Virus record (IMG/VR): IMGVR_UViG_3300028829_006673
Source: a virus
Length of the DNA: 64,000 nt
Strand: one strand, 5' to 3'
This document shows, piece after piece, positions 1 to 64,000 of this stretch. How positions within the stretch are numbered: position 1 is the stretch's first letter; the number at the start of each line of letters is the position of its first letter. Below the pieces are notes generated by a model, which searched no databases, was not told the DNA's origin, and saw nothing but the letters and a program-made list of their open reading frames with translations. The position numbers were made by a program, and so were the translations under genes.

Positions 1-1
1 C

Positions 2-790
2 ATTAAGATCTATCATGACGTCAAAGACGGTCATGATTACACTTTAGTCGCAGATGTCTCAAAGGGGCGTGGTCAAGATTATTCTGTCTTCTCAGTCATC
101 GATGTCTCAATGAAACCTTTTCGTGTGGTAGCAGTTTACAGAGACAATAAAGTTCAACCAATCATCTATGCGAGAATCATACACAATGCAGCTTTATATT
201 ACAACAAGGCACAGGTCCTTGTGGAAGAGAACAACATCGGTTCTCAAGTCACGGATGTTCTTTATCAAGACCTGGAGTATGAGAACATCTTCACCACGGT
301 CAAGAAAGACCAGAAAACAATCCTCTCAAGCGGGTTTCACCGCACTGCAAAAATGGGCATCACCACAACGCCCAGAGTCAAAAGAATTGGTTGCTCCAAT
401 CTTAAGATGCTCGTTGAAAAAAACCAACTGCTGGTGACAGATTCCGAAACAATCAGCGAATTTCTGACCTTCTCTGTTGATGGAAGAGGCTCATATAGTG
501 CTGAAAATGGTAAGCATGACGATTGTATCATGACTCTAGTTTTGTTTGCCTGGATGGTAGACGAAATGTATTTCAAAGAATTATATGAAAACAATATTCG
601 TGAAAATCTCATGAAATATATGGAAGAAAAAGAAAGTGAAGAAAATTATTTACCTTTTGGCTTCCTCAGTAATGGTGTCGATGAATATGATTTTTCATTA
701 GGAAATGACCAAGAAGATCCTCAGGAACATCTTGAAATGCTTAGAAAAAATATGTGGCTACTAGGTCTTGAGGAAAAAAGTGAAAATTGA
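2..790 (+). CDS. gp17: Terminase large subunit, C-terminal nuclease domain (5' truncated by window edge)
   Basis: Frame is open from base 2 (IKIYHDVKDGHDYTLVADVSKGRGQDYSVFSVIDVS). Carries T4 gp17 motifs DVSxGRGQDYS, LVEENNIG and HDDCIMTLVLFAW. Lies directly upstream of the sheath gene. Confidence 0.95.
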   Translation: MKIYHDVKDGHDYTLVADVSKGRGQDYSVFSVIDVSMKPFRVVAVYRDNKVQPIIYARIIHNAALYYNKAQVLVEENNIGSQVTDVLYQDLEYENIFTTVKKDQKTILSSGFHRTAKMGITTTPRVKRIGCSNLKMLVEKNQLLVTDSETISEFLTFSVDGRGSYSAENGKHDDCIMTLVLFAWMVDEMYFKELYENNIRENLMKYMEEKESEENYLPFGFLSNGVDEYDFSLGNDQEDPQEHLEMLRKNMWLLGLEEKSEN

Positions 791-796
791 TAAATA
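789..796 (+). promoter_or_regulatory. T4-type late promoter box (GATAAATA)
   Basis: nATAAATA in the intergenic region ~100 nt upstream of the gp18 start; the same box recurs before other late genes. Confidence 0.6.
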
Positions 797-896
797 TTTG
801 AAATACGAATAATAATAAAGAAAATGATTCAATATAATTTATTTTTTGATGTGGAATTTAACCCTGAATACGAAGCATCAATAAAAAGGATACAAT

Positions 897-3389
897 ATGT
901 CAACTGTAAATGTAGATTTCCCACTTTCCCCGGGTGTAGTAACTTCAGAGATTGACAATTCAATTCGTCAAACTGCAGTTCCTCTGGGAAGTGTTGGTTC
1001 CTTGATTGGTAAGTTTTCTTGGGGTCCTGCTATGGTACCAACAATGGTAGCGGATCATCAAGAATTTGAAACTTTATTTGGAGGACCAACAAATAATAAT
1101 TTTATTGAATGGTTTAACGGATATAACTTTTTAGAGTATGGTGAAAATTTAAATGTAGTGCGATTGGTTGATTTTGATAATTCAAGAAATGCTTGTTTTT
1201 CAGGCATCGATACTGTTTTAGTTACAAATGATGAAGACTATACAAACAATTTGATCATTGAAGAGGGTGGTATCAGTGATGGAACAGCCGCTCCTGGTAA
1301 AATTGTAATTGGTGTCAATTCAGCACCAGGACCTTGGATTGCTCGTTATCCAGGTGTCAAAGGTAATTCACTACGTGTTGATACTTGTTTTGCTACTGAT
1401 TATGGACGACAAATTGGAAGATATGACGAAGAAGGTATGGTTCTGGGAAGTATCGCTAATTCAAATCCAACTTGGGTAATTAATCAAATTACATTTAATC
1501 TTATTGCCAGTTCAGCAAATGAGTATGAATGTCAACTTGCTTATCGTGACCTTGTATCAAATAATCATATTGATATTTGGGGAGGAGTGCGAGGTTGGTT
1601 TGAAGATTCAACAGATGTATTAGCAGATGGCGGTCTTCTAAATCAAGAAAAAGTTGTAACATTCTTTGATGGAACAGATTCATATAATATGTTGATTACT
1701 GGAATTAACTCAGCAGCAAAAACATTTAATGCTTATGTAAATCGAAATGATGTAGGTGCGCCTCCACGTGTTTTAGACTTGAGCGCAAATCCTTTACAAT
1801 CATTACATATAAGAACTCGTTCAAAGTATCGTGAATTTTCTTACGGAGCTACACGAAATTCACCAAACAATCTATTGGGTAAAGTTTATTTCTCAAACAA
1901 TACCTATAAGATTCGTGGTGTAAAGACTGCATTTACAAAGCAAATTTCGAAAGGTGATACAATTAGTGTTGCCGGACAAGCAGTAAATGTTTTGAGTGTA
2001 GATAATGATAGAGAACTCACAGTCGGACGTGTTTTGATTGGTGAGTATACAGCAAACACCGCAACTAGCTGGTCAAGAGAATGGCAATATTCTCAGTTCT
2101 TTGCCAGTGAACCAGCTTCATCAAACTACAATCGTGGTGTAAATGGTGATTATACAGCACATTTCAATGACCAAATGCATATTGTAGTGCTTGATGAGCT
2201 TGGTGATATTACAGGAAATAAAGGTGAAGTCCTTGAGACTTATTCACACCTTTCACTTGCTCGAGATGGTAAAGATGACTACGGTGTTCCAACTTATTAT
2301 GTTGGACGAATCAATACAAATTCAGATTGGATTCGTTGGTCAAATCATGCTCTTGCAACACAGCCTCATAACTGGGGTTCAAATGCTTTGGATACAACAT
2401 TTATGACATATAATAAAGTTCTAAATGCTCTTGGTAACAATCTAAGTGCTGCTACCTTTGCTGGTGGTTCAAATGGAACTCAAGTCGATAATGCTGACGT
2501 CATTGAAGCAATTGATTTGTTCCGAGCAAAAGAAACTCATGAGACAGATTTTATGATGACTGGTTGGACTTATGATGTTATGAATCCTTTAAATTATCAT
2601 TTGCTCATTTCAAAAATGATTCAAGTAGCTGAAGAAAGAAAAGATTGTGTAGTATGTGTCTCTGGTGAATATGGAGCAATTTGCCGAGGTAAATCAAATG
2701 CGGATGACATCACTGATAACTATATACAGTGGAGGTCTGCGATTGTACCTAGTTCATATGCGATTATGGATGGAAACTTTAAGTATCAATATGATTCGTA
2801 TAATGATACTTATCGTTGGTTGCCTCTATCTGGAGATATCGCAGGTTTGATGGCGAGAGTTGACATTGAACAAGCACCTTGGTATTCTCCTGCTGGAATG
2901 AAACGAGGTCAAATTAAGAATGTAGTTAAACTTTCTTATAGCCCTTCTCGAGAAAATCGAGATAATTTGTATCTCAATCAAATCAATCCAGTAGTAACAT
3001 TCAAAGGTGAAGGAACTATTCTATACGGAGATAAAACACTTCAGGTAATTCCGAGTGCTTTTGACCGAATCAATGTTCGACGACTTTTCATTCGCTTGAA
3101 AGATTATATTGTTGTTGAAGCAAGAAAGAAATTGTTTGAATTTAACACTCCTTACACAAGGGCCGATTTTAGAAAATTGACCGAACGCTATCTCGATCAG
3201 GTTCGTGTTGATCAAGGTCTTTCTGAGTATCGTGTGATTTGTGATGAAACAAATAACACTAATAAACTTATTGAAGAAAATAAATTTGTGGCTGATATCT
3301 ACATCAAGCCGACATATGTAATTAACTTCATTAAATTAAACTTCACCGCAGTTGGTCAAACTGTAGAGTTTGATGACCTTGGTGTATAA
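897..3389 (+). CDS. gp18: Tail sheath protein (830 aa, with ~220-aa insertion)
   Basis: SPGVVTSEID, IGKFSWGP, ARYPGVKGNSL, WYSPAGMKRGQIKN, LYGDKT, FDRINVRRLF, FEFNTPYTR, YIKPTYVINFIKLNF motifs; SD AGGA upstream. Confidence 0.97.
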   Translation: MSTVNVDFPLSPGVVTSEIDNSIRQTAVPLGSVGSLIGKFSWGPAMVPTMVADHQEFETLFGGPTNNNFIEWFNGYNFLEYGENLNVVRLVDFDNSRNACFSGIDTVLVTNDEDYTNNLIIEEGGISDGTAAPGKIVIGVNSAPGPWIARYPGVKGNSLRVDTCFATDYGRQIGRYDEEGMVLGSIANSNPTWVINQITFNLIASSANEYECQLAYRDLVSNNHIDIWGGVRGWFEDSTDVLADGGLLNQEKVVTFFDGTDSYNMLITGINSAAKTFNAYVNRNDVGAPPRVLDLSANPLQSLHIRTRSKYREFSYGATRNSPNNLLGKVYFSNNTYKIRGVKTAFTKQISKGDTISVAGQAVNVLSVDNDRELTVGRVLIGEYTANTATSWSREWQYSQFFASEPASSNYNRGVNGDYTAHFNDQMHIVVLDELGDITGNKGEVLETYSHLSLARDGKDDYGVPTYYVGRINTNSDWIRWSNHALATQPHNWGSNALDTTFMTYNKVLNALGNNLSAATFAGGSNGTQVDNADVIEAIDLFRAKETHETDFMMTGWTYDVMNPLNYHLLISKMIQVAEERKDCVVCVSGEYGAICRGKSNADDITDNYIQWRSAIVPSSYAIMDGNFKYQYDSYNDTYRWLPLSGDIAGLMARVDIEQAPWYSPAGMKRGQIKNVVKLSYSPSRENRDNLYLNQINPVVTFKGEGTILYGDKTLQVIPSAFDRINVRRLFIRLKDYIVVEARKKLFEFNTPYTRADFRKLTERYLDQVRVDQGLSEYRVICDETNNTNKLIEENKFVADIYIKPTYVINFIKLNFTAVGQTVEFDDLGV

Positions 3390-3400
3390 AAGGAGATAAA

Positions 3401-4096
3401 ATGGCAATTAGTATTTCAACACTTAGAAATAAAATGACTGGTGGTGGAGCACGTCCATCACTCTTTTTTGCTCACGTTTCATTTTCAGACGAATTGAAAA
3501 CTGCACTTGGTAGTGCTGTATCGGATGTTATTGATGGAGGTAATGGTGCGGATGTTTCGTTTTTTATGAAAGGTTCTCAAATACCTGAGAGTACATTAAA
3601 TGCTGTTCCAATCAATTTTCTTGGTCGTGAATTTAAAGTTCCTTCTACAGACCGTGTATTTCAAGACTGGACTGTTCAAGTAATTAACGATGAAGATTAT
3701 CGTATTCGTCACATCTTTGAAGCATGGATTGAGCATGTCACACCAGGAGGAGCTATCTTTGCATCTCAAGCAGCATTTGGTGGTGATGGAAACCAAAGTG
3801 TGTTCTGCAATATGGAAGTTCATCAATTGACAAAAGCCGGAGATATTTCATCATATGGTGGTGGAACTGGAAACGCTACGAATGCGAAATATTACGGATC
3901 TTATTATTTTGTTGATGCTTTTCCAACCAGTGTTTCTCAAATGGATTTAAGCTGGGATACAAAGGATACAATTGAAGAATTCACTGTGACCTTTGCTTAT
4001 CAATATTGGAAGAAGACTCCGGATGTTGTACCAGGTACAGTGAGTCCATTTATTGATACGAAAGCTACTAGTTGGGTTGCGGCAGCGAAAGAATAA
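3401..4096 (+). CDS. gp19: Tail tube protein
   Basis: GGARPSLF, FLGREFKVP, DWTVQVINDEDY, DAFPTSVSQMDLSWD, IEEFTVTFAYQYW motifs; SD AAGGAG. Confidence 0.95.
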   Translation: MAISISTLRNKMTGGGARPSLFFAHVSFSDELKTALGSAVSDVIDGGNGADVSFFMKGSQIPESTLNAVPINFLGREFKVPSTDRVFQDWTVQVINDEDYRIRHIFEAWIEHVTPGGAIFASQAAFGGDGNQSVFCNMEVHQLTKAGDISSYGGGTGNATNAKYYGSYYFVDAFPTSVSQMDLSWDTKDTIEEFTVTFAYQYWKKTPDVVPGTVSPFIDTKATSWVAAAKE

Positions 4097-4120
4097 GATT
4101 ATTATTTTATATGAATATTC

Positions 4121-4151
4121 AACCCACACCATAAGAGGTGTGGGTTTTTTT
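4121..4151 (+). terminator. Rho-independent terminator after gp19
   Basis: Perfect 10-bp stem AACCCACACC/GGTGTGGGTT, 6-nt loop ATAAGA, followed by a T run. Confidence 0.9.
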
Positions 4152-4169
4152 AGGTCAAAAATTGTGAAT

Positions 4170-4177
4170 GATAAATA
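4170..4177 (+). promoter_or_regulatory. Late promoter box (GATAAATA) for portal operon
   Basis: nATAAATA between the terminator and the gp20 SD (CAGGAG). Confidence 0.7.
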
Positions 4178-4217
4178 TTGATACCAATATTTCTAATTTA
4201 TTCAGGAGTTTATATTC

Positions 4218-5951
4218 ATGGCTACATTATTTGGATGGAAGTTTGAAGAACAGAAAGACCGTGAAGAAACGAATCTTCAGGCGTTTAGCCCACCTGACTT
4301 TGATGATGGCTCTGCCGTTGTAGGCGCAGCCGGTGTATATGGTACCTATCTAAATTTAGACAATACCTTTACAAACGAATTTGATCTGATGGCTCGTTAT
4401 CGTGCGATGTCAATGCAACCTGAATGTGAGTTAGCAATTGATGAGATTGTTAACGAATCGATTACATCTGGAAGAAAATCATATCCCGTATCCATTGAAC
4501 TTGACTATCTTGAAGACTATTCGGAGATGCTCAAGGAAAAGATTGGTGATGCTTTCTATGAACTAATGGATAAACTGAATTTCAAATACATGGGTTATGA
4601 AATTTTTCGCAAGTGGTTTATTGATGGACGATTATTCTATCAAACATTGATTGATGTCAAGAATCCTCAAAAGGGTATTCTTGAATTGCGACCGATTGAC
4701 CCATTCAAAATCAAGAAAATTCGAGAGAGAAAGAAGACAGAGGAAGAGTCTGCACGCATTGGAATGGATGAAATCAAAATCAATCAGCAATATAATGAAT
4801 ACTATCTATATTCTGAAACTGGTGTTTTTAATCTTGAAACAGAAGGAGATCGAAAGAATGTTCTGAAGATTTCACCCGATTCAATTGTCTATGTGAACAG
4901 CGGTCTGTTGGATGAAAGACGCAAAAATGTAGTTTCATATCTACACAAAGCGTTTCGTCCAATGAACCAAATACGAATGCTGGAAGATGCGGCAATCATT
5001 TATCGATTAAGCCGTGCGCCATCACGAAGAGTGTTCTATGTGGATGTTGGTAACTTGCCAAAAGCAAAAGCCGAACAGTACATGCACTCACTGATGAGCC
5101 AGTATCGTAACAAGATGGTCTATGATAGCAAAACAGGTCAGTTAAGAGATGACCGTAAGTTTCAAGCAATGCTTGAAGACTATTGGATGCCCCGGAGAAA
5201 TGGCTCGGCAACCACAGAGATTGACACAATTCAAGGAAGTGAGGCGAACTTCACTCAGCTGGATGAACTTGAATTCTTTCAGCGACAACTCTTTCGTTCA
5301 CTGAATGTGCCCATCTCAAGAATGCAACCTGAAGCTGGTTTCTCATTAGGACGAGCAAGTGAAATCTCAAGAGAAGAATATAAGTTCATGAGATTCATTG
5401 AAAGATTAAGAACACGATTTTCAAATTTCTTTTTAGAGGTTTTAAAACGACAGCTAATTCTCAAGAACATTGTTTCAATGAAACAGTGGGAAGAAATAGC
5501 TGATTCAATTCATTTTACATTTGACCAAGACAGTAACTTCAATGCTCTGAAAAACCTTGAACTTCTCACTGAAAAGATGAATGTGTTGCGAGATGCGGAA
5601 GAGTATCGTGGAAGATACTTCTCTGCTAACTATATTCGTAAGAACATTCTATCTCTTAGTGATGAAGATATCGATAGAATTGATGAAGAGATTGAAGAAG
5701 AAAAATATGATCCACGATTCGCACCTAAAGAAGGTGACGCTGGCTTCGGTATGGGCAGCATGGGCGGAATGGGAGGCGGTCTCGGTGGTGGCCTCAGAGG
5801 TGACCTCGGTGGTGGATTACCCACAAGTTTTGATGATGGCATCGGAGGAGAACCAAGTGAACCAAGTGGTTCAGGTATGGTAAATGACCTCGGTGGTGGA
5901 AGTGGTGGAGGTCTTGGCGGAACAACAACACCTGGCACAGGAGAATTATAA
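4218..5951 (+). CDS. gp20: Portal vertex protein with Gly-rich C-terminal tail
   Basis: MATLFG start; PECELAIDEIVNE, WFIDGRLFY, SYLHKAFRPMNQIRMLEDAAIIYRLSRAPSRRVFYVDVGNLPKAKAEQY, MLEDYWMPRR motifs. Confidence 0.98.
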   Translation: MATLFGWKFEEQKDREETNLQAFSPPDFDDGSAVVGAAGVYGTYLNLDNTFTNEFDLMARYRAMSMQPECELAIDEIVNESITSGRKSYPVSIELDYLEDYSEMLKEKIGDAFYELMDKLNFKYMGYEIFRKWFIDGRLFYQTLIDVKNPQKGILELRPIDPFKIKKIRERKKTEEESARIGMDEIKINQQYNEYYLYSETGVFNLETEGDRKNVLKISPDSIVYVNSGLLDERRKNVVSYLHKAFRPMNQIRMLEDAAIIYRLSRAPSRRVFYVDVGNLPKAKAEQYMHSLMSQYRNKMVYDSKTGQLRDDRKFQAMLEDYWMPRRNGSATTEIDTIQGSEANFTQLDELEFFQRQLFRSLNVPISRMQPEAGFSLGRASEISREEYKFMRFIERLRTRFSNFFLEVLKRQLILKNIVSMKQWEEIADSIHFTFDQDSNFNALKNLELLTEKMNVLRDAEEYRGRYFSANYIRKNILSLSDEDIDRIDEEIEEEKYDPRFAPKEGDAGFGMGSMGGMGGGLGGGLRGDLGGGLPTSFDDGIGGEPSEPSGSGMVNDLGGGSGGGLGGTTTPGTGEL

Positions 5952-6214
5952 TGGACGCAGAAGAATTAACTAAAAATTTGATCAAGAATATTAACGATGA
6001 AGATTTGGCAGGTGCTAAATCAAACTTTGAAAGACTAATTGCAAATAAACTTTACGACAGACTTGAAGATAAGAAAGAAGGTCTAGGTAAAAAGATTTAT
6101 TCAAAGGATTCAAATCCAGAATCAGATTCAGAACATGAAACTCAAACAACACAAGAGCCATCAGGACATGAGCAAGAAACTACAAGCGCCGAATACGCAA
6201 CTGCGGAGCAGTGA
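5951..6214 (+). CDS. gp67: Prohead core protein gp67-like
   Basis: Small acidic ORF coupled to gp20 by a TAATG overlap; pattern LIKNINDEDLAGAKSNFERLIANKLYDRLEDKK; T4 synteny 20-67-68-21. Confidence 0.75.
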   Translation: MDAEELTKNLIKNINDEDLAGAKSNFERLIANKLYDRLEDKKEGLGKKIYSKDSNPESDSEHETQTTQEPSGHEQETTSAEYATAEQ

Positions 6215-9200
6215 AATTGAACTAATCCTTGAACGTTCTTTTATTGATGATTGGATTGAAGGATCAAAAAAATATGTTGCTGGTGAAAGAGATAAACTTC
6301 TCAAGAAAGCCTGGAATGGAAGTCGCAAGGCTGCCATCAACACGGGAGGAAAACTTTTTCTTCGTTCTCTCGAAAAGTTAGGTGTAAAGTCTGCTGGTGA
6401 AAAAGCAGATTTACTTGATCAGGCAAAGGAGTTAACTATTGCGTATCGTGAAAATCGACATAATGCCAATCAATCAAATGTACAGTTGATGAAAGCGATG
6501 AATAAACTTGGTATATTAGGCGATTATCTTGCAGAAATTACGACAAACAAAAATTTCTTAGAACGAATTGATAATTTACTTCAAAGTCAATTTGATCCAG
6601 AAAGTCAAATTTTACTTAAGCAAGTAAAAAAATCATTTGAGGAACGACAGAAGCATATTACGACCGCTAATAATGCACGTCTAAAATTAATGACTCCTTT
6701 ATTCAAGCCACTTTTTGATGTAGATTTTTTGAATAATGATTTTAAAAGAGATATTCTACCATTAGAGTCCGCAGGTCTTATTCTTGTTGATACACCTCAA
6801 GAAGAAGAAAAAGCTAAAGATGAAATTCAGAAAAAGGGAAGACCAACTCAACTAAAACCAGAACTTGATTGGAAAAAAGATCCAACATCAAGTCATTTTC
6901 GAAGCATCACAGACCTCACTGTAATGAAAAATTGGCTTGAGCAGGACATCAATCAAAAGGATCCTCAAAAAGTTCAAAAGGCAAAAGAATTTACAACTGA
7001 GATTAACTCAAGAACTTCTGGTGCGACAAGAGAACAAGAATCAAATGAATCTTATCAACCAGAATTGTTTGAAGAATTGTTTGAGAATTTTGTAACTAAA
7101 AAAAAAATTAAAATTCTAGAGGCAGAAGATCGATCTGAATATGAAGAAGATGAAGATGGAAACGTAAGCTCAGACGAAGAAGTAGATCAAAATATTGTTT
7201 CTGAACTCAAACAAGAGTATCAAGAATTCTCAAAAAACATAACAGAAGTTCAAGAAGGATTTGAAAATTTCTTAACAAAAGATTTTCCAAAACATGTTGA
7301 AGAGATTGTAAAAAATTGGCGAAAACAAATTTCTAATAACTCAAAAGAAAAAGAAGAGGATAGAGTAGATGATTTATTAACAGTAGCTATTGGTAATTCA
7401 AAACGTGTTGTAAAATTAGCAGATGAAATAGCAAATGAATATCGTATTATTCACGGAAACTTAACTACAAAAAGTTCTGTTCAAAAACTACTTCCAGGAA
7501 TTTCCTCACTTCTTTCCAAAGTAACTGCTCAAGTCAAAAATTTAAAATCAGGCAACAATCTGAATAACAGAATAAGTGCGAACAGTGTTAGGCCTGATGA
7601 TAAAAATCTCTCTCCCTATGTTCAGTCAATACTTCATGAAATTTTTATAATGCATGGAGTAAGCTTGCTTTTATTTGATTCATATGTTCGTGATTCTCTG
7701 AGTGACCTTGATGATTTTTTTACTTCAAACAATACTCCTATTTTAAAGCCAAGCCAAAAAGTAGAAAAAACACCCTTTCGTAAATTATTATCCACTTTAG
7801 AAAAATATAATAAGTTTGTTTCGGAATTTTCTCAGCATACGCAAAATCTTGGCAGTAATAAAGAAGTTCATAAATTGTATAACTTTTTGTATGACCATTT
7901 GTATTTGACAAAAGCAGGAGAAAATCCAGATGATAAAGATGAAGGATTATTTCATGCTGCTGTTTCTCATGCGGCAAATAAAAATAAAAAAGAATCTTAT
8001 GACCATATAAAAGGATTTGCTGATTATCTTGGAAATTTGCTTAAAAGAAATTACCAAGAATTTGATGATTTGTCAAAACAAAAATTAGATAGTCTTGAAG
8101 GTAGAACAGCCTTTGATATAAGAAAGATTGACCGTGATCGAAAAGCGGCGATTTTATCTTGGGGACCTCATCCTGAATTACAGGATAAAAAAGATACTGA
8201 CTTGAATGAGTACGATAGTAAAGATTTTTCTTGGCAAAAATTTATTGAAGATAAACATTTATATTTCAAAAATCCTGAATTATATGGTAAGCAAACACCA
8301 GCCCATGTGATTCGATATATTCAAAGTTTATCTTTAGAACAAAAGCAAAATAAATGGGAGGAATATCTCGCATCAAAAAATAAGGTAAGTACAGAAGAAG
8401 GTGAAAAATCAGTTCCAGTGATTGAACACTTAAAGAATGATAAAATAATTGAATATATTAATGAAAATAAAGTAATTCTCTATACAACTCGAACAACTTG
8501 GGCCAAATTAAGAAATAAATGGAAACAAAAACGTAAAGAAGTTTATAATCATATTGAACGAACAAAATATTATAAATTTGAGGATCTCTTAGGAAAATTG
8601 AATAAAGACATTGCTCCTGTTTCAATAAATCGAAACATCGTTGCTTTTCAAATACCTACTATAAACATATATCATATTGACACTTTATTAAAAAATGAAG
8701 AATCTTCATCAGAAGACCTCAATCTAACAATTGATTTAGATAAACTTGCTTTTATTGCTGATAATTATAGTTTATTCGAAAAGATAGTTAAAGGAAATAA
8801 AAAAAGTATATTCATTTATGAACAAAATGAAGATTTTCAAAATAAAAATTTGCTAAAAGTGTTGACACAGATTGCGACTATACTTGACGCTTTTCAACGA
8901 AGTTATGAACCCGCAAAAAAAATAAGTAAAGTTGAATTGATACAAGACTTAACCAATCGTGAATCAGAGTTTTTTAAAAAATTAGAATCAGATATAAATG
9001 AAAATAAAGTTAAAAAAGAGGTTATAATCCTTACAGCGGATTTTAATAAAATAATAAAGGGTCTTGAAAAACAACAAACATCATCAATGATTAAGCTTAA
9101 TATTTTAGCCACTCTTTTCTATAATCAAGATAACAGAGGAGGAAACACTTTAGTTCAAAATTATGCTAAGGATATTGTATCAGAATCTAGTATTGAATCT

Positions 9201-11156
9201 TCTGATTCTCAAATTCGAATGCTAAAAAGTTCTTCACGGTCAATGAAGAGTAAAGTTGAAGGACGAGATCGGTTCTTAAGTGCTGAACAAAAATGGAGAC
9301 ATCGTAAAGAAACAATCGATAAAATTTTGACTGATAAAGATCAAATTAAGGCGATGGCTAAAGAAAGAGAAGAGAGGAATAAAAATAATGCGTTTTCTTA
9401 TGAGGCACCGAGTTTAGATGAATATAAGTATAAACCTTTGGTTGATTTACTCAAAGATTTCTATACTCATCTTGGTAGAACAACAGCAAGAGGTATCAAA
9501 AGCTTAAGTTCTTATAATAAAGCCTTGTCACGATTTAAAAGATTTCATGATATTCCACAAACCTTCAGTCTTACAAGTTTTCAAAAGGTTATTACTGATG
9601 GTGAATACCCAGACAAATCTAATGATATTCAAGATTACGCTCCAAGAAAAGAATACGATCAAAAACAAAAAGAACTTATTCATAAAAAAGAAGATTTAGA
9701 AAAAATAACCAATTCAGAAACAAATCTCTTGCATAGTTGGGAAGACCTTGATGGTGAATTTAAATCTCTGTATGACCTTGATAAGGGAGAGAAGGAAGCG
9801 AATCAAAGAATTTGGGATACTATTCTAAAACTTCAAAGACAGAATGAGGATTTTAAACAATTGAATCCAATCAATCGTAAATCTTTTATTTCAATTTTGA
9901 TTCCTTTATTGAAAGCCCTGTTAGAATATTCAAGGCAATCAACTACTTTATTATCTTTTGCTGACAAATTTATGACTCTTCATTCAAAAGATATAATGCC
10001 TTTGCTAAGATATCGACAAAGTGATCCGAATCATGAGCAAAGTCCATTGAAAAGTAGGTCAGCGATTTCAACTGAAAAATGGGACAATTATAATAGTATA
10101 ATGAGAACATTGATAGGTGGAAGTGATTCGAATGGAATCAAAAGTAAGAATAGTATAGTTGAAAAATTAGGAAAAGAACCAAACGATAATACAGGTTCTT
10201 TTCATCCAGATGAATACCTAGAATACTTAAACTCGGATGAAGTTAATTTAGGGTTCTTTAAAGATATTGACGTTGATTTATCAAGTGGCAATTATAAACA
10301 ACTTGACTTAGAAAAACTGAACAAAAACATTGACGACATTGAATTTTTCTTTGACAAAATGGATCCGGATGCTGAACTTTCAATAAAGGAAAAAGAAAAT
10401 GAAAGCGAGGATGAATATGAGGAAAGAAAAGAAAAGATCATAAAGCTGATCAAAACTTATCACAACAAATATGAAGATGAAATTCTTCTCGTAAAGAATT
10501 TTATTTCAAAAATAAAAGGTAAAGATATTGAAATGCCTTTAGAAAAATTTTATCAAAGTGATCCATATTATAAAAAGGTAGGAACTTATATAAGAGATGA
10601 AATAAAAGGACTGAGTAATCATCAAAAAGATTCTTTAATTATTATTTGCTGTTCGGTTGCGGAAATATTATCAATAAAAAATCATGACCAAAGAGATGAC
10701 AACCAAAAAACTGTAAAATTAAGTGAAGAAAAAATAAAAAGTATTCTTCAAGATTTTGTTCATCGACTAGTGGGCAAAGATAAAGGAGATACTGTAAATG
10801 ATGCGAAACATATTCTCAAAGAATATTTTCGAAAATATAAAGCTCAAGTTTCTGTCAATGAATCATTTGCTTCAATTCGTTGGCGTAAGAATCCAAGGAC
10901 GCATTTGAACAAAGTTACAATGGTTTGTAAAAATAATGAATACAAAAAAAGTCTAAATAGAGAAATAAACATAGCCGGACAAAAGGTCAAAGAAACCATG
11001 TGTTTACCAAAAAGCGCAAAGCCTGCGGTTGATAAAGCAAAAGATAGAAAGTCTTCTCTTAAAAGATGGAAGACGGTTCGTTCAAATCCAGGCAAAATGA
11101 AAATTGCTAAAATGAAAAGAAATTTGACACGCAAATATTCAAAAACTTTAAGGTAG
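6135..11156 (+). CDS. Giant (1673 aa) K/E-rich helical protein with C-terminal gp68-like prohead core domain; start uncertain
   Basis: Occupies the gp68 position. The last ~100 aa are basic, with an R/K-rich terminus like gp68 (KSSLKRWKTVRSNPGKMKIAKMKRNLTRKYSKTLR). The rest has no motif I recognise. Confidence 0.75.
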   Translation: MKLKQHKSHQDMSKKLQAPNTQLRSSEIELILERSFIDDWIEGSKKYVAGERDKLLKKAWNGSRKAAINTGGKLFLRSLEKLGVKSAGEKADLLDQAKELTIAYRENRHNANQSNVQLMKAMNKLGILGDYLAEITTNKNFLERIDNLLQSQFDPESQILLKQVKKSFEERQKHITTANNARLKLMTPLFKPLFDVDFLNNDFKRDILPLESAGLILVDTPQEEEKAKDEIQKKGRPTQLKPELDWKKDPTSSHFRSITDLTVMKNWLEQDINQKDPQKVQKAKEFTTEINSRTSGATREQESNESYQPELFEELFENFVTKKKIKILEAEDRSEYEEDEDGNVSSDEEVDQNIVSELKQEYQEFSKNITEVQEGFENFLTKDFPKHVEEIVKNWRKQISNNSKEKEEDRVDDLLTVAIGNSKRVVKLADEIANEYRIIHGNLTTKSSVQKLLPGISSLLSKVTAQVKNLKSGNNLNNRISANSVRPDDKNLSPYVQSILHEIFIMHGVSLLLFDSYVRDSLSDLDDFFTSNNTPILKPSQKVEKTPFRKLLSTLEKYNKFVSEFSQHTQNLGSNKEVHKLYNFLYDHLYLTKAGENPDDKDEGLFHAAVSHAANKNKKESYDHIKGFADYLGNLLKRNYQEFDDLSKQKLDSLEGRTAFDIRKIDRDRKAAILSWGPHPELQDKKDTDLNEYDSKDFSWQKFIEDKHLYFKNPELYGKQTPAHVIRYIQSLSLEQKQNKWEEYLASKNKVSTEEGEKSVPVIEHLKNDKIIEYINENKVILYTTRTTWAKLRNKWKQKRKEVYNHIERTKYYKFEDLLGKLNKDIAPVSINRNIVAFQIPTINIYHIDTLLKNEESSSEDLNLTIDLDKLAFIADNYSLFEKIVKGNKKSIFIYEQNEDFQNKNLLKVLTQIATILDAFQRSYEPAKKISKVELIQDLTNRESEFFKKLESDINENKVKKEVIILTADFNKIIKGLEKQQTSSMIKLNILATLFYNQDNRGGNTLVQNYAKDIVSESSIESSDSQIRMLKSSSRSMKSKVEGRDRFLSAEQKWRHRKETIDKILTDKDQIKAMAKEREERNKNNAFSYEAPSLDEYKYKPLVDLLKDFYTHLGRTTARGIKSLSSYNKALSRFKRFHDIPQTFSLTSFQKVITDGEYPDKSNDIQDYAPRKEYDQKQKELIHKKEDLEKITNSETNLLHSWEDLDGEFKSLYDLDKGEKEANQRIWDTILKLQRQNEDFKQLNPINRKSFISILIPLLKALLEYSRQSTTLLSFADKFMTLHSKDIMPLLRYRQSDPNHEQSPLKSRSAISTEKWDNYNSIMRTLIGGSDSNGIKSKNSIVEKLGKEPNDNTGSFHPDEYLEYLNSDEVNLGFFKDIDVDLSSGNYKQLDLEKLNKNIDDIEFFFDKMDPDAELSIKEKENESEDEYEERKEKIIKLIKTYHNKYEDEILLVKNFISKIKGKDIEMPLEKFYQSDPYYKKVGTYIRDEIKGLSNHQKDSLIIICCSVAEILSIKNHDQRDDNQKTVKLSEEKIKSILQDFVHRLVGKDKGDTVNDAKHILKEYFRKYKAQVSVNESFASIRWRKNPRTHLNKVTMVCKNNEYKKSLNREINIAGQKVKETMCLPKSAKPAVDKAKDRKSSLKRWKTVRSNPGKMKIAKMKRNLTRKYSKTLR

Positions 11157-11163
11157 AGGACAA

Positions 11164-12033
11164 ATGAAATTACTTGTTGAAAGCTCAGAAGATATCAAGA
11201 GTGTGATTGAAGAAAATGCCGATGGTGAAAAATCACATTTCCTTTCTGGCATCTTCATGCAAGCAGAACAAACCAACAAGAATGGTAGAATCTATACTTT
11301 ACCGATTCTTGAAAAAGAAACAAATCGTTACATTGACGAAAAAGTCAAAACGCAACGAGCATTGGGTGAGTTGAATCACCCTGCAGATCCTACTGTAAAT
11401 CTTGAGCGAGTTTCACACATGGTGACGGAACTTGCAGTGGATGGAAATAATATTATGGGAAAAGCAAAAGTGCTTAACACTCCATGTGGGAATATAGTCC
11501 GTGGTCTTGTAGACGGTGGCGTTAAGCTTGGAGTATCTTCAAGAGGTGTTGGTTCTCTTCATCAAAGAGATGGTGTTTCACTGGTCGGGGAAGACTTTCA
11601 ATTGTCCGCAATTGATGTTGTCTATGACCCTTCAGCACCAAAAGCTTTTGTTGAAATGGTAATGGAATCTGTTGATTGGTTATGGAACGATGAAACAAAA
11701 TCTTATGTAAAGCAGCAAGCTTCAATTCAAGAAGAAAAGTCCTTCACAAACAATCCAATGCCTTTCCTCGATACCTTAGTTGAACTGAAAAGTGAAATCA
11801 AAGGTATGCAAGATAAGGTAATGATGGTGATGAACGAGAATCGAGAGATTCGCAAACTTGTTGAGAATCAAGCTTCTGTGCGTGTGAAGAAGAAAGAACA
11901 AGAACTAGACCGTTTGATTGAAGATACAAAAGACACTATCGAATTGAGTGTCAAGGAAAAGTTACGAGAGAAGCGTGAAGCAGAAACTCTTAAAATCTTT
12001 GACCATTTTTTGAAAGAAGTATCAAAAAAATAA
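11164..12033 (+). CDS. gp21: Prohead maturation protease
   Basis: FLSGIFMQAE, NKNGRIY, ALGELNHP, VSHMVTEL, GKAKVLNTPCG, LGVSSRGVGSL, DVVYDPSAPKAFV motifs; SD GAGGA. Confidence 0.97.
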   Translation: MKLLVESSEDIKSVIEENADGEKSHFLSGIFMQAEQTNKNGRIYTLPILEKETNRYIDEKVKTQRALGELNHPADPTVNLERVSHMVTELAVDGNNIMGKAKVLNTPCGNIVRGLVDGGVKLGVSSRGVGSLHQRDGVSLVGEDFQLSAIDVVYDPSAPKAFVEMVMESVDWLWNDETKSYVKQQASIQEEKSFTNNPMPFLDTLVELKSEIKGMQDKVMMVMNENREIRKLVENQASVRVKKKEQELDRLIEDTKDTIELSVKEKLREKREAETLKIFDHFLKEVSKK

Positions 12034-12038
12034 ATTTT

Positions 12039-12046
12039 TATAAATA
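12039..12046 (+). promoter_or_regulatory. Late promoter TATAAATA
   Basis: Exact T4 gp55 consensus, 48 nt upstream of the gp22 start. Confidence 0.8.
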
Positions 12047-12093
12047 ATCTATAAACGGACTTTAACTGTTAACTATTAAGCAAAGGAATTCTT

Positions 12094-13407
12094 ATGGCCT
12101 CTAACACAGAACTTAAGAGTCAGATTTCCGATTTCATGAAAGATAAATTCGGAGATGAAATCAAAGACTCAACTGACTTAAGTACTGTTGTTGATGAAGA
12201 TAAAGTCGATTCAACAGTCAGTGCTTTGATGAAAAAATTGAAGATTACTCCTTCTGCGACCGAAGTTACAATCAAAAAAGGAACCACAATCAGCACTCTT
12301 GCTACTCAACTTGCAGATGAGCAAGACAAGGATGATGATAGTGATGAGGATACTGTAACTGAAGCACGTCGACGGAGAATGAAGAAGAAAGAAGAAGAAC
12401 TCGAAGAAGCTCGTCGAAAGAAGAAGAAAGAAGAAGACGAGGATCTGAAAAAGAAACTTGATGAAGCTTCAAAGAAAAAGGATGATGACGATGATGACGA
12501 AGACGAAGATGATGAAAAGGAAATGGACTTTGAAGACATTGAAGACAAGGATAATGACGATGATGAAAAAGACGAAGATGATGACAAGAAAGAAGCCAAG
12601 AAGAAAGCTGATAAAAAGAAGGACGTTAAGGAACAGATTGAATCTCTGTTCGCACAAGACGAAACTCTTACAGAGGCTTTCAAAGAAAAAGCAGCAATTC
12701 TATTCGAAACCGTCTTGAATAAAAGAATTGACGAAGAAGTGGACGAGATTCGAGAATCTCTCGAAGAGCAATACAATGAAAATCTCAAGGAAGCGGTAGA
12801 GGCTCATGCTGAACAACTCCATGAAGAATTGGATAACTTGACCACTAAGATTGATGAATACTTGACCTATGTAGCCGAAGAGTGGATGAAAGAGAACGAA
12901 TTGGCAATTGAAAAAGGTGTTCGTGCAGAAATCACTGAAAACTTCATTTATGGATTGAGAAATCTCTTTGCTGAAAACTACATTGACGTTCCAGAAGGCA
13001 AGGAAAATCTTGTAGAATCTCTTGAAGAGCAGACCGAAGAACTTCAAGAACAAGTGAATTCTCACCTCAAGCGCAATATGAGGTTGAAGAAACAACTGCA
13101 GAATGAGCGAAGGAAGAACATCTTGTTTGAAAATTCCTCTGACCTGACAATGGCAGAAAGAGATCAACTCGAGCAGTTGACTGAATCTGTTGACTTTGAA
13201 AGCGAAGATGAATTCGAAAAGAAGATTCAGATCATTAAAGAACATTATTTTTCAAATGACTCTGAAACAACCGTATCAAAGAAAAAAGATATGACTGAGG
13301 AAGAACAGTTTGGTTCTCAAACATTGCTTGAGGATTATCATGCTGAACCTGCCTCGATAACGGCGATTGACGTATATAAAAACGCAATTTCAAAATTTGT
13401 TCGCTAA
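12094..13407 (+). CDS. gp22: Prohead core scaffolding protein
   Basis: Acidic region followed by FKEKAAILFE, IDEYLTYVAEEWMKENELAIEKGVRAEITENFIYGLRNLFAENYIDVPEGK, LTESVDFESEDEF. Confidence 0.95.
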   Translation: MASNTELKSQISDFMKDKFGDEIKDSTDLSTVVDEDKVDSTVSALMKKLKITPSATEVTIKKGTTISTLATQLADEQDKDDDSDEDTVTEARRRRMKKKEEELEEARRKKKKEEDEDLKKKLDEASKKKDDDDDDEDEDDEKEMDFEDIEDKDNDDDEKDEDDDKKEAKKKADKKKDVKEQIESLFAQDETLTEAFKEKAAILFETVLNKRIDEEVDEIRESLEEQYNENLKEAVEAHAEQLHEELDNLTTKIDEYLTYVAEEWMKENELAIEKGVRAEITENFIYGLRNLFAENYIDVPEGKENLVESLEEQTEELQEQVNSHLKRNMRLKKQLQNERRKNILFENSSDLTMAERDQLEQLTESVDFESEDEFEKKIQIIKEHYFSNDSETTVSKKKDMTEEEQFGSQTLLEDYHAEPASITAIDVYKNAISKFVR

Positions 13408-13426
13408 CTTTGAAAAAGTGTAAATA

Positions 13427-13434
13427 TATAAATA
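13427..13434 (+). promoter_or_regulatory. Late promoter TATAAATA
   Basis: Exact consensus upstream of the gp23 SD (AAGGAG). Confidence 0.85.
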
Positions 13435-13477
13435 AGAAAAAACGAAAGTATTTCAATTTTTTAACAAAGGAGAAGAT

Positions 13478-14980
13478 ATGATTCTTAACGAGCAAGTTCA
13501 AGCAAAGTGGAAACCGATTCTTGAACATGAAGAATTACCTCAAATCGACGACAACTATAAGAAAAGCGTAACCGCTATTCTCTTGGAGAACCAAGAAAAA
13601 ATGATGCGAGAGCAAGCAATTCAGCAACAAGGTTCTGGATTGTTCTTGAGCGAGAATCCAAATGGTGGACCGATGGGTTCTAGTATGGATACATCCAACT
13701 TTGCTTCAGGAGTTGGAGATGGTTTACAGGCTACAGTGCCTTACAACGGACACACCTTTGGTGCTGCACCTGATGCTTCCGGTGCTGTTCAGTGGGTTGA
13801 CCCTGTATTGATTTCTCTTGTAAGACGAACCATGCCTAAATTGTTGGCATATGATGTTTGTGGTGTTCAGCCAATGACATCTCCTGTTGGTTTGATCTTT
13901 GCAATGCGTTCACAATACGGATCACCTGGTGTTGTTCCTGGTACAGGAATGGATGGATTTGATGATACACTATTGGGAACAAACGAAGCCTTCTTCGGTG
14001 AAGCAAACACTGCTTACACAGGAACAGGAACTCATGCTGACCTGAAAAATCCTACACAAGTCAATGCGCTTACAGGAACAGATGATCCAGTAGAAGTATT
14101 TTTTAATGGGAATATGAATCATGGTAAAGGAATGCCAACCAGCTGGGGTGAGAACATGGGACGACCTAACGGACCAGAATTCCCAGAAATGTCATTCAGT
14201 ATTGAGAAGATGTCTGTATCAGCCGTAACACGTAAGTTGCGTGGTCAGTATACTCTTGAGATGGCTCAAGACCTGAAAGCAACTCACGGATTGAATGCTG
14301 AAAGCGAACTCGCAAACATTCTCTCAAATGAGATTCTTGCTGAAGTAAACCGCCAAGTAATTCGCACCATCTACACTGTAGCAAAGCCTGGTGCCCAGAA
14401 CACAACTACCGCTCATGAATTTGACCTTTTGGTTGATTCAAACGGACGATGGTCAGTTGAGAAGTTCAAAGGTTTGATGTTCCAATTGGAAGTAGAAGCA
14501 AACCAAATTGCACGACAAACACGACGTGGAAAAGGAAATGTCATTCTTTGTTCCGCTGATGTTGCTTCCGCACTTCAGATGGCAGGAATGCTTGACTACT
14601 CCTCAAACATGAGAGTGTCTTTGAAGACTGACGAAACTGACAACTTGTTTGCCGGTATTCTGAATGGTCAATTCAAAGTATACATCGATCCTTATCTGCC
14701 TGTCAATGCTAAGAAAGCTATGGTATGTGTTGGATACAAAGGAACATCTCCTTATGATGCCGGTGTATTCTACTGCCCATATCAGCCGCTACAAATGCTG
14801 AAGGCACAAGATCCACGAACCTTCACTCCAATCATTGGATTCATGAGCCGAGATGCAATGGTAGCTAATCCATTCTCTCAAGTGGATCGAAATGGTTATC
14901 CAGTGCGTATCCCAGATGACGGAATTACTCCTAATCTGAACGTATACTATCGCAAGATGAAGGTTGTTAACTTGACCTGA
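13478..14980 (+). CDS. gp23: Major capsid protein
   Basis: KWKPILEH, TAILLENQE, PVLISLVRRTMPKLLAYDVCGVQPMTSP, EMSFSIEK, YTLEMAQDLKATHGL, GRWSVEKFKGL, YDAGVFYCPY motifs; predicted gp21 cleavage at LSE59. Confidence 0.99.
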   Translation: MILNEQVQAKWKPILEHEELPQIDDNYKKSVTAILLENQEKMMREQAIQQQGSGLFLSENPNGGPMGSSMDTSNFASGVGDGLQATVPYNGHTFGAAPDASGAVQWVDPVLISLVRRTMPKLLAYDVCGVQPMTSPVGLIFAMRSQYGSPGVVPGTGMDGFDDTLLGTNEAFFGEANTAYTGTGTHADLKNPTQVNALTGTDDPVEVFFNGNMNHGKGMPTSWGENMGRPNGPEFPEMSFSIEKMSVSAVTRKLRGQYTLEMAQDLKATHGLNAESELANILSNEILAEVNRQVIRTIYTVAKPGAQNTTTAHEFDLLVDSNGRWSVEKFKGLMFQLEVEANQIARQTRRGKGNVILCSADVASALQMAGMLDYSSNMRVSLKTDETDNLFAGILNGQFKVYIDPYLPVNAKKAMVCVGYKGTSPYDAGVFYCPYQPLQMLKAQDPRTFTPIIGFMSRDAMVANPFSQVDRNGYPVRIPDDGITPNLNVYYRKMKVVNLT

Positions 14981-15002
14981 TTTTTACGAACAGTGAAAGA
15001 AG

Positions 15003-15034
15003 AAAGCGTGGGTGTAAAAACTCACGCTTTTTTT
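15003..15034. terminator. Rho-independent terminator, probably bidirectional, after gp23
   Basis: Stem AAAGCGTGGGT/ACTCACGCTTT (one G-U pair), loop GTAAAA, T7 tract downstream and a short A tract upstream; lies between convergent genes. Confidence 0.88.
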
Positions 15035-15054
15035 AGGCCTTGGATTTTGAAGGG

Positions 15055-15555
15055 TTAATCTTCAATGAAAAAAAACTCACCTGTCCATTCTTCATCAATT
15101 ATACGAGGAGCAGTTTTTGATTGACGTGCTTGTAGAATCAAATCATTTGATTCTTTTGCGAAGTGACCATCCGCCCATGAAATTGTAACATGAGCAGGTC
15201 CTGGTTTTTGATTGGGTCCTGAATCTCTCTTTTGTAATATCTCACCATTTTCAAAGACCATTTCTGAAACTAAAAATGCTTGAATAAAATAATTCTGATA
15301 AAGTTTATTCATTTTCACTTTAACTTTTTGCCCTATATATCTTTTATATGATTCAGCAACTTTCATTTCAGGCTTGTAAGTGATTGTGATATGATAGAGA
15401 GGTTTGCCTTTTTCGTTTGTTGGATATTTTTTGAAATGAGCATATCTTTCAAAAAGTCTTTTGGATATTTGTGTTGAAGCAACAACAGCAAAATACCCAT
15501 TCACTCTCTGTTCTTCATTAAGTAAAGTATTGATATCTGAGATTAGCTTATACAT
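15055..15555 (-). CDS. 2H phosphoesterase (2',3'-cyclic phosphodiesterase / Acb1-like fold) with capsid-targeting-like leader
   Basis: Two HxT motifs (YHITI, AHVTI) about 65 aa apart; the HVTISWADGHFAKESNDLI pattern resembles tRNA-ligase CPD-type 2H enzymes; N-terminus MYKLISDINTLLNEE. Confidence 0.75.
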   Translation of the reverse strand: MYKLISDINTLLNEEQRVNGYFAVVASTQISKRLFERYAHFKKYPTNEKGKPLYHITITYKPEMKVAESYKRYIGQKVKVKMNKLYQNYFIQAFLVSEMVFENGEILQKRDSGPNQKPGPAHVTISWADGHFAKESNDLILQARQSKTAPRIIDEEWTGEFFFIED

Positions 15556-15575
15556 GATTCTCTGTTTTATAAATT

Positions 15576-15610
15576 GATAAATAATACAAATGAGATATCT
15601 ATTATTTATT
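15576..15610. promoter_or_regulatory. Pair of late-type promoter boxes: GATAAATA on + at 15576, AATAAATA on - at 15603-15610
   Basis: Both boxes lie in the 77-nt gap between divergent genes 15555(-) and 15633(+). Confidence 0.5.
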
Positions 15611-15632
15611 CCATCCTAAGCGCAAAGGGAAC

Positions 15633-16244
15633 ATGCATCAGAATATCAAAGAGTATAATGTAATCAATAGCATTATCAATGGACGAAGACTTCAACCAGT
15701 CGAGAGTGTTTCTCCGGGTAAAGGTCCACAACTTCTTCTCGAGAATGAGCAATTAGAAGCTGATTCCGTAAGAAAGCAAGAAGAACTAAAAAAGAAAAAA
15801 GAAGAAACGAAAAGAGCAGAATTAGACGCAATTGAGGCTCGTAAAAAAGAATTGACTTCAGAAGATTGTCCTCACACTGATGGTCATGATCACAATGAAG
15901 ATTACTGTGCGATGGTCAAATCACAACTTCAAAAATCGGGTCAAATCATTGGTATGATTCAATCAATGCTACCGAAAGATGCTGACCTTCCTGATGAAAT
16001 CAAAGAGAAAATTTCATCCGCAATGGGAAGTTTAGCAGGTGCTGCTTCTGCTATGCGTGATGCGGCATCAAAACAAGATGGTGATAAAGAAAAAGAAGAC
16101 CGACCGCAGCAACAAAGTTCAGCACCTTCAGGTGAAAGAAAAATCACAGCATTTAATGTTCGCCCTGTTAGTGCTTCACCTCAAAGAATGGGTGGTTTCA
16201 GTTTCAATCCACCTAGTTCACAATCAAATTATGACTACGAATGA
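15633..16244 (+). CDS. Putative internal head protein
   Basis: LLLE/QLEA protease-site-like motifs followed by a charged coiled coil. AMVKSQLQK...LPDEIKEKISSA resembles the MAKxQL...LPxWVQxKI motif of T4-like head-associated proteins. SD AAGGGA. Confidence 0.55.
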   Translation: MHQNIKEYNVINSIINGRRLQPVESVSPGKGPQLLLENEQLEADSVRKQEELKKKKEETKRAELDAIEARKKELTSEDCPHTDGHDHNEDYCAMVKSQLQKSGQIIGMIQSMLPKDADLPDEIKEKISSAMGSLAGAASAMRDAASKQDGDKEKEDRPQQQSSAPSGERKITAFNVRPVSASPQRMGGFSFNPPSSQSNYDYE

Positions 16245-16256
16245 TAGGAGATAATT

Positions 16257-16496
16257 ATGGCTGGTTCACCAAATTCTATTAACAAAAGATACGCTCAAGA
16301 AAATTGGTTTGGAAATCCGTTAGGTATTCCTGCTTACGATAACATGGTCAATGAATATGACGCTTATTGGAATCTAGCAAACACAATGTATTATCTTGGG
16401 GAACCAGATCCGCCAATTAACGCAAATCTGGTAGCAAGACTTGAAATGACTTATGATGCGAATCGTAATATGCTTACAATGAAAAGAGTAAAATAA
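16257..16496 (+). CDS. Small conserved phage hypothetical (probably virion-associated)
   Basis: SD AGGAG; pattern IPAYD...Y...VARLEMTYD.N.N...KR seen in small phage structural proteins; abuts the next ORF (TAA then ATG). Confidence 0.6.
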   Translation: MAGSPNSINKRYAQENWFGNPLGIPAYDNMVNEYDAYWNLANTMYYLGEPDPPINANLVARLEMTYDANRNMLTMKRVK

Positions 16497-18317
16497 ATGG
16501 CATACGTTTATAATCCGTTCACCTTTGGACTTGACTATACAGACCGTAGAATTCTTGCGCCGCTTGAAGCAAACATTGCAAATCTTGTTATCAAAACAAG
16601 TGCGAATGAAGTTCTTAGTAAATCAAATCAAACGAAAGTCAATAAACTACGAAACGCAAATACAGTCATATGGCCTAAAGTTTTTGTAGACCATGAAACT
16701 CGAATTGCTACTCTTGAAAATACAGACTTCGCAGACCATGATCCAAGAATCACTGCTCTTGAAACAAGTAACACTACACTATGGGAAGAAGTATTTGATT
16801 ACCAAAAGCCAATGTTTGGTATCTATGGTAATAAAATCGAATACGTTGAAGACAAAACAACAGAGATTTCTCGAGCAGGCTTTCGAGGTCAAATCAATGT
16901 TCTTCAAAGAGATTCAAGTTACGCAACAAGACCTGAATGGATTATCTTCGAAGGTTACTTCACCGCAAATACAAACAATGAAGTAGCAATTATCACAACA
17001 AATTTATCTGTTACTCTTGAAGATGTTTTTGACACTTGGTCAAGATTTGCCTTTGGTGATGATGGTGCTTTCCCTTACACTGCGGATAACAGTCTCACAG
17101 CATTTCAATTTAATCCATCACCAGCAAATACAATTTCTTGTTTGATCAATACTACTCATGATGTAGGATTTATCAGCCCTGAAGCAACAGATGATTATCT
17201 TCTCGAAGTTCGTGTAGAAGTGAATGGTAATGATGAGCAAGAATGGTGGAATATTCAATACGGTAGACCGCCTGGAGACACCTCGAGTGAATTCTATGAC
17301 AATGATCGAATGGGAATTGTTCTTGCTTATGCAATTGATCCTGTTGATCCATCTATTCATCGTGTAATGAGTGTAATTCGCAATCAAGATGATTCACATT
17401 TTACTTGGTTTGTTGTTATTCATGAAATTACATCAGTGGTAACTACAGTTGTAGGAACAGAACCTGGTTATAAAAGAGATAACTGGAGTAATAAAGCATT
17501 GTTTACAGTAAGTAATCCGGCAAGACAAACTGTAGGTAATTTGACAATCAATGGCTCACATTTAGTTGAGAGAGATCCTGCGGATGTTTGGGCAGGCGCC
17601 TTAAGCAGAGCAAGTTCTGGTGGAACATCAATCAAAGTTCGTCGACAAGGAGATAACTTTAAAATTTGGACTTCACCTTATAACAATTTCACAATTGATA
17701 ACAACACATTGATTGAATTTGATTTAAACATGGCTTCATACGGACTCATTGGAGATGCTGCTCAATTAGCTTTGCCTGTGTTTGACCATATTGCTCAAGA
17801 AGGTGACATCTATGGTCTTAATCCTACTGACTCTTGGGAAGCCCGCACAACTGATGTTTCAAAGGTTCAACCTTCAAATCGTATCGGCACACTTGATATG
17901 AGTATTCTTGAACACTTCAAAGGTCCAAAACCATACGGCTTCACCTGTTCTTCACAAACAGGAACTACATTTGATGTTGTACAAAATGAAAACTATTCAG
18001 CAACAAGAGCAGAGAATTTTGTCTTTGACCTAACAGAAGATAAAGTTTGGGTGCCTGATATGTCAACAGGAACTTACAAACAAGCAACAACATCAAATCT
18101 TGAATCTGAATTAGGACGAGGAAGAATCATTCGTGATAAAACATCAAATGATGTATTTTATTTCAATAAAGATTCTCAAATTGTTCCTTTGTTCCGACAA
18201 GGTACAATTGACCATCTAACAGTTCAAATGGAAACATTGATGACATTGATGGCAAACACCGCAAATCAAGTTGCGAATCTCTATGCAAATATTATTCATG
18301 GAACACAATTACAATAA
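16497..18317 (+). CDS. Fibre/appendage protein with coiled-coil and lectin-like domain
   Basis: N-terminal YNPFTFGLD; heptad repeats HETRIATLE/HDPRITALE; DNDRMGIVLAY resembles the DDDYxGFVFGY motif of thrombospondin C-terminal/ConA-like domains; C-terminal coiled coil. Confidence 0.5.
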   Translation: MAYVYNPFTFGLDYTDRRILAPLEANIANLVIKTSANEVLSKSNQTKVNKLRNANTVIWPKVFVDHETRIATLENTDFADHDPRITALETSNTTLWEEVFDYQKPMFGIYGNKIEYVEDKTTEISRAGFRGQINVLQRDSSYATRPEWIIFEGYFTANTNNEVAIITTNLSVTLEDVFDTWSRFAFGDDGAFPYTADNSLTAFQFNPSPANTISCLINTTHDVGFISPEATDDYLLEVRVEVNGNDEQEWWNIQYGRPPGDTSSEFYDNDRMGIVLAYAIDPVDPSIHRVMSVIRNQDDSHFTWFVVIHEITSVVTTVVGTEPGYKRDNWSNKALFTVSNPARQTVGNLTINGSHLVERDPADVWAGALSRASSGGTSIKVRRQGDNFKIWTSPYNNFTIDNNTLIEFDLNMASYGLIGDAAQLALPVFDHIAQEGDIYGLNPTDSWEARTTDVSKVQPSNRIGTLDMSILEHFKGPKPYGFTCSSQTGTTFDVVQNENYSATRAENFVFDLTEDKVWVPDMSTGTYKQATTSNLESELGRGRIIRDKTSNDVFYFNKDSQIVPLFRQGTIDHLTVQMETLMTLMANTANQVANLYANIIHGTQLQ

Positions 18318-18319
18318 TC

Positions 18320-19117
18320 ATGAAAAAAATACTTTCTCATAATTCAGAAAATCATCATTTTAATATTGAACATCTTTGTTCTACAGATGTTGCTGACTTT
18401 GAACAAGAGGGTAAACAGGACGGTGATATTCTGGTTTGGAATTCAGTTGAAAAACGATGGAATTTATATCATGGACTTTTCACCAGACTCAAAGCAGCCA
18501 CTCTTTTATGGTGTGACACCTTTGATGCGAATGGTATGCAATTGATCAATTATGGTGGTGCTGAAAGAGAAATGCATGTTGAGTTCTTCAACGGTAAAGC
18601 TTACGCTGAAATCTTTGTTTCAAAAGCAAACAATGTGAATGAACCTTGGGACAATTGGATCAACGCAACTACAAACAAAATTGAAAGTTATAATCTAGCA
18701 CCACATAATGGTTTGGACTATGAAACCGCAGAAAGTTCTGTTTGTATTGCGCCTGAAGTTATAACATCTCTTCTCATCACAGCAAAAACATCCTACACTG
18801 GTGAAATCAATCCGAATGCGATTGCGACCACCAATCATCTTTCAACTGCTAATCGTGCACAATTTTTAGATTACTTCACTGGACAAATTCCTGGGTTTGA
18901 ACAACTTGACACCTTTGACCTTTATGACACACATCTAGGATATCGTGCGGGTTCCATTGAAACTGATGAATGGTTGATCAAAGATTCGGTTGAAGGTTCA
19001 AAGATTGGAGCACCTCGCTGGGGTTATCGTTCAAGTGGTACTGAAAAAGGAGCGAGAGCCGCCAACACGAACATCTCTGAGAATAATGTTCTCTCAATCT
19101 GGGTCACGAATTATTAG
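18320..19117 (+). CDS. Hypothetical virion protein
   Basis: 265-aa ORF with DGDILVWNSVEKRW, a fibre-type repeat motif. Confidence 0.55.
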   Translation: MKKILSHNSENHHFNIEHLCSTDVADFEQEGKQDGDILVWNSVEKRWNLYHGLFTRLKAATLLWCDTFDANGMQLINYGGAEREMHVEFFNGKAYAEIFVSKANNVNEPWDNWINATTNKIESYNLAPHNGLDYETAESSVCIAPEVITSLLITAKTSYTGEINPNAIATTNHLSTANRAQFLDYFTGQIPGFEQLDTFDLYDTHLGYRAGSIETDEWLIKDSVEGSKIGAPRWGYRSSGTEKGARAANTNISENNVLSIWVTNY

Positions 19118-20132
19118 AGAGATTGTATTCAACCAAGAATTGACGAAGAATCATTTTATCCAACAACTCCTGCCCCTTTCTCCAATAGCTGAACAGCAAC
19201 ACACGATCCTTCACATGCTCTTGAACCGTCAGAGCAATCTCCTTGTCAGTCTCGTTGTTTGAGCGAATGCTCTCGAAAAGCACTCTCAGGCGCTTGGATT
19301 CGCTCACCAGTCGCTTTTCGATGGCTGCCCTATGCTCTCGCACCTGTAAAGCAAATTCTTCAGGAATATCGTTAAACCACGAATCAATGTCATCTTCAAT
19401 CATTGACTGAAGAGTCATGCGATAGAAGTCCTGATTCGCAACCAATCGATGAAGAGAGAGATACCACTCTGATTTGACTTTTGCGGTCTCTTGATTTGAA
19501 AACTGCACAACAACTCCTTCTGAGTGTTCGGGAAAATCTTGAGCATCCTCTCTCTTTTCCACAACAGTCACAAATTTTGAGAATTCATTTCGATCGGTTT
19601 CATAGTCAATCAAACCAGTATGATTGTCAACAGTGCCAATATAGATCAGTTCTCGACGCTGACCATAGTTGACAACAATTTGATTATGAGGATAGATGAC
19701 TTCGAAGATGGGTGTGAAACTATTTTCAAGCAAATCTTGTATCATGTTCGTGAAGAACTCATCATGCTCATGAAGCATTTCTGTGGCAACAAAGGCTTGG
19801 TTTGAAACAAATGAACCTTTTGTGGCGCAATAAACCTCTCTTTCAAACAGATAGGGAATGACAAGAGAGCCGTCCACTTTTTCATAGAAGCCAACTCCTT
19901 CCGACAATGGTGGATGAATTTGACTTGAATAGTTCATGAACTTCTTGGGACTTCTCGCAATCACATGTCCTTTGCGAGTGATCAATCCACGACAATTCAA
20001 AGTGACTTCATCCCAAACATTTTTGAATTGACACTTCTTTGTATATTGATATATTTTATAATCTGAATTCGAAGGATGCTCATTACAATAAACGAGACCC
20101 TTGTCTATGTAACTTTGAATTTGTTCAAGCAT
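19104..20132 (-). CDS. rnlA: RNA ligase 1 (T4 Rnl1/gp63 family)
   Basis: CRGLI, VIARSPKKFMN, motif I YEKVDGSL, IFEVIYPHNQIVVNY, EGVVV, motif V KVKSEWYLSLH (T4 has KIKSDWYVSLH); SD CAGGAG. Confidence 0.92.
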   Translation of the reverse strand: MLEQIQSYIDKGLVYCNEHPSNSDYKIYQYTKKCQFKNVWDEVTLNCRGLITRKGHVIARSPKKFMNYSSQIHPPLSEGVGFYEKVDGSLVIPYLFEREVYCATKGSFVSNQAFVATEMLHEHDEFFTNMIQDLLENSFTPIFEVIYPHNQIVVNYGQRRELIYIGTVDNHTGLIDYETDRNEFSKFVTVVEKREDAQDFPEHSEGVVVQFSNQETAKVKSEWYLSLHRLVANQDFYRMTLQSMIEDDIDSWFNDIPEEFALQVREHRAAIEKRLVSESKRLRVLFESIRSNNETDKEIALTVQEHVKDRVLLFSYWRKGQELLDKMILRQFLVEYNLSNNS

Positions 20133-20143
20133 TTTATCTCCTG

Positions 20144-20151
20144 TATAAATA
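20144..20151 (+). promoter_or_regulatory. Late promoter TATAAATA
   Basis: Exact consensus 42 nt upstream of ORF 20194; overlaps the rnlA leader on the other strand. Confidence 0.55.
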
Positions 20152-20152
20152 G

Positions 20153-20180
20153 ATCATACACGATTTCCCCAAAATGTCAA
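20153..20180 (-). promoter_or_regulatory. Host sigma70-type (early) promoter for the RNA ligase
   Basis: On the minus strand TTGACA-16 nt-TATGAT lies just upstream of the rnlA SD. Confidence 0.7.
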
Positions 20181-20193
20181 GCGAAAAACGAAT

Positions 20194-20379
20194 ATGAAAT
20201 ACTTTGAAACCTCAATGCAATTAGCAAAAAGTTTGATTCACAACATGCCAAAGGATCAGTTTGAAACTGAATTTGATGGCGATCCTGTTGAAGTTCTTCA
20301 GTATTGTGTCTTTGGAGTTGAGCCTAAAACAGAAGACACTCCAAAGTTAGAGTATAAAGATATAAAATATATTGAGTGA
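20194..20379 (+). CDS. Hypothetical protein (61 aa)
   Basis: Fills the gap between the RNA ligase promoter and a convergent ORF; preceded by TATAAATA; SD weak. Confidence 0.5.
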   Translation: MKYFETSMQLAKSLIHNMPKDQFETEFDGDPVEVLQYCVFGVEPKTEDTPKLEYKDIKYIE

Positions 20380-20784
20380 TTATTCTCGGTGTTCGTGAAA
20401 CCAACCGAGTGCGGCAAAGTCGGCTCTGATTTCATTCGAAACATAACCTTCTGAGATTGGTGTGGGAACACCATCAACTAGAACTGTTTCTTCTCCGATA
20501 TAACAATAGAAGTTCATATAGTCTTCTCCCTTTCCTCGTAAGTCAGCTACAACTCCACCAGCTTCACGAAAAGAAAAGGTCACTTCTTTTCCATCCTTTT
20601 TCCAAACATTATTACATAATGCCAAATAAAAATAATCGGCATATTTTTGCTCCTCAAGTTTGTTTGAAATCTTGACTGAATTGTACATATCAACCATAAA
20701 GTTTCTTTTAGCACCTGCTCTCAAAGAACCTTCATAGTCTGAAACATCCATTCCTGAACCCATGGGTCCACCGTTTGACGACAT
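20380..20784 (-). CDS. Conserved phage hypothetical with N-terminal peptide matching the mature gp23 N-terminus
   Basis: SD AGGAG, 8 nt downstream of gp13. Core motif FYLALCNN.W...SFREAGGVVADLRG.GEDYMNFYC...EG.V..EI.ADF..LGW. N-terminus NGGPMGSGMDVSDY. Confidence 0.8.
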   Translation of the reverse strand: MSSNGGPMGSGMDVSDYEGSLRAGAKRNFMVDMYNSVKISNKLEEQKYADYFYLALCNNVWKKDGKEVTFSFREAGGVVADLRGKGEDYMNFYCYIGEETVLVDGVPTPISEGYVSNEIRADFAALGWFHEHRE

Positions 20785-20792
20785 AATATCTC

Positions 20793-21728
20793 CTAACCTA
20801 TGACGAACGATAGCGGCTCGTAATAAAAATTTTGAAGTTCTTCTCTCATTTTATCCATCTCAGCTTGTGCTTCTTGTTTCATGACATCACCATTGAGTTG
20901 AACACCACCAGGAAGCGCAAGTGTCCCAAATTTTGAAATATTTTGTCCAAACTGATATTTGACCTTCTGGAGAAAAAATTCCTTCAACCAGCGATCCGAG
21001 TAAATTCCCTTAGCCTCCTCCGGGTCAAGTAATTTGTGGCACTCTAAGATCACAAAGTCACCTTCTCTCATATCAGGACGACCAGTTGTATTTCCTGTAA
21101 GTTCTGATTCGAATTGAATGTTGAAATTCTCTTGGTCAGTTGGATTATCATTTTCATTCAACACTTCACCATCTGGTGTTTCTGTGAGAATGTTTGATTC
21201 TGTATATTCTTTCGGACCCCAATTACAATCTATAAATAGTTTATTACTATAACGTTTATATCTTATATCATGTTTTGTATTTAAAAGCAAGTCAATTGTA
21301 GTAGCATATTGGCGAAACATTACATAGCTGGTCAAATCAATCGGCGCAAATCCCCCGTTGCCGAAGCCACCAGAACTCATCATTTGATAAAAGATATCAA
21401 ATGGTAATTGAGAAAATGAATCATCCAAGCGGCCCATGAACAAATAAGATGCTGGTATTAGTTTTGTAATTCCAATAATGCGACTACCATCAATTGGTAT
21501 CCATTGATTATAAATATCCTCTGCAGTAATTTGATAACGCAGGTAGGTTCTCTCATTTGCTTCTAAATTAAATTCTTGAAAAAGTTCAAGTGAGTCATCA
21601 AGACGGTCTTCTAGTTGTTCCTCAGTCACATTGATTTGAACAACAGGTGAACCAAGTGCTCGAAGAGCCCAGTGTATTAAATCTTCTCTAGATTGAATCA
21701 TGAGGTTTCTTATTCTAAATGTTTGCAA
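20793..21728 (-). CDS. gp13: Neck protein (head-tail adaptor)
   Basis: SREDLIHWALRALGSPVVQINVTEEQLEDRLDDSL and WLKEF...KYQFGQNISKF...LPGGVQLNG motifs; ATG at 21700 may be the true start. Confidence 0.9.
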   Translation of the reverse strand: MQTFRIRNLMIQSREDLIHWALRALGSPVVQINVTEEQLEDRLDDSLELFQEFNLEANERTYLRYQITAEDIYNQWIPIDGSRIIGITKLIPASYLFMGRLDDSFSQLPFDIFYQMMSSGGFGNGGFAPIDLTSYVMFRQYATTIDLLLNTKHDIRYKRYSNKLFIDCNWGPKEYTESNILTETPDGEVLNENDNPTDQENFNIQFESELTGNTTGRPDMREGDFVILECHKLLDPEEAKGIYSDRWLKEFFLQKVKYQFGQNISKFGTLALPGGVQLNGDVMKQEAQAEMDKMREELQNFYYEPLSFVIG

Positions 21729-21742
21729 TCATTTGTTTTCTA

Positions 21743-21770
21743 TATTTATACTAAATTTGTTTCATAAATA
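21743..21770. promoter_or_regulatory. Back-to-back late promoters (TATAAATA on - at 21743-21750; CATAAATA on + at 21763-21770)
   Basis: Both boxes lie in the 90-nt divergent gap between gp13 and the VrlC-like gene. Confidence 0.75.
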
Positions 21771-21818
21771 ATAAGAACCCCCAAGTATAATTGTATATTC
21801 TGAAAAAGGAAATTCTAA

Positions 21819-24800
21819 ATGGCAGCACCTAAAACTTTAATTCCTAAGATTCAAAATAGTCCTTATTTTATCAAAAATAATGGTCGCCAATTTTCTCAAA
21901 TTCTTTTCAAACCTGGTTTTCCTCTACAATCTGCAGAACTCATCACACTTCAAAATATTGTAAATGAGCAGATTCGTAAATTTGGTAATCATATTTTTAA
22001 AGAAGAAGGTTCAATTGTAAGTTCTGATGTGGGTCTTTCTTTTAATGAAAACGCACCTAACTGTATGCTCTATTCTTTAACAAAAAAAGCAGTAGGTATT
22101 GATGCTGGGAATACACTTACATTCAAAGATAGTGCTACAAATATAGAATTATTCAGGGGAGAAACGATCGGTGTAAAGGATGCCTTTATTGAAGATGGTC
22201 AGGTGTATCCTGATATGATTGGTATGAAAAAAACAGAACAATTTCAATACCCATTTGCGGGAACAGTTGTAGATGTTTTTCGTGATGATTTTGGAGTTGA
22301 AACTAAAGTAGCTACTCTTTCTTCAAATGAAGGTTTTTTAGGTAGATATTGTTCAATCGGTGACACAATTTTTTATATGACTGGTTACTTTGTTCAGATA
22401 CAACCAGAAAACTTCATCTACTGGGTAGATGAAAGTAAAAAACTTGATGTTGAGGTAGGTGTTGAATTGATGTGGGAAATCGTTGACATCTCTCATGAGA
22501 TTTATGGAGAATCATTATTTGATCCAGCTGAGAATGCCTATAATGAAAACTCACCAGGAGCAGATCGTTTACTGCTCACACTCAAATTAACAAAACATGA
22601 CCTTGGTTATGTTCAGGAAGAAACTGATTGGAAATTTTTACCTTTATTAAAGTTTGAAAACAATCGTCTAATCTATCGTTTAAAATATCCAACATATAGT
22701 GTTCTAGGTGAAACACTTGCACGACGAACATATGAAATCAACGGTAATTTTGTTGTTGATGATTTTAAGTTAAACATTTCTTCTGATGCTATTTTACCAG
22801 GAGAACATACAGTATCAAATTATACTGTACAAAATTCAGAAGAAACATACTGGAAAATAGCAGGTTTGAATACAGAGTATTTAAAACTTACAGAAGGTAA
22901 TTATCTAATGTTTGGTGAGGATGATGAGAACTATCATCGATTACTTAAGATTGTCGATATCACCGATGACTTTAATATGACTGTGAGTGATATTCATTAT
23001 GATGATTTTTATGAAACAAATGCAGAAAAATTTAACATCGCAAATTACGGAAGTGGTGGAAAAACACTTGTTCTTCGTGATGAATCAAAGCTAAATTATA
23101 TTCTATATGAAGGTCTAGCTTATGTTCAGGGTTATCGTTTTGAAAAGGAATTTATCACACAATTAATTGATGATAAAGCAAGAAACACTGAAAGCAAAAG
23201 TCTCACCACAAAACCAAATGAACACTACTTTGAACTCGAGTATGATCGAAATAATTTCATACCAAATAATTATATTCATACAGAACATCATTTACTTTTC
23301 AATCAACTCGAAAAAGTAGATTTACATTGTACAAAAAACAAAGAGTTCTTTACTTTAGATATACAACAAGCAGTAGGATTCAATCCCTTATGGTCTCCTC
23401 AAAGCCCAGGAGATACTCTTCAAATTGATGGTGCTTTATTTTTAAACATTGATGGAAGTACACGTTATCAAATTTTAAAATATACAAAGAATCAAGCTGA
23501 TGGTCTTCCTCAAGACAATTCAGATCATAATATGTTGCTCAATGGTTCAGCAACGCCTTTGCTTTATAATCTAAACAAAATTGAAAGATACGTTGAAACA
23601 CCTTATCAAAATCATTCACCCTCAAATTATATTGCGCTATCTTCCAGTGTAAATAGAGCAGCAATTACAGATGCTCCAAATAACATTGTTACATTTACTC
23701 AGATGGGTGGTGGTGATTATAACACATTAGGTTATAAGGAAAATGATTTAATTGTTGTTGAAGATGCTTTAGGCTCTTATGTTTATGGTATCATTGATGA
23801 TATACCAACAGGTAATCCTACAACAATGACAGTGAAAACATATATCTCGAATATTACAGATGGAGCTGACTATAACTTAATTCGCCCTGCGGAAAGTGTT
23901 TATTACAATCGTCAATATAAGTCAACAAAAATCGGAGAAATACGAGCAACTTCTGTAAGCTCATCACATCCCGAAAGATTTCATTACTCACATTACAATT
24001 TGAATTCAAATGTTAAAACAATACCAGTTTTTTCAGTTGACTTAACAAACGATTCTTTTTCATCACTTAGTTTAGACGTAAGTTTTGCTGATGAAGTTTA
24101 TACAGGTATGAAAATTTATGATGGTGTTCAAGAATTTGTAATTGAAAGTTATGATGGTAAAACACAAACTTTCAAATTATCAGGTGTCACTCCTGATAAT
24201 CCAATCACATTTTCACAATCAAATCAGTTATACATTATAGCAGACTTTAATAATGTTCATTCGATTGTCAAGTCATCATATTTGAATGGTAAAGAATTCA
24301 AAGGAAATATTCGTAGAACTTCAATTGATACACCAATCGCAAGAACACCTGATGGAACTCAACAGAAGTTTAAAAAATTGATTGATTCTTTAGAGGGAGA
24401 AGTTAAGAGTGTTACTGTTGATGACTATAGTATTTTCTTTCAGAAGGTGCTGAACACAACAGGAGCAAATCAACAAGATTTCAATTTCAATATTTCTGGT
24501 GGAAACTTCCAATCAACATATTCGATTGGAACTGATAAGACAAGAGTATATGCCGGAAATGATATACTTGATCCAAATAATACTTCAACTATTTTATATC
24601 ATCAAGGTGAAAATATACCACTCATTAGTGCAGATATAGTGAGTAATGACTTTAACATCAAGCTCGCAAAAGGAATTAATACAGGAGATAAAATCATTGT
24701 TCATGCTGAAATACCAATTGATATAAACACATCTCCTTTGCGAACTAAAAATCTAAAAATGACAGATACATCCACCAATGTAGATGCCTTTAATGCTAAG

Positions 24801-27800
24801 GTTTTAACAAATGGGACATATATTGGTGTTGGAAATGATCTGACTACTCCTGACGGAAGAATTCATGCAAATGGTTCTTTTGAGCTAAAGTATAGTGATG
24901 TTTATCGTATCAAAAAAGTTGAAATAGCACCTGGTAAAACAGTGAGTAATGCGACAAATGCTCACTACATTGATATGACATCTTACTTTACTTTGGATAC
25001 AGGACAGAGAGATACTTTTTATGACCATGGAAGAATTGTTCTCAAACCATATTTACAACTTCCACCAATTGCATCTGCTACACCAAATTATGCTATTCGT
25101 GTAATTTATGAATATTTTGAACCTGGTGCTGGGCATTATTTCACTGTCAACAGTTATACAGACATTCACTATCGTTTTATTCCTACTTATGTAGATCCAA
25201 AAAATCAAAAGTTTCCCTTGAGAAATGTTCTTGATTTTCGGCCTGTTCGTCAACCGATCGGACATCCGTCAAACTTAGAATATGACCAAGAACAAAATAT
25301 CATTTCCGATATTGATGTAGACTTTGAATATTATAAAAACGAAAATAAAATTATTTCAATTGATGGTAATGGTTCTTCTGAACTTGAAATGAATTATAAG
25401 AATGTAATTGATTATAAAGAAACAGAATATAATATCAAATTATATGATGTGAAAATTCCAGCTTATACATTTGATTTCAAAGATGTCGAATACAAAATGA
25501 TTGATAATAAAAATTATACAATGAAAGACATCTCAAAGCTTCAAAAAAGAATTGAAAACTTAGAAGATATTGCTCAGTTAAATTCATTAGAACTTCAAGC
25601 AATTCAAACAAAACTTGTAAATTCGGATGGTGATCCAAGATATAAGAATGGTCTTCTTGTTGATATGTTTGCTGGATATACAGTAGCAGATGTAAGCGAA
25701 GATGGCTTCTCCGCCTCAATTGATCTGAATACAATGAAAATGTATCCTGCTTTTAAATCAGAAAATGCTTTTCTTCATGTTCCGACAAGACTATCAGCAA
25801 ATTTCCCAGCAATCAAAAAGAACATTGCCTATCTTCCAATTCAGAGTCACTTAGTAGTAGGTAATAATTGGGACGCTTCAATGGGTGTGATTTCTGCCCA
25901 ACTTTCTCATATAAATGGTAAATTTACATTGTATCCTTTCAGTGATATATGGTATAGTCAAGAGAAAGGAGCATTACCTTTAAGAAACGAAGATAATCAG
26001 TATAAAAATTGGAATGAATTATTAGCTTTTGCTCACGGTACTCAATGGAATGATTGGGAACAATTCATTTATGGAGTTGAAACTGATGAAAAAGATATAC
26101 CTTTACAGAATGCTACATTGTCTCAGAAGACTGGTAGCATGGTCAACAATAAAAATAATATTGAAAAGATTGTAGGTAATCGTAAAATCAATAAAACATT
26201 AAATTATTTTGTTCGTGAAAAAAGAGTTGGGTTTGTTTTTGAAAATATACAACCCTCTGGAGCAAATGATGTTTATGAAATCCGCATCAATGGAAAACGA
26301 CCTACTACTCTAGAAGGTAATCGTATTGAATTTGAACATACTGGAAATATATCAGTTGATTATTTCAAATCAATCTATCAGGGTTATGAAATTTCTTCAA
26401 ATGTGGTGGGTGGAACAGCAAGAGGAACGATTCGTCATATTGAACATGTCAATGGAAAAATATTTTATCTATATGTGACAAATATGAGTCCTTATTTGTT
26501 TGATGCTTCAAAACTTATAAATGAATTAAATGGAACTGTAAAAAGCGTTCATACTTATACACCTTTGTTTAAGCCAGATGCTGAGAAAAATATTCTTTGT
26601 GGTGATTTCACAATTGAAGGAAATTCAATTCCTTACGATACTGTATTTGATGTACAGTTACATAACATCACACAAAATCGTATTGAAGGTTCATCAAAAT
26701 TTTATGCAAAAGGATTGATTGAAACAAAATCAAGTCATTGTCATTCAATTCGTCCTGTAACAAAAAAGATGTATTTGGATCAAGATACAGATACACCTTA
26801 CATTGAAGATCGAACTTATGTAACAAATGCTACTACAAGAATACCTTCACCTCTTCATCAACCATTTGTACTTCCTCGTTCACAGTTTATTTCAAAAATT
26901 GATATAGAGGTAGACCAATCAACAGTTAATACAGAGTCTTCTTTTGTCGTAGCAATTCAACCTTTGGTCAATTCAAATCTTTCACCCTCACTTGTCTTAC
27001 CCTTTAGTGAGCAAGTTGTTCGAGTTCCTGCTAATTATGCAGGAACGATTACAGTGAATTTTGACGTTCCTATTTTCATCACAGCAGATAAAGATTATGC
27101 CTTTACTCTCCGAGGAACACGCCATGATAATCATACTTCGATAAGATTGAGTTCACAACCAACAGATAGTGTATTTTTTGAAAATTGTTTCGCTGCCGGT
27201 GACCTAACACAAGCAATTAAAAAAATTGGTTATTTAGTTAAGATGAAAATATATGCTGCTCAGTTTGATACTACTTCAACAAAAGAGATGATGCTCAAGA
27301 TTTATGATCCAAGTTTTGCTATGTTTGCTGACCGCAGTTGTTTGAATATGAATACTTTGTTTTTAAATGGAACAGATATCAAGTATTTCTGGAAAGCAAG
27401 AAATTGGGATTCTCCAATGAAAGATGTTTATTATATTCAGACACCAGCAAATAAAACAGAAATACATGAAAAAAGAAAAGCAATTACATTAAGTGATTAT
27501 GAACTAAAGGTTCAAATGAAATCTTCTGATCCATATATTACACCTATGATTGACCTTGAAAGAGCCTCACTCACAGCCATTCAGCATGGCATTAACAATG
27601 GTGCGCTTACGGCGGATAAAATTTCAGGAAATGGAACAAGAACCGGTGGATTCACAGATCCTTTAAGAATTACACTTACTGAAATCGATCCAGCAAATGT
27701 ATATACACCTATTTCAAGTTTTGAGTTTGACTTAGTGGGAAATGTTTCAAATTTTTATTCTGATCCTAACATGCTTGTTTATAATAATCGTGTGAACATA

Positions 27801-28328
27801 GGTGTTGAAAAATGGGATGCTGGAAATAGTGTGTTCAAGGTTGATTCAACAGCAACTTCAAATTATTATTCAAGTACAAAATCATACAAAGTCACAGGTG
27901 ATGATTATGAAATTGAAAGTTTATCCATTATTGAAGAAACAGACTCTACATTGTTTGGAAATCCAGAATATCGTTATTTCTCACCTATTGTTACACTCGC
28001 AGATGATTTTGAAGCGATGCAATTATATGTTCAAATGGATGCCATTCTAAAAACAAGTGGTGAGATTTTTGTATATTATCGTGAAATTGAAAGCACAAAA
28101 ACTCTTGATGAAATTCGTGATAAACCATATCGTCGAATGTTCTTGAATACACATGTTTCGGATAAATATTCGAACAATGACCGATCAAGAACATTAGAAT
28201 TTGAAACTCAACGTCTCATATCAGAACCAAGATTTAAATATTTTCAAGTAAAAGTTTGTTTTACAAGTTTAAACTTTGTAGAGGTTCCAATTATTGAAAA
28301 TATTCGCATTTTAGCATTAGATAACTAA
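21819..28328 (+). CDS. Large baseplate/virion structural protein, VrlC/DUF4815-like (2169 aa)
   Basis: PYF...ILFKPGFPLQSAELITLQ, PGADRL, LARRTYEINGNFVV, GLAYVQGY, DTGQRDTFYD, LRNVLDFRP, YTMKDISKLQKRIENLE, RYKNGLLVDMF motifs; SD AAGGA. Confidence 0.88.
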   Translation: MAAPKTLIPKIQNSPYFIKNNGRQFSQILFKPGFPLQSAELITLQNIVNEQIRKFGNHIFKEEGSIVSSDVGLSFNENAPNCMLYSLTKKAVGIDAGNTLTFKDSATNIELFRGETIGVKDAFIEDGQVYPDMIGMKKTEQFQYPFAGTVVDVFRDDFGVETKVATLSSNEGFLGRYCSIGDTIFYMTGYFVQIQPENFIYWVDESKKLDVEVGVELMWEIVDISHEIYGESLFDPAENAYNENSPGADRLLLTLKLTKHDLGYVQEETDWKFLPLLKFENNRLIYRLKYPTYSVLGETLARRTYEINGNFVVDDFKLNISSDAILPGEHTVSNYTVQNSEETYWKIAGLNTEYLKLTEGNYLMFGEDDENYHRLLKIVDITDDFNMTVSDIHYDDFYETNAEKFNIANYGSGGKTLVLRDESKLNYILYEGLAYVQGYRFEKEFITQLIDDKARNTESKSLTTKPNEHYFELEYDRNNFIPNNYIHTEHHLLFNQLEKVDLHCTKNKEFFTLDIQQAVGFNPLWSPQSPGDTLQIDGALFLNIDGSTRYQILKYTKNQADGLPQDNSDHNMLLNGSATPLLYNLNKIERYVETPYQNHSPSNYIALSSSVNRAAITDAPNNIVTFTQMGGGDYNTLGYKENDLIVVEDALGSYVYGIIDDIPTGNPTTMTVKTYISNITDGADYNLIRPAESVYYNRQYKSTKIGEIRATSVSSSHPERFHYSHYNLNSNVKTIPVFSVDLTNDSFSSLSLDVSFADEVYTGMKIYDGVQEFVIESYDGKTQTFKLSGVTPDNPITFSQSNQLYIIADFNNVHSIVKSSYLNGKEFKGNIRRTSIDTPIARTPDGTQQKFKKLIDSLEGEVKSVTVDDYSIFFQKVLNTTGANQQDFNFNISGGNFQSTYSIGTDKTRVYAGNDILDPNNTSTILYHQGENIPLISADIVSNDFNIKLAKGINTGDKIIVHAEIPIDINTSPLRTKNLKMTDTSTNVDAFNAKVLTNGTYIGVGNDLTTPDGRIHANGSFELKYSDVYRIKKVEIAPGKTVSNATNAHYIDMTSYFTLDTGQRDTFYDHGRIVLKPYLQLPPIASATPNYAIRVIYEYFEPGAGHYFTVNSYTDIHYRFIPTYVDPKNQKFPLRNVLDFRPVRQPIGHPSNLEYDQEQNIISDIDVDFEYYKNENKIISIDGNGSSELEMNYKNVIDYKETEYNIKLYDVKIPAYTFDFKDVEYKMIDNKNYTMKDISKLQKRIENLEDIAQLNSLELQAIQTKLVNSDGDPRYKNGLLVDMFAGYTVADVSEDGFSASIDLNTMKMYPAFKSENAFLHVPTRLSANFPAIKKNIAYLPIQSHLVVGNNWDASMGVISAQLSHINGKFTLYPFSDIWYSQEKGALPLRNEDNQYKNWNELLAFAHGTQWNDWEQFIYGVETDEKDIPLQNATLSQKTGSMVNNKNNIEKIVGNRKINKTLNYFVREKRVGFVFENIQPSGANDVYEIRINGKRPTTLEGNRIEFEHTGNISVDYFKSIYQGYEISSNVVGGTARGTIRHIEHVNGKIFYLYVTNMSPYLFDASKLINELNGTVKSVHTYTPLFKPDAEKNILCGDFTIEGNSIPYDTVFDVQLHNITQNRIEGSSKFYAKGLIETKSSHCHSIRPVTKKMYLDQDTDTPYIEDRTYVTNATTRIPSPLHQPFVLPRSQFISKIDIEVDQSTVNTESSFVVAIQPLVNSNLSPSLVLPFSEQVVRVPANYAGTITVNFDVPIFITADKDYAFTLRGTRHDNHTSIRLSSQPTDSVFFENCFAAGDLTQAIKKIGYLVKMKIYAAQFDTTSTKEMMLKIYDPSFAMFADRSCLNMNTLFLNGTDIKYFWKARNWDSPMKDVYYIQTPANKTEIHEKRKAITLSDYELKVQMKSSDPYITPMIDLERASLTAIQHGINNGALTADKISGNGTRTGGFTDPLRITLTEIDPANVYTPISSFEFDLVGNVSNFYSDPNMLVYNNRVNIGVEKWDAGNSVFKVDSTATSNYYSSTKSYKVTGDDYEIESLSIIEETDSTLFGNPEYRYFSPIVTLADDFEAMQLYVQMDAILKTSGEIFVYYREIESTKTLDEIRDKPYRRMFLNTHVSDKYSNNDRSRTLEFETQRLISEPRFKYFQVKVCFTSLNFVEVPIIENIRILALDN

Positions 28329-28337
28329 GGAGGTAGT

Positions 28338-31300
28338 TTGCCCGTTCTCAATGTAAAGCCGCAAAGTATAGATGCAGGACCTTGTAGACCACCACGACGT
28401 ATATCAGTAAGTTTACGAGACCATCATCAAACATGGTTGGCTAATTATGAAGAAATTCGTGAGGAGGTCAATAAAGCAACCTGTCACGCTGAACCAAGAA
28501 CAATTGTATATCGTAATGAACATGGTTCTTTCGGCGCAAATATTGTTTATATGGAAGAACTTGCTTTAGGAACATCAAATCCCTATGCGAGTGGTGCTTC
28601 ACTTCCAATCACCTTAAATTCTACAGAGTTTCGCACATCACCTGGTGTGACAATGACCGTTGAAGGTCCGGCAAACTTTTCAAATAATGTCAATTTTTCA
28701 CCAACAAGTGTTACTACATTTGATGGTAAACTCATTTCAAATAATAATGCTGTTTTTAATGATCAAGTTGACTTTTATGGTCTCACAACCTTTCACCCCT
28801 CCAGTATTTTACAAGTTGATGGTCTAAGTTATTTCACTGAAGATGTGACAATTGATGCTGATGTTGATATGACCGGAGATTTTGACCTGACTGGCGACAT
28901 GCATCAAGTAGGAAATACTTGGATTGATGGCAATTTAGATATAGGTGATGACCTGATTGTTCGTGGTAATCTTTCTGTTCTTGGTGACCATTCAACATTT
29001 GAAGTGAGTGACCTGAAAGTTGAGGATAAAAATATCATTGTGAATCATGGAGCACCATCTGCTTCAACAGATGCTGGTATCTATATTCAACATCTTGTCG
29101 ATCCTTTTGCGGGATACTATAAAGTTGATACAATGTCAACTGATTATCTCACAATGAAGGCGCCAACTGCCTTTGAGATGAAAATTGATATACCAATTAA
29201 AGATGTTAACTTTCGTTTAGAGTCAGATTTCGCCGCTGACCAAGAACTTCTCACAACATCAGATGTAGCGTTTCGCTCACTTCTTCTTGACAAATCATAT
29301 ACAAGACATTCTGATGTTCCTAGTTATACACAACAACATGATCCAATTGCGAAAGATCGTGGATGGTTGTCTACACCTTGGGTCTACACAAATGCTGTTG
29401 AATCAAATGATAATTTACTTGATGCGAATACAACCGGTCTTTACATGGGAACAACATCCTTTACACTAAAGGATGAAATTGCTTTGTATTCTCATGGTGA
29501 CCATAAAATGTTTATTGACCATTTTGGTAATATTGGTTTTGGCACAAAAAGACCAATATCAAATTTACATTTATATGACCGTAATCCTTCGTTCACTTTA
29601 ACTTCAAAAGATTATACATCAACTGCTAAAATCGACTTTACCGATCCAACAGAACAAGTTGATGATTCTGGTATGTATTTTCAATATGACACGCAAACAG
29701 GATATGGATTACTTGAAGTCACTACACAAAGTCCTTTTACTCAGTTTGCAATCTCGGTTGGTGGGTATCAAAAACAACCCGAATTGGTGATCACAGATTC
29801 AACAATTACTTTTTATGATGATGTTGAAATTTATGGTAATGCTTATGTTCAAGATGAATTAGTTGTTGATAATACTTTATATGTTCGTTCAGCAATCAAT
29901 AAAGTAGGAATCAATGTTGTTTCACCTTTATACGCATTGGATGTTTCAGGAACTATTCGTGGTGATAGTGATGTAATTTTAGATGGAAATGAACCTTTTA
30001 TTTTGGTTGGTCCCTCAATCACTGCTCTTGAACCAATTGGACGAAGTGGTCTTCACATTGAAGAAAATAGCCCTTTGGTTGAATTAGCAACAACATCAAA
30101 CAATTATCGACATGGTTCAATTTTATACTTCAATGACCAGGGACATGACAAACATTGGTCTGTAGGTACTGTTCTGAACGGTCAAGCAATTGATTTTGGT
30201 AAATCTCATGGTTCAGGCATCAACACACCAGAATATGGATTAGATGAATATCATGGGCAAACATTCCTAAGAGTCGATGATTCAGATCGAACTCATTGGT
30301 TCCTTGAATCGACAAATTCAAATCCAGCAATGAGATTGAATACAAGAACAAATGGTATTCATCTTTATCTAGGTGAAAAGGATGAAGTATATGATTCAGA
30401 CCAAACAGATAATAGTTACCTAAGAGATACAACACCTTACACTGATACGGATTTTAGTTCGAGCATTCAATGGCATGGTAATCATGCTGACAGCACTATT
30501 GGTGAACTTACATATTTTCCAAATGGAAATGATGATTGGGAATTTGGTTCTTTCCGTTTTTCACGAACAAATGGTACAGTCAACACTGGTCATCCTTCAG
30601 CAAAAGTTGGTGTTGAGCAATTGTATGCTCATGACAAGATAGCCGTCTCCAATACAGCACCAACGGCAGAACTTCACATCACGAAAGATGTGAGTCAGAT
30701 ACGACAGGAAACTGAAGATAATGAGAAATATTTTCAAGTTGATGTTGATACAAGCAATATTATTTTGACAGGAAATAATTCAACACAATCAACTTATTTC
30801 CAAATGTCGGCAATAAATCCAGCACAACTTCTGTTAGTTTCTCAGGGAACACACAAGTCTGAAATCTTTGTTGACAAAGTTACAGATAATCTAAGATTAG
30901 GTTTTGATGGTGCTGTAGCAAATTCAATGCTTGAAGTTTTTGAAGACAATGTTCATTTAACATTTCACAATCCTCAATCATTTTCATCATTAGATATACA
31001 TGAAGATGATTTGTATCTTGAGTTTCAAAATCCAATTGCAAATTCAATTCATGAAGTAACAAACGATACAGTCAAGACAAATTGGTCAAACACAAAATCA
31101 AAAGTTCGTCATCTAACAGATACAAATCAAACTGAGTATCAAATTACAAGACCTGATATTTCATATCATATGCATATGGAAGATACAAAGGTCGCCTTTC
31201 AAGATTTAAAAACTTTAACTCTTGAAAACTATTTTGAATTTAATGATTCACTTAAGTTCGTTGAAAAATATAATCGTGGTTATGACTTTGAAAGTTACTA

Positions 31301-32753
31301 CAAGATGGATATTGGCGCATTGTCAATTGAAAAATTTGAACAAACCGTTCATACAAAAAAACGAACTTGGATGGATGAATCAAATTATCAAATTGAAGAA
31401 CAGCTTAGAATTGATGATTTAGCAAGTAAGAATACCCATGAAAATAAATTTTTACATATAGACTATTTTGAAAATCATATGTCCATGAATGATGATGAGA
31501 TGATATTATTCATGGACACTTCAGAAAGTAAAATACATCAATCAAGAAATTCAACTCAAGAATTTATTGAGTCAATCATTAATGCTTCTGAAAATTCAAT
31601 TCAGTTAAAAAGAGGAGCCGCTGGAGCAGAACACAAAGTTTATTTGAAATTAGATAGTAGTGGAAATTTTCTTGAAGAATGGGTGACACCTGACTCATAC
31701 ATGAAAAAAGAGATGACAACACTTGGTGTCATCACAGAATCATTCTCTGATACTGCGGGAACAGGTGGAACATATTATTTCAAGCATCATACTCATCCAA
31801 TTTATACTGTGACACATGATCATTTTCATATGCACAGCACAACAGAATTTGATGAGGATGTAGAGTTTCATAATCCAATTACAATCAATAATGGATTTAC
31901 CTTTCCACAAAATAATGGAAGTGATAATCATATAACATTTGATATGTCGAGTGCTGAAGCAGGTTCAAACCACTCAACAACAAACAATAATTATATCAAG
32001 TGGACAATTAACAGTGCCGAATATTCATCAATACGAATGGCAACAGGCGGTAGTTTCACTTGGGGAGATACTGCAGAACCCGTAGACTCTGAGCGATTAG
32101 TCTTTGAAATTGGTACAAATGGAACAGAAGGATTTGAATTCAAACAGAACACAAAGCAACTTTTCTTTATTGATCAGAATCATCTATTAGCAAATGTGCC
32201 CATTCGTCAATCACATCAGGGCAATCTCATTGAATATCAAGATTCGAATAAATGGCTTCTCAAATATGAAAATGCGGATGATGGTCTGTATTGGAATAAA
32301 GCTGGTGGTAGTTATAGTTTTTCAAACGTACCTCAACTTGGTGAATATACAAATCCTGAAAATGAAGCAAATCAATATGTCTTTGTTCAAGGTGGAACAC
32401 CAAAAGCGGCTATTGATTTAGATACAGGTTCTTTCCGAACAGCAGGAGATGTTGTTGCGGATAATGACATCATTGGTTTCGTCACATCTGATATCACATA
32501 TAAAGAAAATATTCAATCGTTTGAGAATCCTTTGAAAATGATTGACAGTATTCGTGGTGTGAGTTTTGATTGGAAACAAAATCCATCTGGTTATTCTGGA
32601 CATGATGTTGGTGTGATTGCTCAAGAGATCGAGCAGATTATACCAGAAGCAGTTCGCACCGGAGGATATGGTCAGAAGCAAGTCAACTACGAAAAGATTA
32701 TACCATTGTTGATTGAATGTATCAAAGAACTCAAAGCAAAAATTGGTGAGTAA
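28338..32753 (+). CDS. Tail fibre with C-terminal peptidase S74 intramolecular chaperone (TTG start)
   Basis: Strong SD AAGGAGG before TTG; LxVxGNLSVLG..T...V..L.VEDKNI..N repeat; GNIGFGT; C-terminal SDITYKENI...RGVSFDWK...GVIAQEIE.IIPEAV...VNYEKIIPLLIECIKEL. Confidence 0.9.
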   Translation: MPVLNVKPQSIDAGPCRPPRRISVSLRDHHQTWLANYEEIREEVNKATCHAEPRTIVYRNEHGSFGANIVYMEELALGTSNPYASGASLPITLNSTEFRTSPGVTMTVEGPANFSNNVNFSPTSVTTFDGKLISNNNAVFNDQVDFYGLTTFHPSSILQVDGLSYFTEDVTIDADVDMTGDFDLTGDMHQVGNTWIDGNLDIGDDLIVRGNLSVLGDHSTFEVSDLKVEDKNIIVNHGAPSASTDAGIYIQHLVDPFAGYYKVDTMSTDYLTMKAPTAFEMKIDIPIKDVNFRLESDFAADQELLTTSDVAFRSLLLDKSYTRHSDVPSYTQQHDPIAKDRGWLSTPWVYTNAVESNDNLLDANTTGLYMGTTSFTLKDEIALYSHGDHKMFIDHFGNIGFGTKRPISNLHLYDRNPSFTLTSKDYTSTAKIDFTDPTEQVDDSGMYFQYDTQTGYGLLEVTTQSPFTQFAISVGGYQKQPELVITDSTITFYDDVEIYGNAYVQDELVVDNTLYVRSAINKVGINVVSPLYALDVSGTIRGDSDVILDGNEPFILVGPSITALEPIGRSGLHIEENSPLVELATTSNNYRHGSILYFNDQGHDKHWSVGTVLNGQAIDFGKSHGSGINTPEYGLDEYHGQTFLRVDDSDRTHWFLESTNSNPAMRLNTRTNGIHLYLGEKDEVYDSDQTDNSYLRDTTPYTDTDFSSSIQWHGNHADSTIGELTYFPNGNDDWEFGSFRFSRTNGTVNTGHPSAKVGVEQLYAHDKIAVSNTAPTAELHITKDVSQIRQETEDNEKYFQVDVDTSNIILTGNNSTQSTYFQMSAINPAQLLLVSQGTHKSEIFVDKVTDNLRLGFDGAVANSMLEVFEDNVHLTFHNPQSFSSLDIHEDDLYLEFQNPIANSIHEVTNDTVKTNWSNTKSKVRHLTDTNQTEYQITRPDISYHMHMEDTKVAFQDLKTLTLENYFEFNDSLKFVEKYNRGYDFESYYKMDIGALSIEKFEQTVHTKKRTWMDESNYQIEEQLRIDDLASKNTHENKFLHIDYFENHMSMNDDEMILFMDTSESKIHQSRNSTQEFIESIINASENSIQLKRGAAGAEHKVYLKLDSSGNFLEEWVTPDSYMKKEMTTLGVITESFSDTAGTGGTYYFKHHTHPIYTVTHDHFHMHSTTEFDEDVEFHNPITINNGFTFPQNNGSDNHITFDMSSAEAGSNHSTTNNNYIKWTINSAEYSSIRMATGGSFTWGDTAEPVDSERLVFEIGTNGTEGFEFKQNTKQLFFIDQNHLLANVPIRQSHQGNLIEYQDSNKWLLKYENADDGLYWNKAGGSYSFSNVPQLGEYTNPENEANQYVFVQGGTPKAAIDLDTGSFRTAGDVVADNDIIGFVTSDITYKENIQSFENPLKMIDSIRGVSFDWKQNPSGYSGHDVGVIAQEIEQIIPEAVRTGGYGQKQVNYEKIIPLLIECIKELKAKIGE

Positions 32754-33700
32754 TGGAAAAAATTCAGGTATTCACGCCTTATACAGAAGCTAATCATCAT
32801 GCTTTACCTTTATTCGGTCATCCTTACATAAAAGCAGAATGGCTTCCTTCTTATCCAGGTGTGATTGAATTTTGCAAAAAACATTTTAGTTATGGACTTA
32901 CAACAGATTCAATCATGTTTTTTGCCGGACCTGTTGGTCATAAAGAATATATTATGGGTAATGATAGTCACGATATACTTATGCAATACTTAGGTGAAAG
33001 AAAGATATATGCTTTTACCTATAATACTCTTGACCGTAAATATCCAGATGATGATGTTGGTGGTGATGATTTTTATTATGAAGATTTGATTTCTTATCAA
33101 ACTTCAATGTATAAATCGGACAAAAGAAAAAATCAATATCCACTTCCTTGTTTCATGATAGACAAATTTGAAGGAAATTATTACTTAGGACCAAAAAGTA
33201 TTTTCTGGAGGGGTAATAATAATTTTGGACGATTACTACCGCTGACGGTAATTGAATCGACAAAATATAAAAAAGATTTCACAATTACAAAAATAGATGA
33301 TGCTTTTCTTGATGAAGATAAAAGAATATTTTTAACAGAAATGACAAATAATTTATTTTGTTTTTGTATTCGTGGAGGAGCAAATTTTTGTCGTAGATTT
33401 TATGAAACAATTATGATGGGAAGAATACCTATTTTATTTCAGAGTGACCGTTGTTTTATTTTTGAGAATTATGGAGTTAAGTTAGAAGATATGGGAGTAG
33501 TTTTAGAATATGAAGAAGCCACGTTTGATCCAAATATATTCGACAAAGAAAAGTTAGTTAAAGAATTTGAAGATCAAATTGATTCTTGGATTATATCACA
33601 TAACTTAGATCATGTTCAAAGATATAATCGTCATATCTGGGAAACATACTGTTCTCCTTTAGGATTTCTAAAAACCTTTTATAACTCATTGGAAAAATAA
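32753..33700 (+). CDS. Exostosin-like glycosyltransferase (GT47)
   Basis: FCFCIRGGANFCRRFYETIMMGRIPILFQSD matches the GT47 signature FxLxPRGxGxxSxRxYExLxxGxIPV; TAATG overlaps at both ends. Confidence 0.75.
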   Translation: MEKIQVFTPYTEANHHALPLFGHPYIKAEWLPSYPGVIEFCKKHFSYGLTTDSIMFFAGPVGHKEYIMGNDSHDILMQYLGERKIYAFTYNTLDRKYPDDDVGGDDFYYEDLISYQTSMYKSDKRKNQYPLPCFMIDKFEGNYYLGPKSIFWRGNNNFGRLLPLTVIESTKYKKDFTITKIDDAFLDEDKRIFLTEMTNNLFCFCIRGGANFCRRFYETIMMGRIPILFQSDRCFIFENYGVKLEDMGVVLEYEEATFDPNIFDKEKLVKEFEDQIDSWIISHNLDHVQRYNRHIWETYCSPLGFLKTFYNSLEK

Positions 33701-36700
33701 TGGCAGTTACGGCTTCTATAGTTATTACAGGTGCTACTTGGAATGCCTCCGGTTCAGTTTATGTAGTTGATGATCCTACAGTAGGAGTATCAATAACTGT
33801 TAGTTTTAGTGGAATAGAAGGAGGAAGTGAAGGTGATGCTATGGGAAGGGCGGGGACAGAAAATTTCGTAGTAAACAGAGCATCGGACAACAAACAGATA
33901 GTTAAAGTTAACTCAGCAACTTACCAGTATGTTTTACCAGGTACAGACAAATATAAATTTCGACCAGGAGTACAAACCACACACGATGGATGGAGACAGG
34001 GTAATTGGACATCGTACTATACAAATTCACCACCTGATTCAATACCACCTACAATTTCAGGACCAAGTTATTCTGCTAGCGATGTTGCAGTAGTAGGTTC
34101 AGACCTTTATTGTAAAACTAGTTCAATCACAGTTACTTACACGGGATCTGATACTGGAGGTTCAAGTCTTGCTGGAATTTCGATTGATGGTGGTTCATTA
34201 CAATCAAGTCCAGCATCAAAAACATATACAGTAACAGGAGACTTTACAACTACAGCATACGCAAAAGATGGTGCGGGAAATCAGTCAGGATCAGTTTCGA
34301 AAGCTTTCAAAAAAGATAACATAGCGCCTACTATTGATATAGATTGTACAGTATCATCATCGGTACCAACCGGAGCTAGTTATAATGAAGTTACAGATTC
34401 TGCTGGGGCTATTCGTATCACAATTAATGATACAATGTCTGGTCCAAAAGAATTCGAGTATACTCATAAATTATATGAAATAGGTTCGGATGGTCTTTCA
34501 CTAGGCTCTGAAAATGCAAGTTCACCTAAAGTTCCTTGGACTGTACATACAGGTAATACATTAGATATTCCACTTGATCCTGACTATTTGAACTTGGTTG
34601 AAGTTCGAAATGCAAAGGATATGGCTGGTAATCCATCAGCTGGAACTGCTCAGTCACTCTACTATATGGTGGTACAATCAAGCCCTCCAATGCCTACGGT
34701 ACTACCTCCCGCAGTTACGATAAATGCTGGCTGTGCTGGTGGTAATGATTTTTGGATATATGGTCCACCAAACACACCCACAACTGGCTATGTTCATTTT
34801 CAAGATTTACTTGTTTCACCAAAATTTAAGCAAAAAATTCAATCAATATATGGTTTATCGGCCAGTGATGTAGGTCCTTTTGTTGATAAACTTTTAGATT
34901 GGCCATCATGGATTACAAGTGCGGACAGACGTAATGATACAGGATTACATTCTGGATTAGGCGCTGGTGATTATCCTAATTTGGGTCCTGGTGAAAATCA
35001 GGCAACAATGCCTCCTTCAAGACCATTTGACTGGACCTCAATTGGTTGGGGCGGACGACCATGGCTTAATTTAGATGTTTATGGAGGTCCTATCGTCACA
35101 ACTTTTAACGATGGAAAACATAGTAATTTTGATGCGATTGGTATGGGTGGAGGTCCAGGATCAGCACCATGTTCATCAAATAAACGTGCTGATTATAATT
35201 CTGGTTGGTATTCAGGTCTTTATGGGCGTGGTGCGAATGGTTCAAGACAATTTACTGCTGTTTGGTTAGGAACAAAAAATAATTCTACATATATGCCTGG
35301 TCCTGTTCAAGACCATATGTATCAATATGGTCATATGTGGGGCTACAGCACTCATGGTGGTTGGTGGTCTGGAAAAAGTGGTATTCGTGGTCGTGGTCAT
35401 GATTGGGATGGTAACACAAGTCATGCTCACCGCAGAAGAGATGATTTTATTATCGAAGCTATACATGCTTGGAGTCCAGGAACAACATATCCTAGCTTTG
35501 CTGGACATGGTTTAGCTAATGGACCATGTGGGTTTGATCGATGGCTTATTCAGATGGGAATTGATCCTGTTCCCGGTCAACCAGGATACTTTAAACTACT
35601 TGATTGTGTTCCACCTACAATACATAAGTTAGATGCTAGTTCAAAACTTGTTACTGCTGGAAATGGTAAAAGATATTATATCGATTATCCATTGACAAAT
35701 CATGTTTGTCACTTTAAAGTAAATGCTGAAGATAATGAGTATGGTTTAGATTATGCTGTTTTCACAAAATACAAAAAAACTTTAGGTGATTCTAGTTTTA
35801 CAGTAGATGGTGTTCCTGAAACAATAAACTTTGCGGGAGAACAAGATCTAAAAGTCAATTCAGCTTCCGTTATGATTGATACGCAAGGTATGGAAGAAGT
35901 TTATGTTGATGTAGAAGTTTTTGATAAAGGTGGTAATTCAACAACAGAAACAATGTCAGCCCAAGTTATTTCCATTGATGATGCGGATCCTCAGGGTGGA
36001 CCTGGTTGGTCTGGTAGTGGTGCTACAACAACTGGACCCACCACTAATATTCAAACACCAGGACTTCGTTTAGAAAACATACCATATATGGTTGGATCAA
36101 AGCCATATTGGAATTCAAAAGAAGTTGATATTTTCATTGAATATGGTGATGAATATTCTGGTATTGCTGAAGCTAAATTGTATATCAATGGCTCTCATGA
36201 ATCTACGGTCACATTACCACCTACACAAACGGCTATTCTACATGCTCAAATACACCATATTTCAAATAGCAATCTACGAGAAGGTATCAACAATTGTCAA
36301 TTGTGGCTAAAAGATTTGGCTACAAATGAATGGTGGTCTGCAACTTTAGACTTTTATATTGACATGACAGATCCGGATGCTTATCTGGAATTTTCTTCAC
36401 CTCAACTGACAATACGAGAAAATAATGGTAAACTCTGGACAAAAGAAAATAATTTAAATGTTGATTTATATTATGGTGATCCAGGACCTGATCCTTCAAC
36501 AGTTGATGCGGGAGCAACAGATGTAAACAATATACCATCAAACCTAAATATGCCTCTATCTGGTAATCAAAAGATGGGACATAATCAAGGTGGGTTGACT
36601 GTAGGTAAGAATGATATCTATTTCAGTGTAAAAGATAAAGTAGAGTGGGAAGAGGATGGCGCCGGAAGCGGTCCTATGACTACTGATAAAATTACAGTTT

Positions 36701-36843
36701 GGGTTGACCAAACGAAACCAACTGGGTCAATTGTAAGAAATTCAGGGCAGTATGTTAACTTATATGGTGGCCTTGAATACACAAATACAACAAATTTTAA
36801 TGTTGACTTAACACATGATGATTCAGAATCAGGATTATTTTAA
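33700..36843 (+). CDS. Ig-like repeat virion/adhesin protein (part 1 of chain A); ends mid-domain
   Basis: Repeated DxxxP...D..SG...D.AGN units; G/W/H-rich insert; terminates at DDSESGLF. Confidence 0.75.
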   Translation: MAVTASIVITGATWNASGSVYVVDDPTVGVSITVSFSGIEGGSEGDAMGRAGTENFVVNRASDNKQIVKVNSATYQYVLPGTDKYKFRPGVQTTHDGWRQGNWTSYYTNSPPDSIPPTISGPSYSASDVAVVGSDLYCKTSSITVTYTGSDTGGSSLAGISIDGGSLQSSPASKTYTVTGDFTTTAYAKDGAGNQSGSVSKAFKKDNIAPTIDIDCTVSSSVPTGASYNEVTDSAGAIRITINDTMSGPKEFEYTHKLYEIGSDGLSLGSENASSPKVPWTVHTGNTLDIPLDPDYLNLVEVRNAKDMAGNPSAGTAQSLYYMVVQSSPPMPTVLPPAVTINAGCAGGNDFWIYGPPNTPTTGYVHFQDLLVSPKFKQKIQSIYGLSASDVGPFVDKLLDWPSWITSADRRNDTGLHSGLGAGDYPNLGPGENQATMPPSRPFDWTSIGWGGRPWLNLDVYGGPIVTTFNDGKHSNFDAIGMGGGPGSAPCSSNKRADYNSGWYSGLYGRGANGSRQFTAVWLGTKNNSTYMPGPVQDHMYQYGHMWGYSTHGGWWSGKSGIRGRGHDWDGNTSHAHRRRDDFIIEAIHAWSPGTTYPSFAGHGLANGPCGFDRWLIQMGIDPVPGQPGYFKLLDCVPPTIHKLDASSKLVTAGNGKRYYIDYPLTNHVCHFKVNAEDNEYGLDYAVFTKYKKTLGDSSFTVDGVPETINFAGEQDLKVNSASVMIDTQGMEEVYVDVEVFDKGGNSTTETMSAQVISIDDADPQGGPGWSGSGATTTGPTTNIQTPGLRLENIPYMVGSKPYWNSKEVDIFIEYGDEYSGIAEAKLYINGSHESTVTLPPTQTAILHAQIHHISNSNLREGINNCQLWLKDLATNEWWSATLDFYIDMTDPDAYLEFSSPQLTIRENNGKLWTKENNLNVDLYYGDPGPDPSTVDAGATDVNNIPSNLNMPLSGNQKMGHNQGGLTVGKNDIYFSVKDKVEWEEDGAGSGPMTTDKITVWVDQTKPTGSIVRNSGQYVNLYGGLEYTNTTNFNVDLTHDDSESGLF

Positions 36844-36869
36844 TGCCAGCTAAATTTTTAAGGATTTAA

Positions 36870-39800
36870 ATGAGTTTTTTTGATACATGGAAAGCTAGTT
36901 ATTTTCCAGGAATAGATTCAACTTATGTATATGAAAATATATTTGCTACCACCAAAAATGCCATTTACTGGGTGGCAGAAGGTTTGGAAGAAGCGGGCTC
37001 AAAGTTTTTTGTTCCTCCTAATGATCCTCGTGGGATGTATGCTACTCCTGCCGGACCTCATGGTGAGATAAAATGGCAAGTTCAAACTAATAGAATTTGG
37101 ATAGACTTCACGGGAATGCCATATCATGATTTCGGCAATAGTGATCCAAGAAATGAATATTCTATAACCGAAGTTATCTATGGGGGTCCTGCTTTATTTG
37201 GTGAAGCACCTCTTAGATTTTTTCCATGGGGAATAGTCGGTGGTAGTGGTATTGGATCTCCCTTTGACGAAGTTTGGACGGAATTTAATCCAGCAGCAGG
37301 TGGTTCTATTGAAAATCCAATGCATCGACGGAAAGCTATTTATCCTCGCTCTTCAACGCCTCACGGGATGGACTTTGATGAATCTGGTCAGATTCCATTA
37401 GTACGATTTAACCGGGAAGCTACACACACATTTGATCATGGAAGTCATAAAACGTATGATTTTACGGCAACCGTATCTCAACCAAAATCAGTAGGAACAA
37501 TATACATTTTTGATGGTGCTTCAGATTATACTCCTACTCATACTATTCCCAATGTCAACTTATCTGACCTTACTCCTGGAAAAACTTTCACTGCTGGTGG
37601 TAAAACTTATACTTTAGGTAATGCAAGATACCATTATGAACTGAATGAAATTCTTGGTTCAAATGTTTTAAACAGTAATAATACTTATGCAGCTGGTTGG
37701 TTTGGACCGTTTGTTACACAACCTGTAGTACTTGCGGGTTATGAGATGAAGGTTGGTGGATCATCACCAGTTACACCATCAGGCCCTTATACTCCAATAG
37801 CAAGACCTAATCCATGTTGGGTTATAGAGTCAACACCACCAAGTGAGCAGATTTTTGGGAAATGTATAAATGATTTTTCTCCCGAAGAAGTGTCATCATC
37901 ATCAAAACAAGCTCACTGTCTAGTGACAGGTTCTGTCATGGGGTTAAAGATAAAGAGAATTTATGATGATTTTTTTAACTCATCAGATGCTTTTATTGAC
38001 GCATGGAATACTGCAGGTGGTTATTTTCCACTCGACGCAGGATATTCAAATGGAGATCAACTTGTTATTGTAGCTACCAACCATATTCAACAAGGACCTG
38101 TAAGAGTTTCTGTTGATATTTCAGGGGTAATGGTAGGAATAGTTTGGGATGATGGAACAAAAATAGGCGATATACCTATAGTAAAAGATGCGGCTATGAA
38201 TGGTATAACTGTCAGTATTATGACATACACTTGTCCTGGATCCCCAGGACCTTCACCTGGACCTTCACCTGGACCATCACCAGTAACACCTTCAGTAGTT
38301 CCATCAGCTACACAATCTCCAGCACCTTCTGTTAGTCCTGTAGGTCCAATTGCTCAACCTTCACCCGCCTCTTATCTCACAAGCGGTGGGTCTATCTTAT
38401 TACTACATTCAGATCAAAATCCACCAACATGCACTACTCCTACACCAGCAAATTTCTTTAATAATGGATTGGCAGCTTCGGGTACATCTAGGATGAATCA
38501 TGTCTTTTCGGCAGATATGCTTTCAAGTGTTGTATTGACAAATAATTCATACAATACAATCTTTTATTATCTAATGGATGCTGCACAGAATATTGAATAT
38601 CTAGGTTCAGTTACTTTCTATGTGGATCGTGATAAACCCATAGGTGGAATTACACATCCAAAGGGAGCAAATTGGCTTCCTCCATATACAGCAGAATGGT
38701 TAGGAAAAAATAAACCAGCACCATTTGATGGATCAATTAATGCTTGTGATGAACCTTCAACTGGTGGAGGAACAAATACAAATGTTCTTTATCCTCCACC
38801 AGCACCTGTTCCAACTTATGCGATCTCAGCTACGACAAATCATCCAAATCCTTTACATAACAATCTCATTCATGAAGGTTCTTTAGTTGCTACATTTAAC
38901 ATTACGACAACTGATGTGCCGGATGGTACTACATTATATTGGACTTCAGATAGTCCAACACATGCGCCCGCTTTAGTAAATGATTTTACCGATAATGCTC
39001 TTCAGGGTCCCGTCACAATTATTGGAAATAGTGCAGTAATTACAAGACAAGCCAAGGCGGATAATTTGACAGAAGGTTCTGAAGTGTTTCGACTTCATCT
39101 AAGAGTTGACAGTGTAACTGGATATATTGTAGCTACTTCAAATTATATTGGTATTTCAGATACTTCAAAAACAATATTACCACCACCACCCACTTATGCG
39201 ATTTCAGTAACAACAGATAAACCTGGGTATAATAAATCACTAAGTGAAGGAAGTTATAAAGCAACTTTTGTAGTGACCACAACTGATGTACCTGATGGAA
39301 CTATTCTTTATTGGAAAACATATACTTCATCAGCAGGTTTAACAAATGCTCAGGATTTTGCAGATAATGCTCTTCAAGGAACAGTCGTAATTAATGGAAA
39401 CTCAGGAACTATAATTCGTGAAGCTGTGGCAGATTCGATAACAGAAGGGCCGGAATCATTCCGCATAGATATTCATATAGACAGTTACACTGGTTTAATT
39501 GTTGCTCAGTCAGATTGGATTGGTATTGAGGATACTTCACAGACAGCACCTCCTCCACCACCGCCTACTTATTATATAGCAGGGGCTACGACACATAGTA
39601 CATATCCAAACACTGTAGTTGATGAAGCAACTGAGGCGTCTATCAGTTATACTGTAACAACAACAAATGTTCCTGATGGTACAATTTTATATTGGACTCA
39701 TGAACCTCGTGTTAATGCTCCTCAACCAGCAGACTTTAAAGATGGTATGGATCATGGCTCTGTCACAATCTCTGGTAATTCAGGTATTATCACAAGACAA

Positions 39801-39923
39801 ATTTTTGCTGATAATACTTTAGAAGGGCCAGAAGTTTTAAGATTAGAGTTAAGAACGGTCAGTGTTACCGGGTCAATCGTAGCAAGGTCAAACTTTATTG
39901 GTATTGCAGATACGTCATCATAA
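36870..39923 (+). CDS. Mosaic adhesin: unknown domain, PS-rich linker, partial Ig units, 3x Calx-beta-like domains (part 2 of chain A)
   Basis: SD AAGGA; (GPSP)n linker; TIFYYLMDAAQNI...VDRDKP; three ~120-aa repeats TTTDVPDGTxLYWT...TEGxExF. Confidence 0.75.
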   Translation: MSFFDTWKASYFPGIDSTYVYENIFATTKNAIYWVAEGLEEAGSKFFVPPNDPRGMYATPAGPHGEIKWQVQTNRIWIDFTGMPYHDFGNSDPRNEYSITEVIYGGPALFGEAPLRFFPWGIVGGSGIGSPFDEVWTEFNPAAGGSIENPMHRRKAIYPRSSTPHGMDFDESGQIPLVRFNREATHTFDHGSHKTYDFTATVSQPKSVGTIYIFDGASDYTPTHTIPNVNLSDLTPGKTFTAGGKTYTLGNARYHYELNEILGSNVLNSNNTYAAGWFGPFVTQPVVLAGYEMKVGGSSPVTPSGPYTPIARPNPCWVIESTPPSEQIFGKCINDFSPEEVSSSSKQAHCLVTGSVMGLKIKRIYDDFFNSSDAFIDAWNTAGGYFPLDAGYSNGDQLVIVATNHIQQGPVRVSVDISGVMVGIVWDDGTKIGDIPIVKDAAMNGITVSIMTYTCPGSPGPSPGPSPGPSPVTPSVVPSATQSPAPSVSPVGPIAQPSPASYLTSGGSILLLHSDQNPPTCTTPTPANFFNNGLAASGTSRMNHVFSADMLSSVVLTNNSYNTIFYYLMDAAQNIEYLGSVTFYVDRDKPIGGITHPKGANWLPPYTAEWLGKNKPAPFDGSINACDEPSTGGGTNTNVLYPPPAPVPTYAISATTNHPNPLHNNLIHEGSLVATFNITTTDVPDGTTLYWTSDSPTHAPALVNDFTDNALQGPVTIIGNSAVITRQAKADNLTEGSEVFRLHLRVDSVTGYIVATSNYIGISDTSKTILPPPPTYAISVTTDKPGYNKSLSEGSYKATFVVTTTDVPDGTILYWKTYTSSAGLTNAQDFADNALQGTVVINGNSGTIIREAVADSITEGPESFRIDIHIDSYTGLIVAQSDWIGIEDTSQTAPPPPPPTYYIAGATTHSTYPNTVVDEATEASISYTVTTTNVPDGTILYWTHEPRVNAPQPADFKDGMDHGSVTISGNSGIITRQIFADNTLEGPEVLRLELRTVSVTGSIVARSNFIGIADTSS
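38238..38283 (+). repeat. 12-bp tandem repeat (GGACCTTCACCT)n encoding GPSP
   Basis: ggatccccaggaccttcacctggaccttcacctggaccatcacca visible in the sequence. Confidence 0.85.
38792..39920 (+). repeat. Three tandem ~375-bp coding repeats (Calx-beta-like), each led by a poly-Pro linker
   Basis: PPPxPTYAI...TTTDVPDGT.LYW...DF.D....G.V.I.GNS..I.R...AD...EG.E.FR...IVA.S..IGI.DTS occurs three times. Confidence 0.9.
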
Positions 39924-39940
39924 GTTAGAAAGTAAAAAAT

Positions 39941-42900
39941 ATGCCACCAGCACCTTCACCTCCACCACCTCCACCTCCACCGACTCCACCGACTCCACCA
40001 TCTGGAGGATCAGGTAATGTTGGTGGAGGTGTTGGTGGAAATCCAAGAGGTTCGGGAATTTATCAAGAATGGTTTTACTACACACCACAGAGTACAGAAC
40101 CCGCACCTGTTTGGAGAGAAATAACAGATACTCAATGTATTACAATTGACCTTTCATCAAGGGGTGCTATCGCTGCAGATAATGATGCCCCTATCGGTCA
40201 AGAACCAAAAGATAGACCGAGTGATAGTTTTACCGCTCCCGATTCATATTTTCTTTATGCTCGGTTTATGGATAAATCAAAAAATATATCTGATTTATAC
40301 AATACATCCTTCAAGATTGATAATTTTGATCCATACACAATTGAAAGACCCCCTGGCAATCTCTTGCGAATCAACGCAGGAGGTCATGTCAAACCTGCTA
40401 AAATTTTGGATGATGAAATCTATGTCTTTCAAACAGTAACAGATGATCATTCTGGTGTTGTTTATTATACTCATGAAGTAAATGCTGGTAATTGGACGAA
40501 AGAAGTTCTTTCAACTGCTTATGTCAGTACTAAAGCAGCACCAGATAATGAGTATATGATTGATGAGTTAATTACAATTGGTAGTACACCGGGTGAATAT
40601 GAAGTAAAAATTCGTCCATATGACCAAGCTGAAAATTACGATGAAAATAAATTCACTGTTATAAGGTCAAGTCAAAGTATTATATGGCATAGTCTTTCAG
40701 GCGCTCGTTCAACCACATCTCCTTTTATTGTAGAAGGAACAATGAAAGTTGAAATCACGGGTTCTCCTGAATTGATTGCTGGATTTTACTGTACAACAGA
40801 TTTATATTTTCATCCACCAGATTCTTATTTCAACACATCTCATGCGACTCATCGCATATATGATATACCATTCACAATAATGGTGCCCGATATGGGCGTT
40901 GAACGAGCAATCATGCATATCTTCACAGACGGCTCACCGCATCGCTCCTACTCTCAAAAAGATTTTACATGGTCTAACTCAGGAAATCCAACATCCGGTG
41001 GTGGCGGCAACGGTAACATCTCCAGCGTAGATCCTCCGATAGTTGAAATCAAAGAAGCTACTCAGAGAGTATATACAAATTCATTGACAAACAATTGGGG
41101 AATTTTTGGAGATTCTGGTGCTATACATGTGAATGGTGGAAAAGACCGTATCACTGGATATATTGTAAATGAAAGTTCAGCAAGTCCGGGAACATCACCT
41201 GTCTATAATACAGCCACACAAAAGTTTGAAGATGCTGCTTCGATTGGTTGGAATTTATATGATACTGGTGCTGAAACATTTACTGAAGTTGAGAATTATA
41301 CATTTACGAATACTTCATATGGTTCAAAAACAATTTATCTTCATGTAGCTACACATTCTTATAATGGAACTGTTAACATTTCAGGTTCACCACAAACTCA
41401 AACATTTTCAGATTCATATACAATTGAATATATTGATGATCGAATTGGTCCTTGGATCACAGTCCTGAATACAACTGAAGATGATACAAGTATTACAGCG
41501 GCGGCTTCAAAAATGAATAGTTATGCTGATAGTTTATATAATCCAATTGAAGTCTTTAAAAGAATTGAAGTTCTCTCCACAGATAATATCTCAATGAGTG
41601 GAACTTTAACAGACAATGAAAGTCGTATCAAACGATACACAATTGGTACATATGGTTCACCTCCACCATATACAGAGTTAAATCCTGGACAATGGACTGT
41701 TCTATCAACACCAGCACCCACAACTAATTTTACATTTTCATCAACTCTAACACCACCAAATTCAATTAAGACCTTCTATATTTGGGCTGTTGATATTGTT
41801 GGTAATATATCAAAAACATTAGTTCAGTTTGAATTATATAATCCAAATTATATTGTTCCAACTATTGGTGCCGCAGGACAGGGTATTCCTTATAAGTTTG
41901 AAGGTAAACCAGATGAGCATCCTAATCGTGAATCAATTGCTTCAATGTTTGGTGATGGAACATTCCATACTGGAATGATTTCAAATCAAACTCCAAAAGT
42001 AAAAGCAAATCGTATTCATAAATTAAGTGAATATCGTGGATTGCGTGTAGCAAATACAGCAAATAATGATAGCTATGAATTTTTACCAAGTGCTGCAGAT
42101 CCGGCAAATCCACAAGCTCCTGGTGGTGAACCCATCAAGTTCTCAGATTTCCTTAACAAAAAACCAAGAATTGATGACATGGCAGTTGTGCCAACTGTAA
42201 TACCTCATAATGTTCAACATCCTTCAGAACCACTGTATGTTGGTGATATACGAAATATTTCACTCACAATGGATATTGATACAGGTAATGATCCTACTCC
42301 ATGGAAACTAGCAAATGATAATGTAGTGGATGATGATGCTACATGGAGTGCAGTCTTCATAGCACCAAACGCACCATCACAAGTTTCAATACCATTATCT
42401 GCTCCGGTCAATGGTGTGATTCAAAACTATACTTTTGCGAATGAAGGAACATATATCTTTACTGGACTGTCATCGTTTGGAGAAACTGCGGGTAAAGTAT
42501 TCATTATACTTCCTGCCGGTACACCAGTTCCACCCACGCAAGGTCCACCAATTAATGTTGTTGTTCCTATTACAACAGATCCCGCTGGTAAAACACCAGT
42601 GACAATTGATTACTTTATTGACCAAGTTGGTATCGGACTCGATGCCGCTATAGCAATTGACCGTTCAGGAAGTTATGTAAGTGACGATCCTTCTTATGAT
42701 GATTTTGCTGGAGCATTACTCGATTCACTTACAACAAATCAAAAAGTTCGTGTATTGCTCATTGAAAATGCTGTAACACCAAACCCTGATTATCCTAAGA
42801 ATCCTAGCGACCGATGGGCAGTAATCGCAATCTTTGAAAATATAGCGGGCGGTAGTGAAAAAACATCACTCATTGAAGCATTCCCTAATATGAAATACTT

Positions 42901-44089
42901 CCTTGATTATCCTTCACCGACAAGTGTTCCTGGTCAGGGTGGACTGAATATGTCAGTGAATGGCGGAACAGTAGGTGACTTGGCACACTTACTGACATTG
43001 CCAGGATCTGCTTCATTACTTCAAACGGGTACTGGTGACTATTCAGAACTTGCTCAATCAATCAGAGAAGGTTATGATGTTACGGAACCGAATGCTCATG
43101 GCTGGCAAAATATGAGTGGAAAAAATAATCGTTATTGGTATACAAAAGAGCATCATGCTGAAAAAACTATGCTCAAAGCTTTAGATGAGTTTTCTCGAAG
43201 TTCAAAAACGAATGCTGCTGATACACGATGGCGAGTAAGTTGGTATCCACTTGCAAGTTCAATTGGTGTTGACCATATTCAAGGTTGGTCCAATGTTGAA
43301 TCAAAAGTATTTGATGCGATTAATATCTATAAAGATTCAATGGGGCATTCTGATGAGCCAAAAATTCAAGCAGTAGCTGAACTTGCAAAAGGTATGGGTC
43401 TTTCTGCTTCTGAACTACCAGCATGGAGAAAAACAGCGGCTAAATTGATTTTACTGTTTTCTGATGAACAAGACGGTCCTGGTCAGAATTCTATAGGTTC
43501 CCCTTCACATTATAAAAATCCAGGAGATCCTGAATATTATATAAAACATTTGACTGTGCCTGGTGAAGAAATTGGTTTGATTGTGATGGATGGAGACCGT
43601 GATACAAGCTTTAAAGATCCTTCAGAACTTGCTTACAATGCAGGTAATGCTGTATACAAAAAAGATAATTTACAAGATGCGGTTGCTCTCACATCAAAGT
43701 ATGGTGGTTATCTTGGAAAATTGAGAATCACATCAACGGGCTCTGATATTTCAGATGAAGTAAAAAATGCTTTTGATAATTATAAAACTGGTGTTCGTTT
43801 TAATCTTCTATCATCAATTCAGAATCCACAGATTTTGACTTCAAACTTATCAGCAAATACGGATCCGGGTAATCATGCATCTGGTACAATGGTTCCAATA
43901 CCATATAATGATTTGATTCCTTATCCGAATGCTGCTACAACTTGGAGAAGAAGAGCCGTGTTCAATGCTGAACTTGATAATGCAGCTGTGAATTCTTTGG
44001 GGGTGTCTTATATCATATTATATGTTTCAGTATTGAATTCATCAGACATGGAAATCATGAGAAGAGAAGTGAGAATTCGTGTTACTTAA
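39941..44089 (+). CDS. Ig-repeat / von Willebrand A domain adhesin (part 3 of chain A), Pro-rich N-terminus
   Basis: Begins MPPAPSPPPPPPPPTPPTPPS; Ig-like units; HKLSEYRG/PIKFSDFL fibre motif; MIDAS-like AIDRSGS and LILLFSDE. Confidence 0.75.
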   Translation: MPPAPSPPPPPPPPTPPTPPSGGSGNVGGGVGGNPRGSGIYQEWFYYTPQSTEPAPVWREITDTQCITIDLSSRGAIAADNDAPIGQEPKDRPSDSFTAPDSYFLYARFMDKSKNISDLYNTSFKIDNFDPYTIERPPGNLLRINAGGHVKPAKILDDEIYVFQTVTDDHSGVVYYTHEVNAGNWTKEVLSTAYVSTKAAPDNEYMIDELITIGSTPGEYEVKIRPYDQAENYDENKFTVIRSSQSIIWHSLSGARSTTSPFIVEGTMKVEITGSPELIAGFYCTTDLYFHPPDSYFNTSHATHRIYDIPFTIMVPDMGVERAIMHIFTDGSPHRSYSQKDFTWSNSGNPTSGGGGNGNISSVDPPIVEIKEATQRVYTNSLTNNWGIFGDSGAIHVNGGKDRITGYIVNESSASPGTSPVYNTATQKFEDAASIGWNLYDTGAETFTEVENYTFTNTSYGSKTIYLHVATHSYNGTVNISGSPQTQTFSDSYTIEYIDDRIGPWITVLNTTEDDTSITAAASKMNSYADSLYNPIEVFKRIEVLSTDNISMSGTLTDNESRIKRYTIGTYGSPPPYTELNPGQWTVLSTPAPTTNFTFSSTLTPPNSIKTFYIWAVDIVGNISKTLVQFELYNPNYIVPTIGAAGQGIPYKFEGKPDEHPNRESIASMFGDGTFHTGMISNQTPKVKANRIHKLSEYRGLRVANTANNDSYEFLPSAADPANPQAPGGEPIKFSDFLNKKPRIDDMAVVPTVIPHNVQHPSEPLYVGDIRNISLTMDIDTGNDPTPWKLANDNVVDDDATWSAVFIAPNAPSQVSIPLSAPVNGVIQNYTFANEGTYIFTGLSSFGETAGKVFIILPAGTPVPPTQGPPINVVVPITTDPAGKTPVTIDYFIDQVGIGLDAAIAIDRSGSYVSDDPSYDDFAGALLDSLTTNQKVRVLLIENAVTPNPDYPKNPSDRWAVIAIFENIAGGSEKTSLIEAFPNMKYFLDYPSPTSVPGQGGLNMSVNGGTVGDLAHLLTLPGSASLLQTGTGDYSELAQSIREGYDVTEPNAHGWQNMSGKNNRYWYTKEHHAEKTMLKALDEFSRSSKTNAADTRWRVSWYPLASSIGVDHIQGWSNVESKVFDAINIYKDSMGHSDEPKIQAVAELAKGMGLSASELPAWRKTAAKLILLFSDEQDGPGQNSIGSPSHYKNPGDPEYYIKHLTVPGEEIGLIVMDGDRDTSFKDPSELAYNAGNAVYKKDNLQDAVALTSKYGGYLGKLRITSTGSDISDEVKNAFDNYKTGVRFNLLSSIQNPQILTSNLSANTDPGNHASGTMVPIPYNDLIPYPNAATTWRRRAVFNAELDNAAVNSLGVSYIILYVSVLNSSDMEIMRREVRIRVT

Positions 44090-44157
44090 AATAGAATAAC
44101 TAAATATGATTATAAAATCTTCTCAAAAAATCTATAAAAACATTTGAATAAAAAACT

Positions 44158-47100
44158 ATGGCAATTATTGGTAGCCTTTCTTTAAATAATACAGTGGTGT
44201 TGAATACAGCACCGCTCACGTATCAAGTTTGGTTGAATCTTGTTTGTTCATCAACAACAACTGAAATTACATCACTTGATGTTTATAATGATGGTATTTT
44301 AGCAGATACAATTAATATTCCCGTAACAACTCCACCAACAACTATATTGGGTAATGCGGTTACTCCTCATTTGGTTGGTGTCACAGCATCTGCTACAGGT
44401 TGGCATACTTATGAAGTAAATGTAAAAAATTCTTCCTTAGAATCTCGCAGATTTTCAGTTACTGTATATCTTGATTTATCAAGTCCTATTGTAAATGACT
44501 TTTCAATCAAGCAGATTTCAAAAAGTGGTGGTGATTATATTATTGAATTTGACATGGATATAGATGATGATTCTGGTATTTCAAAAATTATATTACATAA
44601 TGATACTAACGGTGATTCTTCAGTACAAACAATTCCAGTAGGTCTTACGAATTTTGTTGGTTCTCAGTCAATTCGTATGCCGAATATTCCATTTAATAAT
44701 AATACAACAAAAAACTTTTATATTGAAGTTCATGATTATTCTGGTAATTCAGTTGATAGTGCTTTGCTTCCAATTTATTTCACAGATCTTCCTCCATCAA
44801 TTAATAGTTTTAACATTACATCAATCTCTCAAACAGCAACTCATTATCAAATTGATACTCAGATCGTAGCTTCATTTACAGCACTACAACAATTGACACA
44901 ATATTCAGTCACATTTGAAAATCCAGCAGCAGATTGGGAAACACTTATTTCAGCAGTTTCACCAACAACAATTAATAAAACTCTGTTTGTACCAAAAACA
45001 GAACCTGCTGGTGTAAAAACTTTGACAGCATATGTTCAAGACAATTATCTCAATCAATCCTCGGCAGCAACAGTTTCATTTGATTTAGATAAATTACAGC
45101 CACTTGGTAATATTAATATGGATTTTGCTGAGAAGATTGGTTCTAATTACTATGCTAATTTACATTTCACTGCAACTGATGCTGGAAAAATAGCAGCCTA
45201 TTCATATAGCTTAGTTGGAGCATCTGCTCTTACTACATGGAATTCAGTCACGCCGACAACAAATTTTAGTTTAAAGAAGACTTTAAATTTAGGATCGTCT
45301 GGATCTTCAATGATTTATGTCAAGTATCGTGACTTTTCAGGAAATGAATCTCCTGTGTATCAAGAATTTATGGAGATTGATACATCACCACCTTCATGTA
45401 GTTTTTCATTTTCTCATGGTAAGCAAAGACCAGACCTTGATTATGAGGCATATTTTGATTTGATTGGTCAAGATATGAATCCTGGAGGAGCAATCAAGTT
45501 TATTCGTTTCTTTGGTGAAAATGCTAATACGGGTAATCTTGTTTCGGGTCATTCAAACAGTTGGGTTCAAGTCACAGAAACTCAAAACTTGATTGAACAA
45601 AGACCTTTGTTAATTCCCCAAACAGAACATGAAGATCCTATCGATTTTTATTATCAAGTAAGAGATCGCTTTGGAAATGAAAGCACGCCTGTAAATGTTC
45701 AAAGAGTACAATTTGATAAAACTTCTCCATCAATTAATACGTTCTCATATGTAGATGTTACAAAAGGAGCTACAGATTATCGTGTATTCACAGAGTTTGA
45801 GGCGGTTGATAATTTTGGTATAGCAGCATTTCGATATGCTTTTGACAATATAACTTTAGCACCGTGGATAGCTACAACAAGTACAACTCATCTTATACAG
45901 CAAATTTATCTTGATGTACCTGTAACTGACTTAAATGTTCCTAAAACTTTTATAGTTCAAGTAAGGGATGCTTTTGGTAATGAAAGTTTAGATTCAATAC
46001 TACCAGTTAACGTCAATGACGTTCCTCCGTCTGGTTCAATCAGTTTTGCTGGAGGCGCTCTTACAGCAACTGATTATATAATGACATTTCAATTAGATGC
46101 AATGGATCCTGATCCAACAGACAATGTATATTGGTATTCTCTTGAAGTTGATGATGTCACAATTATAAATTGGAAGCCATTTACAAATGCTAATAGTGTT
46201 GTTTCAGAGACAGTAAATTTATTATTACCCAGAACAAGTACCGGTCGGCATGATTTTTATGTGAGATATGCTGACAAATATAAAAATGAAAGTCCTGTAT
46301 ATAACATTCAATATGACCTTGACGCAATTTCAACAGTAGGTGGTCTTGATTTAGTCAATGTAGAAAAAACTGGACCTTCTTATACAGCAAATGTTGCTTT
46401 GTTTGCCGTTGATAATCGTAAAGTTCAATCTTATATAATTGAAGAAAGTGTAACAGCCACACCCACAGAATATGCAATTGTTCCTCCTGTTCAAATTTTT
46501 GATGAAAATGTTTTAATTCCAATTGGCTCAACTGCGGGATCAAGATGGGTGAAAGTTCAATACAAAGATAACTTTGATAATCTTTCAAATACATATCAAA
46601 TTGATTTTGATTTAGACACTACTTCACCAAACGCAAACATTTATTTTGCAAGTTCAACATCAAATCTGACACACATGTTCTTTAATTTTGATTTGAACAT
46701 GACAGATAATCATCAATTATATGAATACAAATTTTGGTCTTCAGAAGTTATTGAACCCACTGACTGGACAAGAATACCAAGAGCAAATACAGTAAGTATA
46801 AACACAACATTTTCAATACCAAAAGGAACAACAAATCCAGGTTTTTTCTGGAAAGTAAAAGATTTCTTTGGTAATGAATTTTATGATTCTGAAATCAAAA
46901 CAATTACTACAATGCCGCCCTCTTCAAAAATGGAAATAAGCTCGATAGTTTACAATCTGGGTGGAATAAATGTAGGTGTTGATTATGAATTACTTGCTTA
47001 TCCTGGCTCTGCTGTTGATAAATTTTTGATTGATGTAAACATGGGTATGGATTCATTTGAAATTGATGTATCACCTAATCAAGTAAATCCTACAGGAACC

Positions 47101-50100
47101 TTTCATTATAATTTCCCACTGTCTACCACCTTTGCGAGATTTGATTGTTTTGGTACTTCCGATTATGGCTATCAAAATGTTGTTGCGAATACAGTAACTA
47201 CACTCTTTGATAGTGTTGTGCCTGTGGTAACTACCGCTACCTTCTTGGGTAGTTATGGTGATATGACAGATTATATTTTACAATTCCGTGTTGCTGGTCA
47301 TGATACAGGAAGTGGGCTTCGCAAGGTCAGAGTAAGTATTCCGACCACGTCGGATGTTGTCTATGCGATGCCTTTGACAAATATTATGGATGAAGTAATC
47401 AATGTTCGTGTTCCTGGAACATTTGCTGGGAATATGGTTTCACCTACAATATATCTTGAAGACTTATTAGGAAATCAGTCAGTTGGAAATACAATACCAA
47501 ATATTTTCTTAGATGGTTCAGGACCAACAATTGCCAATTTGGTTGTCAATTTTAATAAAACTTATCCTTCAAGTTCATTTCCAGTTCCACCAATTGGATC
47601 AAATACAAAGTTTATTGATGTTTCTTGGGATGCTTCAGATTTTTCAGAAATCACACATTATTATTATTCAAGAAATGTAACTGAACCATTTAATCATCTT
47701 ACATGGAAGCCAGTAACTCCAAATCGTAAAAGAGTTGATGTAACTGAAACGATCAATCTAGACACTATTGGTATACCAGAAGGTTTAGGTGGATTTTTTG
47801 TTCACACTAAAGATCGATTTGATAATATAAGTACTGCTGGTGTATCTTTTGAATACGATAAAACACCACCTACAATCAATACATCATTTTTAAATCGTAT
47901 TGAAAGAGCCAATATTGCTGGTATAGATCACTTTGTAGTACCTTATCAAGTAACCTATAATGATAATTATTCTTCAATTGTAAAGAGAGTTGATCGGCAT
48001 CAAATTGGAGGAGTTTGGTCATCTGCTAATGTTGTCAATTTTAATCCAGATGTAATTACAAATACAAGTATTGAAAGATATGCTATACCTGTTGATTATC
48101 ATGGGTTTACAACGATTAATACAGCAGTCATGGACCGCTTTGAAAATCTATCAGCAAGTGACAGTTTTCAAGTATTCTTAGAAAACCAGCCACCTGTAAT
48201 CAATTATACAACATTAAATGCTGGTGCTGCTTATACTACAAATAAAAATGTTCTTCTTCGTGTTGATATGTTAGATGACCGTGGTGTGACTGAATATCAC
48301 GTATCAAATACAGCAAATGTATTTTGGGATTCACCTGGCTGGGCAACAATTCCTTTGTCTCCAGCAACATCAATCACATCTACATTTAGCATTGATTTAG
48401 AAGCAATTGGATTTGACCAAGGAACTTGTAATGTGTATACACATATTAAAGATTTCTGTCAAAATATTTCAAACAATATTTCAACAATCATTTATGATTA
48501 TGAACCACCTGAAGTAGTCAGTTTTAAAATTGAAAAGTTTGTAAGAACACCTTCAACTTTTGATATTACTCTCAACGCAATTTGTTATGATGTTACTTCA
48601 GGACTTCACGATTATTATATTTCTCAGAGTAGCATTGAAACAACTTTCAATCCAGTACCAGGAGCACCTGTTATTGGTAATTCAGTGAATACTACAACTT
48701 TCAGTGAAATACAACAAGTTTCTGTTCGTGATTCAGGTTGGAAATTTTTCTACTTTGAAGCTCATGATGCTGCAGGAAATCTTTCGCTAAAAGCAAATAC
48801 AAAAATGTACATTGATACGTTAGCACCGATTGCGAGTGTATTTGAACCAATTGATGGACCAACAAAATATTATCTATCACCAGCAAATTCAACATTTAGC
48901 TATCAAGTAGCAGATGATTTTGCCTTAGCCGGTCTTGGTTGGCAATTTGATGGTGCTCCACCAACTATGTTTGCTTCATATCCTGCGCCAATCGGTTTGA
49001 ATCCAGGAACACTTACTGATGTTGGAACATTTAATGCTGTAAATCTTAACACATTGACCGATGGTGAACATACAATTTACTTAGTAATTGTTGATCAAAT
49101 GAGTAATCGTGTTGCAGTTCCTTATGATTTCTATTTTGATGGTACTGCTCCTACAATTAATCGTTTTGAAATTATTGAAACAATTGCTACTTCAACACCA
49201 GGTACTGACTTCAAGGTAGAATTTGTTGTTGACATTGAAGATTATGCTGGCATTTCTCATTATAATATTCTTGACAATGGTATTTTAGCAGCAACTGTTC
49301 CTGTCAATAAAAAAGACCTAGACGCAACACCGACAATTGATGTCTCACTCACCACTCTTTTCCCACCTTCGGGAATGGATATGCAGTATATGGTGTTAGA
49401 AGACATGTATGGTTTGAAGAGAACAGATTGTCTTGTAATTGTTCATGGTTATGATGGCTCAGCCTCATCTCAAGATAAGATTGTTGCTTTAGCAAGTGCT
49501 AAGTCTGGTGTGCCAATTTCAAAGCTAACATTCACGCATTTAGGACAATCAACAGGGATTGCTGACCCAACTGATATTAATTACTGGCATCGTGATTCAG
49601 TAAAACATCGGGCTGGAACTCATACACTTCAATCTCAAATTACGAGTTGGGATCCTGCTGCTATAACAGTTCCAACACCTTATGATATTATTCAAATTGA
49701 TTCCGTTCTCGATGAACACACTGAGAGTGAGTTTGCTGTATACTTAAGAAATCATCCAACAACTACAATATTTACAGATCCAATCAACACAACAAATGAA
49801 TGGAGTAATGTCTTTCTTTCTCCAATGTATGCAAATGCTTCGTCAACTTCTGAAGTTCATGTCTTCACACTCCAAGCTTTTGATTACGCTGGTAATATGC
49901 AAGAGCAAGAAATACATCAATTATTTCATGATGGAACGGCTCTTACAATTAACAATTATCTTGTGAGTGGCTTACCATCAGTTCTTCGCAACTCATACAC
50001 ATCTGAAATATTTACAGCAAACCTTGAATCACCTGTTAAGATTATTCAAACTGCTTTGACAATTCAAGATAGTAGTGTTGTTGACTTTTACAGTCCGTTC

Positions 50101-50367
50101 TGGGAAGATATAGCAACACCGTCACAAATTATTTTGTTTACAGATACAAAATCAATCAATCAATTTGCTTTGACAGATACTTCACCAAACAATAAAGTTT
50201 ATCTTCATGTCAAAGATGCCTGTGGACATATGACTTCAAGTGTTGTTGATGTAAATGTTGCTGTGAATAATCCTGCGGTCAAGAATGTTTCTTCTCCAAT
50301 TAATTTAACGAGAGAGGGTCATTATTATGTGGGAACAATTACTTTTGATGTAGAAACAAAACCATAA
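44158..50367 (+). CDS. Giant Ig-like repeat protein (2069 aa, roughly 18-20 units; part 1 of chain B); ends mid-domain
   Basis: ~100-aa repeats DxxPP.I..F...D..GI..Y....W........V.D.FGNxS throughout; stops at TITFDVETKP. Confidence 0.85.
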   Translation: MAIIGSLSLNNTVVLNTAPLTYQVWLNLVCSSTTTEITSLDVYNDGILADTINIPVTTPPTTILGNAVTPHLVGVTASATGWHTYEVNVKNSSLESRRFSVTVYLDLSSPIVNDFSIKQISKSGGDYIIEFDMDIDDDSGISKIILHNDTNGDSSVQTIPVGLTNFVGSQSIRMPNIPFNNNTTKNFYIEVHDYSGNSVDSALLPIYFTDLPPSINSFNITSISQTATHYQIDTQIVASFTALQQLTQYSVTFENPAADWETLISAVSPTTINKTLFVPKTEPAGVKTLTAYVQDNYLNQSSAATVSFDLDKLQPLGNINMDFAEKIGSNYYANLHFTATDAGKIAAYSYSLVGASALTTWNSVTPTTNFSLKKTLNLGSSGSSMIYVKYRDFSGNESPVYQEFMEIDTSPPSCSFSFSHGKQRPDLDYEAYFDLIGQDMNPGGAIKFIRFFGENANTGNLVSGHSNSWVQVTETQNLIEQRPLLIPQTEHEDPIDFYYQVRDRFGNESTPVNVQRVQFDKTSPSINTFSYVDVTKGATDYRVFTEFEAVDNFGIAAFRYAFDNITLAPWIATTSTTHLIQQIYLDVPVTDLNVPKTFIVQVRDAFGNESLDSILPVNVNDVPPSGSISFAGGALTATDYIMTFQLDAMDPDPTDNVYWYSLEVDDVTIINWKPFTNANSVVSETVNLLLPRTSTGRHDFYVRYADKYKNESPVYNIQYDLDAISTVGGLDLVNVEKTGPSYTANVALFAVDNRKVQSYIIEESVTATPTEYAIVPPVQIFDENVLIPIGSTAGSRWVKVQYKDNFDNLSNTYQIDFDLDTTSPNANIYFASSTSNLTHMFFNFDLNMTDNHQLYEYKFWSSEVIEPTDWTRIPRANTVSINTTFSIPKGTTNPGFFWKVKDFFGNEFYDSEIKTITTMPPSSKMEISSIVYNLGGINVGVDYELLAYPGSAVDKFLIDVNMGMDSFEIDVSPNQVNPTGTFHYNFPLSTTFARFDCFGTSDYGYQNVVANTVTTLFDSVVPVVTTATFLGSYGDMTDYILQFRVAGHDTGSGLRKVRVSIPTTSDVVYAMPLTNIMDEVINVRVPGTFAGNMVSPTIYLEDLLGNQSVGNTIPNIFLDGSGPTIANLVVNFNKTYPSSSFPVPPIGSNTKFIDVSWDASDFSEITHYYYSRNVTEPFNHLTWKPVTPNRKRVDVTETINLDTIGIPEGLGGFFVHTKDRFDNISTAGVSFEYDKTPPTINTSFLNRIERANIAGIDHFVVPYQVTYNDNYSSIVKRVDRHQIGGVWSSANVVNFNPDVITNTSIERYAIPVDYHGFTTINTAVMDRFENLSASDSFQVFLENQPPVINYTTLNAGAAYTTNKNVLLRVDMLDDRGVTEYHVSNTANVFWDSPGWATIPLSPATSITSTFSIDLEAIGFDQGTCNVYTHIKDFCQNISNNISTIIYDYEPPEVVSFKIEKFVRTPSTFDITLNAICYDVTSGLHDYYISQSSIETTFNPVPGAPVIGNSVNTTTFSEIQQVSVRDSGWKFFYFEAHDAAGNLSLKANTKMYIDTLAPIASVFEPIDGPTKYYLSPANSTFSYQVADDFALAGLGWQFDGAPPTMFASYPAPIGLNPGTLTDVGTFNAVNLNTLTDGEHTIYLVIVDQMSNRVAVPYDFYFDGTAPTINRFEIIETIATSTPGTDFKVEFVVDIEDYAGISHYNILDNGILAATVPVNKKDLDATPTIDVSLTTLFPPSGMDMQYMVLEDMYGLKRTDCLVIVHGYDGSASSQDKIVALASAKSGVPISKLTFTHLGQSTGIADPTDINYWHRDSVKHRAGTHTLQSQITSWDPAAITVPTPYDIIQIDSVLDEHTESEFAVYLRNHPTTTIFTDPINTTNEWSNVFLSPMYANASSTSEVHVFTLQAFDYAGNMQEQEIHQLFHDGTALTINNYLVSGLPSVLRNSYTSEIFTANLESPVKIIQTALTIQDSSVVDFYSPFWEDIATPSQIILFTDTKSINQFALTDTSPNNKVYLHVKDACGHMTSSVVDVNVAVNNPAVKNVSSPINLTREGHYYVGTITFDVETKP

Positions 50368-50384
50368 GGAATAAGGAATAAAGA

Positions 50385-52115
50385 ATGGCAGCACCAAATA
50401 TTGTTAACATTCATTTTTACTATAGTGGTGGTTCTGCTCTAGATAAAAATGGATTACTTGATGATGTTACTCCAACTTATCAAGCTCCGTACGATCCTGC
50501 TAAAGCTGCGATCTTTTTACTTGAATTCGACACAGCGTTAGATGATACAGCAATTAATGCCTTGACGGGTTCTACACCGCCTATTGGTATTTTAGATGAC
50601 ACTCAAGTAAATCTCACCGGCTCATCTTTCATGACTGCTGTTTCTGGAGCAGGTTATGGTATGAACTGGTGGAAACATTATGATGACGTACATAATTTTA
50701 CGCCATCTAGTTCTGGAGCTTTTAGTGGTTCAGGGCCTATAAATTCAGCGCTTAACTCTAATCTTTCAGGTTCAGTTCCAATGAACCACTGTATGTATGT
50801 TGCGGTTCCTGCGGGCATACTCACAGCAGGTCATCGATATTTGATTTGGTATATAGGAGACTATATTACGGCTGGAGGAACAATGATGACTCGGCACTCA
50901 GGTGCTGGGGCGCCTCTAAGTGCTAGAACGTCAGCAGGTCCAGGTCACACAGAATTGCGTCTAAAAATGATGGCAGGTGTTGACGCCACAGCACCTACAA
51001 TAGTCTCATTTACACCAGCAAATGCTGCTACAAATGTGCCTGTAAATACACCGATTACAATTACTTTTGACGAAGAACTTGATCCTGCGACAACAACAGG
51101 AAATTGGACACCTTACCCCGAAAGCATTACATATTCTTCAAAAGTAATTACGGTCACTCCATCAAGTCCTCTTCCGGGAACAACAACGATTAATGTTACA
51201 GCGCCTGCTGGTATTACAGACACATCAGGAAACGCTTTAATTTTACCAGTAACTTGGTCATTTACGACTGCAGCACCACCAGACACTCGAGTTCCAATTG
51301 AAGCATATGCTTATGGATTCAGTATTGATCCTGATCAATTCAAATCAATTCCTCTTACAAAAAGTGGATCAATTGATATAGATTTTAAAATCCCTGCTGA
51401 TGATATTGATGGTTCAAAAATTATGTATTTGAGATTGAGAGATGAAAATGGTTTGATTTCACCAAACTATCGTATTTCTCTTCGTGTAAATGATGTTGAA
51501 TTTAAAACATTCGAAATTGATTCAGATCCATATCTAATTGGTTCTGTAAACAATGTTGATGTTCGTTTTGATATTGATGATACTGATGTTTCTGGATTTC
51601 AATATGGTTACCTAGTTGATGATTCTTCTGAACCGACAACCTGGGCATCACCTGTAATCACTACGAATTCGATTAATGAATACTTGTTTAATTTCAACTT
51701 AGATGTTTCTGCTCTCATAGCCGGTGAGCATGAACTTTATGTTTGGGTAAAAACAAAGGAAGGTGAAAAGCGATTTCGAAAGATTAATTTTGTAAGTGAA
51801 CCTGCGATTGCTCCTCCTTATGGCACATTAGGAATCAAGCGTTCAGTGATTGAAGATGGTAAGAAAAAGGTTTGGGTAGAAGCAAATGTCTTTGATGATG
51901 GTGTTGGTGTTAAAGAATTGAGTTTAGAAGATACTGCCTATCCAGACAATTTAGTTAATATAAATATAATACAAAATAAAAGATATTTAAAGATATTTGA
52001 ATATGACGCCCTTGATAATAGTTTAAGAACTTATAAATTAATTCTTGTTGACGCCATTGGAACTTATAATGCGACTCCGATCACAACCACAGTGGATTTA
52101 TCAAGTGTATTCTGA
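50385..52115 (+). CDS. Protein with unknown N-terminal domain, SbsA/Big_5-like Ig domain and C-terminal repeats of the chain B family
   Basis: DATAPTIVSFTPANAATNVPVNTPITITFDEELDP...WSFTT (Big_5-like); the last ~275 aa continue the repeat family of 44158..50367. Confidence 0.8.
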   Translation: MAAPNIVNIHFYYSGGSALDKNGLLDDVTPTYQAPYDPAKAAIFLLEFDTALDDTAINALTGSTPPIGILDDTQVNLTGSSFMTAVSGAGYGMNWWKHYDDVHNFTPSSSGAFSGSGPINSALNSNLSGSVPMNHCMYVAVPAGILTAGHRYLIWYIGDYITAGGTMMTRHSGAGAPLSARTSAGPGHTELRLKMMAGVDATAPTIVSFTPANAATNVPVNTPITITFDEELDPATTTGNWTPYPESITYSSKVITVTPSSPLPGTTTINVTAPAGITDTSGNALILPVTWSFTTAAPPDTRVPIEAYAYGFSIDPDQFKSIPLTKSGSIDIDFKIPADDIDGSKIMYLRLRDENGLISPNYRISLRVNDVEFKTFEIDSDPYLIGSVNNVDVRFDIDDTDVSGFQYGYLVDDSSEPTTWASPVITTNSINEYLFNFNLDVSALIAGEHELYVWVKTKEGEKRFRKINFVSEPAIAPPYGTLGIKRSVIEDGKKKVWVEANVFDDGVGVKELSLEDTAYPDNLVNINIIQNKRYLKIFEYDALDNSLRTYKLILVDAIGTYNATPITTTVDLSSVF

Positions 52116-52308
52116 TCATTATAAAAGAGACCGGCTAACACAAGCAATTGTTGCGACAAATAAAGAAGACATAAATAATCATAGACTTAATATTTGTCAA
52201 AGAAATAAACTAAAAAATATACTGCAAAATCAAGAGAATGAACTCTATTCTCTTCGGCATGAACTCGAAGAAGTGAAAAAGATTTTATCTCATTTAATAT
52301 CCAAATAA
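52105..52308 (+). CDS. Small coiled-coil protein typical of T4-like fibre clusters (GTG start preferred over ATG 52045)
   Basis: YKRDRLTQAIVATN...ELYSLRHELEEVKKILSHLI matches the xxRDxxTGAIIN...EIxELKxLL pattern; the upstream 20 codons overlap the previous gene. Confidence 0.65.
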   Translation: MYSDHYKRDRLTQAIVATNKEDINNHRLNICQRNKLKNILQNQENELYSLRHELEEVKKILSHLISK

Positions 52309-52322
52309 TTTAGGAAAGACGA

Positions 52323-55300
52323 ATGGCACTTATTAAAAGAATCGTAACCGGTCAAACTTTTGGTAACTGGCTTGATACCACAAACAAACTGATTGATGAT
52401 ATTAATGCTTCTACAGCAAATCGGGGACCTAATAAGTTAGTTCGTTACGATAACGCTGGAAGCTTACAAATTAAAGACATTCAAGCAAATAGCTTTTTTC
52501 TTGATATGTCAACATCTTCAGTTCGTATCGATACTATTGCTGATGACTTTACAAATTCAGGGTATGAGAAAGATAATGTTCTTTTCACTGCTAAAGCAAC
52601 ATACGAAGCAATCAAAGCCGAAGCAAAGAATATTATTAAAAATGCTTCTGGTCATGCAACTGCCTCAGAATTTGTTGAAGTAAATGGAGCACCAAGCTCA
52701 CTGGTTTCAAATGTTTCTTTTACGCTTGACAATACTCAAGTAATTGAAGTTCTAAAAGATAAAACAACATTCAAGCAAGATGTAGAAATCACAGGTGACT
52801 TATCAGTTCTTGGAGATTCAACAGAATTCAATACACAAACATTGACTGTCACTGATAATAATATTGTTTTGAACAAGGGTGGATCAACATTCACTGCTGA
52901 AAATGGTGGTTTTGATATCTTTAAAACAAATGCTCATTTCCGTCTTGTCAATAGTGGTAATCGTTTTCCTTATGATACAAGCGGTTCTGATAATAACTTA
53001 GTACTAAAACTCAATATTGCCGGTCAAAGAAGAAATTTCTATTTTGATAGACCTATAGATGCTACAATTGGTGCTATGGGAAGTTCTACACTTTCAGAAA
53101 AACATTTCTACAATACAGAATTACAATTAGCTGATCAAGAAGTACGAAATATCAATATCAATACAAAAGATGCTCTTATAGTTGAGTATTCGTTTGTTTC
53201 TACAGAACCAATCTCAAATGCGGTACCTTTTGCAATTGGTACATCTGCGGGTGCTGGAAGGGAAGGGAATGTTCTTCAGCCAAATCCTGGTAATTATGAC
53301 AGTACAGCAAATTCAGTAATCACTTATCAAATTGGTTCAACTTTTTATGAATCATACGAAGCTTATAAAACTGCTTTCTTAGAGACTCCAATCAATAGCA
53401 CAGACAAAGTAAAAATTACTTTTAAACCAGATCAAGAAACATCTTATTATCTCTGGGCTGGTTCAATTCCTGCTGTTTCCTATGAGGGTCAAACTACTAC
53501 TACATCATCAAGGCAGTTTTCTTCAGATATTCTAATTGATGGGGTAGCAGATAGTTCGAGAAATAACCTGTCAAATTATGATTATAAAGTAGTTCTTGGT
53601 GATACAGTTAAGCTTACAATTGATTTGTTTACCAGTGCTGACAAAAGCCCTGTTTACATTTCGACAAAACCTTTTAACTGGTTGGAGACAGTTGCTGGAC
53701 ATTCTGAGTATCGAGCAAATGATGAATATGTATTGATTGATGGTCATCCTATGGCTGGTGCTGTTACATATGAAGTTTATGATGCTGGTGCGGGTTTAGT
53801 AAACACTTATACTGACAAAGTTAACTATGAATCAGCAGTGAGCGCTGCAGCGGCCACTAGTGGATCGATGGCAAATGTAATTTTCAATCCAACCGACCTT
53901 ACTTTTGCAGATACATTTAACTTTTATTACTGGAACACAGCAAATAATCATGTAGGAGTACTTCCAACAAAAAATAATTTTGGTGGTGAGATTCAAGTAA
54001 GTGCGAATAATACGGGTATGGGTGGTGAGATTGAAACAACATATCCAATGGGTCTTTATTTTGAAAAAGAGATTACTCCAAGTTCAGCAACAACTTTAAA
54101 ATTTGCTGGTGTAGAGTCTGATGTCTTTAAAATGGATGCCGGTTCTACACTCAAGCTTACAAATGGTATGACTGAAGCATTTTGGGTAGCTTCCAATACA
54201 GTCCCTGCCGTCCCGTTAGATTATATGGATGGTGTTACATATGAAATTGACGGTGAAATTTATAAAGATTACGCATCCTTTGCGTTAGACTATGCTACCT
54301 TATCACCTGTAAATGCAAACGTCATTTTTACACCTCTTACAGCAGGTGTGTACAGTTATCAATCGACTACAGTAACTAATGATCATGTCGGTAGAATTGA
54401 AGTTTCTTCAGCAAAAGATCGAAGTCTTAGTGCATTTGAATTAACTACTGATACTAAAGAAGCTACCTTTGAAAATCCAAGAGCATTCAAAGTTACAAAG
54501 AATCACAATCCTGTAATGACTTTGGATGGAAGTATTGCTGACTTTAGAGGAACTAAAAATGGTCTTCTTCTACCAGCAGATGCTCTTGCTGGTGGCGGTT
54601 CTGACGGTCTTATTCGTTATAACCCAGGTGTTCAACTCTTTGAAGGATTCACACAAGGTACCTGGAGAGGTCTTGGTGGTGTAATTGATTTAGATCAAGA
54701 TACTGAAATCAAAACTGGTGATGATGATAATACAATATATCATTATGCTCAAAGCAATACAGTAATGCGAGCATCATCAAGTAATACAATAATCAAATCT
54801 TTCCATAAAATAGACGCCGTTGGAAATGAAGGTGTAATTTCGATCGATTCAAATGATTTAAGACCTGGTCTTTTCAGTATAAATGTTGATGGTGTAAGAG
54901 ACTATTCCGGAACAAAAATTACAGGAGTTTCTGAACTTCAGATAAATCCTGATGGTTTAGATATTAATTCAACTGGTTATTTAAAAATACCTGTTGGTGA
55001 TGTCACGACAAATCGTCCTCATGATCCAAAAAAAGGAATGCTTCGTTATGCTGAAGCTAGTGTTCAAATCACAACATTTGATTCCTCCGGAAATCCCACC
55101 GCTCCAGCATTAGCAGATAGTCTTGAAATGTGGAATGCAGATGAATCAGCTTGGCAATCTTTAACAACAACTGAATCAGAATTTGTTCAGCAGGCAACTG
55201 GACCTACTTATGGAGATTCATTTACTTTTATGAATTGTCTAACTGCATGGCAAAGACAAGAAATAGATGTATATATTAACGGTCTTCGTGTAACAAAAGC

Positions 55301-55913
55301 AGACTACGATTTAACGAGTTCAGGCGCCTCTCCTAATGTTACGAATGTACTTGATTTTGGATCAAATCGCAGCGATGGACAAACATGTGTAGTTGTAGTT
55401 AAGCAAGGAAGAAAACTTGGTGTAACACAAATTGATGCTGTTCAAAGAACCGAATTACTAGCTGGTTTACCTAACTTGAAAGTTTCTGGTCAATTAGATG
55501 TGACAAGCACAACAAAATCTACAGGAACCAGTTCCGGTGCTTTAGTTGTAGCGGGTGGTTTAGGTGTTCAAGGTTCAGTCTTTGCTGGATCCATTACTGA
55601 AACTTCATCAATAGCACTTAAAGAAAATATAAAGCCTATTGATTCTGCTCTTGATAAAGTTACAAAACTAAATGGTGTTGAATTTAACTGGAAAGATAAA
55701 TCAAAACCAGATAGAGAATACGGACTGATTGCTGAAGAAGTGATGAAGGTCACACCTTTCTTAGTTTCTTCATCTTCTCCTGATAAAGTAGAGGGTGTTA
55801 AATATAGCAAAGTAGTAGCCTTATTAGTTGAGGCAGTTAAGCAACAGCAAGAACAAATTAATGAACTAAAGTCTCAACTCCCTAAAAAAAGAGTTCGTAA
55901 AACAAAATCTTAA
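52323..55913 (+). CDS. Tail fibre with C-terminal peptidase S74 chaperone
   Basis: N-terminal QTFGNWLDTTNKLI; ITGDLSVLGDST..NT.TL.VTDNNI; GLIRYN....LFEG...TWRGLGGVIDLDQDT; GALVVAGGLGV; TSSIALKENI...EYGLIAEEV...KYSKVVALLVEAVK. Confidence 0.9.
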   Translation: MALIKRIVTGQTFGNWLDTTNKLIDDINASTANRGPNKLVRYDNAGSLQIKDIQANSFFLDMSTSSVRIDTIADDFTNSGYEKDNVLFTAKATYEAIKAEAKNIIKNASGHATASEFVEVNGAPSSLVSNVSFTLDNTQVIEVLKDKTTFKQDVEITGDLSVLGDSTEFNTQTLTVTDNNIVLNKGGSTFTAENGGFDIFKTNAHFRLVNSGNRFPYDTSGSDNNLVLKLNIAGQRRNFYFDRPIDATIGAMGSSTLSEKHFYNTELQLADQEVRNININTKDALIVEYSFVSTEPISNAVPFAIGTSAGAGREGNVLQPNPGNYDSTANSVITYQIGSTFYESYEAYKTAFLETPINSTDKVKITFKPDQETSYYLWAGSIPAVSYEGQTTTTSSRQFSSDILIDGVADSSRNNLSNYDYKVVLGDTVKLTIDLFTSADKSPVYISTKPFNWLETVAGHSEYRANDEYVLIDGHPMAGAVTYEVYDAGAGLVNTYTDKVNYESAVSAAAATSGSMANVIFNPTDLTFADTFNFYYWNTANNHVGVLPTKNNFGGEIQVSANNTGMGGEIETTYPMGLYFEKEITPSSATTLKFAGVESDVFKMDAGSTLKLTNGMTEAFWVASNTVPAVPLDYMDGVTYEIDGEIYKDYASFALDYATLSPVNANVIFTPLTAGVYSYQSTTVTNDHVGRIEVSSAKDRSLSAFELTTDTKEATFENPRAFKVTKNHNPVMTLDGSIADFRGTKNGLLLPADALAGGGSDGLIRYNPGVQLFEGFTQGTWRGLGGVIDLDQDTEIKTGDDDNTIYHYAQSNTVMRASSSNTIIKSFHKIDAVGNEGVISIDSNDLRPGLFSINVDGVRDYSGTKITGVSELQINPDGLDINSTGYLKIPVGDVTTNRPHDPKKGMLRYAEASVQITTFDSSGNPTAPALADSLEMWNADESAWQSLTTTESEFVQQATGPTYGDSFTFMNCLTAWQRQEIDVYINGLRVTKADYDLTSSGASPNVTNVLDFGSNRSDGQTCVVVVKQGRKLGVTQIDAVQRTELLAGLPNLKVSGQLDVTSTTKSTGTSSGALVVAGGLGVQGSVFAGSITETSSIALKENIKPIDSALDKVTKLNGVEFNWKDKSKPDREYGLIAEEVMKVTPFLVSSSSPDKVEGVKYSKVVALLVEAVKQQQEQINELKSQLPKKRVRKTKS

Positions 55914-55929
55914 TTAGTAGGATAAAAAA

Positions 55930-57924
55930 ATGCCAAGTAAAATTCTTGAGTACGCTGATAGTGTTATTTCAAATTTTGACACAACAAAATCAACTTTTTC
56001 TCAAGTTGAATCTTCTGGTGACTTAGTTGTCAATGGTACAAGTGAACTAAAAAATACAGTAGTAACAACTGATTCAGGTTCAAAACTTAAAATTGATACG
56101 AATGCTGATATTTCAGGTACAAGTTATTCCTTTCCAATTGAATCTGCTCCAAATGATGGTAAAAATTATTACCTAGCAGTTGATACTTTTGCAACTCCAT
56201 CTGACCAGGAATTTAAATGGAAAAGTTTTGAAACAGATTCTGTTGAATTTAAAAACTTAAAAGGAGTTGATATTACCGGAGCTGATTTGGGTGGAGTTTG
56301 TTATGTTGTAGGTATGGATGGAACAGATCCTATTATTGGTATGAAAAGAGAAAGCGCATACAATGTAATTGAATCCCAAGAAAAACTTATTGGTAGTCTC
56401 GTTTCAAATGATGATGAAATGTTGATTACTTCTGAAGCTTTTGGTAGCGGTAAATCATTAGCAAAGATTAGTGTTCGTGACCTTATTCAATCAGTTCAGA
56501 TTCTTGCTACAGATATTCAAGTAATTGGTTACGCAAATAACAAAGTAGTTACTCAAGACCAACAAGTTCGTATTGAAGTAGACAGAGATGGTTATGGTGA
56601 TACAATTGTTTCAACTTTTAACGTAGATGGATTTCTTACACAAGGATCAATTTCTTGTCAATCATTAACTATTGGTAGAAATACTACAGAAATTAGTTTG
56701 ATTGGTGATGAAGTAAGCACTTCACCAACCTTAGGATTTAACTTTATTCGTGGTGCTAAATCATTGGCTTTAGAATTTTCTGGAAGTCAAGCAATGAATG
56801 TAACTGATGATCAAGTTACTATAGGTTCCGGTGATGCTTTCCTTGAATTATCATCAAATAGCTATTTCATATCAGACGCTGAAGATTCTTTCATAAACAA
56901 TAAAGCACAAGTAACACTAGGTGACCCTTCAGCAGCCAGTATTAATTCAATTAACATTTCAAATAACTTTAGCGTTACGGTTGGTACACTAATTAATCAA
57001 AATGTTGCTATTGGTAGCGATGTTGAATTTGAGCATACACTTTCAAATACTGCTCAATTTTATTCAGAAACAGTATTTGGTAGTACCACTTCTGGATTTC
57101 CTATACTCACTGTTTCTAATGAAGATGATGCCGGAACTAAAAGAATGCTTCTTTATACAAATGGTGGCCAAACAAGATTTGACTGTTCAGCTGGATTTAT
57201 ATTTGATATGACATCTGGATATCAACTTACTCTTACAGATACTACTGGTTTAGTTTGGAATGGGCAAGCTTCTTTAGGATCTTCTTCTGCTATTTTTGAT
57301 ATGACAGGGCATAATTTTACCACTTCGCTTGAAATGAATGGAGAAGATATAACAGGTGTGGGTGAGATTACTGTAGATGATATTACCTGTAATCAATTAG
57401 TTGAAGCACAGTATCTAAGGTCAACTCTCGACATGACAGCATTGGGTCAAATAAAAGGTGTTGGTATATTTGCTCTAGATGCTGGCGGAACCTCTCAAGG
57501 TGGTCTTACATCTGATGGTAAGTTAGAATTATCAGCAGGAGCAGTATCTCCTACAATTCAACTTGATGGAGCAGACGGTAGTGCTATTTATTCAGGCGAC
57601 GTTACAGTTGTGCAAACTCTGAATTGCACAACCTTAAATGAAAGCTCATCTATCCTTCTGAAAGAAAATATTGAATCATATCAAAACGGACTTGATATGA
57701 TTATGAAAATGAATCCTGTTTCATATAATCGTATCAATGACTCTTCAAGGAAAACTGAACTAGGATTTATCGCTGAAGAAATGGAAAAATATTTACCAGA
57801 AATCGTAAATGGAAGTAATGAAACTAAAGGTATTTCTTACACTAAAATAGTTCCTGTTTTGGTGTCTGCTCTACAAGAACAGCAAAAGAAAATAAAAGAA
57901 CTTGAGAGTAAAATTTCTAAATAA
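55930..57924 (+). CDS. Short fibre/spike with C-terminal peptidase S74 chaperone
   Basis: Beta-repeat body; SSSILLKENI...MNPVSY...LGFIAEEMEKYLPEIV...ISYTKIVPVLVSALQEQ. Confidence 0.85.
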   Translation: MPSKILEYADSVISNFDTTKSTFSQVESSGDLVVNGTSELKNTVVTTDSGSKLKIDTNADISGTSYSFPIESAPNDGKNYYLAVDTFATPSDQEFKWKSFETDSVEFKNLKGVDITGADLGGVCYVVGMDGTDPIIGMKRESAYNVIESQEKLIGSLVSNDDEMLITSEAFGSGKSLAKISVRDLIQSVQILATDIQVIGYANNKVVTQDQQVRIEVDRDGYGDTIVSTFNVDGFLTQGSISCQSLTIGRNTTEISLIGDEVSTSPTLGFNFIRGAKSLALEFSGSQAMNVTDDQVTIGSGDAFLELSSNSYFISDAEDSFINNKAQVTLGDPSAASINSINISNNFSVTVGTLINQNVAIGSDVEFEHTLSNTAQFYSETVFGSTTSGFPILTVSNEDDAGTKRMLLYTNGGQTRFDCSAGFIFDMTSGYQLTLTDTTGLVWNGQASLGSSSAIFDMTGHNFTTSLEMNGEDITGVGEITVDDITCNQLVEAQYLRSTLDMTALGQIKGVGIFALDAGGTSQGGLTSDGKLELSAGAVSPTIQLDGADGSAIYSGDVTVVQTLNCTTLNESSSILLKENIESYQNGLDMIMKMNPVSYNRINDSSRKTELGFIAEEMEKYLPEIVNGSNETKGISYTKIVPVLVSALQEQQKKIKELESKISK

Positions 57925-57962
57925 TATCGAACTAAAATTTTCGTCTTTTCAAAGGGAAACAA

Positions 57963-59576
57963 ATGGCTTTTATTAGTAATAATATATCAAAGGACGACAT
58001 CTTTATCCGTGTAGGTGAGAAAGTTAAGAAAGCGGATGATCTTTCTGTAGTTTATACTGCGGTATTAAAGACTTCGTGTCAAGGAACTTTGGAAATTGAT
58101 GAAGCGGCGGCAACAACAACAGTTACCCCATTTTTCGAAGATAACAGTTTTGTTGACCGCTTGGTTGTTTTTGATAATGGACAAACAAAAATTATTACGG
58201 CTGTTTCTGACACAGATACAGTTACCGTAACACCAAACAGTCCAGAAATTCCAGCAGGTACAGGTTTCACAATCTACAATTCATCCTTTACAACAAATAG
58301 TAAAGGTCAGATGTCCTTTGGAAAGTCAACTGTTGATGTAATTATGGGTCAAGACCTTGGTATTGACTTAAATTTTGGTAGAATTAAAAATACAGCATTG
58401 CCTATTCATGCTCATGATGTAGCAAATAAGCAATATGTAGATAGCTTAAAAATTGGTAATTGGAATCACATTGAAAAATTTGAAGCAGATGGTGTCACAG
58501 AAGAATACACGGTTTCAATACCTATTTCAACTTATAATGCTATTGTGAGTGTTGGTGGTGTAATTCAGGATCCATTTGATTCTTATATTTTCATAAACAC
58601 AAATTCAGGAACTATTCTCAAATTCTATGAAGCACCTCCTGAAGAAACAATTGTAACTATTCGTACAACTACATCAACAAACCTATCTTCAAGTACCGCT
58701 CTTGAAGAACTTTTTGTTTCAACAAACCAACAAAAATATTTTTATTTAGATAATGAAGTATTTGATAAATTTGGTTTGATGGTTTCAATTGACGGTGTTG
58801 TTCAATCAACTTTAAACTATGATATTCTTACAACACCTGCCGGATTTAGAACAGAAATTCAAGATGATGGGACAACAGCAAAAATATACTATGGAAACGA
58901 ATATAAAGTTTTGAGATTTAGCGAAGGTTTGGATGATGGTGCTGTTGTTCGTGTTTTGAATATTCGTGGAAGAGGTTTCCATTCTCATAGCGGAACAACT
59001 CTTATTCTTGAAAATGATAGTCTTGTACCAAATACAGCATCACTCACAGATGGAACTTACTATAACCGTATTGATGCTAAAATTGGCGCAACAGATACTC
59101 TTATTCGTTCAAATTATGCGGAACCTACTACAGATTACGGTGTTCATAATGATGTTTTCACTGAACTTCAAGATAATGATTTCACATTTACAGTAACACA
59201 TGATATGATTGCGAATCGTGGAGGTCTTAATCTTTATGCGAATACTACCTGTGATAATTTGTACGTCAATCTTCCGGAGATGGGTGGAGAGTATTCACCT
59301 GATCAACATATGGAAGTAAAGGTAGTATGCGGAACTCAAACAGCAAATGTTTTCATCAATGCTGATGAAAACAACTTCATGAATTATGAAGGAAAATTTG
59401 ATGATCCAAGTAAAGATGGTGGAGGTGTTATTTATAATATCCAAGATAATGTACCTACTGTAATTCACCTTGAATGGGAAAGTTATTATCGCACATGGTA
59501 TATTAAATATGGAATGGGTGTGTGGCAAGTAGATGCGGACGCAATTAATTACCCAGATACATCACCAGCTCCATGA
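57963..59576 (+). CDS. Virion structural protein with two FxGDG-type beta repeats
   Basis: VANKQYVD motif; FEADG..EY.....IVSVGGVIQDP..Y....LKF.EAPP and MVSIDGVVQ...YD....LRFSEG repeats; SD AAGGGA. Confidence 0.65.
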   Translation: MAFISNNISKDDIFIRVGEKVKKADDLSVVYTAVLKTSCQGTLEIDEAAATTTVTPFFEDNSFVDRLVVFDNGQTKIITAVSDTDTVTVTPNSPEIPAGTGFTIYNSSFTTNSKGQMSFGKSTVDVIMGQDLGIDLNFGRIKNTALPIHAHDVANKQYVDSLKIGNWNHIEKFEADGVTEEYTVSIPISTYNAIVSVGGVIQDPFDSYIFINTNSGTILKFYEAPPEETIVTIRTTTSTNLSSSTALEELFVSTNQQKYFYLDNEVFDKFGLMVSIDGVVQSTLNYDILTTPAGFRTEIQDDGTTAKIYYGNEYKVLRFSEGLDDGAVVRVLNIRGRGFHSHSGTTLILENDSLVPNTASLTDGTYYNRIDAKIGATDTLIRSNYAEPTTDYGVHNDVFTELQDNDFTFTVTHDMIANRGGLNLYANTTCDNLYVNLPEMGGEYSPDQHMEVKVVCGTQTANVFINADENNFMNYEGKFDDPSKDGGGVIYNIQDNVPTVIHLEWESYYRTWYIKYGMGVWQVDADAINYPDTSPAP

Positions 59577-59587
59577 TAAAATAAATT

Positions 59588-59911
59588 ATGTTTGTAAAGA
59601 TAAGTGACCAATTTTATAATATGAACAATGTGAGATATTTTACTTATGAAAATAATCATTTAGAAATATTTTTTTTGAGTGGACTATCTACAAAAATTGA
59701 ACAAACAACTCAAGATTATAATCATTTTGTTGAGTTTATTGAAAAGAATCATTTAGCCTTTGTTGAAAAAAATATAGGCGTAAATACTAAGACATTGAAT
59801 AATTTTAATATAACTGAAAAGAAGAACAATTCTTTTTTTTTCATTGATGGTACGATACAACAATTTGATATAAGTGTAGTAAATTTAGAAAAATATATTT
59901 TAGAGGAATAA
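59588..59911 (+). CDS. Hypothetical protein (very AT-rich)
   Basis: 107-aa ORF in an operon; TAATG overlap with the next gene. Confidence 0.6.
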   Translation: MFVKISDQFYNMNNVRYFTYENNHLEIFFLSGLSTKIEQTTQDYNHFVEFIEKNHLAFVEKNIGVNTKTLNNFNITEKKNNSFFFIDGTIQQFDISVVNLEKYILEE

Positions 59912-60108
59912 TGCCACAGATTTTCAATCTTGATGGAAAACCAACATCGACAATTTCAGAACTTCGTGTTGATGTTATTAAAGATCAAAGTGCCACAATT
60001 GATATCATGACAGTAAATAGCGATCAAAGTGTTACTCTTCACAATGTTCGTGATATTTTTACAAAAGGTGGTAAACAAATTTCTGCAAATAACATCGTAA
60101 CTACATAA
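59911..60108 (+). CDS. Small hypothetical, paralog 1
   Basis: MPQIFNLDGKPTSTISELRV; coupled by TAATG overlaps on both sides. Confidence 0.7.
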   Translation: MPQIFNLDGKPTSTISELRVDVIKDQSATIDIMTVNSDQSVTLHNVRDIFTKGGKQISANNIVTT

Positions 60109-60350
60109 TGCCACAGATTTATAACTTGGGCGGAATGCCCATTCAAAGAATAAAAGAACTTCGTATAAATTCTCTTCGAAGTGTTGATGGTTTAACTCCT
60201 TACGTTTCAGTTGAAGTTGATCCGGATGATAATCAGTTAATGGTTATTTTATACAATATAAAAAATATTGTAGCAGCAGATTTTGCTGCTGACGGAACTC
60301 GTTTAGCTGATATCGACATTGATGCTGAAGATATCAAATTTACCACATAA
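60108..60350 (+). CDS. Small hypothetical, paralog 2
   Basis: MPQIYNLGGMPIQRIKELRI, clearly similar to the preceding ORF. Confidence 0.7.
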   Translation: MPQIYNLGGMPIQRIKELRINSLRSVDGLTPYVSVEVDPDDNQLMVILYNIKNIVAADFAADGTRLADIDIDAEDIKFTT

Positions 60351-60370
60351 CATTTTTATAGAGAGTAATT

Positions 60371-60640
60371 GTGGCTGGAGGTGTTCTCAACTTAGCAGGT
60401 ATCACAGTTTTCAAAGCAAACAATGGTGTCATTGAAATACCGAATGAAACTCAGATTAAAGGAATTACTGATACTCAAGACATTTTTATTGATCAAGCTT
60501 CTTTTGATGTAAATACAAATAAATTGACTCTTGAAACAGTAACAGGTAATCAAATAACAGTTGATTTAAGTTCTCTATCAAATAAATTAACAGGAACAGC
60601 ATCACAAGACGCAACAGCCTTAGCTATTGCTCTTGGATAA
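60371..60640 (+). CDS. Small virion structural protein ending in ALAIALG (GTG start)
   Basis: C-terminal ATALAIALG motif, common in T4-like structural proteins; ASFD...LTL...G..I.VDLSSL. Confidence 0.7.
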   Translation: MAGGVLNLAGITVFKANNGVIEIPNETQIKGITDTQDIFIDQASFDVNTNKLTLETVTGNQITVDLSSLSNKLTGTASQDATALAIALG

Positions 60641-60667
60641 TTTTTAACATCATTCTATAGACAAGAC

Positions 60668-63600
60668 ATGCCAAAACAAACATTAGGTCTCGGAGTAGCC
60701 GCTAACGATAATACTGGTGATACCTTACGGTTGGGTGGTCAAAAAATCAATGACAACTTTAATGAGATTTATAATGCGTTAAGTACTGACGGTACAACCA
60801 TCACCTTTGATGCCAGTTCCATGGACTTAGATTCACTAGTTGATGTTGACCTCACAACAAATGCGCCAACAAATGAACAGTATCTTCAGTTCAACGGTGT
60901 AAAATGGGTGCCTGTCACTCATGAAGTTGATGGTCGTGTAACAGGTCACTTAGTTCCTGACGCAAATGTCACTTGGGATTTGGGTTCTTCAACACATCGC
61001 TTTCGTGATCTATACCTTTCGAATAACACATTACATCTTGGTAACATATCTATCTCTGCTGGACCAAATGGTATTGAGCAAAAGAATGTCTTAGGTGTTT
61101 ATGATTGTGTAATCAATCCACATGTCATGGGTAATGGTGTTTATGCGAATAGTATCTCAGTGACTGCTGTAGGAACTTTACCTGATGTAGTCAATCCTTT
61201 TAGTGATATGACAGAGCGTTCTTTCCCAGGATTGAATATCAACACAAGAAATCCTGTACAACCTTTGGAAGGTGTAAAGTTCACACTTAGTTATGTTTCA
61301 AATGGCGTAGCAAAAACATTCTCTACACTTAAAAGTGACCATGATTATATTAGCAATCCTCCAAAAGATACAAATAAATTTGCTGAAGATTTAATGTCTT
61401 TTGGTTCGTATGGTACATTGACAGTTTATAACCGTGAACCTTTAGTTGATGGTGTTGCTGAAGAAATAGCAAATGCCTCTCAAGTTGTTCTTACAATTAC
61501 AAAAGAATTTGTTCCAGCAGAACCTGAAGTTTCAGCAGAAGAATTAGAAGAAAGTGATGTTGTTGTTGATACAAGTGATATTAACTTGTTCTCGTATTCA
61601 GAAACTCCAATCGGAACAGCAAATGGAAATTGGCATTTTGACCCTTTAGGTTCATACGAAACATCAGACATAGCAGGTGTGAGTAAAGAACATCTACCCG
61701 GTTTGGACACATCTCTTTTCACAGATGCTGAAGATACAGCCACAAACTTCATTGACAATTACCCTGGATTTCAACCTGGTATTGAATCACAAGTAAAAAT
61801 TACAAAACCTACTGGTGAGGTTGTAACTTATGGTCCAGTACCAGATCATCGAAAAACAGAACCAGGTATTTCAGGGTTTCAAATTACTGGTTATAAAACA
61901 ATTAGATTGATTGGTGATGCTGCTACTGACTATAGCACAGGAACAAGTTTCGCTTTTGAAATCAAACAAGTAGCAACAGATAATATAATTACAGGATCTT
62001 TAATTCCAGATACTGATGTTGTTTATGATTTGGGTTCACCTTCAAAAAGATTCCGAGACCTTTATATTAGTGGAAGTTCAATTCATTTTGGAACACAAAA
62101 GATTTCAGATGAGAATGGTCAAATTAAATTTAGCGCACCTCTCGCTCCCTTTGAAGCAAACACCGAAGTTTATTTCACAACAGATAAATTTGTAAGCACT
62201 CACCCAAGACAACTTACATTCAATGATGATTTACCAGGAGTCATTGTTGATGTTCTCAACATGAAAACAACTATTGAACCTGAATATGATATTAACTTAA
62301 AAATTAATGTTGCTCAAGGACCAACTACTCTACATAATGAAATTGATGTAGTAGCTGATCGACTTCTTTCTGCGACAAGTGAGGCTGTAATTGCTTCTCA
62401 CGATGAAATTGAATTTGTAAAACAACCCGGTAATCGTATTAACGGTGTTGTTGAGGCGAATCTAAGAAATCCTGAGCATCGCTATATTGGTCTTCGTAAA
62501 GGTTATTATGCTACTTTAAAAGTTAAACTATCTGATGGACCAAATCGGCTTATAGCAGAAATCGACAGTATGAATCATTTTCGTCCAGAAGAACATTATC
62601 AATTTCAAAACTCTTCAGATCCAGAAATAAGTATCGTACAGTTTACGCATGGATGGCCAGATGTACTTGATGGTTTAGACCCTAGTGATGAAGGCTATTT
62701 TGAAATAAATGCTCAACATCAACCAATATTGTATATGCGAAGGCCTGACACTGGAGAAATTCTTGAAGTACCAAGACGCAGTGGATTTAAAGATAATATT
62801 GACAGAGAAATTTATTCTGGTGGAGATTTTTTCACAGAGGGCTTAGATACAGCGAATAAGAGAACAGGTAACTTCTGGGTATATAACCAATTATTAAAAT
62901 CAGATGGTTCAAAAGTTGATGGTAAACAATACTCAGATTATCTCAAACTTATTCGTGCAGAAAATAATAATGGTACTTGGGTTGATGATGGTGGTGTTAC
63001 AAGGTCAGCAGTTTGGGTTGAATATTACAAAATAAGTCAGAGTGAAGAAGCTCTTGTAAATGTTTATCATCCACTTACAAAAGACAAGCCAGTAGAACAT
63101 TCAAATTATTTTCAATTCACAAGTAAAAACCGAATCAAATTAATCAAAGGTACTCGTTCTGATAGCAAAGCCATAGACTTTGTAAAAAAAGCTTATGAAG
63201 ACCAAAGTAAAGAACTTAGTCTTACATTGACAATCAATCGTCAAGACCGTGTTGAATATAATCTGAAACCAGCAGGATCAGTTTTTGATGCCACAAAAAG
63301 TGTTTCTGCTAATTATCCCGACCAAGTTGGTTCAAATACTTTTGTAGTTGTAAACAGCCGTTGCTTGAGTTTATTAAATCCTGACATTTATAATAATTAT
63401 AAACAAGGATATTTGGCGAGAAGACCTCATCTATGGTTTGATCCAAAGAAAGCTTCTCTTGAACTCTCAATCACTAAATTTGACCCAACAAAGAAAGGTG
63501 ATGTTCTTACAGCAGAAGGTGAACAAAATCTTGAAAATAAAACTCTTGGTAAGGAAGGTTCACCGACCTATATTGATGGTCATTTTATTCCTACACAAAA

Positions 63601-64000
63601 TATAGCTTATGATTTAGGAAGTCCTGAAAATCGTTTCCGTGATTTGTATATTAGTGCTGATTCTTTGAATATTGGTGGAACAAAACTTTCAACAAAAGGT
63701 GGCTCTCTTACAGTCGCAACAGTTGAAAGCATTTCAAAAATGATTCCTGACAATAAAAATTCTTATTTTCCTCAATGGTCTGTAGGGAATACAGATTGGA
63801 GCGGTAAGATTGGTAATAAAATCACTCTCTACTGTGGACATCCTGGCGATGACGATAATGAACATGACACTCCTCTTGTAAGCGGAGATGGTTATGATGA
63901 TTCTTGGGCAGCACGTGACAAACCATGGAATGATAATTATAACTATAGTTTATTCTGCGACTTGAAACAGCAAGTTACAGTTCATAAAGAATTTCCTATA
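60668..64000 (+). CDS. gp9/gp10-type baseplate-anchored fibre protein (3' truncated by window edge)
   Basis: Not in the supplied ORF track, consistent with no stop before the edge. Starts MPKQTLGLGVAANDNTGDTLRLGGQKINDNFNEIY (T4 gp9/gp10 N-terminal motif). Three copies of G.LIP.....DLGS...RFRDLY.S..S...G. Confidence 0.85.
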   Translation, partial: MPKQTLGLGVAANDNTGDTLRLGGQKINDNFNEIYNALSTDGTTITFDASSMDLDSLVDVDLTTNAPTNEQYLQFNGVKWVPVTHEVDGRVTGHLVPDANVTWDLGSSTHRFRDLYLSNNTLHLGNISISAGPNGIEQKNVLGVYDCVINPHVMGNGVYANSISVTAVGTLPDVVNPFSDMTERSFPGLNINTRNPVQPLEGVKFTLSYVSNGVAKTFSTLKSDHDYISNPPKDTNKFAEDLMSFGSYGTLTVYNREPLVDGVAEEIANASQVVLTITKEFVPAEPEVSAEELEESDVVVDTSDINLFSYSETPIGTANGNWHFDPLGSYETSDIAGVSKEHLPGLDTSLFTDAEDTATNFIDNYPGFQPGIESQVKITKPTGEVVTYGPVPDHRKTEPGISGFQITGYKTIRLIGDAATDYSTGTSFAFEIKQVATDNIITGSLIPDTDVVYDLGSPSKRFRDLYISGSSIHFGTQKISDENGQIKFSAPLAPFEANTEVYFTTDKFVSTHPRQLTFNDDLPGVIVDVLNMKTTIEPEYDINLKINVAQGPTTLHNEIDVVADRLLSATSEAVIASHDEIEFVKQPGNRINGVVEANLRNPEHRYIGLRKGYYATLKVKLSDGPNRLIAEIDSMNHFRPEEHYQFQNSSDPEISIVQFTHGWPDVLDGLDPSDEGYFEINAQHQPILYMRRPDTGEILEVPRRSGFKDNIDREIYSGGDFFTEGLDTANKRTGNFWVYNQLLKSDGSKVDGKQYSDYLKLIRAENNNGTWVDDGGVTRSAVWVEYYKISQSEEALVNVYHPLTKDKPVEHSNYFQFTSKNRIKLIKGTRSDSKAIDFVKKAYEDQSKELSLTLTINRQDRVEYNLKPAGSVFDATKSVSANYPDQVGSNTFVVVNSRCLSLLNPDIYNNYKQGYLARRPHLWFDPKKASLELSITKFDPTKKGDVLTAEGEQNLENKTLGKEGSPTYIDGHFIPTQNIAYDLGSPENRFRDLYISADSLNIGGTKLSTKGGSLTVATVESISKMIPDNKNSYFPQWSVGNTDWSGKIGNKITLYCGHPGDDDNEHDTPLVSGDGYDDSWAARDKPWNDNYNYSLFCDLKQQVTVHKEFPI

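Follow-up and report, generated by a model that had tools for sequence, protein, structure and literature searches.

The window analysed here is a 64,000-nucleotide stretch of viral DNA in which the genes for sheath, tube, portal, a gp67-like protein (phrog_1064), a giant ORF product, a gp21-type protease (phrog_207), a gp22-type scaffold and a gp23-type capsid protein follow one another (Table 1). Compared with the T4 gene order, gp20-gp67-gp68-gp21-gp22-gp23, the giant ORF occupies the gp68 place between the gp67-like gene and the protease, where the original prediction had put it. Three close homologues, of 1654-1690 aa and with identities of 99, 90 and 77%, all begin at the equivalent of M12, and position 6168 is therefore the probable start. 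The ORF is genuine and is found intact on contigs from independent marine metagenome studies, with one variant among marine metagenome contigs carrying an in-frame 24-nt deletion at 7730; short contigs from metatranscriptome run X20 cover only parts of it and are no proof of transcription. Counted from 6168, the 3' end of the gp67-like gene overlaps the giant ORF by 47 nt, and comparable overlaps occur in relatives (~44 nt in L020 and L023, ~65 nt in L016). The capsid protein at the locus retains a T4-type maturation site, FLSE↓N (the arrow marks the cut), that of the T4 capsid protein being LTE↓A, and the specificity of the protease is therefore probably T4-like.

Table 1. Features of the giant ORF and its neighbours, in coordinates of the window.
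Feature	Coordinates	Strand	Remarks
gp67-like prohead core gene, 87 aa	5951..6214	+	phrog_1064 'prohead', E 3e-5
Giant ORF in gp68 slot	6135..11156	+	1673 aa as listed; 1662 aa, 194 kDa from 6168
N-terminal leader M12-E33, ends L-I-L-E33	6168..6233	+	candidate propeptide and prohead-protease site
Conserved N-terminal motif RSFIDDWIEG, residues 34-43	6234..6263	+	12/14 identical to P0021
First module, residues 34-329, 34 kDa, pI 8.9	6234..7121	+	positional match to relatives' separate 223-261-aa ORF
Joint 1, residues 309-332, PELFEELFENF...KILE329↓AED, then acidic run	7059..7130	+	invariant in four close homologues
Hypervariable body, residues 330-1576, 146 kDa, pI 6.3	7122..10862	+	predicted almost wholly alpha-helical
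Joint 2, V1574-N-E1576↓S1577	10854..10865	+	candidate protease site ahead of constant C-terminal domain
Conserved basic C-terminal domain, residues 1577-1673, 97 aa, pI 11.2	10863..11153	+	only domain common to all members
gp21-type prohead protease	11164..12033	+	phrog_207, E 2e-70; begins 8 nt past giant ORF stop
gp22-type scaffold gene	12094-13407		distinct from giant ORF

As far as sequence searches tell, the product belongs to a small and new protein family of 23 clusters, whose members all come from uncultured phages; a set of 50,697 phage records contained nothing that tblastn or megablast could match to it. Across relatives the slot holds a pair of ORFs (223-261 and 471-496 aa), a fused ORF of 623-677 aa, or ORFs of 1377-1737 aa. 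The small ORF stands on its own after gp67 in L023 to L028, and L020_623 can be aligned over its whole length with L023_223 followed by L023_471, the joint of the giant ORF at ~330 (the second of three) coinciding with a real gene boundary in the split relatives. In two lineages the C-terminal domain lies on a separate downstream ORF, which means that covalent linkage to the body is not required and weakens a model in which an anchor simply carries cargo. Two apparent stand-alone ancestors of the C-terminal domain were discarded: P0009, a 128-aa gene considered as a small ancestral form, proves by comparison with L009 to be the product of a 2-nt deletion that splits a 1722-aa ORF, and P0024 is a contig-end fragment. 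Rough CheckV estimates of genome size are similar across the records, at about 170-190 kb.

The protein has conserved ends and a variable interior. Leaders of other family members span about 20-85 aa and end in (L/I/V)xE, and the motif that follows the leader here recurs, as an RSFIDDWIEG-type sequence, in L016, L020, L023_223, P0011 and P0016; P0021 (627 aa) is unalignable with the giant ORF apart from this motif. The tie between the first module and the small ORF of relatives is limited to the shared motif, HMMs of the mid-size modules reaching neither P0001 nor P0011. Joint 1 aligns with YNPEVFSNILNEYV in P0011, and the stand-alone second ORFs of relatives start with M..LLIE↓D, ILLE↓D or VLHE↓ED, short (L/I)xE leaders whose counterpart in the alignment of the fused forms is the internal joint. 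The leader-like stretch predicted at ~330 thus matches the leader that opens a separate second ORF elsewhere in the family. At joint 2 every one of the 23 aligned rows has the Glu. In the third position ahead of the cut, 20 rows carry L or I and two carry T, the giant protein having V and its 77% homologue I; the BLASTP matches to P0025 and P0027 begin at residues 1574-1576. The three sites originally proposed (LILE33↓R34, ILE329↓A330-E-D and VNE1576↓S1577) are all present, as is L311FEELFENF319, and the boundaries set at ~33, ~330 and ~1576 turned out to be the conserved joints of the family.

The number of such sites is unremarkable in itself. The giant ORF holds 19 [LI]xE triplets against 24.6 +/- 4.3 in shuffles, neither a significant enrichment nor a significant depletion (z -1.3). 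What exceeds chance is that three specific sites are kept across relatives otherwise unalignable; with the overall frequency at chance level, position alone argues for processing. The prohead protease would probably cleave at the three joints. The density of triplets per 100 aa is 1.14 in the giant ORF and 1.1-2.2 in the family. For the scaffold it is 4.1, for the protease 3.8 and for T4 gp68 3.55 (z 2.5), all of them proteins that are degraded, and cleavage of the giant protein would therefore leave large pieces.

The last ~100 residues had been singled out as a separate unit, and they do form a conserved domain, which begins at VNE↓S and has the core IRWRKNPRT...C...C...KDRK...KRW...SNPGKM...SKTLR. 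It shows a single substitution across four close homologues, the 77% one included, and 46-64% identity to all other family members. Its profile retrieved only the 23 clusters among 1.84e9 representatives, always at the extreme C-terminus and just upstream of gp21. A model of the domain gives a small beta-sheet and two helices (pLDDT 50-78), and a PDB sequence-profile search returned only TonB, at E 0.6.

The further proposal that this C-terminus is gp68-like did not hold, no significant HMM or profile similarity being found, which is the outcome that the prediction itself had named as refuting it. For T4 gp68 the families considered were phrog_1049, phrog_14114, phrog_3503 and phrog_33445, with PF26830 listed for homologues. 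An hmmscan of residues 1500-1673 against PHROGs at E<=10 listed no gp68 family; the C-domain HMM scored T4 gp68 and L037_216 at E>1; and hhalign put the probability at 2.5-6% when the 23 C-domains were compared with 121 gp68 sequences, whether or not L037 was included. A six-frame search with phrog_3503 at E<=10 in four family-bearing records produced no match, the control L037 being recovered at 7e-23. L037_216, a true gp68 homologue in a more distant relative, ends in ...KKRKSMGLS like T4 gp68 and has two Cys; it looked by eye like a plausible bridge to gp68, but it has no match to the C-terminal domain and hhalign (0.3-6%) did not bear the bridge out. In the absence of significant similarity, the C-terminal domain is a positional and compositional analogue of gp68 only. 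Nor is gp68 the essential core protein assumed at the outset, since T4 gp68 is not essential (PMC9958956).

The predicted distinction between this tail and a body of ~1570 aa was supported, and the body is hypervariable like the T-even internal proteins. The giant ORF evolves fast, with a dN/dS of 0.505 relative to the 90% homologue and no block clearly >1, against 0.05-0.10 for portal, sheath and protease. Between the window and L009, the flanks share 89-91% DNA identity on both sides and the protease is 97% identical as a protein, but DNA homology stops at 6092, within the gp67-like gene, and no DNA similarity was detected across 6092-10875. The L009 protein (1,722 aa) resembles the giant ORF product in the C-terminal domain and in a weak N-terminal match only. 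These alignments show the body to be a swappable cassette, exchanged among phages whose capsid genes are nearly the same. Body length ranges from ~300 to ~1,600 aa across the family, and hhalign of P0001-type against P0011-type alignments reported the C-domain only.

Searches for a function of the body were negative. Scans of the whole protein, five pieces and relatives against Pfam, PHROGs and NCBIfam gave nothing above noise, and neither transmembrane segments nor internal repeats or self-similarity were found in the giant protein. Two AF2 models (mean pLDDT 41.8 and 56.8) show helices throughout, and the body is accordingly predicted, at low confidence, to be all-helical. Foldseek (BFVD and PDB), VIA-align and the Atlas searched by shape returned only generic long helices and coiled coils, the best scores (E 0.0096, Z<=6.0, TM<=0.24) being treated as uninformative; the ESM Atlas searched by features gave no usable match. 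The AlphaFold/Foldseek check suggested for the protein segments thus yielded no fold match, and the large effector or effectors envisaged there correspond to no effector or enzyme domain detectable by sequence or fold search.

The giant ORF had also been described as richer in AT than its neighbours, and its GC content is indeed 0.306 as against 0.36-0.435. A foreign origin or recent acquisition was considered and ruled out: the GC3 of 0.20 is no different from the value for the sheath and tube genes, and each family member is richer in AT than its own locus. The low GC content thus reflects a composition rich in K, N, I and E.

We consider it about an even chance that the giant ORF encodes a modular, polyprotein-like protein of the prohead core or head interior of an uncultured marine T4-like myovirus, processed by the protease. 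This reading builds on what is shown above: the place in the operon, the modular build, which parts are conserved, the existence of relatives in split and in fused form, the exchange of the body and its rapid change. The protein would consist, in order, of a leader up to LILE33 followed by RSFIDDWIEG, a module of ~300 aa, a helical body of ~1,250 aa and the basic 97-aa domain. The conserved ends most likely serve as an address or anchor that would place the protein in the scaffolding core, for example through pairing of charges between the basic tail and acidic scaffold and gp67-like tails; incorporation into the prohead is probable. As the head matures, the neighbouring gp21-type protease would most likely cut the (L/I/V)xE joints. 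The modules would then part, the large fragments staying inside the head, and these may exit with the DNA at infection. T4 gp68 is present in ~240 copies, a number at which a 194-kDa protein would overfill the head; the giant protein must therefore be present in few copies.

The giant protein bears no significant resemblance to gp68 or to the T4 internal proteins. T4 gp68 has the same place in the operon, and in both proteins a basic C-terminal stretch of ~70-100 aa is preceded by (L/I)xE; weak colinear short motifs, (I/L)NE, KDRK, NP(A/G) and the basic tail, can also be followed. However, the giant protein is 12 times longer, the gp68 family being small (~130-220 aa) and dense in (L/I)xE, and its C-terminal domain carries two conserved Cys and an RWRRNPR motif that are absent from T4 gp68. 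It differs from a gp22-type scaffold in having no phrog_237 match, a body pI of 6.3 (8.8 for the whole protein) and (L/I)xE at background. The T4 internal proteins are of 8-20 kDa and encoded elsewhere in the genome, whereas the 194-kDa giant protein is encoded within the morphogenesis operon and has an extra conserved C-terminal module. With IPI, IPII and IPIII it shares a diverse body, short conserved addressing sequences, an N-terminal (L/I)xE leader and a T4-type protease, and the T-even internal proteins are highly diverse, with the targeting sequence alone conserved (PMC3012670). The shared logic would be packaging in the head and possibly injection (PMC3012670, PMC9958956). A leader of this type, kept among otherwise diverse proteins, is a trait of the T4-type head proteins processed by gp21, which also include Alt and the gp24 propeptides. 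No likeness of the N-terminus to the T4 capsid-targeting sequence was seen by eye, by BLAST or in PHROG, the target being too short for statistics.

Larger packaged proteins offer a second comparison. T4 Alt is a head-packaged ADP-ribosyltransferase present in ~40 copies, and it sets a precedent for large cargo packaged in few copies; unlike the giant protein, in which none was found, Alt has a recognisable enzyme domain. It is a large protein loaded into the core, with its N-terminus trimmed by gp21 (PMC9958956). In the giant phages SPN3US and phiKZ, large masses of head-internal proteins are cut by a T4-like prohead protease, and the genes for ejection or inner-body proteins lie near head-assembly genes, as here (PMC7411985, PMC5694885). 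Those systems involve many paralogous proteins, in contrast to the one swappable gene found here in a T4-like genome of ~170-190 kb.

A different role for the same core location is possible, though we think it rather doubtful: the protein could be an accessory of the core or scaffold active in assembly only, functionally equivalent to gp68 or gp67, which shapes or sizes the prohead and is then degraded and expelled. The gp68 slot and the basic tail (pI 11.2, as compared with 12.0 for the last 70 aa of T4 gp68) fit such a role, as do the predicted all-helical, coiled-coil or tape-measure-like character and the lack of a detected enzyme domain, and T4 gp68 is itself a core protein that is degraded to peptides (PMC9958956). 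An accessory of this kind would drift fast because only its helical character and terminal contacts matter, and the high dN/dS is compatible with weak constraint. Against it, [LI]xE is at background, at 1.1 versus 3.5-4.1 per 100 aa in proteins known or expected to be diced. Moreover, body length ranges from ~300 to ~1,600 aa in the family, and phages that are ~90-97% identical in their genes for capsid, scaffold, portal and protease have unalignable bodies, which, with genome sizes similar by rough estimate, is hard to square with a part that determines shape or size. It is unlikely, in our estimate, that the body is, as originally proposed, an effector of host takeover or anti-defence that travels in the head and is injected with the DNA like T4 IPI or Alt, its swapping reflecting an arms race with host defences. 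In favour of this, a hypervariable body with conserved signals at its ends recalls the T-even internal-protein locus (PMC3012670), the protease-type joints are conserved, and sites are few enough for large fragments to survive. Yet Pfam, PHROGs, NCBIfam, PDB sequence search, Foldseek, VIA-align and the Atlas disclosed no catalytic, binding or known fold, the dN/dS of 0.5 with no block clearly >1 is equally compatible with relaxed constraint, and a helical protein of 146 kDa would have to traverse the tail tube unfolded or extended.

Very improbable is a product outside the head interior altogether, either an assembly factor absent from the virion or a protein on its outside, at the neck or portal, whose gene merely sits in the head operon. 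A late promoter TATAAATA precedes the gp22-like and gp23-like genes and none lies directly upstream of the giant ORF, which speaks for such a product, but the ORF overlaps and is tightly embedded among core genes on the same strand, T4 genes 20, 67, 68 and 21 are likewise grouped, and the conserved architecture of a leader plus (L/I)xE is typical of prohead-protease substrates. A bolder form of the head-internal reading, which we regard as speculative and improbable, would make the gp68 slot in this clade of marine phages a plug-in bay for giant cargo. Its N-terminal tag and basic C-terminal domain, both conserved and both with a protease site beside them, would allow unrelated bodies of ~150 kDa or larger to enter as cassettes by recombination and to be loaded into the capsid, released by the prohead protease and delivered into the host. 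If true, this polymorphic system of injected proteins would far exceed the T-even internal-protein locus in size.

To our knowledge, known head cargo is small or, like Alt, single-domain. The family amounts to a natural experiment in which the same capsid machinery (protease 97% identical) accepts bodies of ~300 to ~1,600 aa that have only two short terminal modules in common, and in which the modules occur both fused and split in nature. The addressing of proteins to the T4-type scaffolding core is still termed mysterious (PMC9958956). If the protein is no more than an accessory of the scaffold, the length of a core component can differ five-fold while the shell genes stay unchanged. If it is packaged, the N-terminal motif and the C-terminal domain would be candidate portable loading tags for very large cargo, and the swappable body would mark a new hotspot in the conflict between abundant marine phages and their hosts.

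The late module of the window follows the T4 gene order (gp20, gp67, gp68 of 141 aa, gp21, gp22, gp23), and the giant ORF (1673 aa) therefore occupies the gp68 slot, as had been proposed from the sequence alone. Exact T4-type late-promoter boxes (TATAAATA) lie at 12039-12046 and 13427-13434, about 50 nt 5' of the scaffold and capsid genes; a scan of the window found no such box ahead of the genes for the gp67-like protein, the giant protein or the protease, which makes these three look co-transcribed from further upstream. Over the whole window, the number of boxes was not significant (8 matches vs 5.3 expected). In the window (5951-6214, and 6168 onward) and at three of the compared loci (L016, L020 and L023), there is an overlap of ~44-65 nt, in a +1 frame relation, between the gp67-like gene and the slot ORF. 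The portal protein ends in a Gly-rich low-complexity tail of ~65 aa (5750-5951; GMGSMGGMGGGLGGGLRGDLGGGL...GGSGGGLGG), outside its portal-PHROG match (residues 1-512).

Late-module genes surrounding the giant ORF
Feature	Coordinates	Strand	Remarks
Sheath	897-3389	+	T4-like late module
Tube	3401-4096	+	T4-like late module
Portal	4218-5951	+	T4-like late module
gp67-like gene, 87 aa	5951-6214	+	phrog_1064
Giant ORF	6135-11156	+	gp68 slot
gp21-type prohead protease	11164-12033	+	phrog_207, E 2e-70
gp22-type scaffold	12094-13407	+	T4-like late module
gp23-type capsid protein	13478-14980	+	T4-like late module

The giant ORF is a real, fast-evolving gene. It is entirely spanned by contigs of independent marine metagenome studies with zero frame-breaking differences, one variant carrying an in-frame 24-nt deletion, and its dN/dS against a homologue of 90% identity is 0.505 (portal 0.086, sheath 0.099, protease 0.053). 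In three homologues from metagenomes (1654-1690 aa; identities 99, 90 and 77%), the first residue is the one matching M12, which makes 6168 the likely start of a protein of 1662 aa and 194 kDa. A few short contigs in one metatranscriptome library match the ORF, which is no proof of transcription. The AT-richness noticed originally was confirmed (GC 0.306 vs 0.36-0.435 in neighbours). Recent import was rejected as its source, since GC3 is 0.20, as in the sheath and tube genes, and all relatives are AT-richer than their own locus; the bias reflects a protein family rich in K, L, E, S, D, I and N.

The last 97 aa of the protein (residues 1577-1673) are near-identical across four close homologues, including the 77% one, with one substitution, and are the sole part common to all other relatives (46-64% identity); BLASTP similarity to the family proteins P0025 and P0027 starts at residues 1574-1576. 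A profile of this domain retrieved just 23 proteins from 1.84 billion cluster representatives (403-787, 1377 and 1657-1716 aa, plus fragments), all of which end in the domain, and tblastn against 50,697 phage records found it absent from cultured phages. Clustering at 50% divides the giant forms into four groups: P0006, which holds the window's protein (P0001) and its relatives, P0016 and P0020, both related to the giant protein P0011, and the distinct P0027 (1377 aa). The domain, modelled by AlphaFold2 as a small beta-sheet and, after it, two helices (pLDDT 50-78), and the entire family are undescribed as far as the searched libraries go, and occur in uncultured marine phages only. Neither the giant protein nor its relatives matched Pfam, PHROG or NCBIfam, and the giant protein has no TM segment or internal repeat. 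The AlphaFold2 models are of low confidence (mean pLDDT 41.8 for residues 12-1010, 56.8 for 1011-1673) and show an almost wholly helical protein; searches with them in Foldseek, as suggested with the original prediction, and in VIA-align and Atlas returned generic long helices only. No result lends support to an enzyme, and models this poor would be compatible with a novel fold.

The last ~100 aa had been taken as gp68-like, a claim that profile comparisons did not sustain. No gp68 PHROG was matched by the tail, taken whole or as residues 1500-1673, even at E<=10; T4 gp68 itself matches phrog_1049, 14114 and 3503 in a PHROG scan. The tail reached an E of 0.07 against T4 gp68 in a single BLASTP comparison, and an HMM built from seven diverse tails did not retrieve T4 gp68. 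With hhalign, 23 tails against 121 gp68 sequences gave a probability of 3%, rising to just 6% upon addition of L037_216, the genuine gp68 homologue of a more distant relative (phrog_33445 2e-30, phrog_1049 7e-8). A six-frame search with phrog_3503 found nothing in four family-bearing records, while the control L037_216 was found at 7e-23. The tail is therefore not established as a gp68 homologue; it shares with T4 gp68 the locus, a very basic C-terminus of ~70-100 aa (pI 11.2 vs 12.0 for gp68) and a faint colinear series of tiny motifs, and is its positional and compositional analogue. The L037 homologue (L037:96-746; 216 aa; protease 47% identical) ends in ...KKRKSMGLS (cf. T4 ...KRRKALGLS), is acidic in its N-terminal half and contains a Cys-x9-Cys segment; an extra 88-aa ORF lies between it and gp21. 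The premise of an essential core protein used as carrier is inaccurate, since T4 gp68 is non-essential and degraded to peptides (PMC9958956).

A survey of slot lengths in related phages, suggested at the outset, was carried out by gathering 40 IMG/VR loci via the protease and reading the region between the gp67-like gene and gp21. Where the protease is 97-99% identical to the window's, the slot holds one ORF of 1668-1737 aa; at 73%, one ORF of 623-677 aa; at 65-71%, two ORFs of 223-261 and 471-496 aa, the second bearing the domain; and at about 50%, small ORFs only, without the domain. The 623-aa ORF of L020 aligns end to end with the 223-aa ORF (42% identity) and then the 471-aa ORF (36%) of L023, so the same modules exist in nature both fused and split. 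In two lineages, the constant domain has an ORF of its own downstream. L007 and L008, two short contigs from different samples, are both shorter than L009 by the same 2 nt (L007:250-330 and the same sequence in L008, aligned to L009:6085-6165), a deletion by which the giant ORF stops at a TGA and the C-terminal 128 aa are left as their own ORF, with an ATG 52 nt downstream of the new stop and an AAGGA box 7 nt before it (AAGAA in L009); body and tail are here separated naturally. In L052 (1-660), of a lineage related to P0027, the domain is encoded by an ORF bounded by stops and no longer than 185 aa, and an upstream ORF ends at position 74 in a different frame. Covalent linkage of body and tail is thus dispensable, at least in those populations.

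The three joints flagged as candidate protease sites, LILE33/R, LFEELFENF (311-319)...ILE329/AED and VNE1576/S, are all present. Members with the first module carry a leader of about 20-85 aa, (L/I/V)xE and then RSFIDD (ILERSFIDDWIEG in P0001); this leader/N-motif is 12/14 identical between P0001 and the 627-aa P0021, the remainder of both proteins being unalignable. Stand-alone second ORFs start with short leaders ending LLIE/D, ILLE/D, VLHE/ED or VINE/V, and the internal joint of fused forms is IILE/D or YLLE/G; that of P0001, KILE329/AED, comes after PELFEELFENFV, whose counterpart in the other giant type is YNPEVFSNILNEYV. Before the constant domain, a Glu stands six residues ahead of the RW of RWR(R/K)NPR in 23/23 aligned rows, and the third residue before the cut is L or I in 20/23, V in the window (I in its 77% relative) and T in two. 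The capsid protein of the window has an FLSE/N site at the position of the T4 maturation cleavage, which makes a T4-like protease specificity plausible. [LI]xE motifs occur in the giant ORF at chance level (19 vs 24.6 +/- 4.3); the family has 1.1-2.2 per 100 aa, less than the scaffold (4.1), the protease (3.8) and T4 gp68 (3.5). A 261-aa first-module ORF (L025_261) is the sole family exception, with zero. If cut, the giant protein would yield large pieces, not small peptides. A 166-aa ORF at 15055-15555 (-), with no PHROG match at E<=0.01, starts with MYKLISDINTLLNE/E, a leader that ends in (L/I)xE much as those of the family do.

L009 and the window are 89-91% identical in DNA on both sides of the slot (window 4738-6092 and 10875-17173; protease 97% identical); from 6092 to 10875 their DNA shows no similarity. 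At this place L009 encodes P0011 (1722 aa), whose similarity to P0001 is limited to the C-terminal domain (59% identity) and a weak N-terminal match that includes both motifs (23% over 374 aa, E 0.008). A 28-nt stretch of L009 inside P0011 (2932-2959; ...QELALGTSNPF...) is identical at 27/28 positions to window 28555-28582, at the start of a 1400-aa baseplate/fibre-like gene (N-terminus MEELALGTSNPY...), and is absent from the giant ORF of the window; it might reflect recombination at a microhomology, or else a short motif common to both.

The anatomy of the giant ORF, with short (L/I)xE-ended leaders and a place adjoining the protease, resembles that of T4-type prohead-protease substrates, and its evolutionary pattern is like that of T-even internal proteins, which are highly diverse with only the targeting sequence conserved (PMC3012670). 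These two likenesses lead us to read it, with about an even chance of being right, as a protein of the prohead core or head interior, built of modules, that its conserved ends would direct to the core and that would be cut at its joints during head maturation. That the large fragments are kept in the head and ejected, as originally predicted for effectors, seems rather unlikely, and an accessory acting in assembly only and later removed only slightly less so. Two points speak against an effector: the searches met no recognisable domain, and the body is very large. Against a size-determining scaffold stand the five-fold length range, unalignable bodies on near-identical shell genes and cleavage motifs at background density.

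Read as a prohead-core or internal-head protein, the giant ORF would extend a principle known from T4, that of core-targeted, protease-processed, polymorphic head proteins. What would be new is a much enlarged and differently organised variant, set apart from the T4 proteins by its place inside the morphogenesis operon and its two conserved termini.

Follow-up and report, generated by a model that had tools for sequence, protein, structure and literature searches.

A small late protein encoded by an uncultured marine T4-like phage begins with a copy of the free N terminus of the mature major capsid protein, gp23*. The extension that carries the copy is translated from its first Met codon and is under purifying selection, and comparison with sister lineages indicates that it is a recent addition to the small gene, copied from gp23. 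By analogy with the T4 capsid, we tentatively propose that it serves as a docking tag for the gp23 lattice. The window, by which we mean the whole 64-kb stretch of DNA that was analyzed, represents the structural module of the phage, with genes for terminase, sheath, tube, portal, prohead protease (S77), scaffold, and gp23; an inverted block that ends in gp13 follows gp23 and precedes the giant fibre genes. The features under discussion are collected in Table 1.

Table 1. Positions of the capsid gene, the small late gene P0001, and their signals in the window
Feature	Position	Strand	Basis or remark
gp23 major capsid protein precursor (P0002)	13478..14980	+	PF07068, E = 8e-127
L57-S58-E59, putative prohead protease (gp21) maturation site	13646..13654	+	T4 cleavage rule (PMC9546572, PMC9026906)
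First 23 residues of mature gp23*, putative start of the N-fist equivalent and template of the copy	13655..13723	+	
Small late gene P0001, 134 aa	20380..20784	-	26-residue capsid-like extension plus orphan domain of ~108 residues
N-terminal extension, codons 1 to 26	20707..20784	-	Not in sister-clade orthologues
Core copy of the mature gp23 N terminus, codons 1 to 16 (NGGPMGSGMDVSD)	20737..20784	-	
Shine-Dalgarno sequence AGGAG	20790..20794	-	ATG 5 nt downstream; overlaps the gp13 stop codon TAG (20793-20795)
gp13-like neck / head-tail adaptor gene	20793..21728	-	phrog_211, E = 2e-30; PF26809 in relatives
T4-type late promoter box TATAAATA	21743..21750	-	Upstream of gp13

The N terminus of P0001 matches that of mature gp23

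P0001 starts with MSSNGGPMGSGMDVSDY, and gp23, directly after L57-S58-E59 (13655-13702), reads NPNGGPMGSSMDTSNF. An earlier note on this DNA, made from the sequence, had counted 10 identical residues in 14 (NGGPMGS, MD, and S) and two conservative changes (N/D and F/Y), and our alignment gives the same figures; the four synonymous codon differences that it listed at identical residues (AAT/AAC, CCG/CCC, TCT/TCA, and TCC/TCA) are likewise present. Weaker similarity runs to about residue 24 (BLASTP, 11/21 identical, E = 4e-5). In both P0001 and mature gp23*, the shared segment stands at the free N terminus.

Both segments are rich in Gly and Ser, and the match could in principle be a chance resemblance of two low-complexity N termini; shuffling of the whole small protein still attained the observed score of 61 in 2 of 5,000 trials. 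We regard this explanation as already effectively refuted. Composition-preserving shuffles of the 25-residue peptide failed to reach that score against gp23 residues 60 to 104 in any of 20,000 trials. When the N termini of ORFs from 91 related loci were each compared with the gp23 N-region of their own locus, the P0001-gp23 pair ranked first among 2,118 comparisons (score 61), followed by its relative (45) and a background of at most 44. With the 64-kb window translated in all six frames, a degenerate 7-residue motif occurred at the P0001 and gp23 sites only, and the similarity is kept in a second lineage. We also considered whether P0001 is itself a gp23 or HK97-fold capsid protein and rejected this assignment: only residues 4 to 24 are gp23-like, PF07068 does not match, and the predicted structure is a small alpha/beta domain.

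We infer the position of the gp23 maturation site and the N-fist equivalence of the copied segment; the L-x-E sequence is kept in 34 of 34 full-length gp23 relatives, a count from which one N-truncated fragment was left out. The closest cultured gp23 proteins, those of Methylophilales phage Melnitz and of cyanomyoviruses, are only ~50% identical. The gp23 proteins of the wider clade conserve the motif P[ML]GSG[MI]D, 0 to 13 residues from the cleavage site and at a distance from the N-arm that varies too, and such variable spacing would be expected of a tethered docking element. This combination of strong conservation and variable spacing is at least as compatible with a function in the mature shell as with a scaffold-facing one. 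Mimicry of a gp21 exosite or S'-subsite was rejected as unlikely, given that the motif lies at a variable distance (0 to 13 residues) from the scissile bond and is absent from every other protease substrate in the window. A phmmer search of the 64-kb window for a second gp23-like (gp24 vertex) ORF found gp23 alone at E ≤ 10; either gp24 is encoded elsewhere, or the vertices are made from gp23.

Expression and selection of the extension

P0001 lies 8 nt past gp13 in the same orientation. The earlier note had placed it behind a co-oriented gp13 gene and its late promoter, and this arrangement is confirmed; the same late box, TATAAATA, also precedes gp22 and gp23. Late co-transcription of P0001 with gp13 is supported at the level of sequence. 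There is no in-frame start earlier than Met1, and Met1 of every homologue is preceded by an AGGAG- or GGAGG-type site. A downstream start at Met8, which would leave the peptide unmade, is not upheld: Met1 has a strong ribosome-binding site, and codons 2 to 7, which lie upstream of Met8, show 3 to 4 synonymous and 0 nonsynonymous differences between lineages whose synonymous sites are nearly saturated. Because these codons change only synonymously and a ribosome-binding site precedes Met1, we conclude that the peptide is made.

For the whole extension, the window and L006 differ with a pS of 0.83 and a pN of 0.084; between lineages, pS ranges from 0.83 to 0.96 and pN from 0.08 to 0.12, with synonymous sites near saturation and values comparable to those of the body. 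From the codon differences, the earlier note had argued for selection on the peptide rather than a fresh DNA duplication, and its argument gains support from these values, as purifying selection has kept the peptide in all seven close homologues.

The gp13 ORF was called from a TTG at 21728 (311 aa), while its relatives have at most 304 aa, and its true start may be the ATG at codon 10 (MIQSRED...; window 21701-21728). On the other side, a conserved 61-aa gene (MKYFETS start; 20194-20379, plus strand) converges with P0001 and ends exactly at its end; it is present in all relatives, but in L024 it and the small gene share a strand, so it has been inverted in one lineage. Homing-endonuclease-like genes adjoin the small gene in two sister lineages (L106, 3433-4278; L024, 9152-9649), one of them between gp13 and the small gene with a faint NUMOD3 match and the other GIY-YIG-like by eye, which suggests that the gp13/small-gene junction is an insertion hot spot.

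The extension is confined to one subclade

In this marine T4-like clade the orphan-domain gene is a fixed late neighbour of gp13. The extension is found in one subclade only, in seven protein clusters that are 80 to 90% identical. Orthologues positioned after gp13 and before an Rnl1-like ligase gene occur in at least six other lineages (L011/L012/L014/L033/L034, L024, L035/L039, L036, L038, and L106); they begin approximately where residue 27 of P0001 aligns and lack the capsid-like peptide, although their gp23 keeps P[ML]GSG[MI]D just past L-x-E. It follows that the small gene received its copy from gp23, within a single subclade. As the sister-clade orthologues manage without the peptide, the putative tag would be dispensable for the function of the body.

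Coupling of the peptide to gp23

The earlier note had raised the possibility that homologues carry N termini matching their own gp23, and this was borne out in part: all close homologues (80 to 90% identical) carry the peptide and, in a second lineage, the leader before the core tracks gp23, but the peptide is missing from the distant orthologues of at least six lineages, and the core does not co-vary. The core of the small protein, PMGSG[MI]D, is the gp23 consensus of the clade; it is 13/14 identical to gp23 of P0172 or P0163, for example. For the window peptide, the score is 64 with the gp23 of a relative and 61 with its own. Three substitutions are common to both proteins: G/A before P, M/I before D, and the aromatic residue after S-[ND].

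The second lineage is represented by L001, L003, L004, L018, and L019, a phage ~89% identical to the window across an 11-kb syntenic region. Here gp23* begins NDLLYGAGSTNGG-PMGSGMD and the small protein begins MLKDTLLGGQG-PMGSGMD, so that a D-LL-G leader precedes the core in both proteins, with different Leu codons (CTG versus TTA). Between the window and this group, gp23 similarity (94%) breaks exactly at the cleavage site and resumes past the N-fist region. The bodies of the small genes of the window and L001 differ with a pS of 0.12, whereas their N-peptides differ with a pS of 0.50 and a pN of 0.30. Two types of N terminus (A and B), which differ between the window and L001 and of which B has the leader KDTLLGGQ in the small protein and NDLLY.GST in gp23, occur with the body types in all four combinations; N-peptide type is thus incongruent with body phylogeny, and the peptide has been exchanged as a cassette. 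Among the ~10 divergent patches in the 11 kb compared, however, three are more divergent than the N-peptide. Viral and metagenome contigs were scanned for pairs, with ten contig look-ups; both genes lie on one contig in the window and in the L001 group only (n = 2 pairs), and the A2 (L006, L009, L020, and L022) and B2 (L007 and L008) contigs are too short or end before gp23 and are unpaired. Because only two lineages carry both genes on one contig, the co-variation rests on one event.

The same comparison with L001 revealed two hypervariable patches in gp23, at 13632-13803 and 13909-14172. The first is the N-fist region, beginning exactly at the maturation site, and the second aligns with the region of the T4 insertion domain. 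Since the flanking DNA is 94 to 96% identical, these patches suggest that cassettes were exchanged or that parts at the surface are under diversifying selection. Third in divergence (15319-15555; minimum 43% identity in 60-nt windows) is the 5' part of a minus-strand 166-aa gene beside gp23.

The body of P0001 is an orphan domain

A phmmer search of the full library with P0001 matched 418 cluster representatives at E ≤ 1e-3, 19 of them at E ≤ 1e-10, and all 418 align only to residues ~27 to 130. The domain (residues ~27 to 134) follows the pattern YA..LY.ALCN ... SWR.AGG.VA.LR ... Y.DFYCSG ... EG.V..E...DL..LGW, in which Y53, C57, N58, R73, Y89, Y93, E112, and G113 are nearly invariant. It is mostly a stand-alone protein of 95 to 130 aa and sometimes the C-terminal part of a longer one; a distant metagenomic member, P0039 (586 aa), has two copies followed by an FGE-sulfatase (formylglycine-generating-enzyme-like) domain. 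P0001 has no match in Pfam (E ≤ 0.1) or PHROG (E ≤ 0.01), and 20 family members, searched 10 each against Pfam and PHROG, yielded no domain other than the FGE-sulfatase fused in one distant member. Among INPHARED cultured phages, tblastn with P0001 and two family members found no real homologue, the one weak match being to a Bradyrhizobium phage (E = 9e-3).

AlphaFold2, given an alignment of 111 sequences, produced a model of P0001 with a pLDDT of 89 and a pTM of 0.80, in which residues 1 to 13 are disordered, a helix starts at residue 14, and the rest forms a small alpha/beta domain. Disordered residues ahead of a well-folded body are, in this model, as expected of a flexible tag. No convincing known fold emerged from the PDB, VIA-wide, AFDB clusters, ESM Atlas, or BFVD searches: Foldseek gave no match at E ≤ 0.001 in PDB or BFVD, the best VIA structure match reached a Z score of 5.1 (2kvc, DUF3349), the AFDB cluster matches were unnamed members of the orphan family, a profile search of PDB sequences returned noise only, and the ESM Atlas feature search gave no usable match. 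No cluster name was informative.

The gene expected after gp13 is that for the T4-type neck protein gp14, which has 256 aa in T4. P0001 was rejected as a gp14 equivalent: it has 134 aa and no Pfam or PHROG match, and its family is found outside structural modules too. In viral contig L010, two orphan-domain paralogues (4152-4520 and 5445-5813) lie in an early-like region that also encodes a DNA ligase and, in tandem, small proteins that end in ...LRWL or ...KWL, so the domain is not limited to structural modules.

A candidate capsid-docking tag

The proposal of a docking tag draws on the T4 capsid. In the unexpanded T4 head, gp23 residues 66 to 105 are disordered and internal; upon expansion this segment moves to the outer surface as the N-arm and a 25-residue N-fist (66 to 91), which binds four subunits, two in its own capsomer and two in the next; in the five D subunits that face the portal, the N-fist is undocked (disordered) (PMC9958956, PMC9546572, PMC7136217). 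The N-fists also form part of the Soc site (PMC9958956). Like the T4 N-fist, the segment copied here starts right after L-x-E, upstream of a conserved N-arm (VDPVLISLVRR in this phage), and is flexible and Gly-rich (PMC7136217, PMC9958956). Unlike in T4, the segment occurs here also on a separate, non-capsid protein, and this region of the phage is longer and cannot be aligned with T4 beyond a GG pair, so the equivalence is positional.

One subclade gained a 26-residue extension that copies the free N terminus of mature gp23* onto an orphan-domain protein. According to this proposal, the extension would be a tethered ligand for the acceptor pocket used by the gp23 N-fist and would hold the small protein on the expanded capsid wherever acceptor sites are unoccupied, such as at the portal surroundings or vertices. 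The fixed adjacency of P0001 to gp13 makes portal-side sites an attractive location; that acceptor sites are free around the portal is our own suggestion, not reported for T4, and is attractive but unproven.

Several observations argue for docking. The similarity is far beyond chance and stands at the N terminus of both mature proteins; the extension is translated and under purifying selection; the gp23 motif is conserved at variable spacing; both proteins have the same substitution spectrum and, in the L001 group, the same leader in different codons; the peptide has been exchanged as a cassette, incongruently with the body phylogeny; expression is late, with gp13; the T4 N-fist becomes external on expansion and binds four subunits (PMC9958956, PMC9546572, PMC7136217); and the AlphaFold2 model places a disordered segment before a folded body. 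Against it, the peptide is missing from sister clades whose gp23 has the motif; the co-variation is one event and does not extend to the core; the N-peptide ranks fourth in divergence among the patches in 11 kb; the acceptor sites are placed by extrapolation from T4, to whose gp23 that of this phage is only distantly related; and a competing ligand for the N-fist pockets might disturb the lattice. A complex prediction with two copies of gp23 residues 105 to 500 and P0001, run without controls, scored 0.00 and is neither support nor counterevidence. On balance, docking is the best of the readings considered, and the simplest one for a free N-terminal copy on a flexible stalk, but it is tentative.

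Alternative explanations

The late timing of P0001 would also suit a protein destined for the prohead interior, in which the peptide would mimic the part of uncleaved gp23 that faces the scaffold core, and P0001 would be co-assembled inside, retained, and ejected with the DNA into the next host, much as proteins that bear a capsid targeting sequence (CTS). In the unexpanded T4 head, the N-terminal region of gp23 is inside and probably touches the core (PMC9546572), and T4 loads unrelated proteins via short N-terminal CTSs (PMC9026906); the presence of the orphan-domain family in nonstructural early-like neighbourhoods (L010) would suit an effector. However, the extension has no conserved L/I-x-E (DYE in the window; DYK, DYQ, or EHQ in homologues), the motif is present in no other core or scaffold protein of the window, and a conserved gp23 motif with variable spacing suits the mature shell at least equally. 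We consider prohead targeting unlikely. An assembly or expansion modulator, which would compete for N-fist pockets or bind unassembled gp23 without staying in the virion, and so adjust when expansion occurs or block association off the pathway, draws on the same evidence of mimicry and selection as docking, and N-terminal gp23 mutations alter head length in T4 (PMC9546572). Yet such a competitor is missing from sister clades whose gp23 carries the same motif, and we rate this role as improbable. Only slightly better are the prospects of a reused relic, a gp23 fragment that was fused by illegitimate recombination, perhaps supplying a start codon, and is now kept for a noncapsid reason such as stability or translation. 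Core nucleotide identity of ~20/23 nt around GGTGGACC-ATGGGTTC fits DNA duplication, and the extension is restricted to one subclade, but the core still equals the gp23 consensus while synonymous sites neared saturation, its substitution spectrum is that of gp23, and a second lineage has a matching leader in different codons.

The earlier note had also proposed a decoy for capsid-sensing defences, here taken as a ligand that would compete for a host sensor of the exposed gp23* N terminus. Such defences exist: Lit is triggered by the Gol peptide of T4 gp23, and CapRel senses the capsid. Like Gol and the capsid segment sensed by CapRel, the copied segment is a short stretch of the major capsid protein as the functional unit. 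Between near-identical phages, no patch is more divergent than the gp23 N-fist region, which fits the target of an arms race, and the peptide on the small protein is likewise a divergent cassette. However, the simpler effect of a copied trigger would be to activate the sensor, and the surface hypervariability can be explained otherwise. The Lit/Gol analogy is moreover positionally wrong. Gol spans approximately residues 93 to 122 of T4 gp23, a conserved segment further C-terminal than the mature N terminus; the copy covers gp23 residues 60 to 82 and thus lies N-terminal to the Gol-equivalent conserved block, which begins near residue 105. No defence component is present here, and we know of no defence or sensor for these uncultured hosts. 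A decoy is accordingly the least credible of these functional roles, and we think it very unlikely. Taken as a whole, the interpretation offered in the earlier note is partly supported.

Relation to known capsid-associated peptides

Among known systems, the T4 CTSs of IPI-III and Alt resemble the extension in that a short N-terminal peptide on unrelated late proteins decides head association (PMC9026906). They differ in that a CTS is not gp23-like, associates with the core, and is cut off by gp21 after L/I-x-E, whereas the P0001 extension copies the mature capsid terminus and has no conserved cleavage site. P0001 was therefore rejected as a CTS-bearing internal protein; position 18, where the cleavable Glu would stand, is E, K, or Q among homologues. 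T4 Soc and Hoc are small late proteins too, and bind only the expanded shell, but do so via folded domains rather than a copy of a capsid arm, and P0001 has no Soc- or Hoc-like profile match in Pfam or PHROG and none among the fold-search matches listed. In encapsulins, cargo-loading peptides are short terminal peptides that tether cargo, on a flexible linker, to a pocket of the HK97-fold shell. Unlike the extension of P0001, they are usually C-terminal, bind in the lumen, and have not arisen from an arm of the shell protein itself.

Loading of proteins into or onto capsids by terminal peptides is known from T4 CTSs and encapsulin cargo, and to our knowledge there is no precedent for an accessory protein whose N terminus copies that of the mature capsid protein, is maintained by selection, and is kept in step with it. 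If docking is true, the P0001 tag would join the terminal capsid-targeting peptides, novel in copying the capsid arm; duplication of ~70 nt of the capsid gene would be a simple route to recruit any protein to an HK97-fold shell, and the extension would be a natural display tag for T4-like capsids. If the peptide is instead a decoy, the matched cassette exchanges in gp23 and the small protein would record an arms race at an epitope. The extension also provides a first handle on a large orphan family with 418 cluster representatives.

Follow-up and report, generated by a model that had tools for sequence, protein, structure and literature searches.

Three times in the DNA analysed here, the two parts of an Ig-like domain are found in successive genes. 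Strands A-B of such a domain stand in genes A, B and D just ahead of a stop codon or of a foreign module, and strands C-G are encoded in genes B, C and E, 0.9–1.5 kb downstream, as was checked by coordinates and translations. Probably the hairpin of the upstream protein complements the downstream half non-covalently, rebuilding the Ig domain and linking A, B and C into one chain and D and E into another. The DNA is a metagenomic assembly of 64,000 nt (IMG/VR record IMGVR_UViG_3300028829_006673), hereafter called the window, and all coordinates refer to the whole of this stretch (Table 1). The region lies in a structural module of T4-like type, and the phage is a marine T4-like myovirus.

Arrangement of genes A to E

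The proteins of the five genes would form two chains, A-B-C with junctions 1 and 2, and D-E with junction 3, and all the ORFs are long and open according to the ORF list. The N-terminal part of A is variable among relatives and its C-terminal Ig-like domains are conserved, eight orthologs showing 56–94% identity over the C-terminal 258 aa and further ones being present in L002, L004 and L005. Orthologs of D were found at 93%, 50% and 40% identity.

Table 1. Positions of genes A to E and of their split domains, cassettes and linkers in the window
Feature	Position	Strand	Residues and remarks
Gene A	33700..36843	+	1047 aa; first member of the proposed A-B-C chain; from the ORF list
Junction 1, upstream half (A hairpin)	36721..36843	+	aa 1008-1047, strands A-B; ends ...HDDSESGLF-stop
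Gene B	36870..39923	+	cassette, linker, strands C-G, hairpin, C-terminal cassette
B N-terminal cassette	36870..38234	+	aa 1-455; swappable module
B Pro-rich linker	38235..38381	+	aa 456-504; between cassette and re-entry; read from the sequence
Junction 1, downstream half (B strands C-G)	38382..38645	+	aa 505-592; starts SGGSILLLHSD, ends with the repeat end D-x-A-x-N ... VD-x-x-x-P
Junction 2, upstream half (B hairpin)	38646..38762	+	aa 593-631; ...PYTAEWLGKNKPAPFDGSINACDEPST
B C-terminal cassette	38763..39923	+	three tandem repeats of ~125 aa, then stop
C start and Pro/Gly-rich leader	39941..40045	+	aa 1-35
Junction 2, downstream half (C strands C-G)	40046..40324	+	aa 36-128; starts RGSGIYQEWFYY
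Rest of gene C	40325..44089	+	to aa 1382; more Ig-like domains and C-terminal region
Gene D	44158..50367	+	2069 aa; array of ~17-19 Ig-like repeats of ~100 aa each
Junction 3, upstream half (D hairpin)	50278..50367	+	aa 2041-2069; ends ...TITFDVETKP-stop
E N-terminal cassette	50385..51296	+	199-aa module, Big_5 Ig domain (aa 200-295), short AAPPDTRVP re-entry
Junction 3, downstream half (E strands C-G)	51297..51500	+	aa 305-372; starts IEAYAYGF
E terminal part	51501..52115	+	aa 373-576; two complete Ig-like domains, then stop

The repeats were visible only with an HMM, all-against-all BLASTP revealing no internal or mutual similarity among A–E. The HMM built from D's own units recognised 14 repeats in D at i-E-values not above 1e-8, and about 17 when the threshold was relaxed. 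The units are seven-stranded in AF2 models, and tandem-Ig adhesins are the top-ranked fold matches of D in the PDB. Among the Pfam Big families only the Big_5 domain of E exceeded its cut-off (76 bits vs 23.6; E-value 3.8e-21), the best match of D being Big_3_3 with 19.2 bits against a cut-off of 27. The C-terminal region of C gave a VWA_2 match only in the P0026 ortholog, with 27.4 bits against a cut-off of 27. The two domains that end E showed pLDDT values of 55–90 in the AF2 model of E and are conserved in fused orthologs. Neither a Peptidase_S74 domain nor a PHROG tail-fibre match was found in A–E, and both occur in the flanking genes 28338, 52323 and 55930. No match to the region, to A or to D was obtained by megablast and tblastn among 50,697 phage records, nor by a peptide-pattern scan of IMG/VR.

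The split domain at the three junctions

At junction 3 the split domain can be compared with its continuous form, which is present in four orthologs, L002 (2140 aa), L005 (2346 aa), P0075 and P0076. The C-terminal end of D, VKNVSSPINLTREGHYYVGTITFDVETKP-stop, forms a hairpin that aligns to strands A-B of the continuous domain in L002 and L005. E re-enters 0.93 kb past this end, after its 199-aa module and the Big_5 domain, with a half-domain that covers HMM positions 36–101 only. Both the stop of D and the re-entry of E fall within a loop of 4–5 residues of the continuous domain in the fused orthologs. Modelled with AF2, the fused L002 domain is seven-stranded, and the 4-residue loop that holds the break separates its second long strand from its third strand. 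The same D end is present in L001 and L012, and the D-like proteins of three split lineages end in ...E-[T/S]-K-P. The identity of the D hairpin is 0.46–0.50, at or above that of the flanking region, and that of the E half-domain is 0.59, vs 0.43–0.56 for the next two domains. The window differs from L001 at the D hairpin by one synonymous and one non-synonymous change in 29 codons, the two being too similar for a local dN/dS. An apparent fourth split at the start of P0076 proved to be an artefact, the scaffold having a run of N there.

The domain of junction 2 is likewise continuous in P0026, where a B-type hairpin runs straight into a C-type strand C (...GSINYSDGDSGIWQTF...), and P0028 also runs on into complete domains. 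In the window 386 aa of foreign repeats stand between the hairpin of B and the stop; in L002 the hairpin is the C-terminus of the protein. The half-domain of C could be aligned both with the fused P0026 and with orthologs that are split. Its identity is 0.38 and 0.57, vs 0.29 and 0.45 overall. The linker of the C leader is internal in L001, where it stands after an N-terminal extension of 1794 aa.

At junction 1 the C-terminal 40 aa of A form the hairpin TGSIVRNSGQYVNLYGGLEYTNTTNFNVDLTHDDSESGLF-stop. All 13 A-like termini are split and stop at the same residue, ...D-x-x-x-[G/L/K]-[L/F]-F-stop, and the hairpin is 0.50–0.80 identical to its orthologs, vs 0.38–0.50 for the whole protein. Strands C-G begin in B 1.54 kb past the stop of A, after a module of 455 aa and a Pro-rich linker of 49 aa. 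This part of B aligns with the second half of the D-repeat HMM and is 58–66% identical across adapters (see below). No fused ortholog of junction 1 was found, and the assignment of its two parts to one domain is drawn from motif alignment and from the complex prediction.

An earlier note on this DNA had described the first half of an Ig-like repeat in the ORFs starting at 33700, 36870 and 44158, and the matching second half in the next gene after 0.9–1.5 kb that include a stop and a new start. All these elements were found where it had placed them, and the coordinates were confirmed. The break site that it took to be common to the three junctions could be located in the loop between strands B and C, the fused orthologs providing the reference at junctions 2 and 3. 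The uninterrupted orthologs for which it had proposed to search exist for these two junctions, and its derivation from two ancestral giant genes holds there; junction 1 offers no fused form in its favour. The Pro-rich linker that it saw before each re-entry is marked in B and C, and only 'AAPPD' precedes the re-entry of E.

Proposed joint and conservation of the halves

According to the proposed mechanism, A-B-C and D-E would be two multi-protein appendages of tandem Ig-like domains, carried by the virion. Each of the three joints would consist of one Ig-like domain encoded as two pieces, the A-B hairpin upstream and strands C-G downstream. After separate translation the hairpin would enter the incomplete sandwich and restore the domain, and the rebuilt domains would be the non-covalent ties of the A-B, B-C and D-E pairs.

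Splits that carry no cassette were found in L002, where the protein corresponding to B is an adapter of 145 aa, and in two TARA contigs, which encode an adapter of 191 aa. Both adapters comprise strands C-G and the next hairpin and nothing else. Because such cassette-free splits exist, the cassettes were not the cause of the gene splits, and the earlier suggestion that the genes had been split by cassettes is not upheld. The core of the adapters is 58–66% identical vs 33–45% for the flanking proteins. More generally, the identity profiles showed the half-domains to be conserved at least as well as the complete neighbouring domains. These profiles and the conserved termini support the view, also taken in the earlier note, that the halves are kept under selection.

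The same data bear on the possibility that the half-domains are relics of fission, in which recombination cut the ancestral genes inside the Ig domain and left tolerated stubs on proteins that act separately. Mosaicism is pronounced among the fibre genes of these phages, as such an origin would have it, and joining the halves in silico scarcely raised the score against the D-repeat HMM, by 1–3 bits only, true and swapped pairings not being separated. Against relics it can be argued that the stubs are not decaying, their identity being at least that of the complete neighbours, and that the terminal ends are fixed in position across proteins only 36–60% identical. Moreover, the 145-aa adapter would be made of two stubs only, although no other element is so well conserved; the fused relatives have the distal parts physically attached; and the complex prediction passes. 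Relics are therefore considered unlikely.

Prediction of the complex

The fragments A 890-1047, B 488-640 and C 22-240 were modelled as a three-chain complex, which covers junctions 1 and 2. The score was 0.78 vs 0.53 for the best of three controls, a margin of +0.25 that lies close to the threshold of 0.20, the score being the model's own confidence obtained from shallow unpaired alignments. Of 80 solved complexes 58 come up to the mark applied, and of 110 mismatched pairs 2, counts that are rough for the present case of custom alignments and three chains. The best control had retained the joint between A and B; when B was replaced the score fell to 0.00 and 0.06. The predicted interface residues are those of the hairpins and half-domains, the A hairpin lying on the B half and the B hairpin on the C half. 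When E was modelled alone its half-domain showed pLDDT values of 29–51, vs 59–84 for these strands when modelled as part of the fused L002 domain, a contrast that may reflect alignment depth only, because the intact Big_5 domain of E was modelled equally poorly.

The half-domains might also be satisfied in another way, either by closure of the B core on itself as a circularly permuted Ig fold (C-G then A-B) or by domain swapping between copies of one protein. The hairpin of the adapter follows strands C-G after about 19 residues and could reach back. Self-closure would leave the A hairpin and the C half-domain unpaired, and in P0026 and P0028 nothing separates the adapter hairpin from its own strand C, the usual order of a tandem domain. 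The prediction, too, pairs the hairpins with the neighbouring halves, and about half of the contacts persist with C replaced. Such arrangements are accordingly given little probability. Refolding in trans, the core idea of the earlier note, appears to be supported at the level of models by the passing prediction, together with the fused orthologs, the conserved termini, the conservation profiles and the shuffling of modules.

Evidence for separate translation and integrity of the DNA

At all junctions a TAA stop is followed by an SD-like run and then by an ATG (ATG-GC), the genes lying 10–26 nt apart. The frame offsets are not the same across lineages. No conserved frame relation or recoding signal was found at the junctions, and a Pfam search detected no intein, intron or homing-endonuclease domain at the breaks. 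The cassettes have an open frame that they share with the downstream protein, and their conservation is at the protein level.

These features make it very improbable that a continuous protein is produced by recoding or RNA processing (readthrough, frameshift, bypass or an intron) with the cassette removed or skipped, the second route that had been considered in the earlier note. The short distance between the genes and the common frame of B and C in L002 would suit it, yet the signals for a new start at each junction and the frame offsets that vary by lineage speak against it, as do the protein-like cassettes and the need to skip 0.9–1.5 kb, for which Pfam revealed no signature of an intron, intein or homing endonuclease.

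The stretch is present in at least 19 runs from about nine studies. An artefact of assembly or sequencing, or pseudogenes of a defective phage, can hardly be entertained: the source is a metagenomic assembly and one extra split in a relative was a scaffold gap, but the same breaks are found in the independent assemblies of ENA, Logan, NCBI and TARA, in four runs of as many other studies the region is covered by contigs free of indels, those of three of these runs bridging the junctions, and all ORFs are long and open; the misassembly that the earlier note wished to see excluded is not supported.

Relation to known systems

In donor-strand complementation or exchange, as it occurs in chaperone-usher pili, type V pili (Mfa/FimA), TasA, and archaeal cannulae and threads, a strand of the neighbour completes an Ig-like subunit and a non-covalent chain results. 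The regions B 505-592, C 36-128 and E 305-372 resemble such subunits in that they lack strands A-B, as judged from the fused orthologs and the repeat HMM. They differ in that two strands, the N-terminal A-B hairpin of the domain, would be donated instead of one, the donor being the C-terminus of the preceding protein; in that different partners follow each other in a fixed order and not as a homopolymer; and in that sister phages keep the domains unsplit. No chaperone, usher or processing protease was recognised among the large ORFs of the window with Pfam and PHROGs.

As in the fibres of T4 type (gp34-gp35-gp36-gp37), consecutive late genes would encode segments joined end to end, with fusion, fission and module exchange being common among relatives. 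The T4 segments, however, are trimeric beta-structures and not tandem Ig arrays, and A–E are devoid of the S74 chaperone domain. To our knowledge, T4 fibre segments are not joined through a domain split between two genes. The giant tandem-Ig adhesins (SiiE, the extender regions of RTX adhesins, the grappling hook GhpA, mastigonemes) share the long arrays of ~100-aa beta-sandwiches and gave the best structural matches, but they are single polypeptides or homo-oligomers, and we know of no split-domain joints described for them.

One fold divided over two polypeptides and reconstituted is also the principle of the engineered SpyTag/SpyCatcher (CnaB2) and of split inteins, the latter being natural splits at the gene level with fused relatives extant, as the present one would be. 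Unlike here, where there is no sign of covalent chemistry, SpyTag donates one strand and forms an isopeptide bond, and inteins splice themselves out. No published precedent was found in which completion of an Ig fold joins distinct proteins within a phage appendage.

That sister phages retain one domain in both a split and an unsplit form is unusually direct evidence of how such a joint arises through gene fission. Should the halves indeed bind, a conserved shaft could be kept while side modules are added, duplicated or moved at fixed sockets, which would provide a testable model of host-range evolution in abundant marine myoviruses. The pairs, including the 145-aa adapter, would then also be small natural connectors for engineering.

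Exchange of modules at the junctions

The cassettes vary between relatives and shift between junctions and between the two sides of one junction, so that the shuffling of modules at the breaks that had been suspected from the window is seen among relatives. The N-terminal cassette of B had no Pfam, PHROG or Atlas match. Its aa 1-306 share 81% identity with the N-terminal end of the L005 ortholog of C, where they stand at junction 2, and the cassette is missing from the 145- and 191-aa adapters. The C-terminal cassette of B, also without a sequence match in Pfam or the PDB, is missing in L002, P0006 and P0007, and other modules take its place in P0005 and L005. In L001 repeats resembling it are found on the opposite side of junction 2. 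The label 'Calx-beta' for these repeats was abandoned, having no sequence support from Pfam or the PDB. The 199-aa module of E occurs in two to three copies in L001 and P0073 and is replaced in P0074, and the whole N-terminal cassette of E is missing from the fused orthologs. Big_5 was the sole domain recognised by Pfam in nine cassettes, and the ESM Atlas gave no usable match for those of B and E.

In the proposed joint both chain ends would meet at the B-C loop. Because they meet there, the upstream protein may extend past its hairpin and the downstream protein may start before strand C, with modules on Pro/Gly linkers. The modules would be side branches at the joint, exchangeable by recombination without disturbing the shaft, and may bind host surfaces. 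It is tempting to speculate that the whole is a plug-and-socket system for branched virion appendages, in which a two-strand hairpin completes a five-strand Ig remnant and both free termini are grafting points at which modules can be added, duplicated and moved between joints; the chances of this wider reading are about even. If true, it would be an undescribed principle of phage-fibre assembly, allowing rapid change of host range with the shaft untouched and furnishing an orthogonal set of split-Ig connectors.

The 9-mer TGGTGGAGG was considered as a target duplication flanking junction 2. It was found in eight copies, on both strands and within the coding of Pro/Gly linkers, vs 0.18 expected, and is a by-product of linker codons and not a specific target duplication. 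Runs of this type could be an aid to recombination.

Organisation of the fibre genes

The window covers late structural genes of a T4-like myovirus, including, by PHROG matches, those for tail sheath, portal, scaffold, major head protein and a gp10-like wedge connector, and has a G+C content of about 35%; its major capsid protein shares only about 50% identity with the counterparts in Methylophilales phage Melnitz and the cyanomyoviruses. The five consecutive giant fibre-type genes A to E are flanked by ordinary fibre genes with an S74 chaperone domain (28338, 52323 and 55930). They had no PHROG matches, and a Big_5 domain in E was their sole Pfam match above cut-off. BLAST of the fibre proteins did not detect the repeats. 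Reading of the protein, together with an HMM built from its units, showed that D is built of tandem units about 100 aa long (14 at an i-E-value of 1e-8 or better, about 17 in all), each with a D-x-S-G-I turn some 30 residues from its start and the end D-x-x-G-N-x-S ... D-x-x-x-P. By the HMM, A, B, C and E also hold weaker copies.

The earlier note had claimed that such Ig-like repeats are split across three gene boundaries. All the pieces were found at A/B, B/C and D/E (junctions 1, 2 and 3) by protein reading with checked coordinates, and the half-to-half distances of 1.54, 1.29 and 0.93 kb agree with that note. B 544-589 and E 310-369 gave weak HMM matches restricted to the second half of the model. 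The end of C and the start of D appear to be complete domains on protein reading.

Genes A to E and the pieces of the split Ig-like domains
Feature	Position	Strand	Length	Preceding sequence
Gene A	33700-36843	+	1047 aa	
Gene B	36870-39923	+	1017 aa	
Gene C	39941-44089	+	1382 aa	
Gene D	44158-50367	+	2069 aa	
Gene E	50385-52115	+	576 aa	
Junction 1, upstream	A C-terminal end, 40 residues into unit, ...NFNVDLTHDDSESGLF-stop			
Junction 1, downstream	B from SGGSILLLHSD to unit end			455 aa unrelated sequence + 49-aa Pro-rich linker
Junction 2, upstream	B opens next unit ...PYTAEWLGKNKPAPFDGSINACDEPST, then three foreign repeats + stop			
Junction 2, downstream	C re-enters at RGSGIYQEWFYY			35-aa Pro/Gly leader
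Junction 3, upstream	D C-terminal end, 29 residues into unit, ...YYVGTITFDVETKP-stop			
Junction 3, downstream	E from aa 305 (IEAYAYGF)			199-aa module + Big_5 domain

Split and fused relatives

At the sequence level, the identity of the halves as pieces of one domain at junctions 2 and 3 is settled by related marine phage contigs, taken from database searches and from the contigs behind the matches; the uninterrupted orthologs that the earlier note proposed to look for are present at both. Junction 3 is fused in L002 (2140 aa) and L005 (2346 aa), in which a single ORF is collinear with D and then with E 305-576 (YYVGDLSFTISDDTTIVAYALG in L002 and YYIGTLNFDIDDSNYIEAYAMG in L005, aligned with YYVGTITFDVETKP-stop of D and ...PPDTRVPIEAYAYG of E), and the proteins P0075 and P0076 are likewise unbroken. 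At junction 2, the B core and the C ortholog of P0026 lie on one chain (...PYTAEWLGPNKPSPKSGSINYSDGDSGIWQTFKKW...), and in P0028 the chain runs on past the hairpin (the upstream piece, strands A and B) into complete domains. Junction 2 is split in the window, L001, L002, L004, L005 and two TARA contigs. Junction 1 was split in every case seen, 13 of 13 A-like termini stopping at the identical residue with the motif ...[H/K]-[D/S]-D-x-x-x-[G/L/K]-[L/F]-F.

The window, L001/P0073 and L012/P0074 all have junction 3 split; the D-like protein of L012 stops after ...LVFDIESKP, and the E-like protein of that contig shares 60% identity with E. As these split forms are more closely related to one another than to the fused ones, they fit a single fission event, maintained since. 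An apparent gene start in P0076 was rejected as an extra split, as a run of N at about 1140-1150 of the TARA scaffold L011 breaks the D-like ORF; such a gap mimics a split, which calls for caution in automated surveys.

The fused region of L002 was modelled with AF2 at moderate quality (pLDDT 57 overall, 59-84 within the junction 3 domain); the unit has seven strands, and the break lies between the second long strand and strand three, in a loop of four residues. The best PDB fold matches of this model were tandem-Ig adhesins.

The split pieces are not decaying and appear to be under selection; their identity to orthologs equals or exceeds that of the whole protein or of neighbouring domains: 0.50-0.80 against 0.38-0.50 for the A hairpin and its whole protein, 0.38 and 0.57 against 0.29 and 0.45 for the C half-domain (the downstream piece, strands C-G), 0.59 against 0.43-0.56 in the next two domains for the E half-domain, and 0.46-0.50 against 0.35-0.44 in the preceding 140 residues for the D hairpin. 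The core of the adapter, the minimal B-type protein, is 58-66% identical among phages and its flanking proteins 33-45%. In a dN/dS check at the D hairpin, the window and L001 were too similar for a local estimate.

Cassettes, linkers and probably separate chains

Cassettes, the extra modules at the junctions, had been proposed as the interrupters that split the genes, but the 145-aa B ortholog of L002, consisting of strands C-G and the next hairpin and nothing else, and the 191-aa adapter that two TARA contigs carry after an A-like end (...DDSDSGLF-stop) and before a C-like start are split yet cassette-free. Other versions of B have an N-terminal module only (P0006/L004, 613-615 aa) or modules at both termini (P0005, P0004, L005). 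The N-terminal 306 aa of B share 81% identity with the N-terminus of the L005 C ortholog, so that this module is found at another junction in L005; in L001, repeats like the C-terminal ones of B are on the downstream side of junction 2, ending the 1794-aa N-terminal extension of C. The N-module of E is present in 2-3 copies in L001/P0073 and replaced in P0074. The genes are therefore not split by cassette insertion: what stays constant is the split joint, and on its free ends sit cassettes that are optional and mobile.

The tandem E N-modules (L001 16224-18671 and P0073) look like a very recent duplication at a joint; D of that phage is 93% identical to that of the window. Contigs of other samples agree with the window up to 38536, 38907-38944, 39655-39695 and 50376 and then diverge. 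These points fall inside or next to the B cassettes and the D/E spacer, suggesting that the population includes variants with different modules. Eight copies of the 9-mer TGGTGGAGG or its complement are present in the window against 0.18 expected, six of them in the B-C stretch (within 38762-41668), several of these in Pro/Gly linker coding; as a guess, repetitive linker-coding DNA may favour module exchange.

Splicing or bypass of the RNA had also been offered as a means of joining the halves. At every junction a TAA stop is followed by a purine-rich Shine-Dalgarno-like run and then ATG-GC, across gaps of 10-26 nt, and the frame relation is not constant between lineages, which argues for separate translation of the partners and disfavours a conserved recoding signal; moreover, Pfam gave no recognisable intron, intein or homing-endonuclease domains. 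Misassembly, named earlier as a refuter, is dismissed by contigs from other studies' runs, which bridge A/B (36448-37808), B/C (38182-41437 and 38532-40067), D/E (49161-50930, 49347-50440 and 49864-50504) and the E re-entry point (50488-51588) with zero insertions or deletions; the stretch is nearly intact in at least 19 runs of about 9 studies, and the junction DNA is sound.

Predicted assembly and comparison with known systems

Co-folding of the separate halves of junctions 1 and 2, a check proposed in the earlier note, gave a positive prediction. The three-chain complex of A 890-1047, B 488-640 (the partner) and C 22-240, with alignments of 10, 8 and 5 rows, scored 0.78 and the best of three controls 0.53. 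Of 80 solved complexes 58 attain that mark, as do 2 of 110 mismatched pairs; these counts apply here only approximately, since own alignments and three chains were used. The best control retained A and B and had C replaced, with about half of the contacts left; with B replaced, the scores fell to 0.00 and 0.06. Residues placed confidently in the interface were A 1001-1047 (hairpin), B 490-597 (half-domain) and 605-629 (hairpin), and C 28-128 (half-domain). This supports, and does not show, binding of the A-B-C halves in a daisy-chain arrangement. In-silico joining of the halves raised the score against the D-repeat HMM by just 1-3 bits. E folded alone was poor in the half-domain and equally poor in the intact Big_5 domain.

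The upstream hairpin would complete the downstream five-strand remnant, rebuilding a normal Ig-like domain, and the rebuilt domains would link A-B-C and D-E into two chains. Because both chain ends would meet at the B-C loop, either partner could bear further modules there, sticking out from the joint on Pro/Gly linkers. The core of the earlier interpretation, Ig domains split and completed in trans with cassettes at the joints, is supported; its details, splicing or bypass and cassettes as splitters among them, are corrected.

The proposed joint would act in the manner of donor-strand complementation, as known from pili and related filaments. It does not belong to those systems, because two strands instead of one are donated, they come from the C-terminus of a different protein, the partners are heteromeric in fixed order, and Pfam and PHROGs gave no chaperone or usher family among the large ORFs of the window. 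The multi-protein long fibres of T4 are alike in gene order and logic and unlike in fold. A literature search of partial coverage, which is not proof of novelty, revealed no account of a phage appendage in which one domain is divided between consecutive genes.

Further features of the fibre proteins

A 315-aa ORF at 32753-33700, with a weak GT47 (exostosin) glycosyltransferase match under the Pfam cut-off, overlaps the start codon of A; it is missing in L004 and L005, where the A-like gene comes straight after the S74 fibre gene. The central domain of A (aa 321-650, window 34660-35650; about 300 aa), rich in Gly, Trp and His and not Ig-like, contains GWYSGLYGRGANGS and GIRGRGHDWDGN, had zero matches in a Pfam search and is kept in all A orthologs; it could be enzymatic or binding. 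L005 (NCBI GCA_038109665.1, contig JAYNJB010000001.1, 120 kb) is assigned by its source to a 'Candidatus Poseidoniales archaeon' MAG. It has the same T4-like fibre module as the window, in which orthologs of A, B, C and a fused D-E follow an S74 fibre, and is probably phage DNA that was binned into an archaeal genome. Pfam gave no von Willebrand A match for C of the window itself; its ortholog P0026 matches VWA_2 at aa 1150-1280 (27.4 bits, cut-off 27), and near aa 907 of C lies a MIDAS-type motif, DRSGS, the C-terminal part of this family (C aa 881-1260, window 42581-43720) probably holding a von Willebrand A domain.
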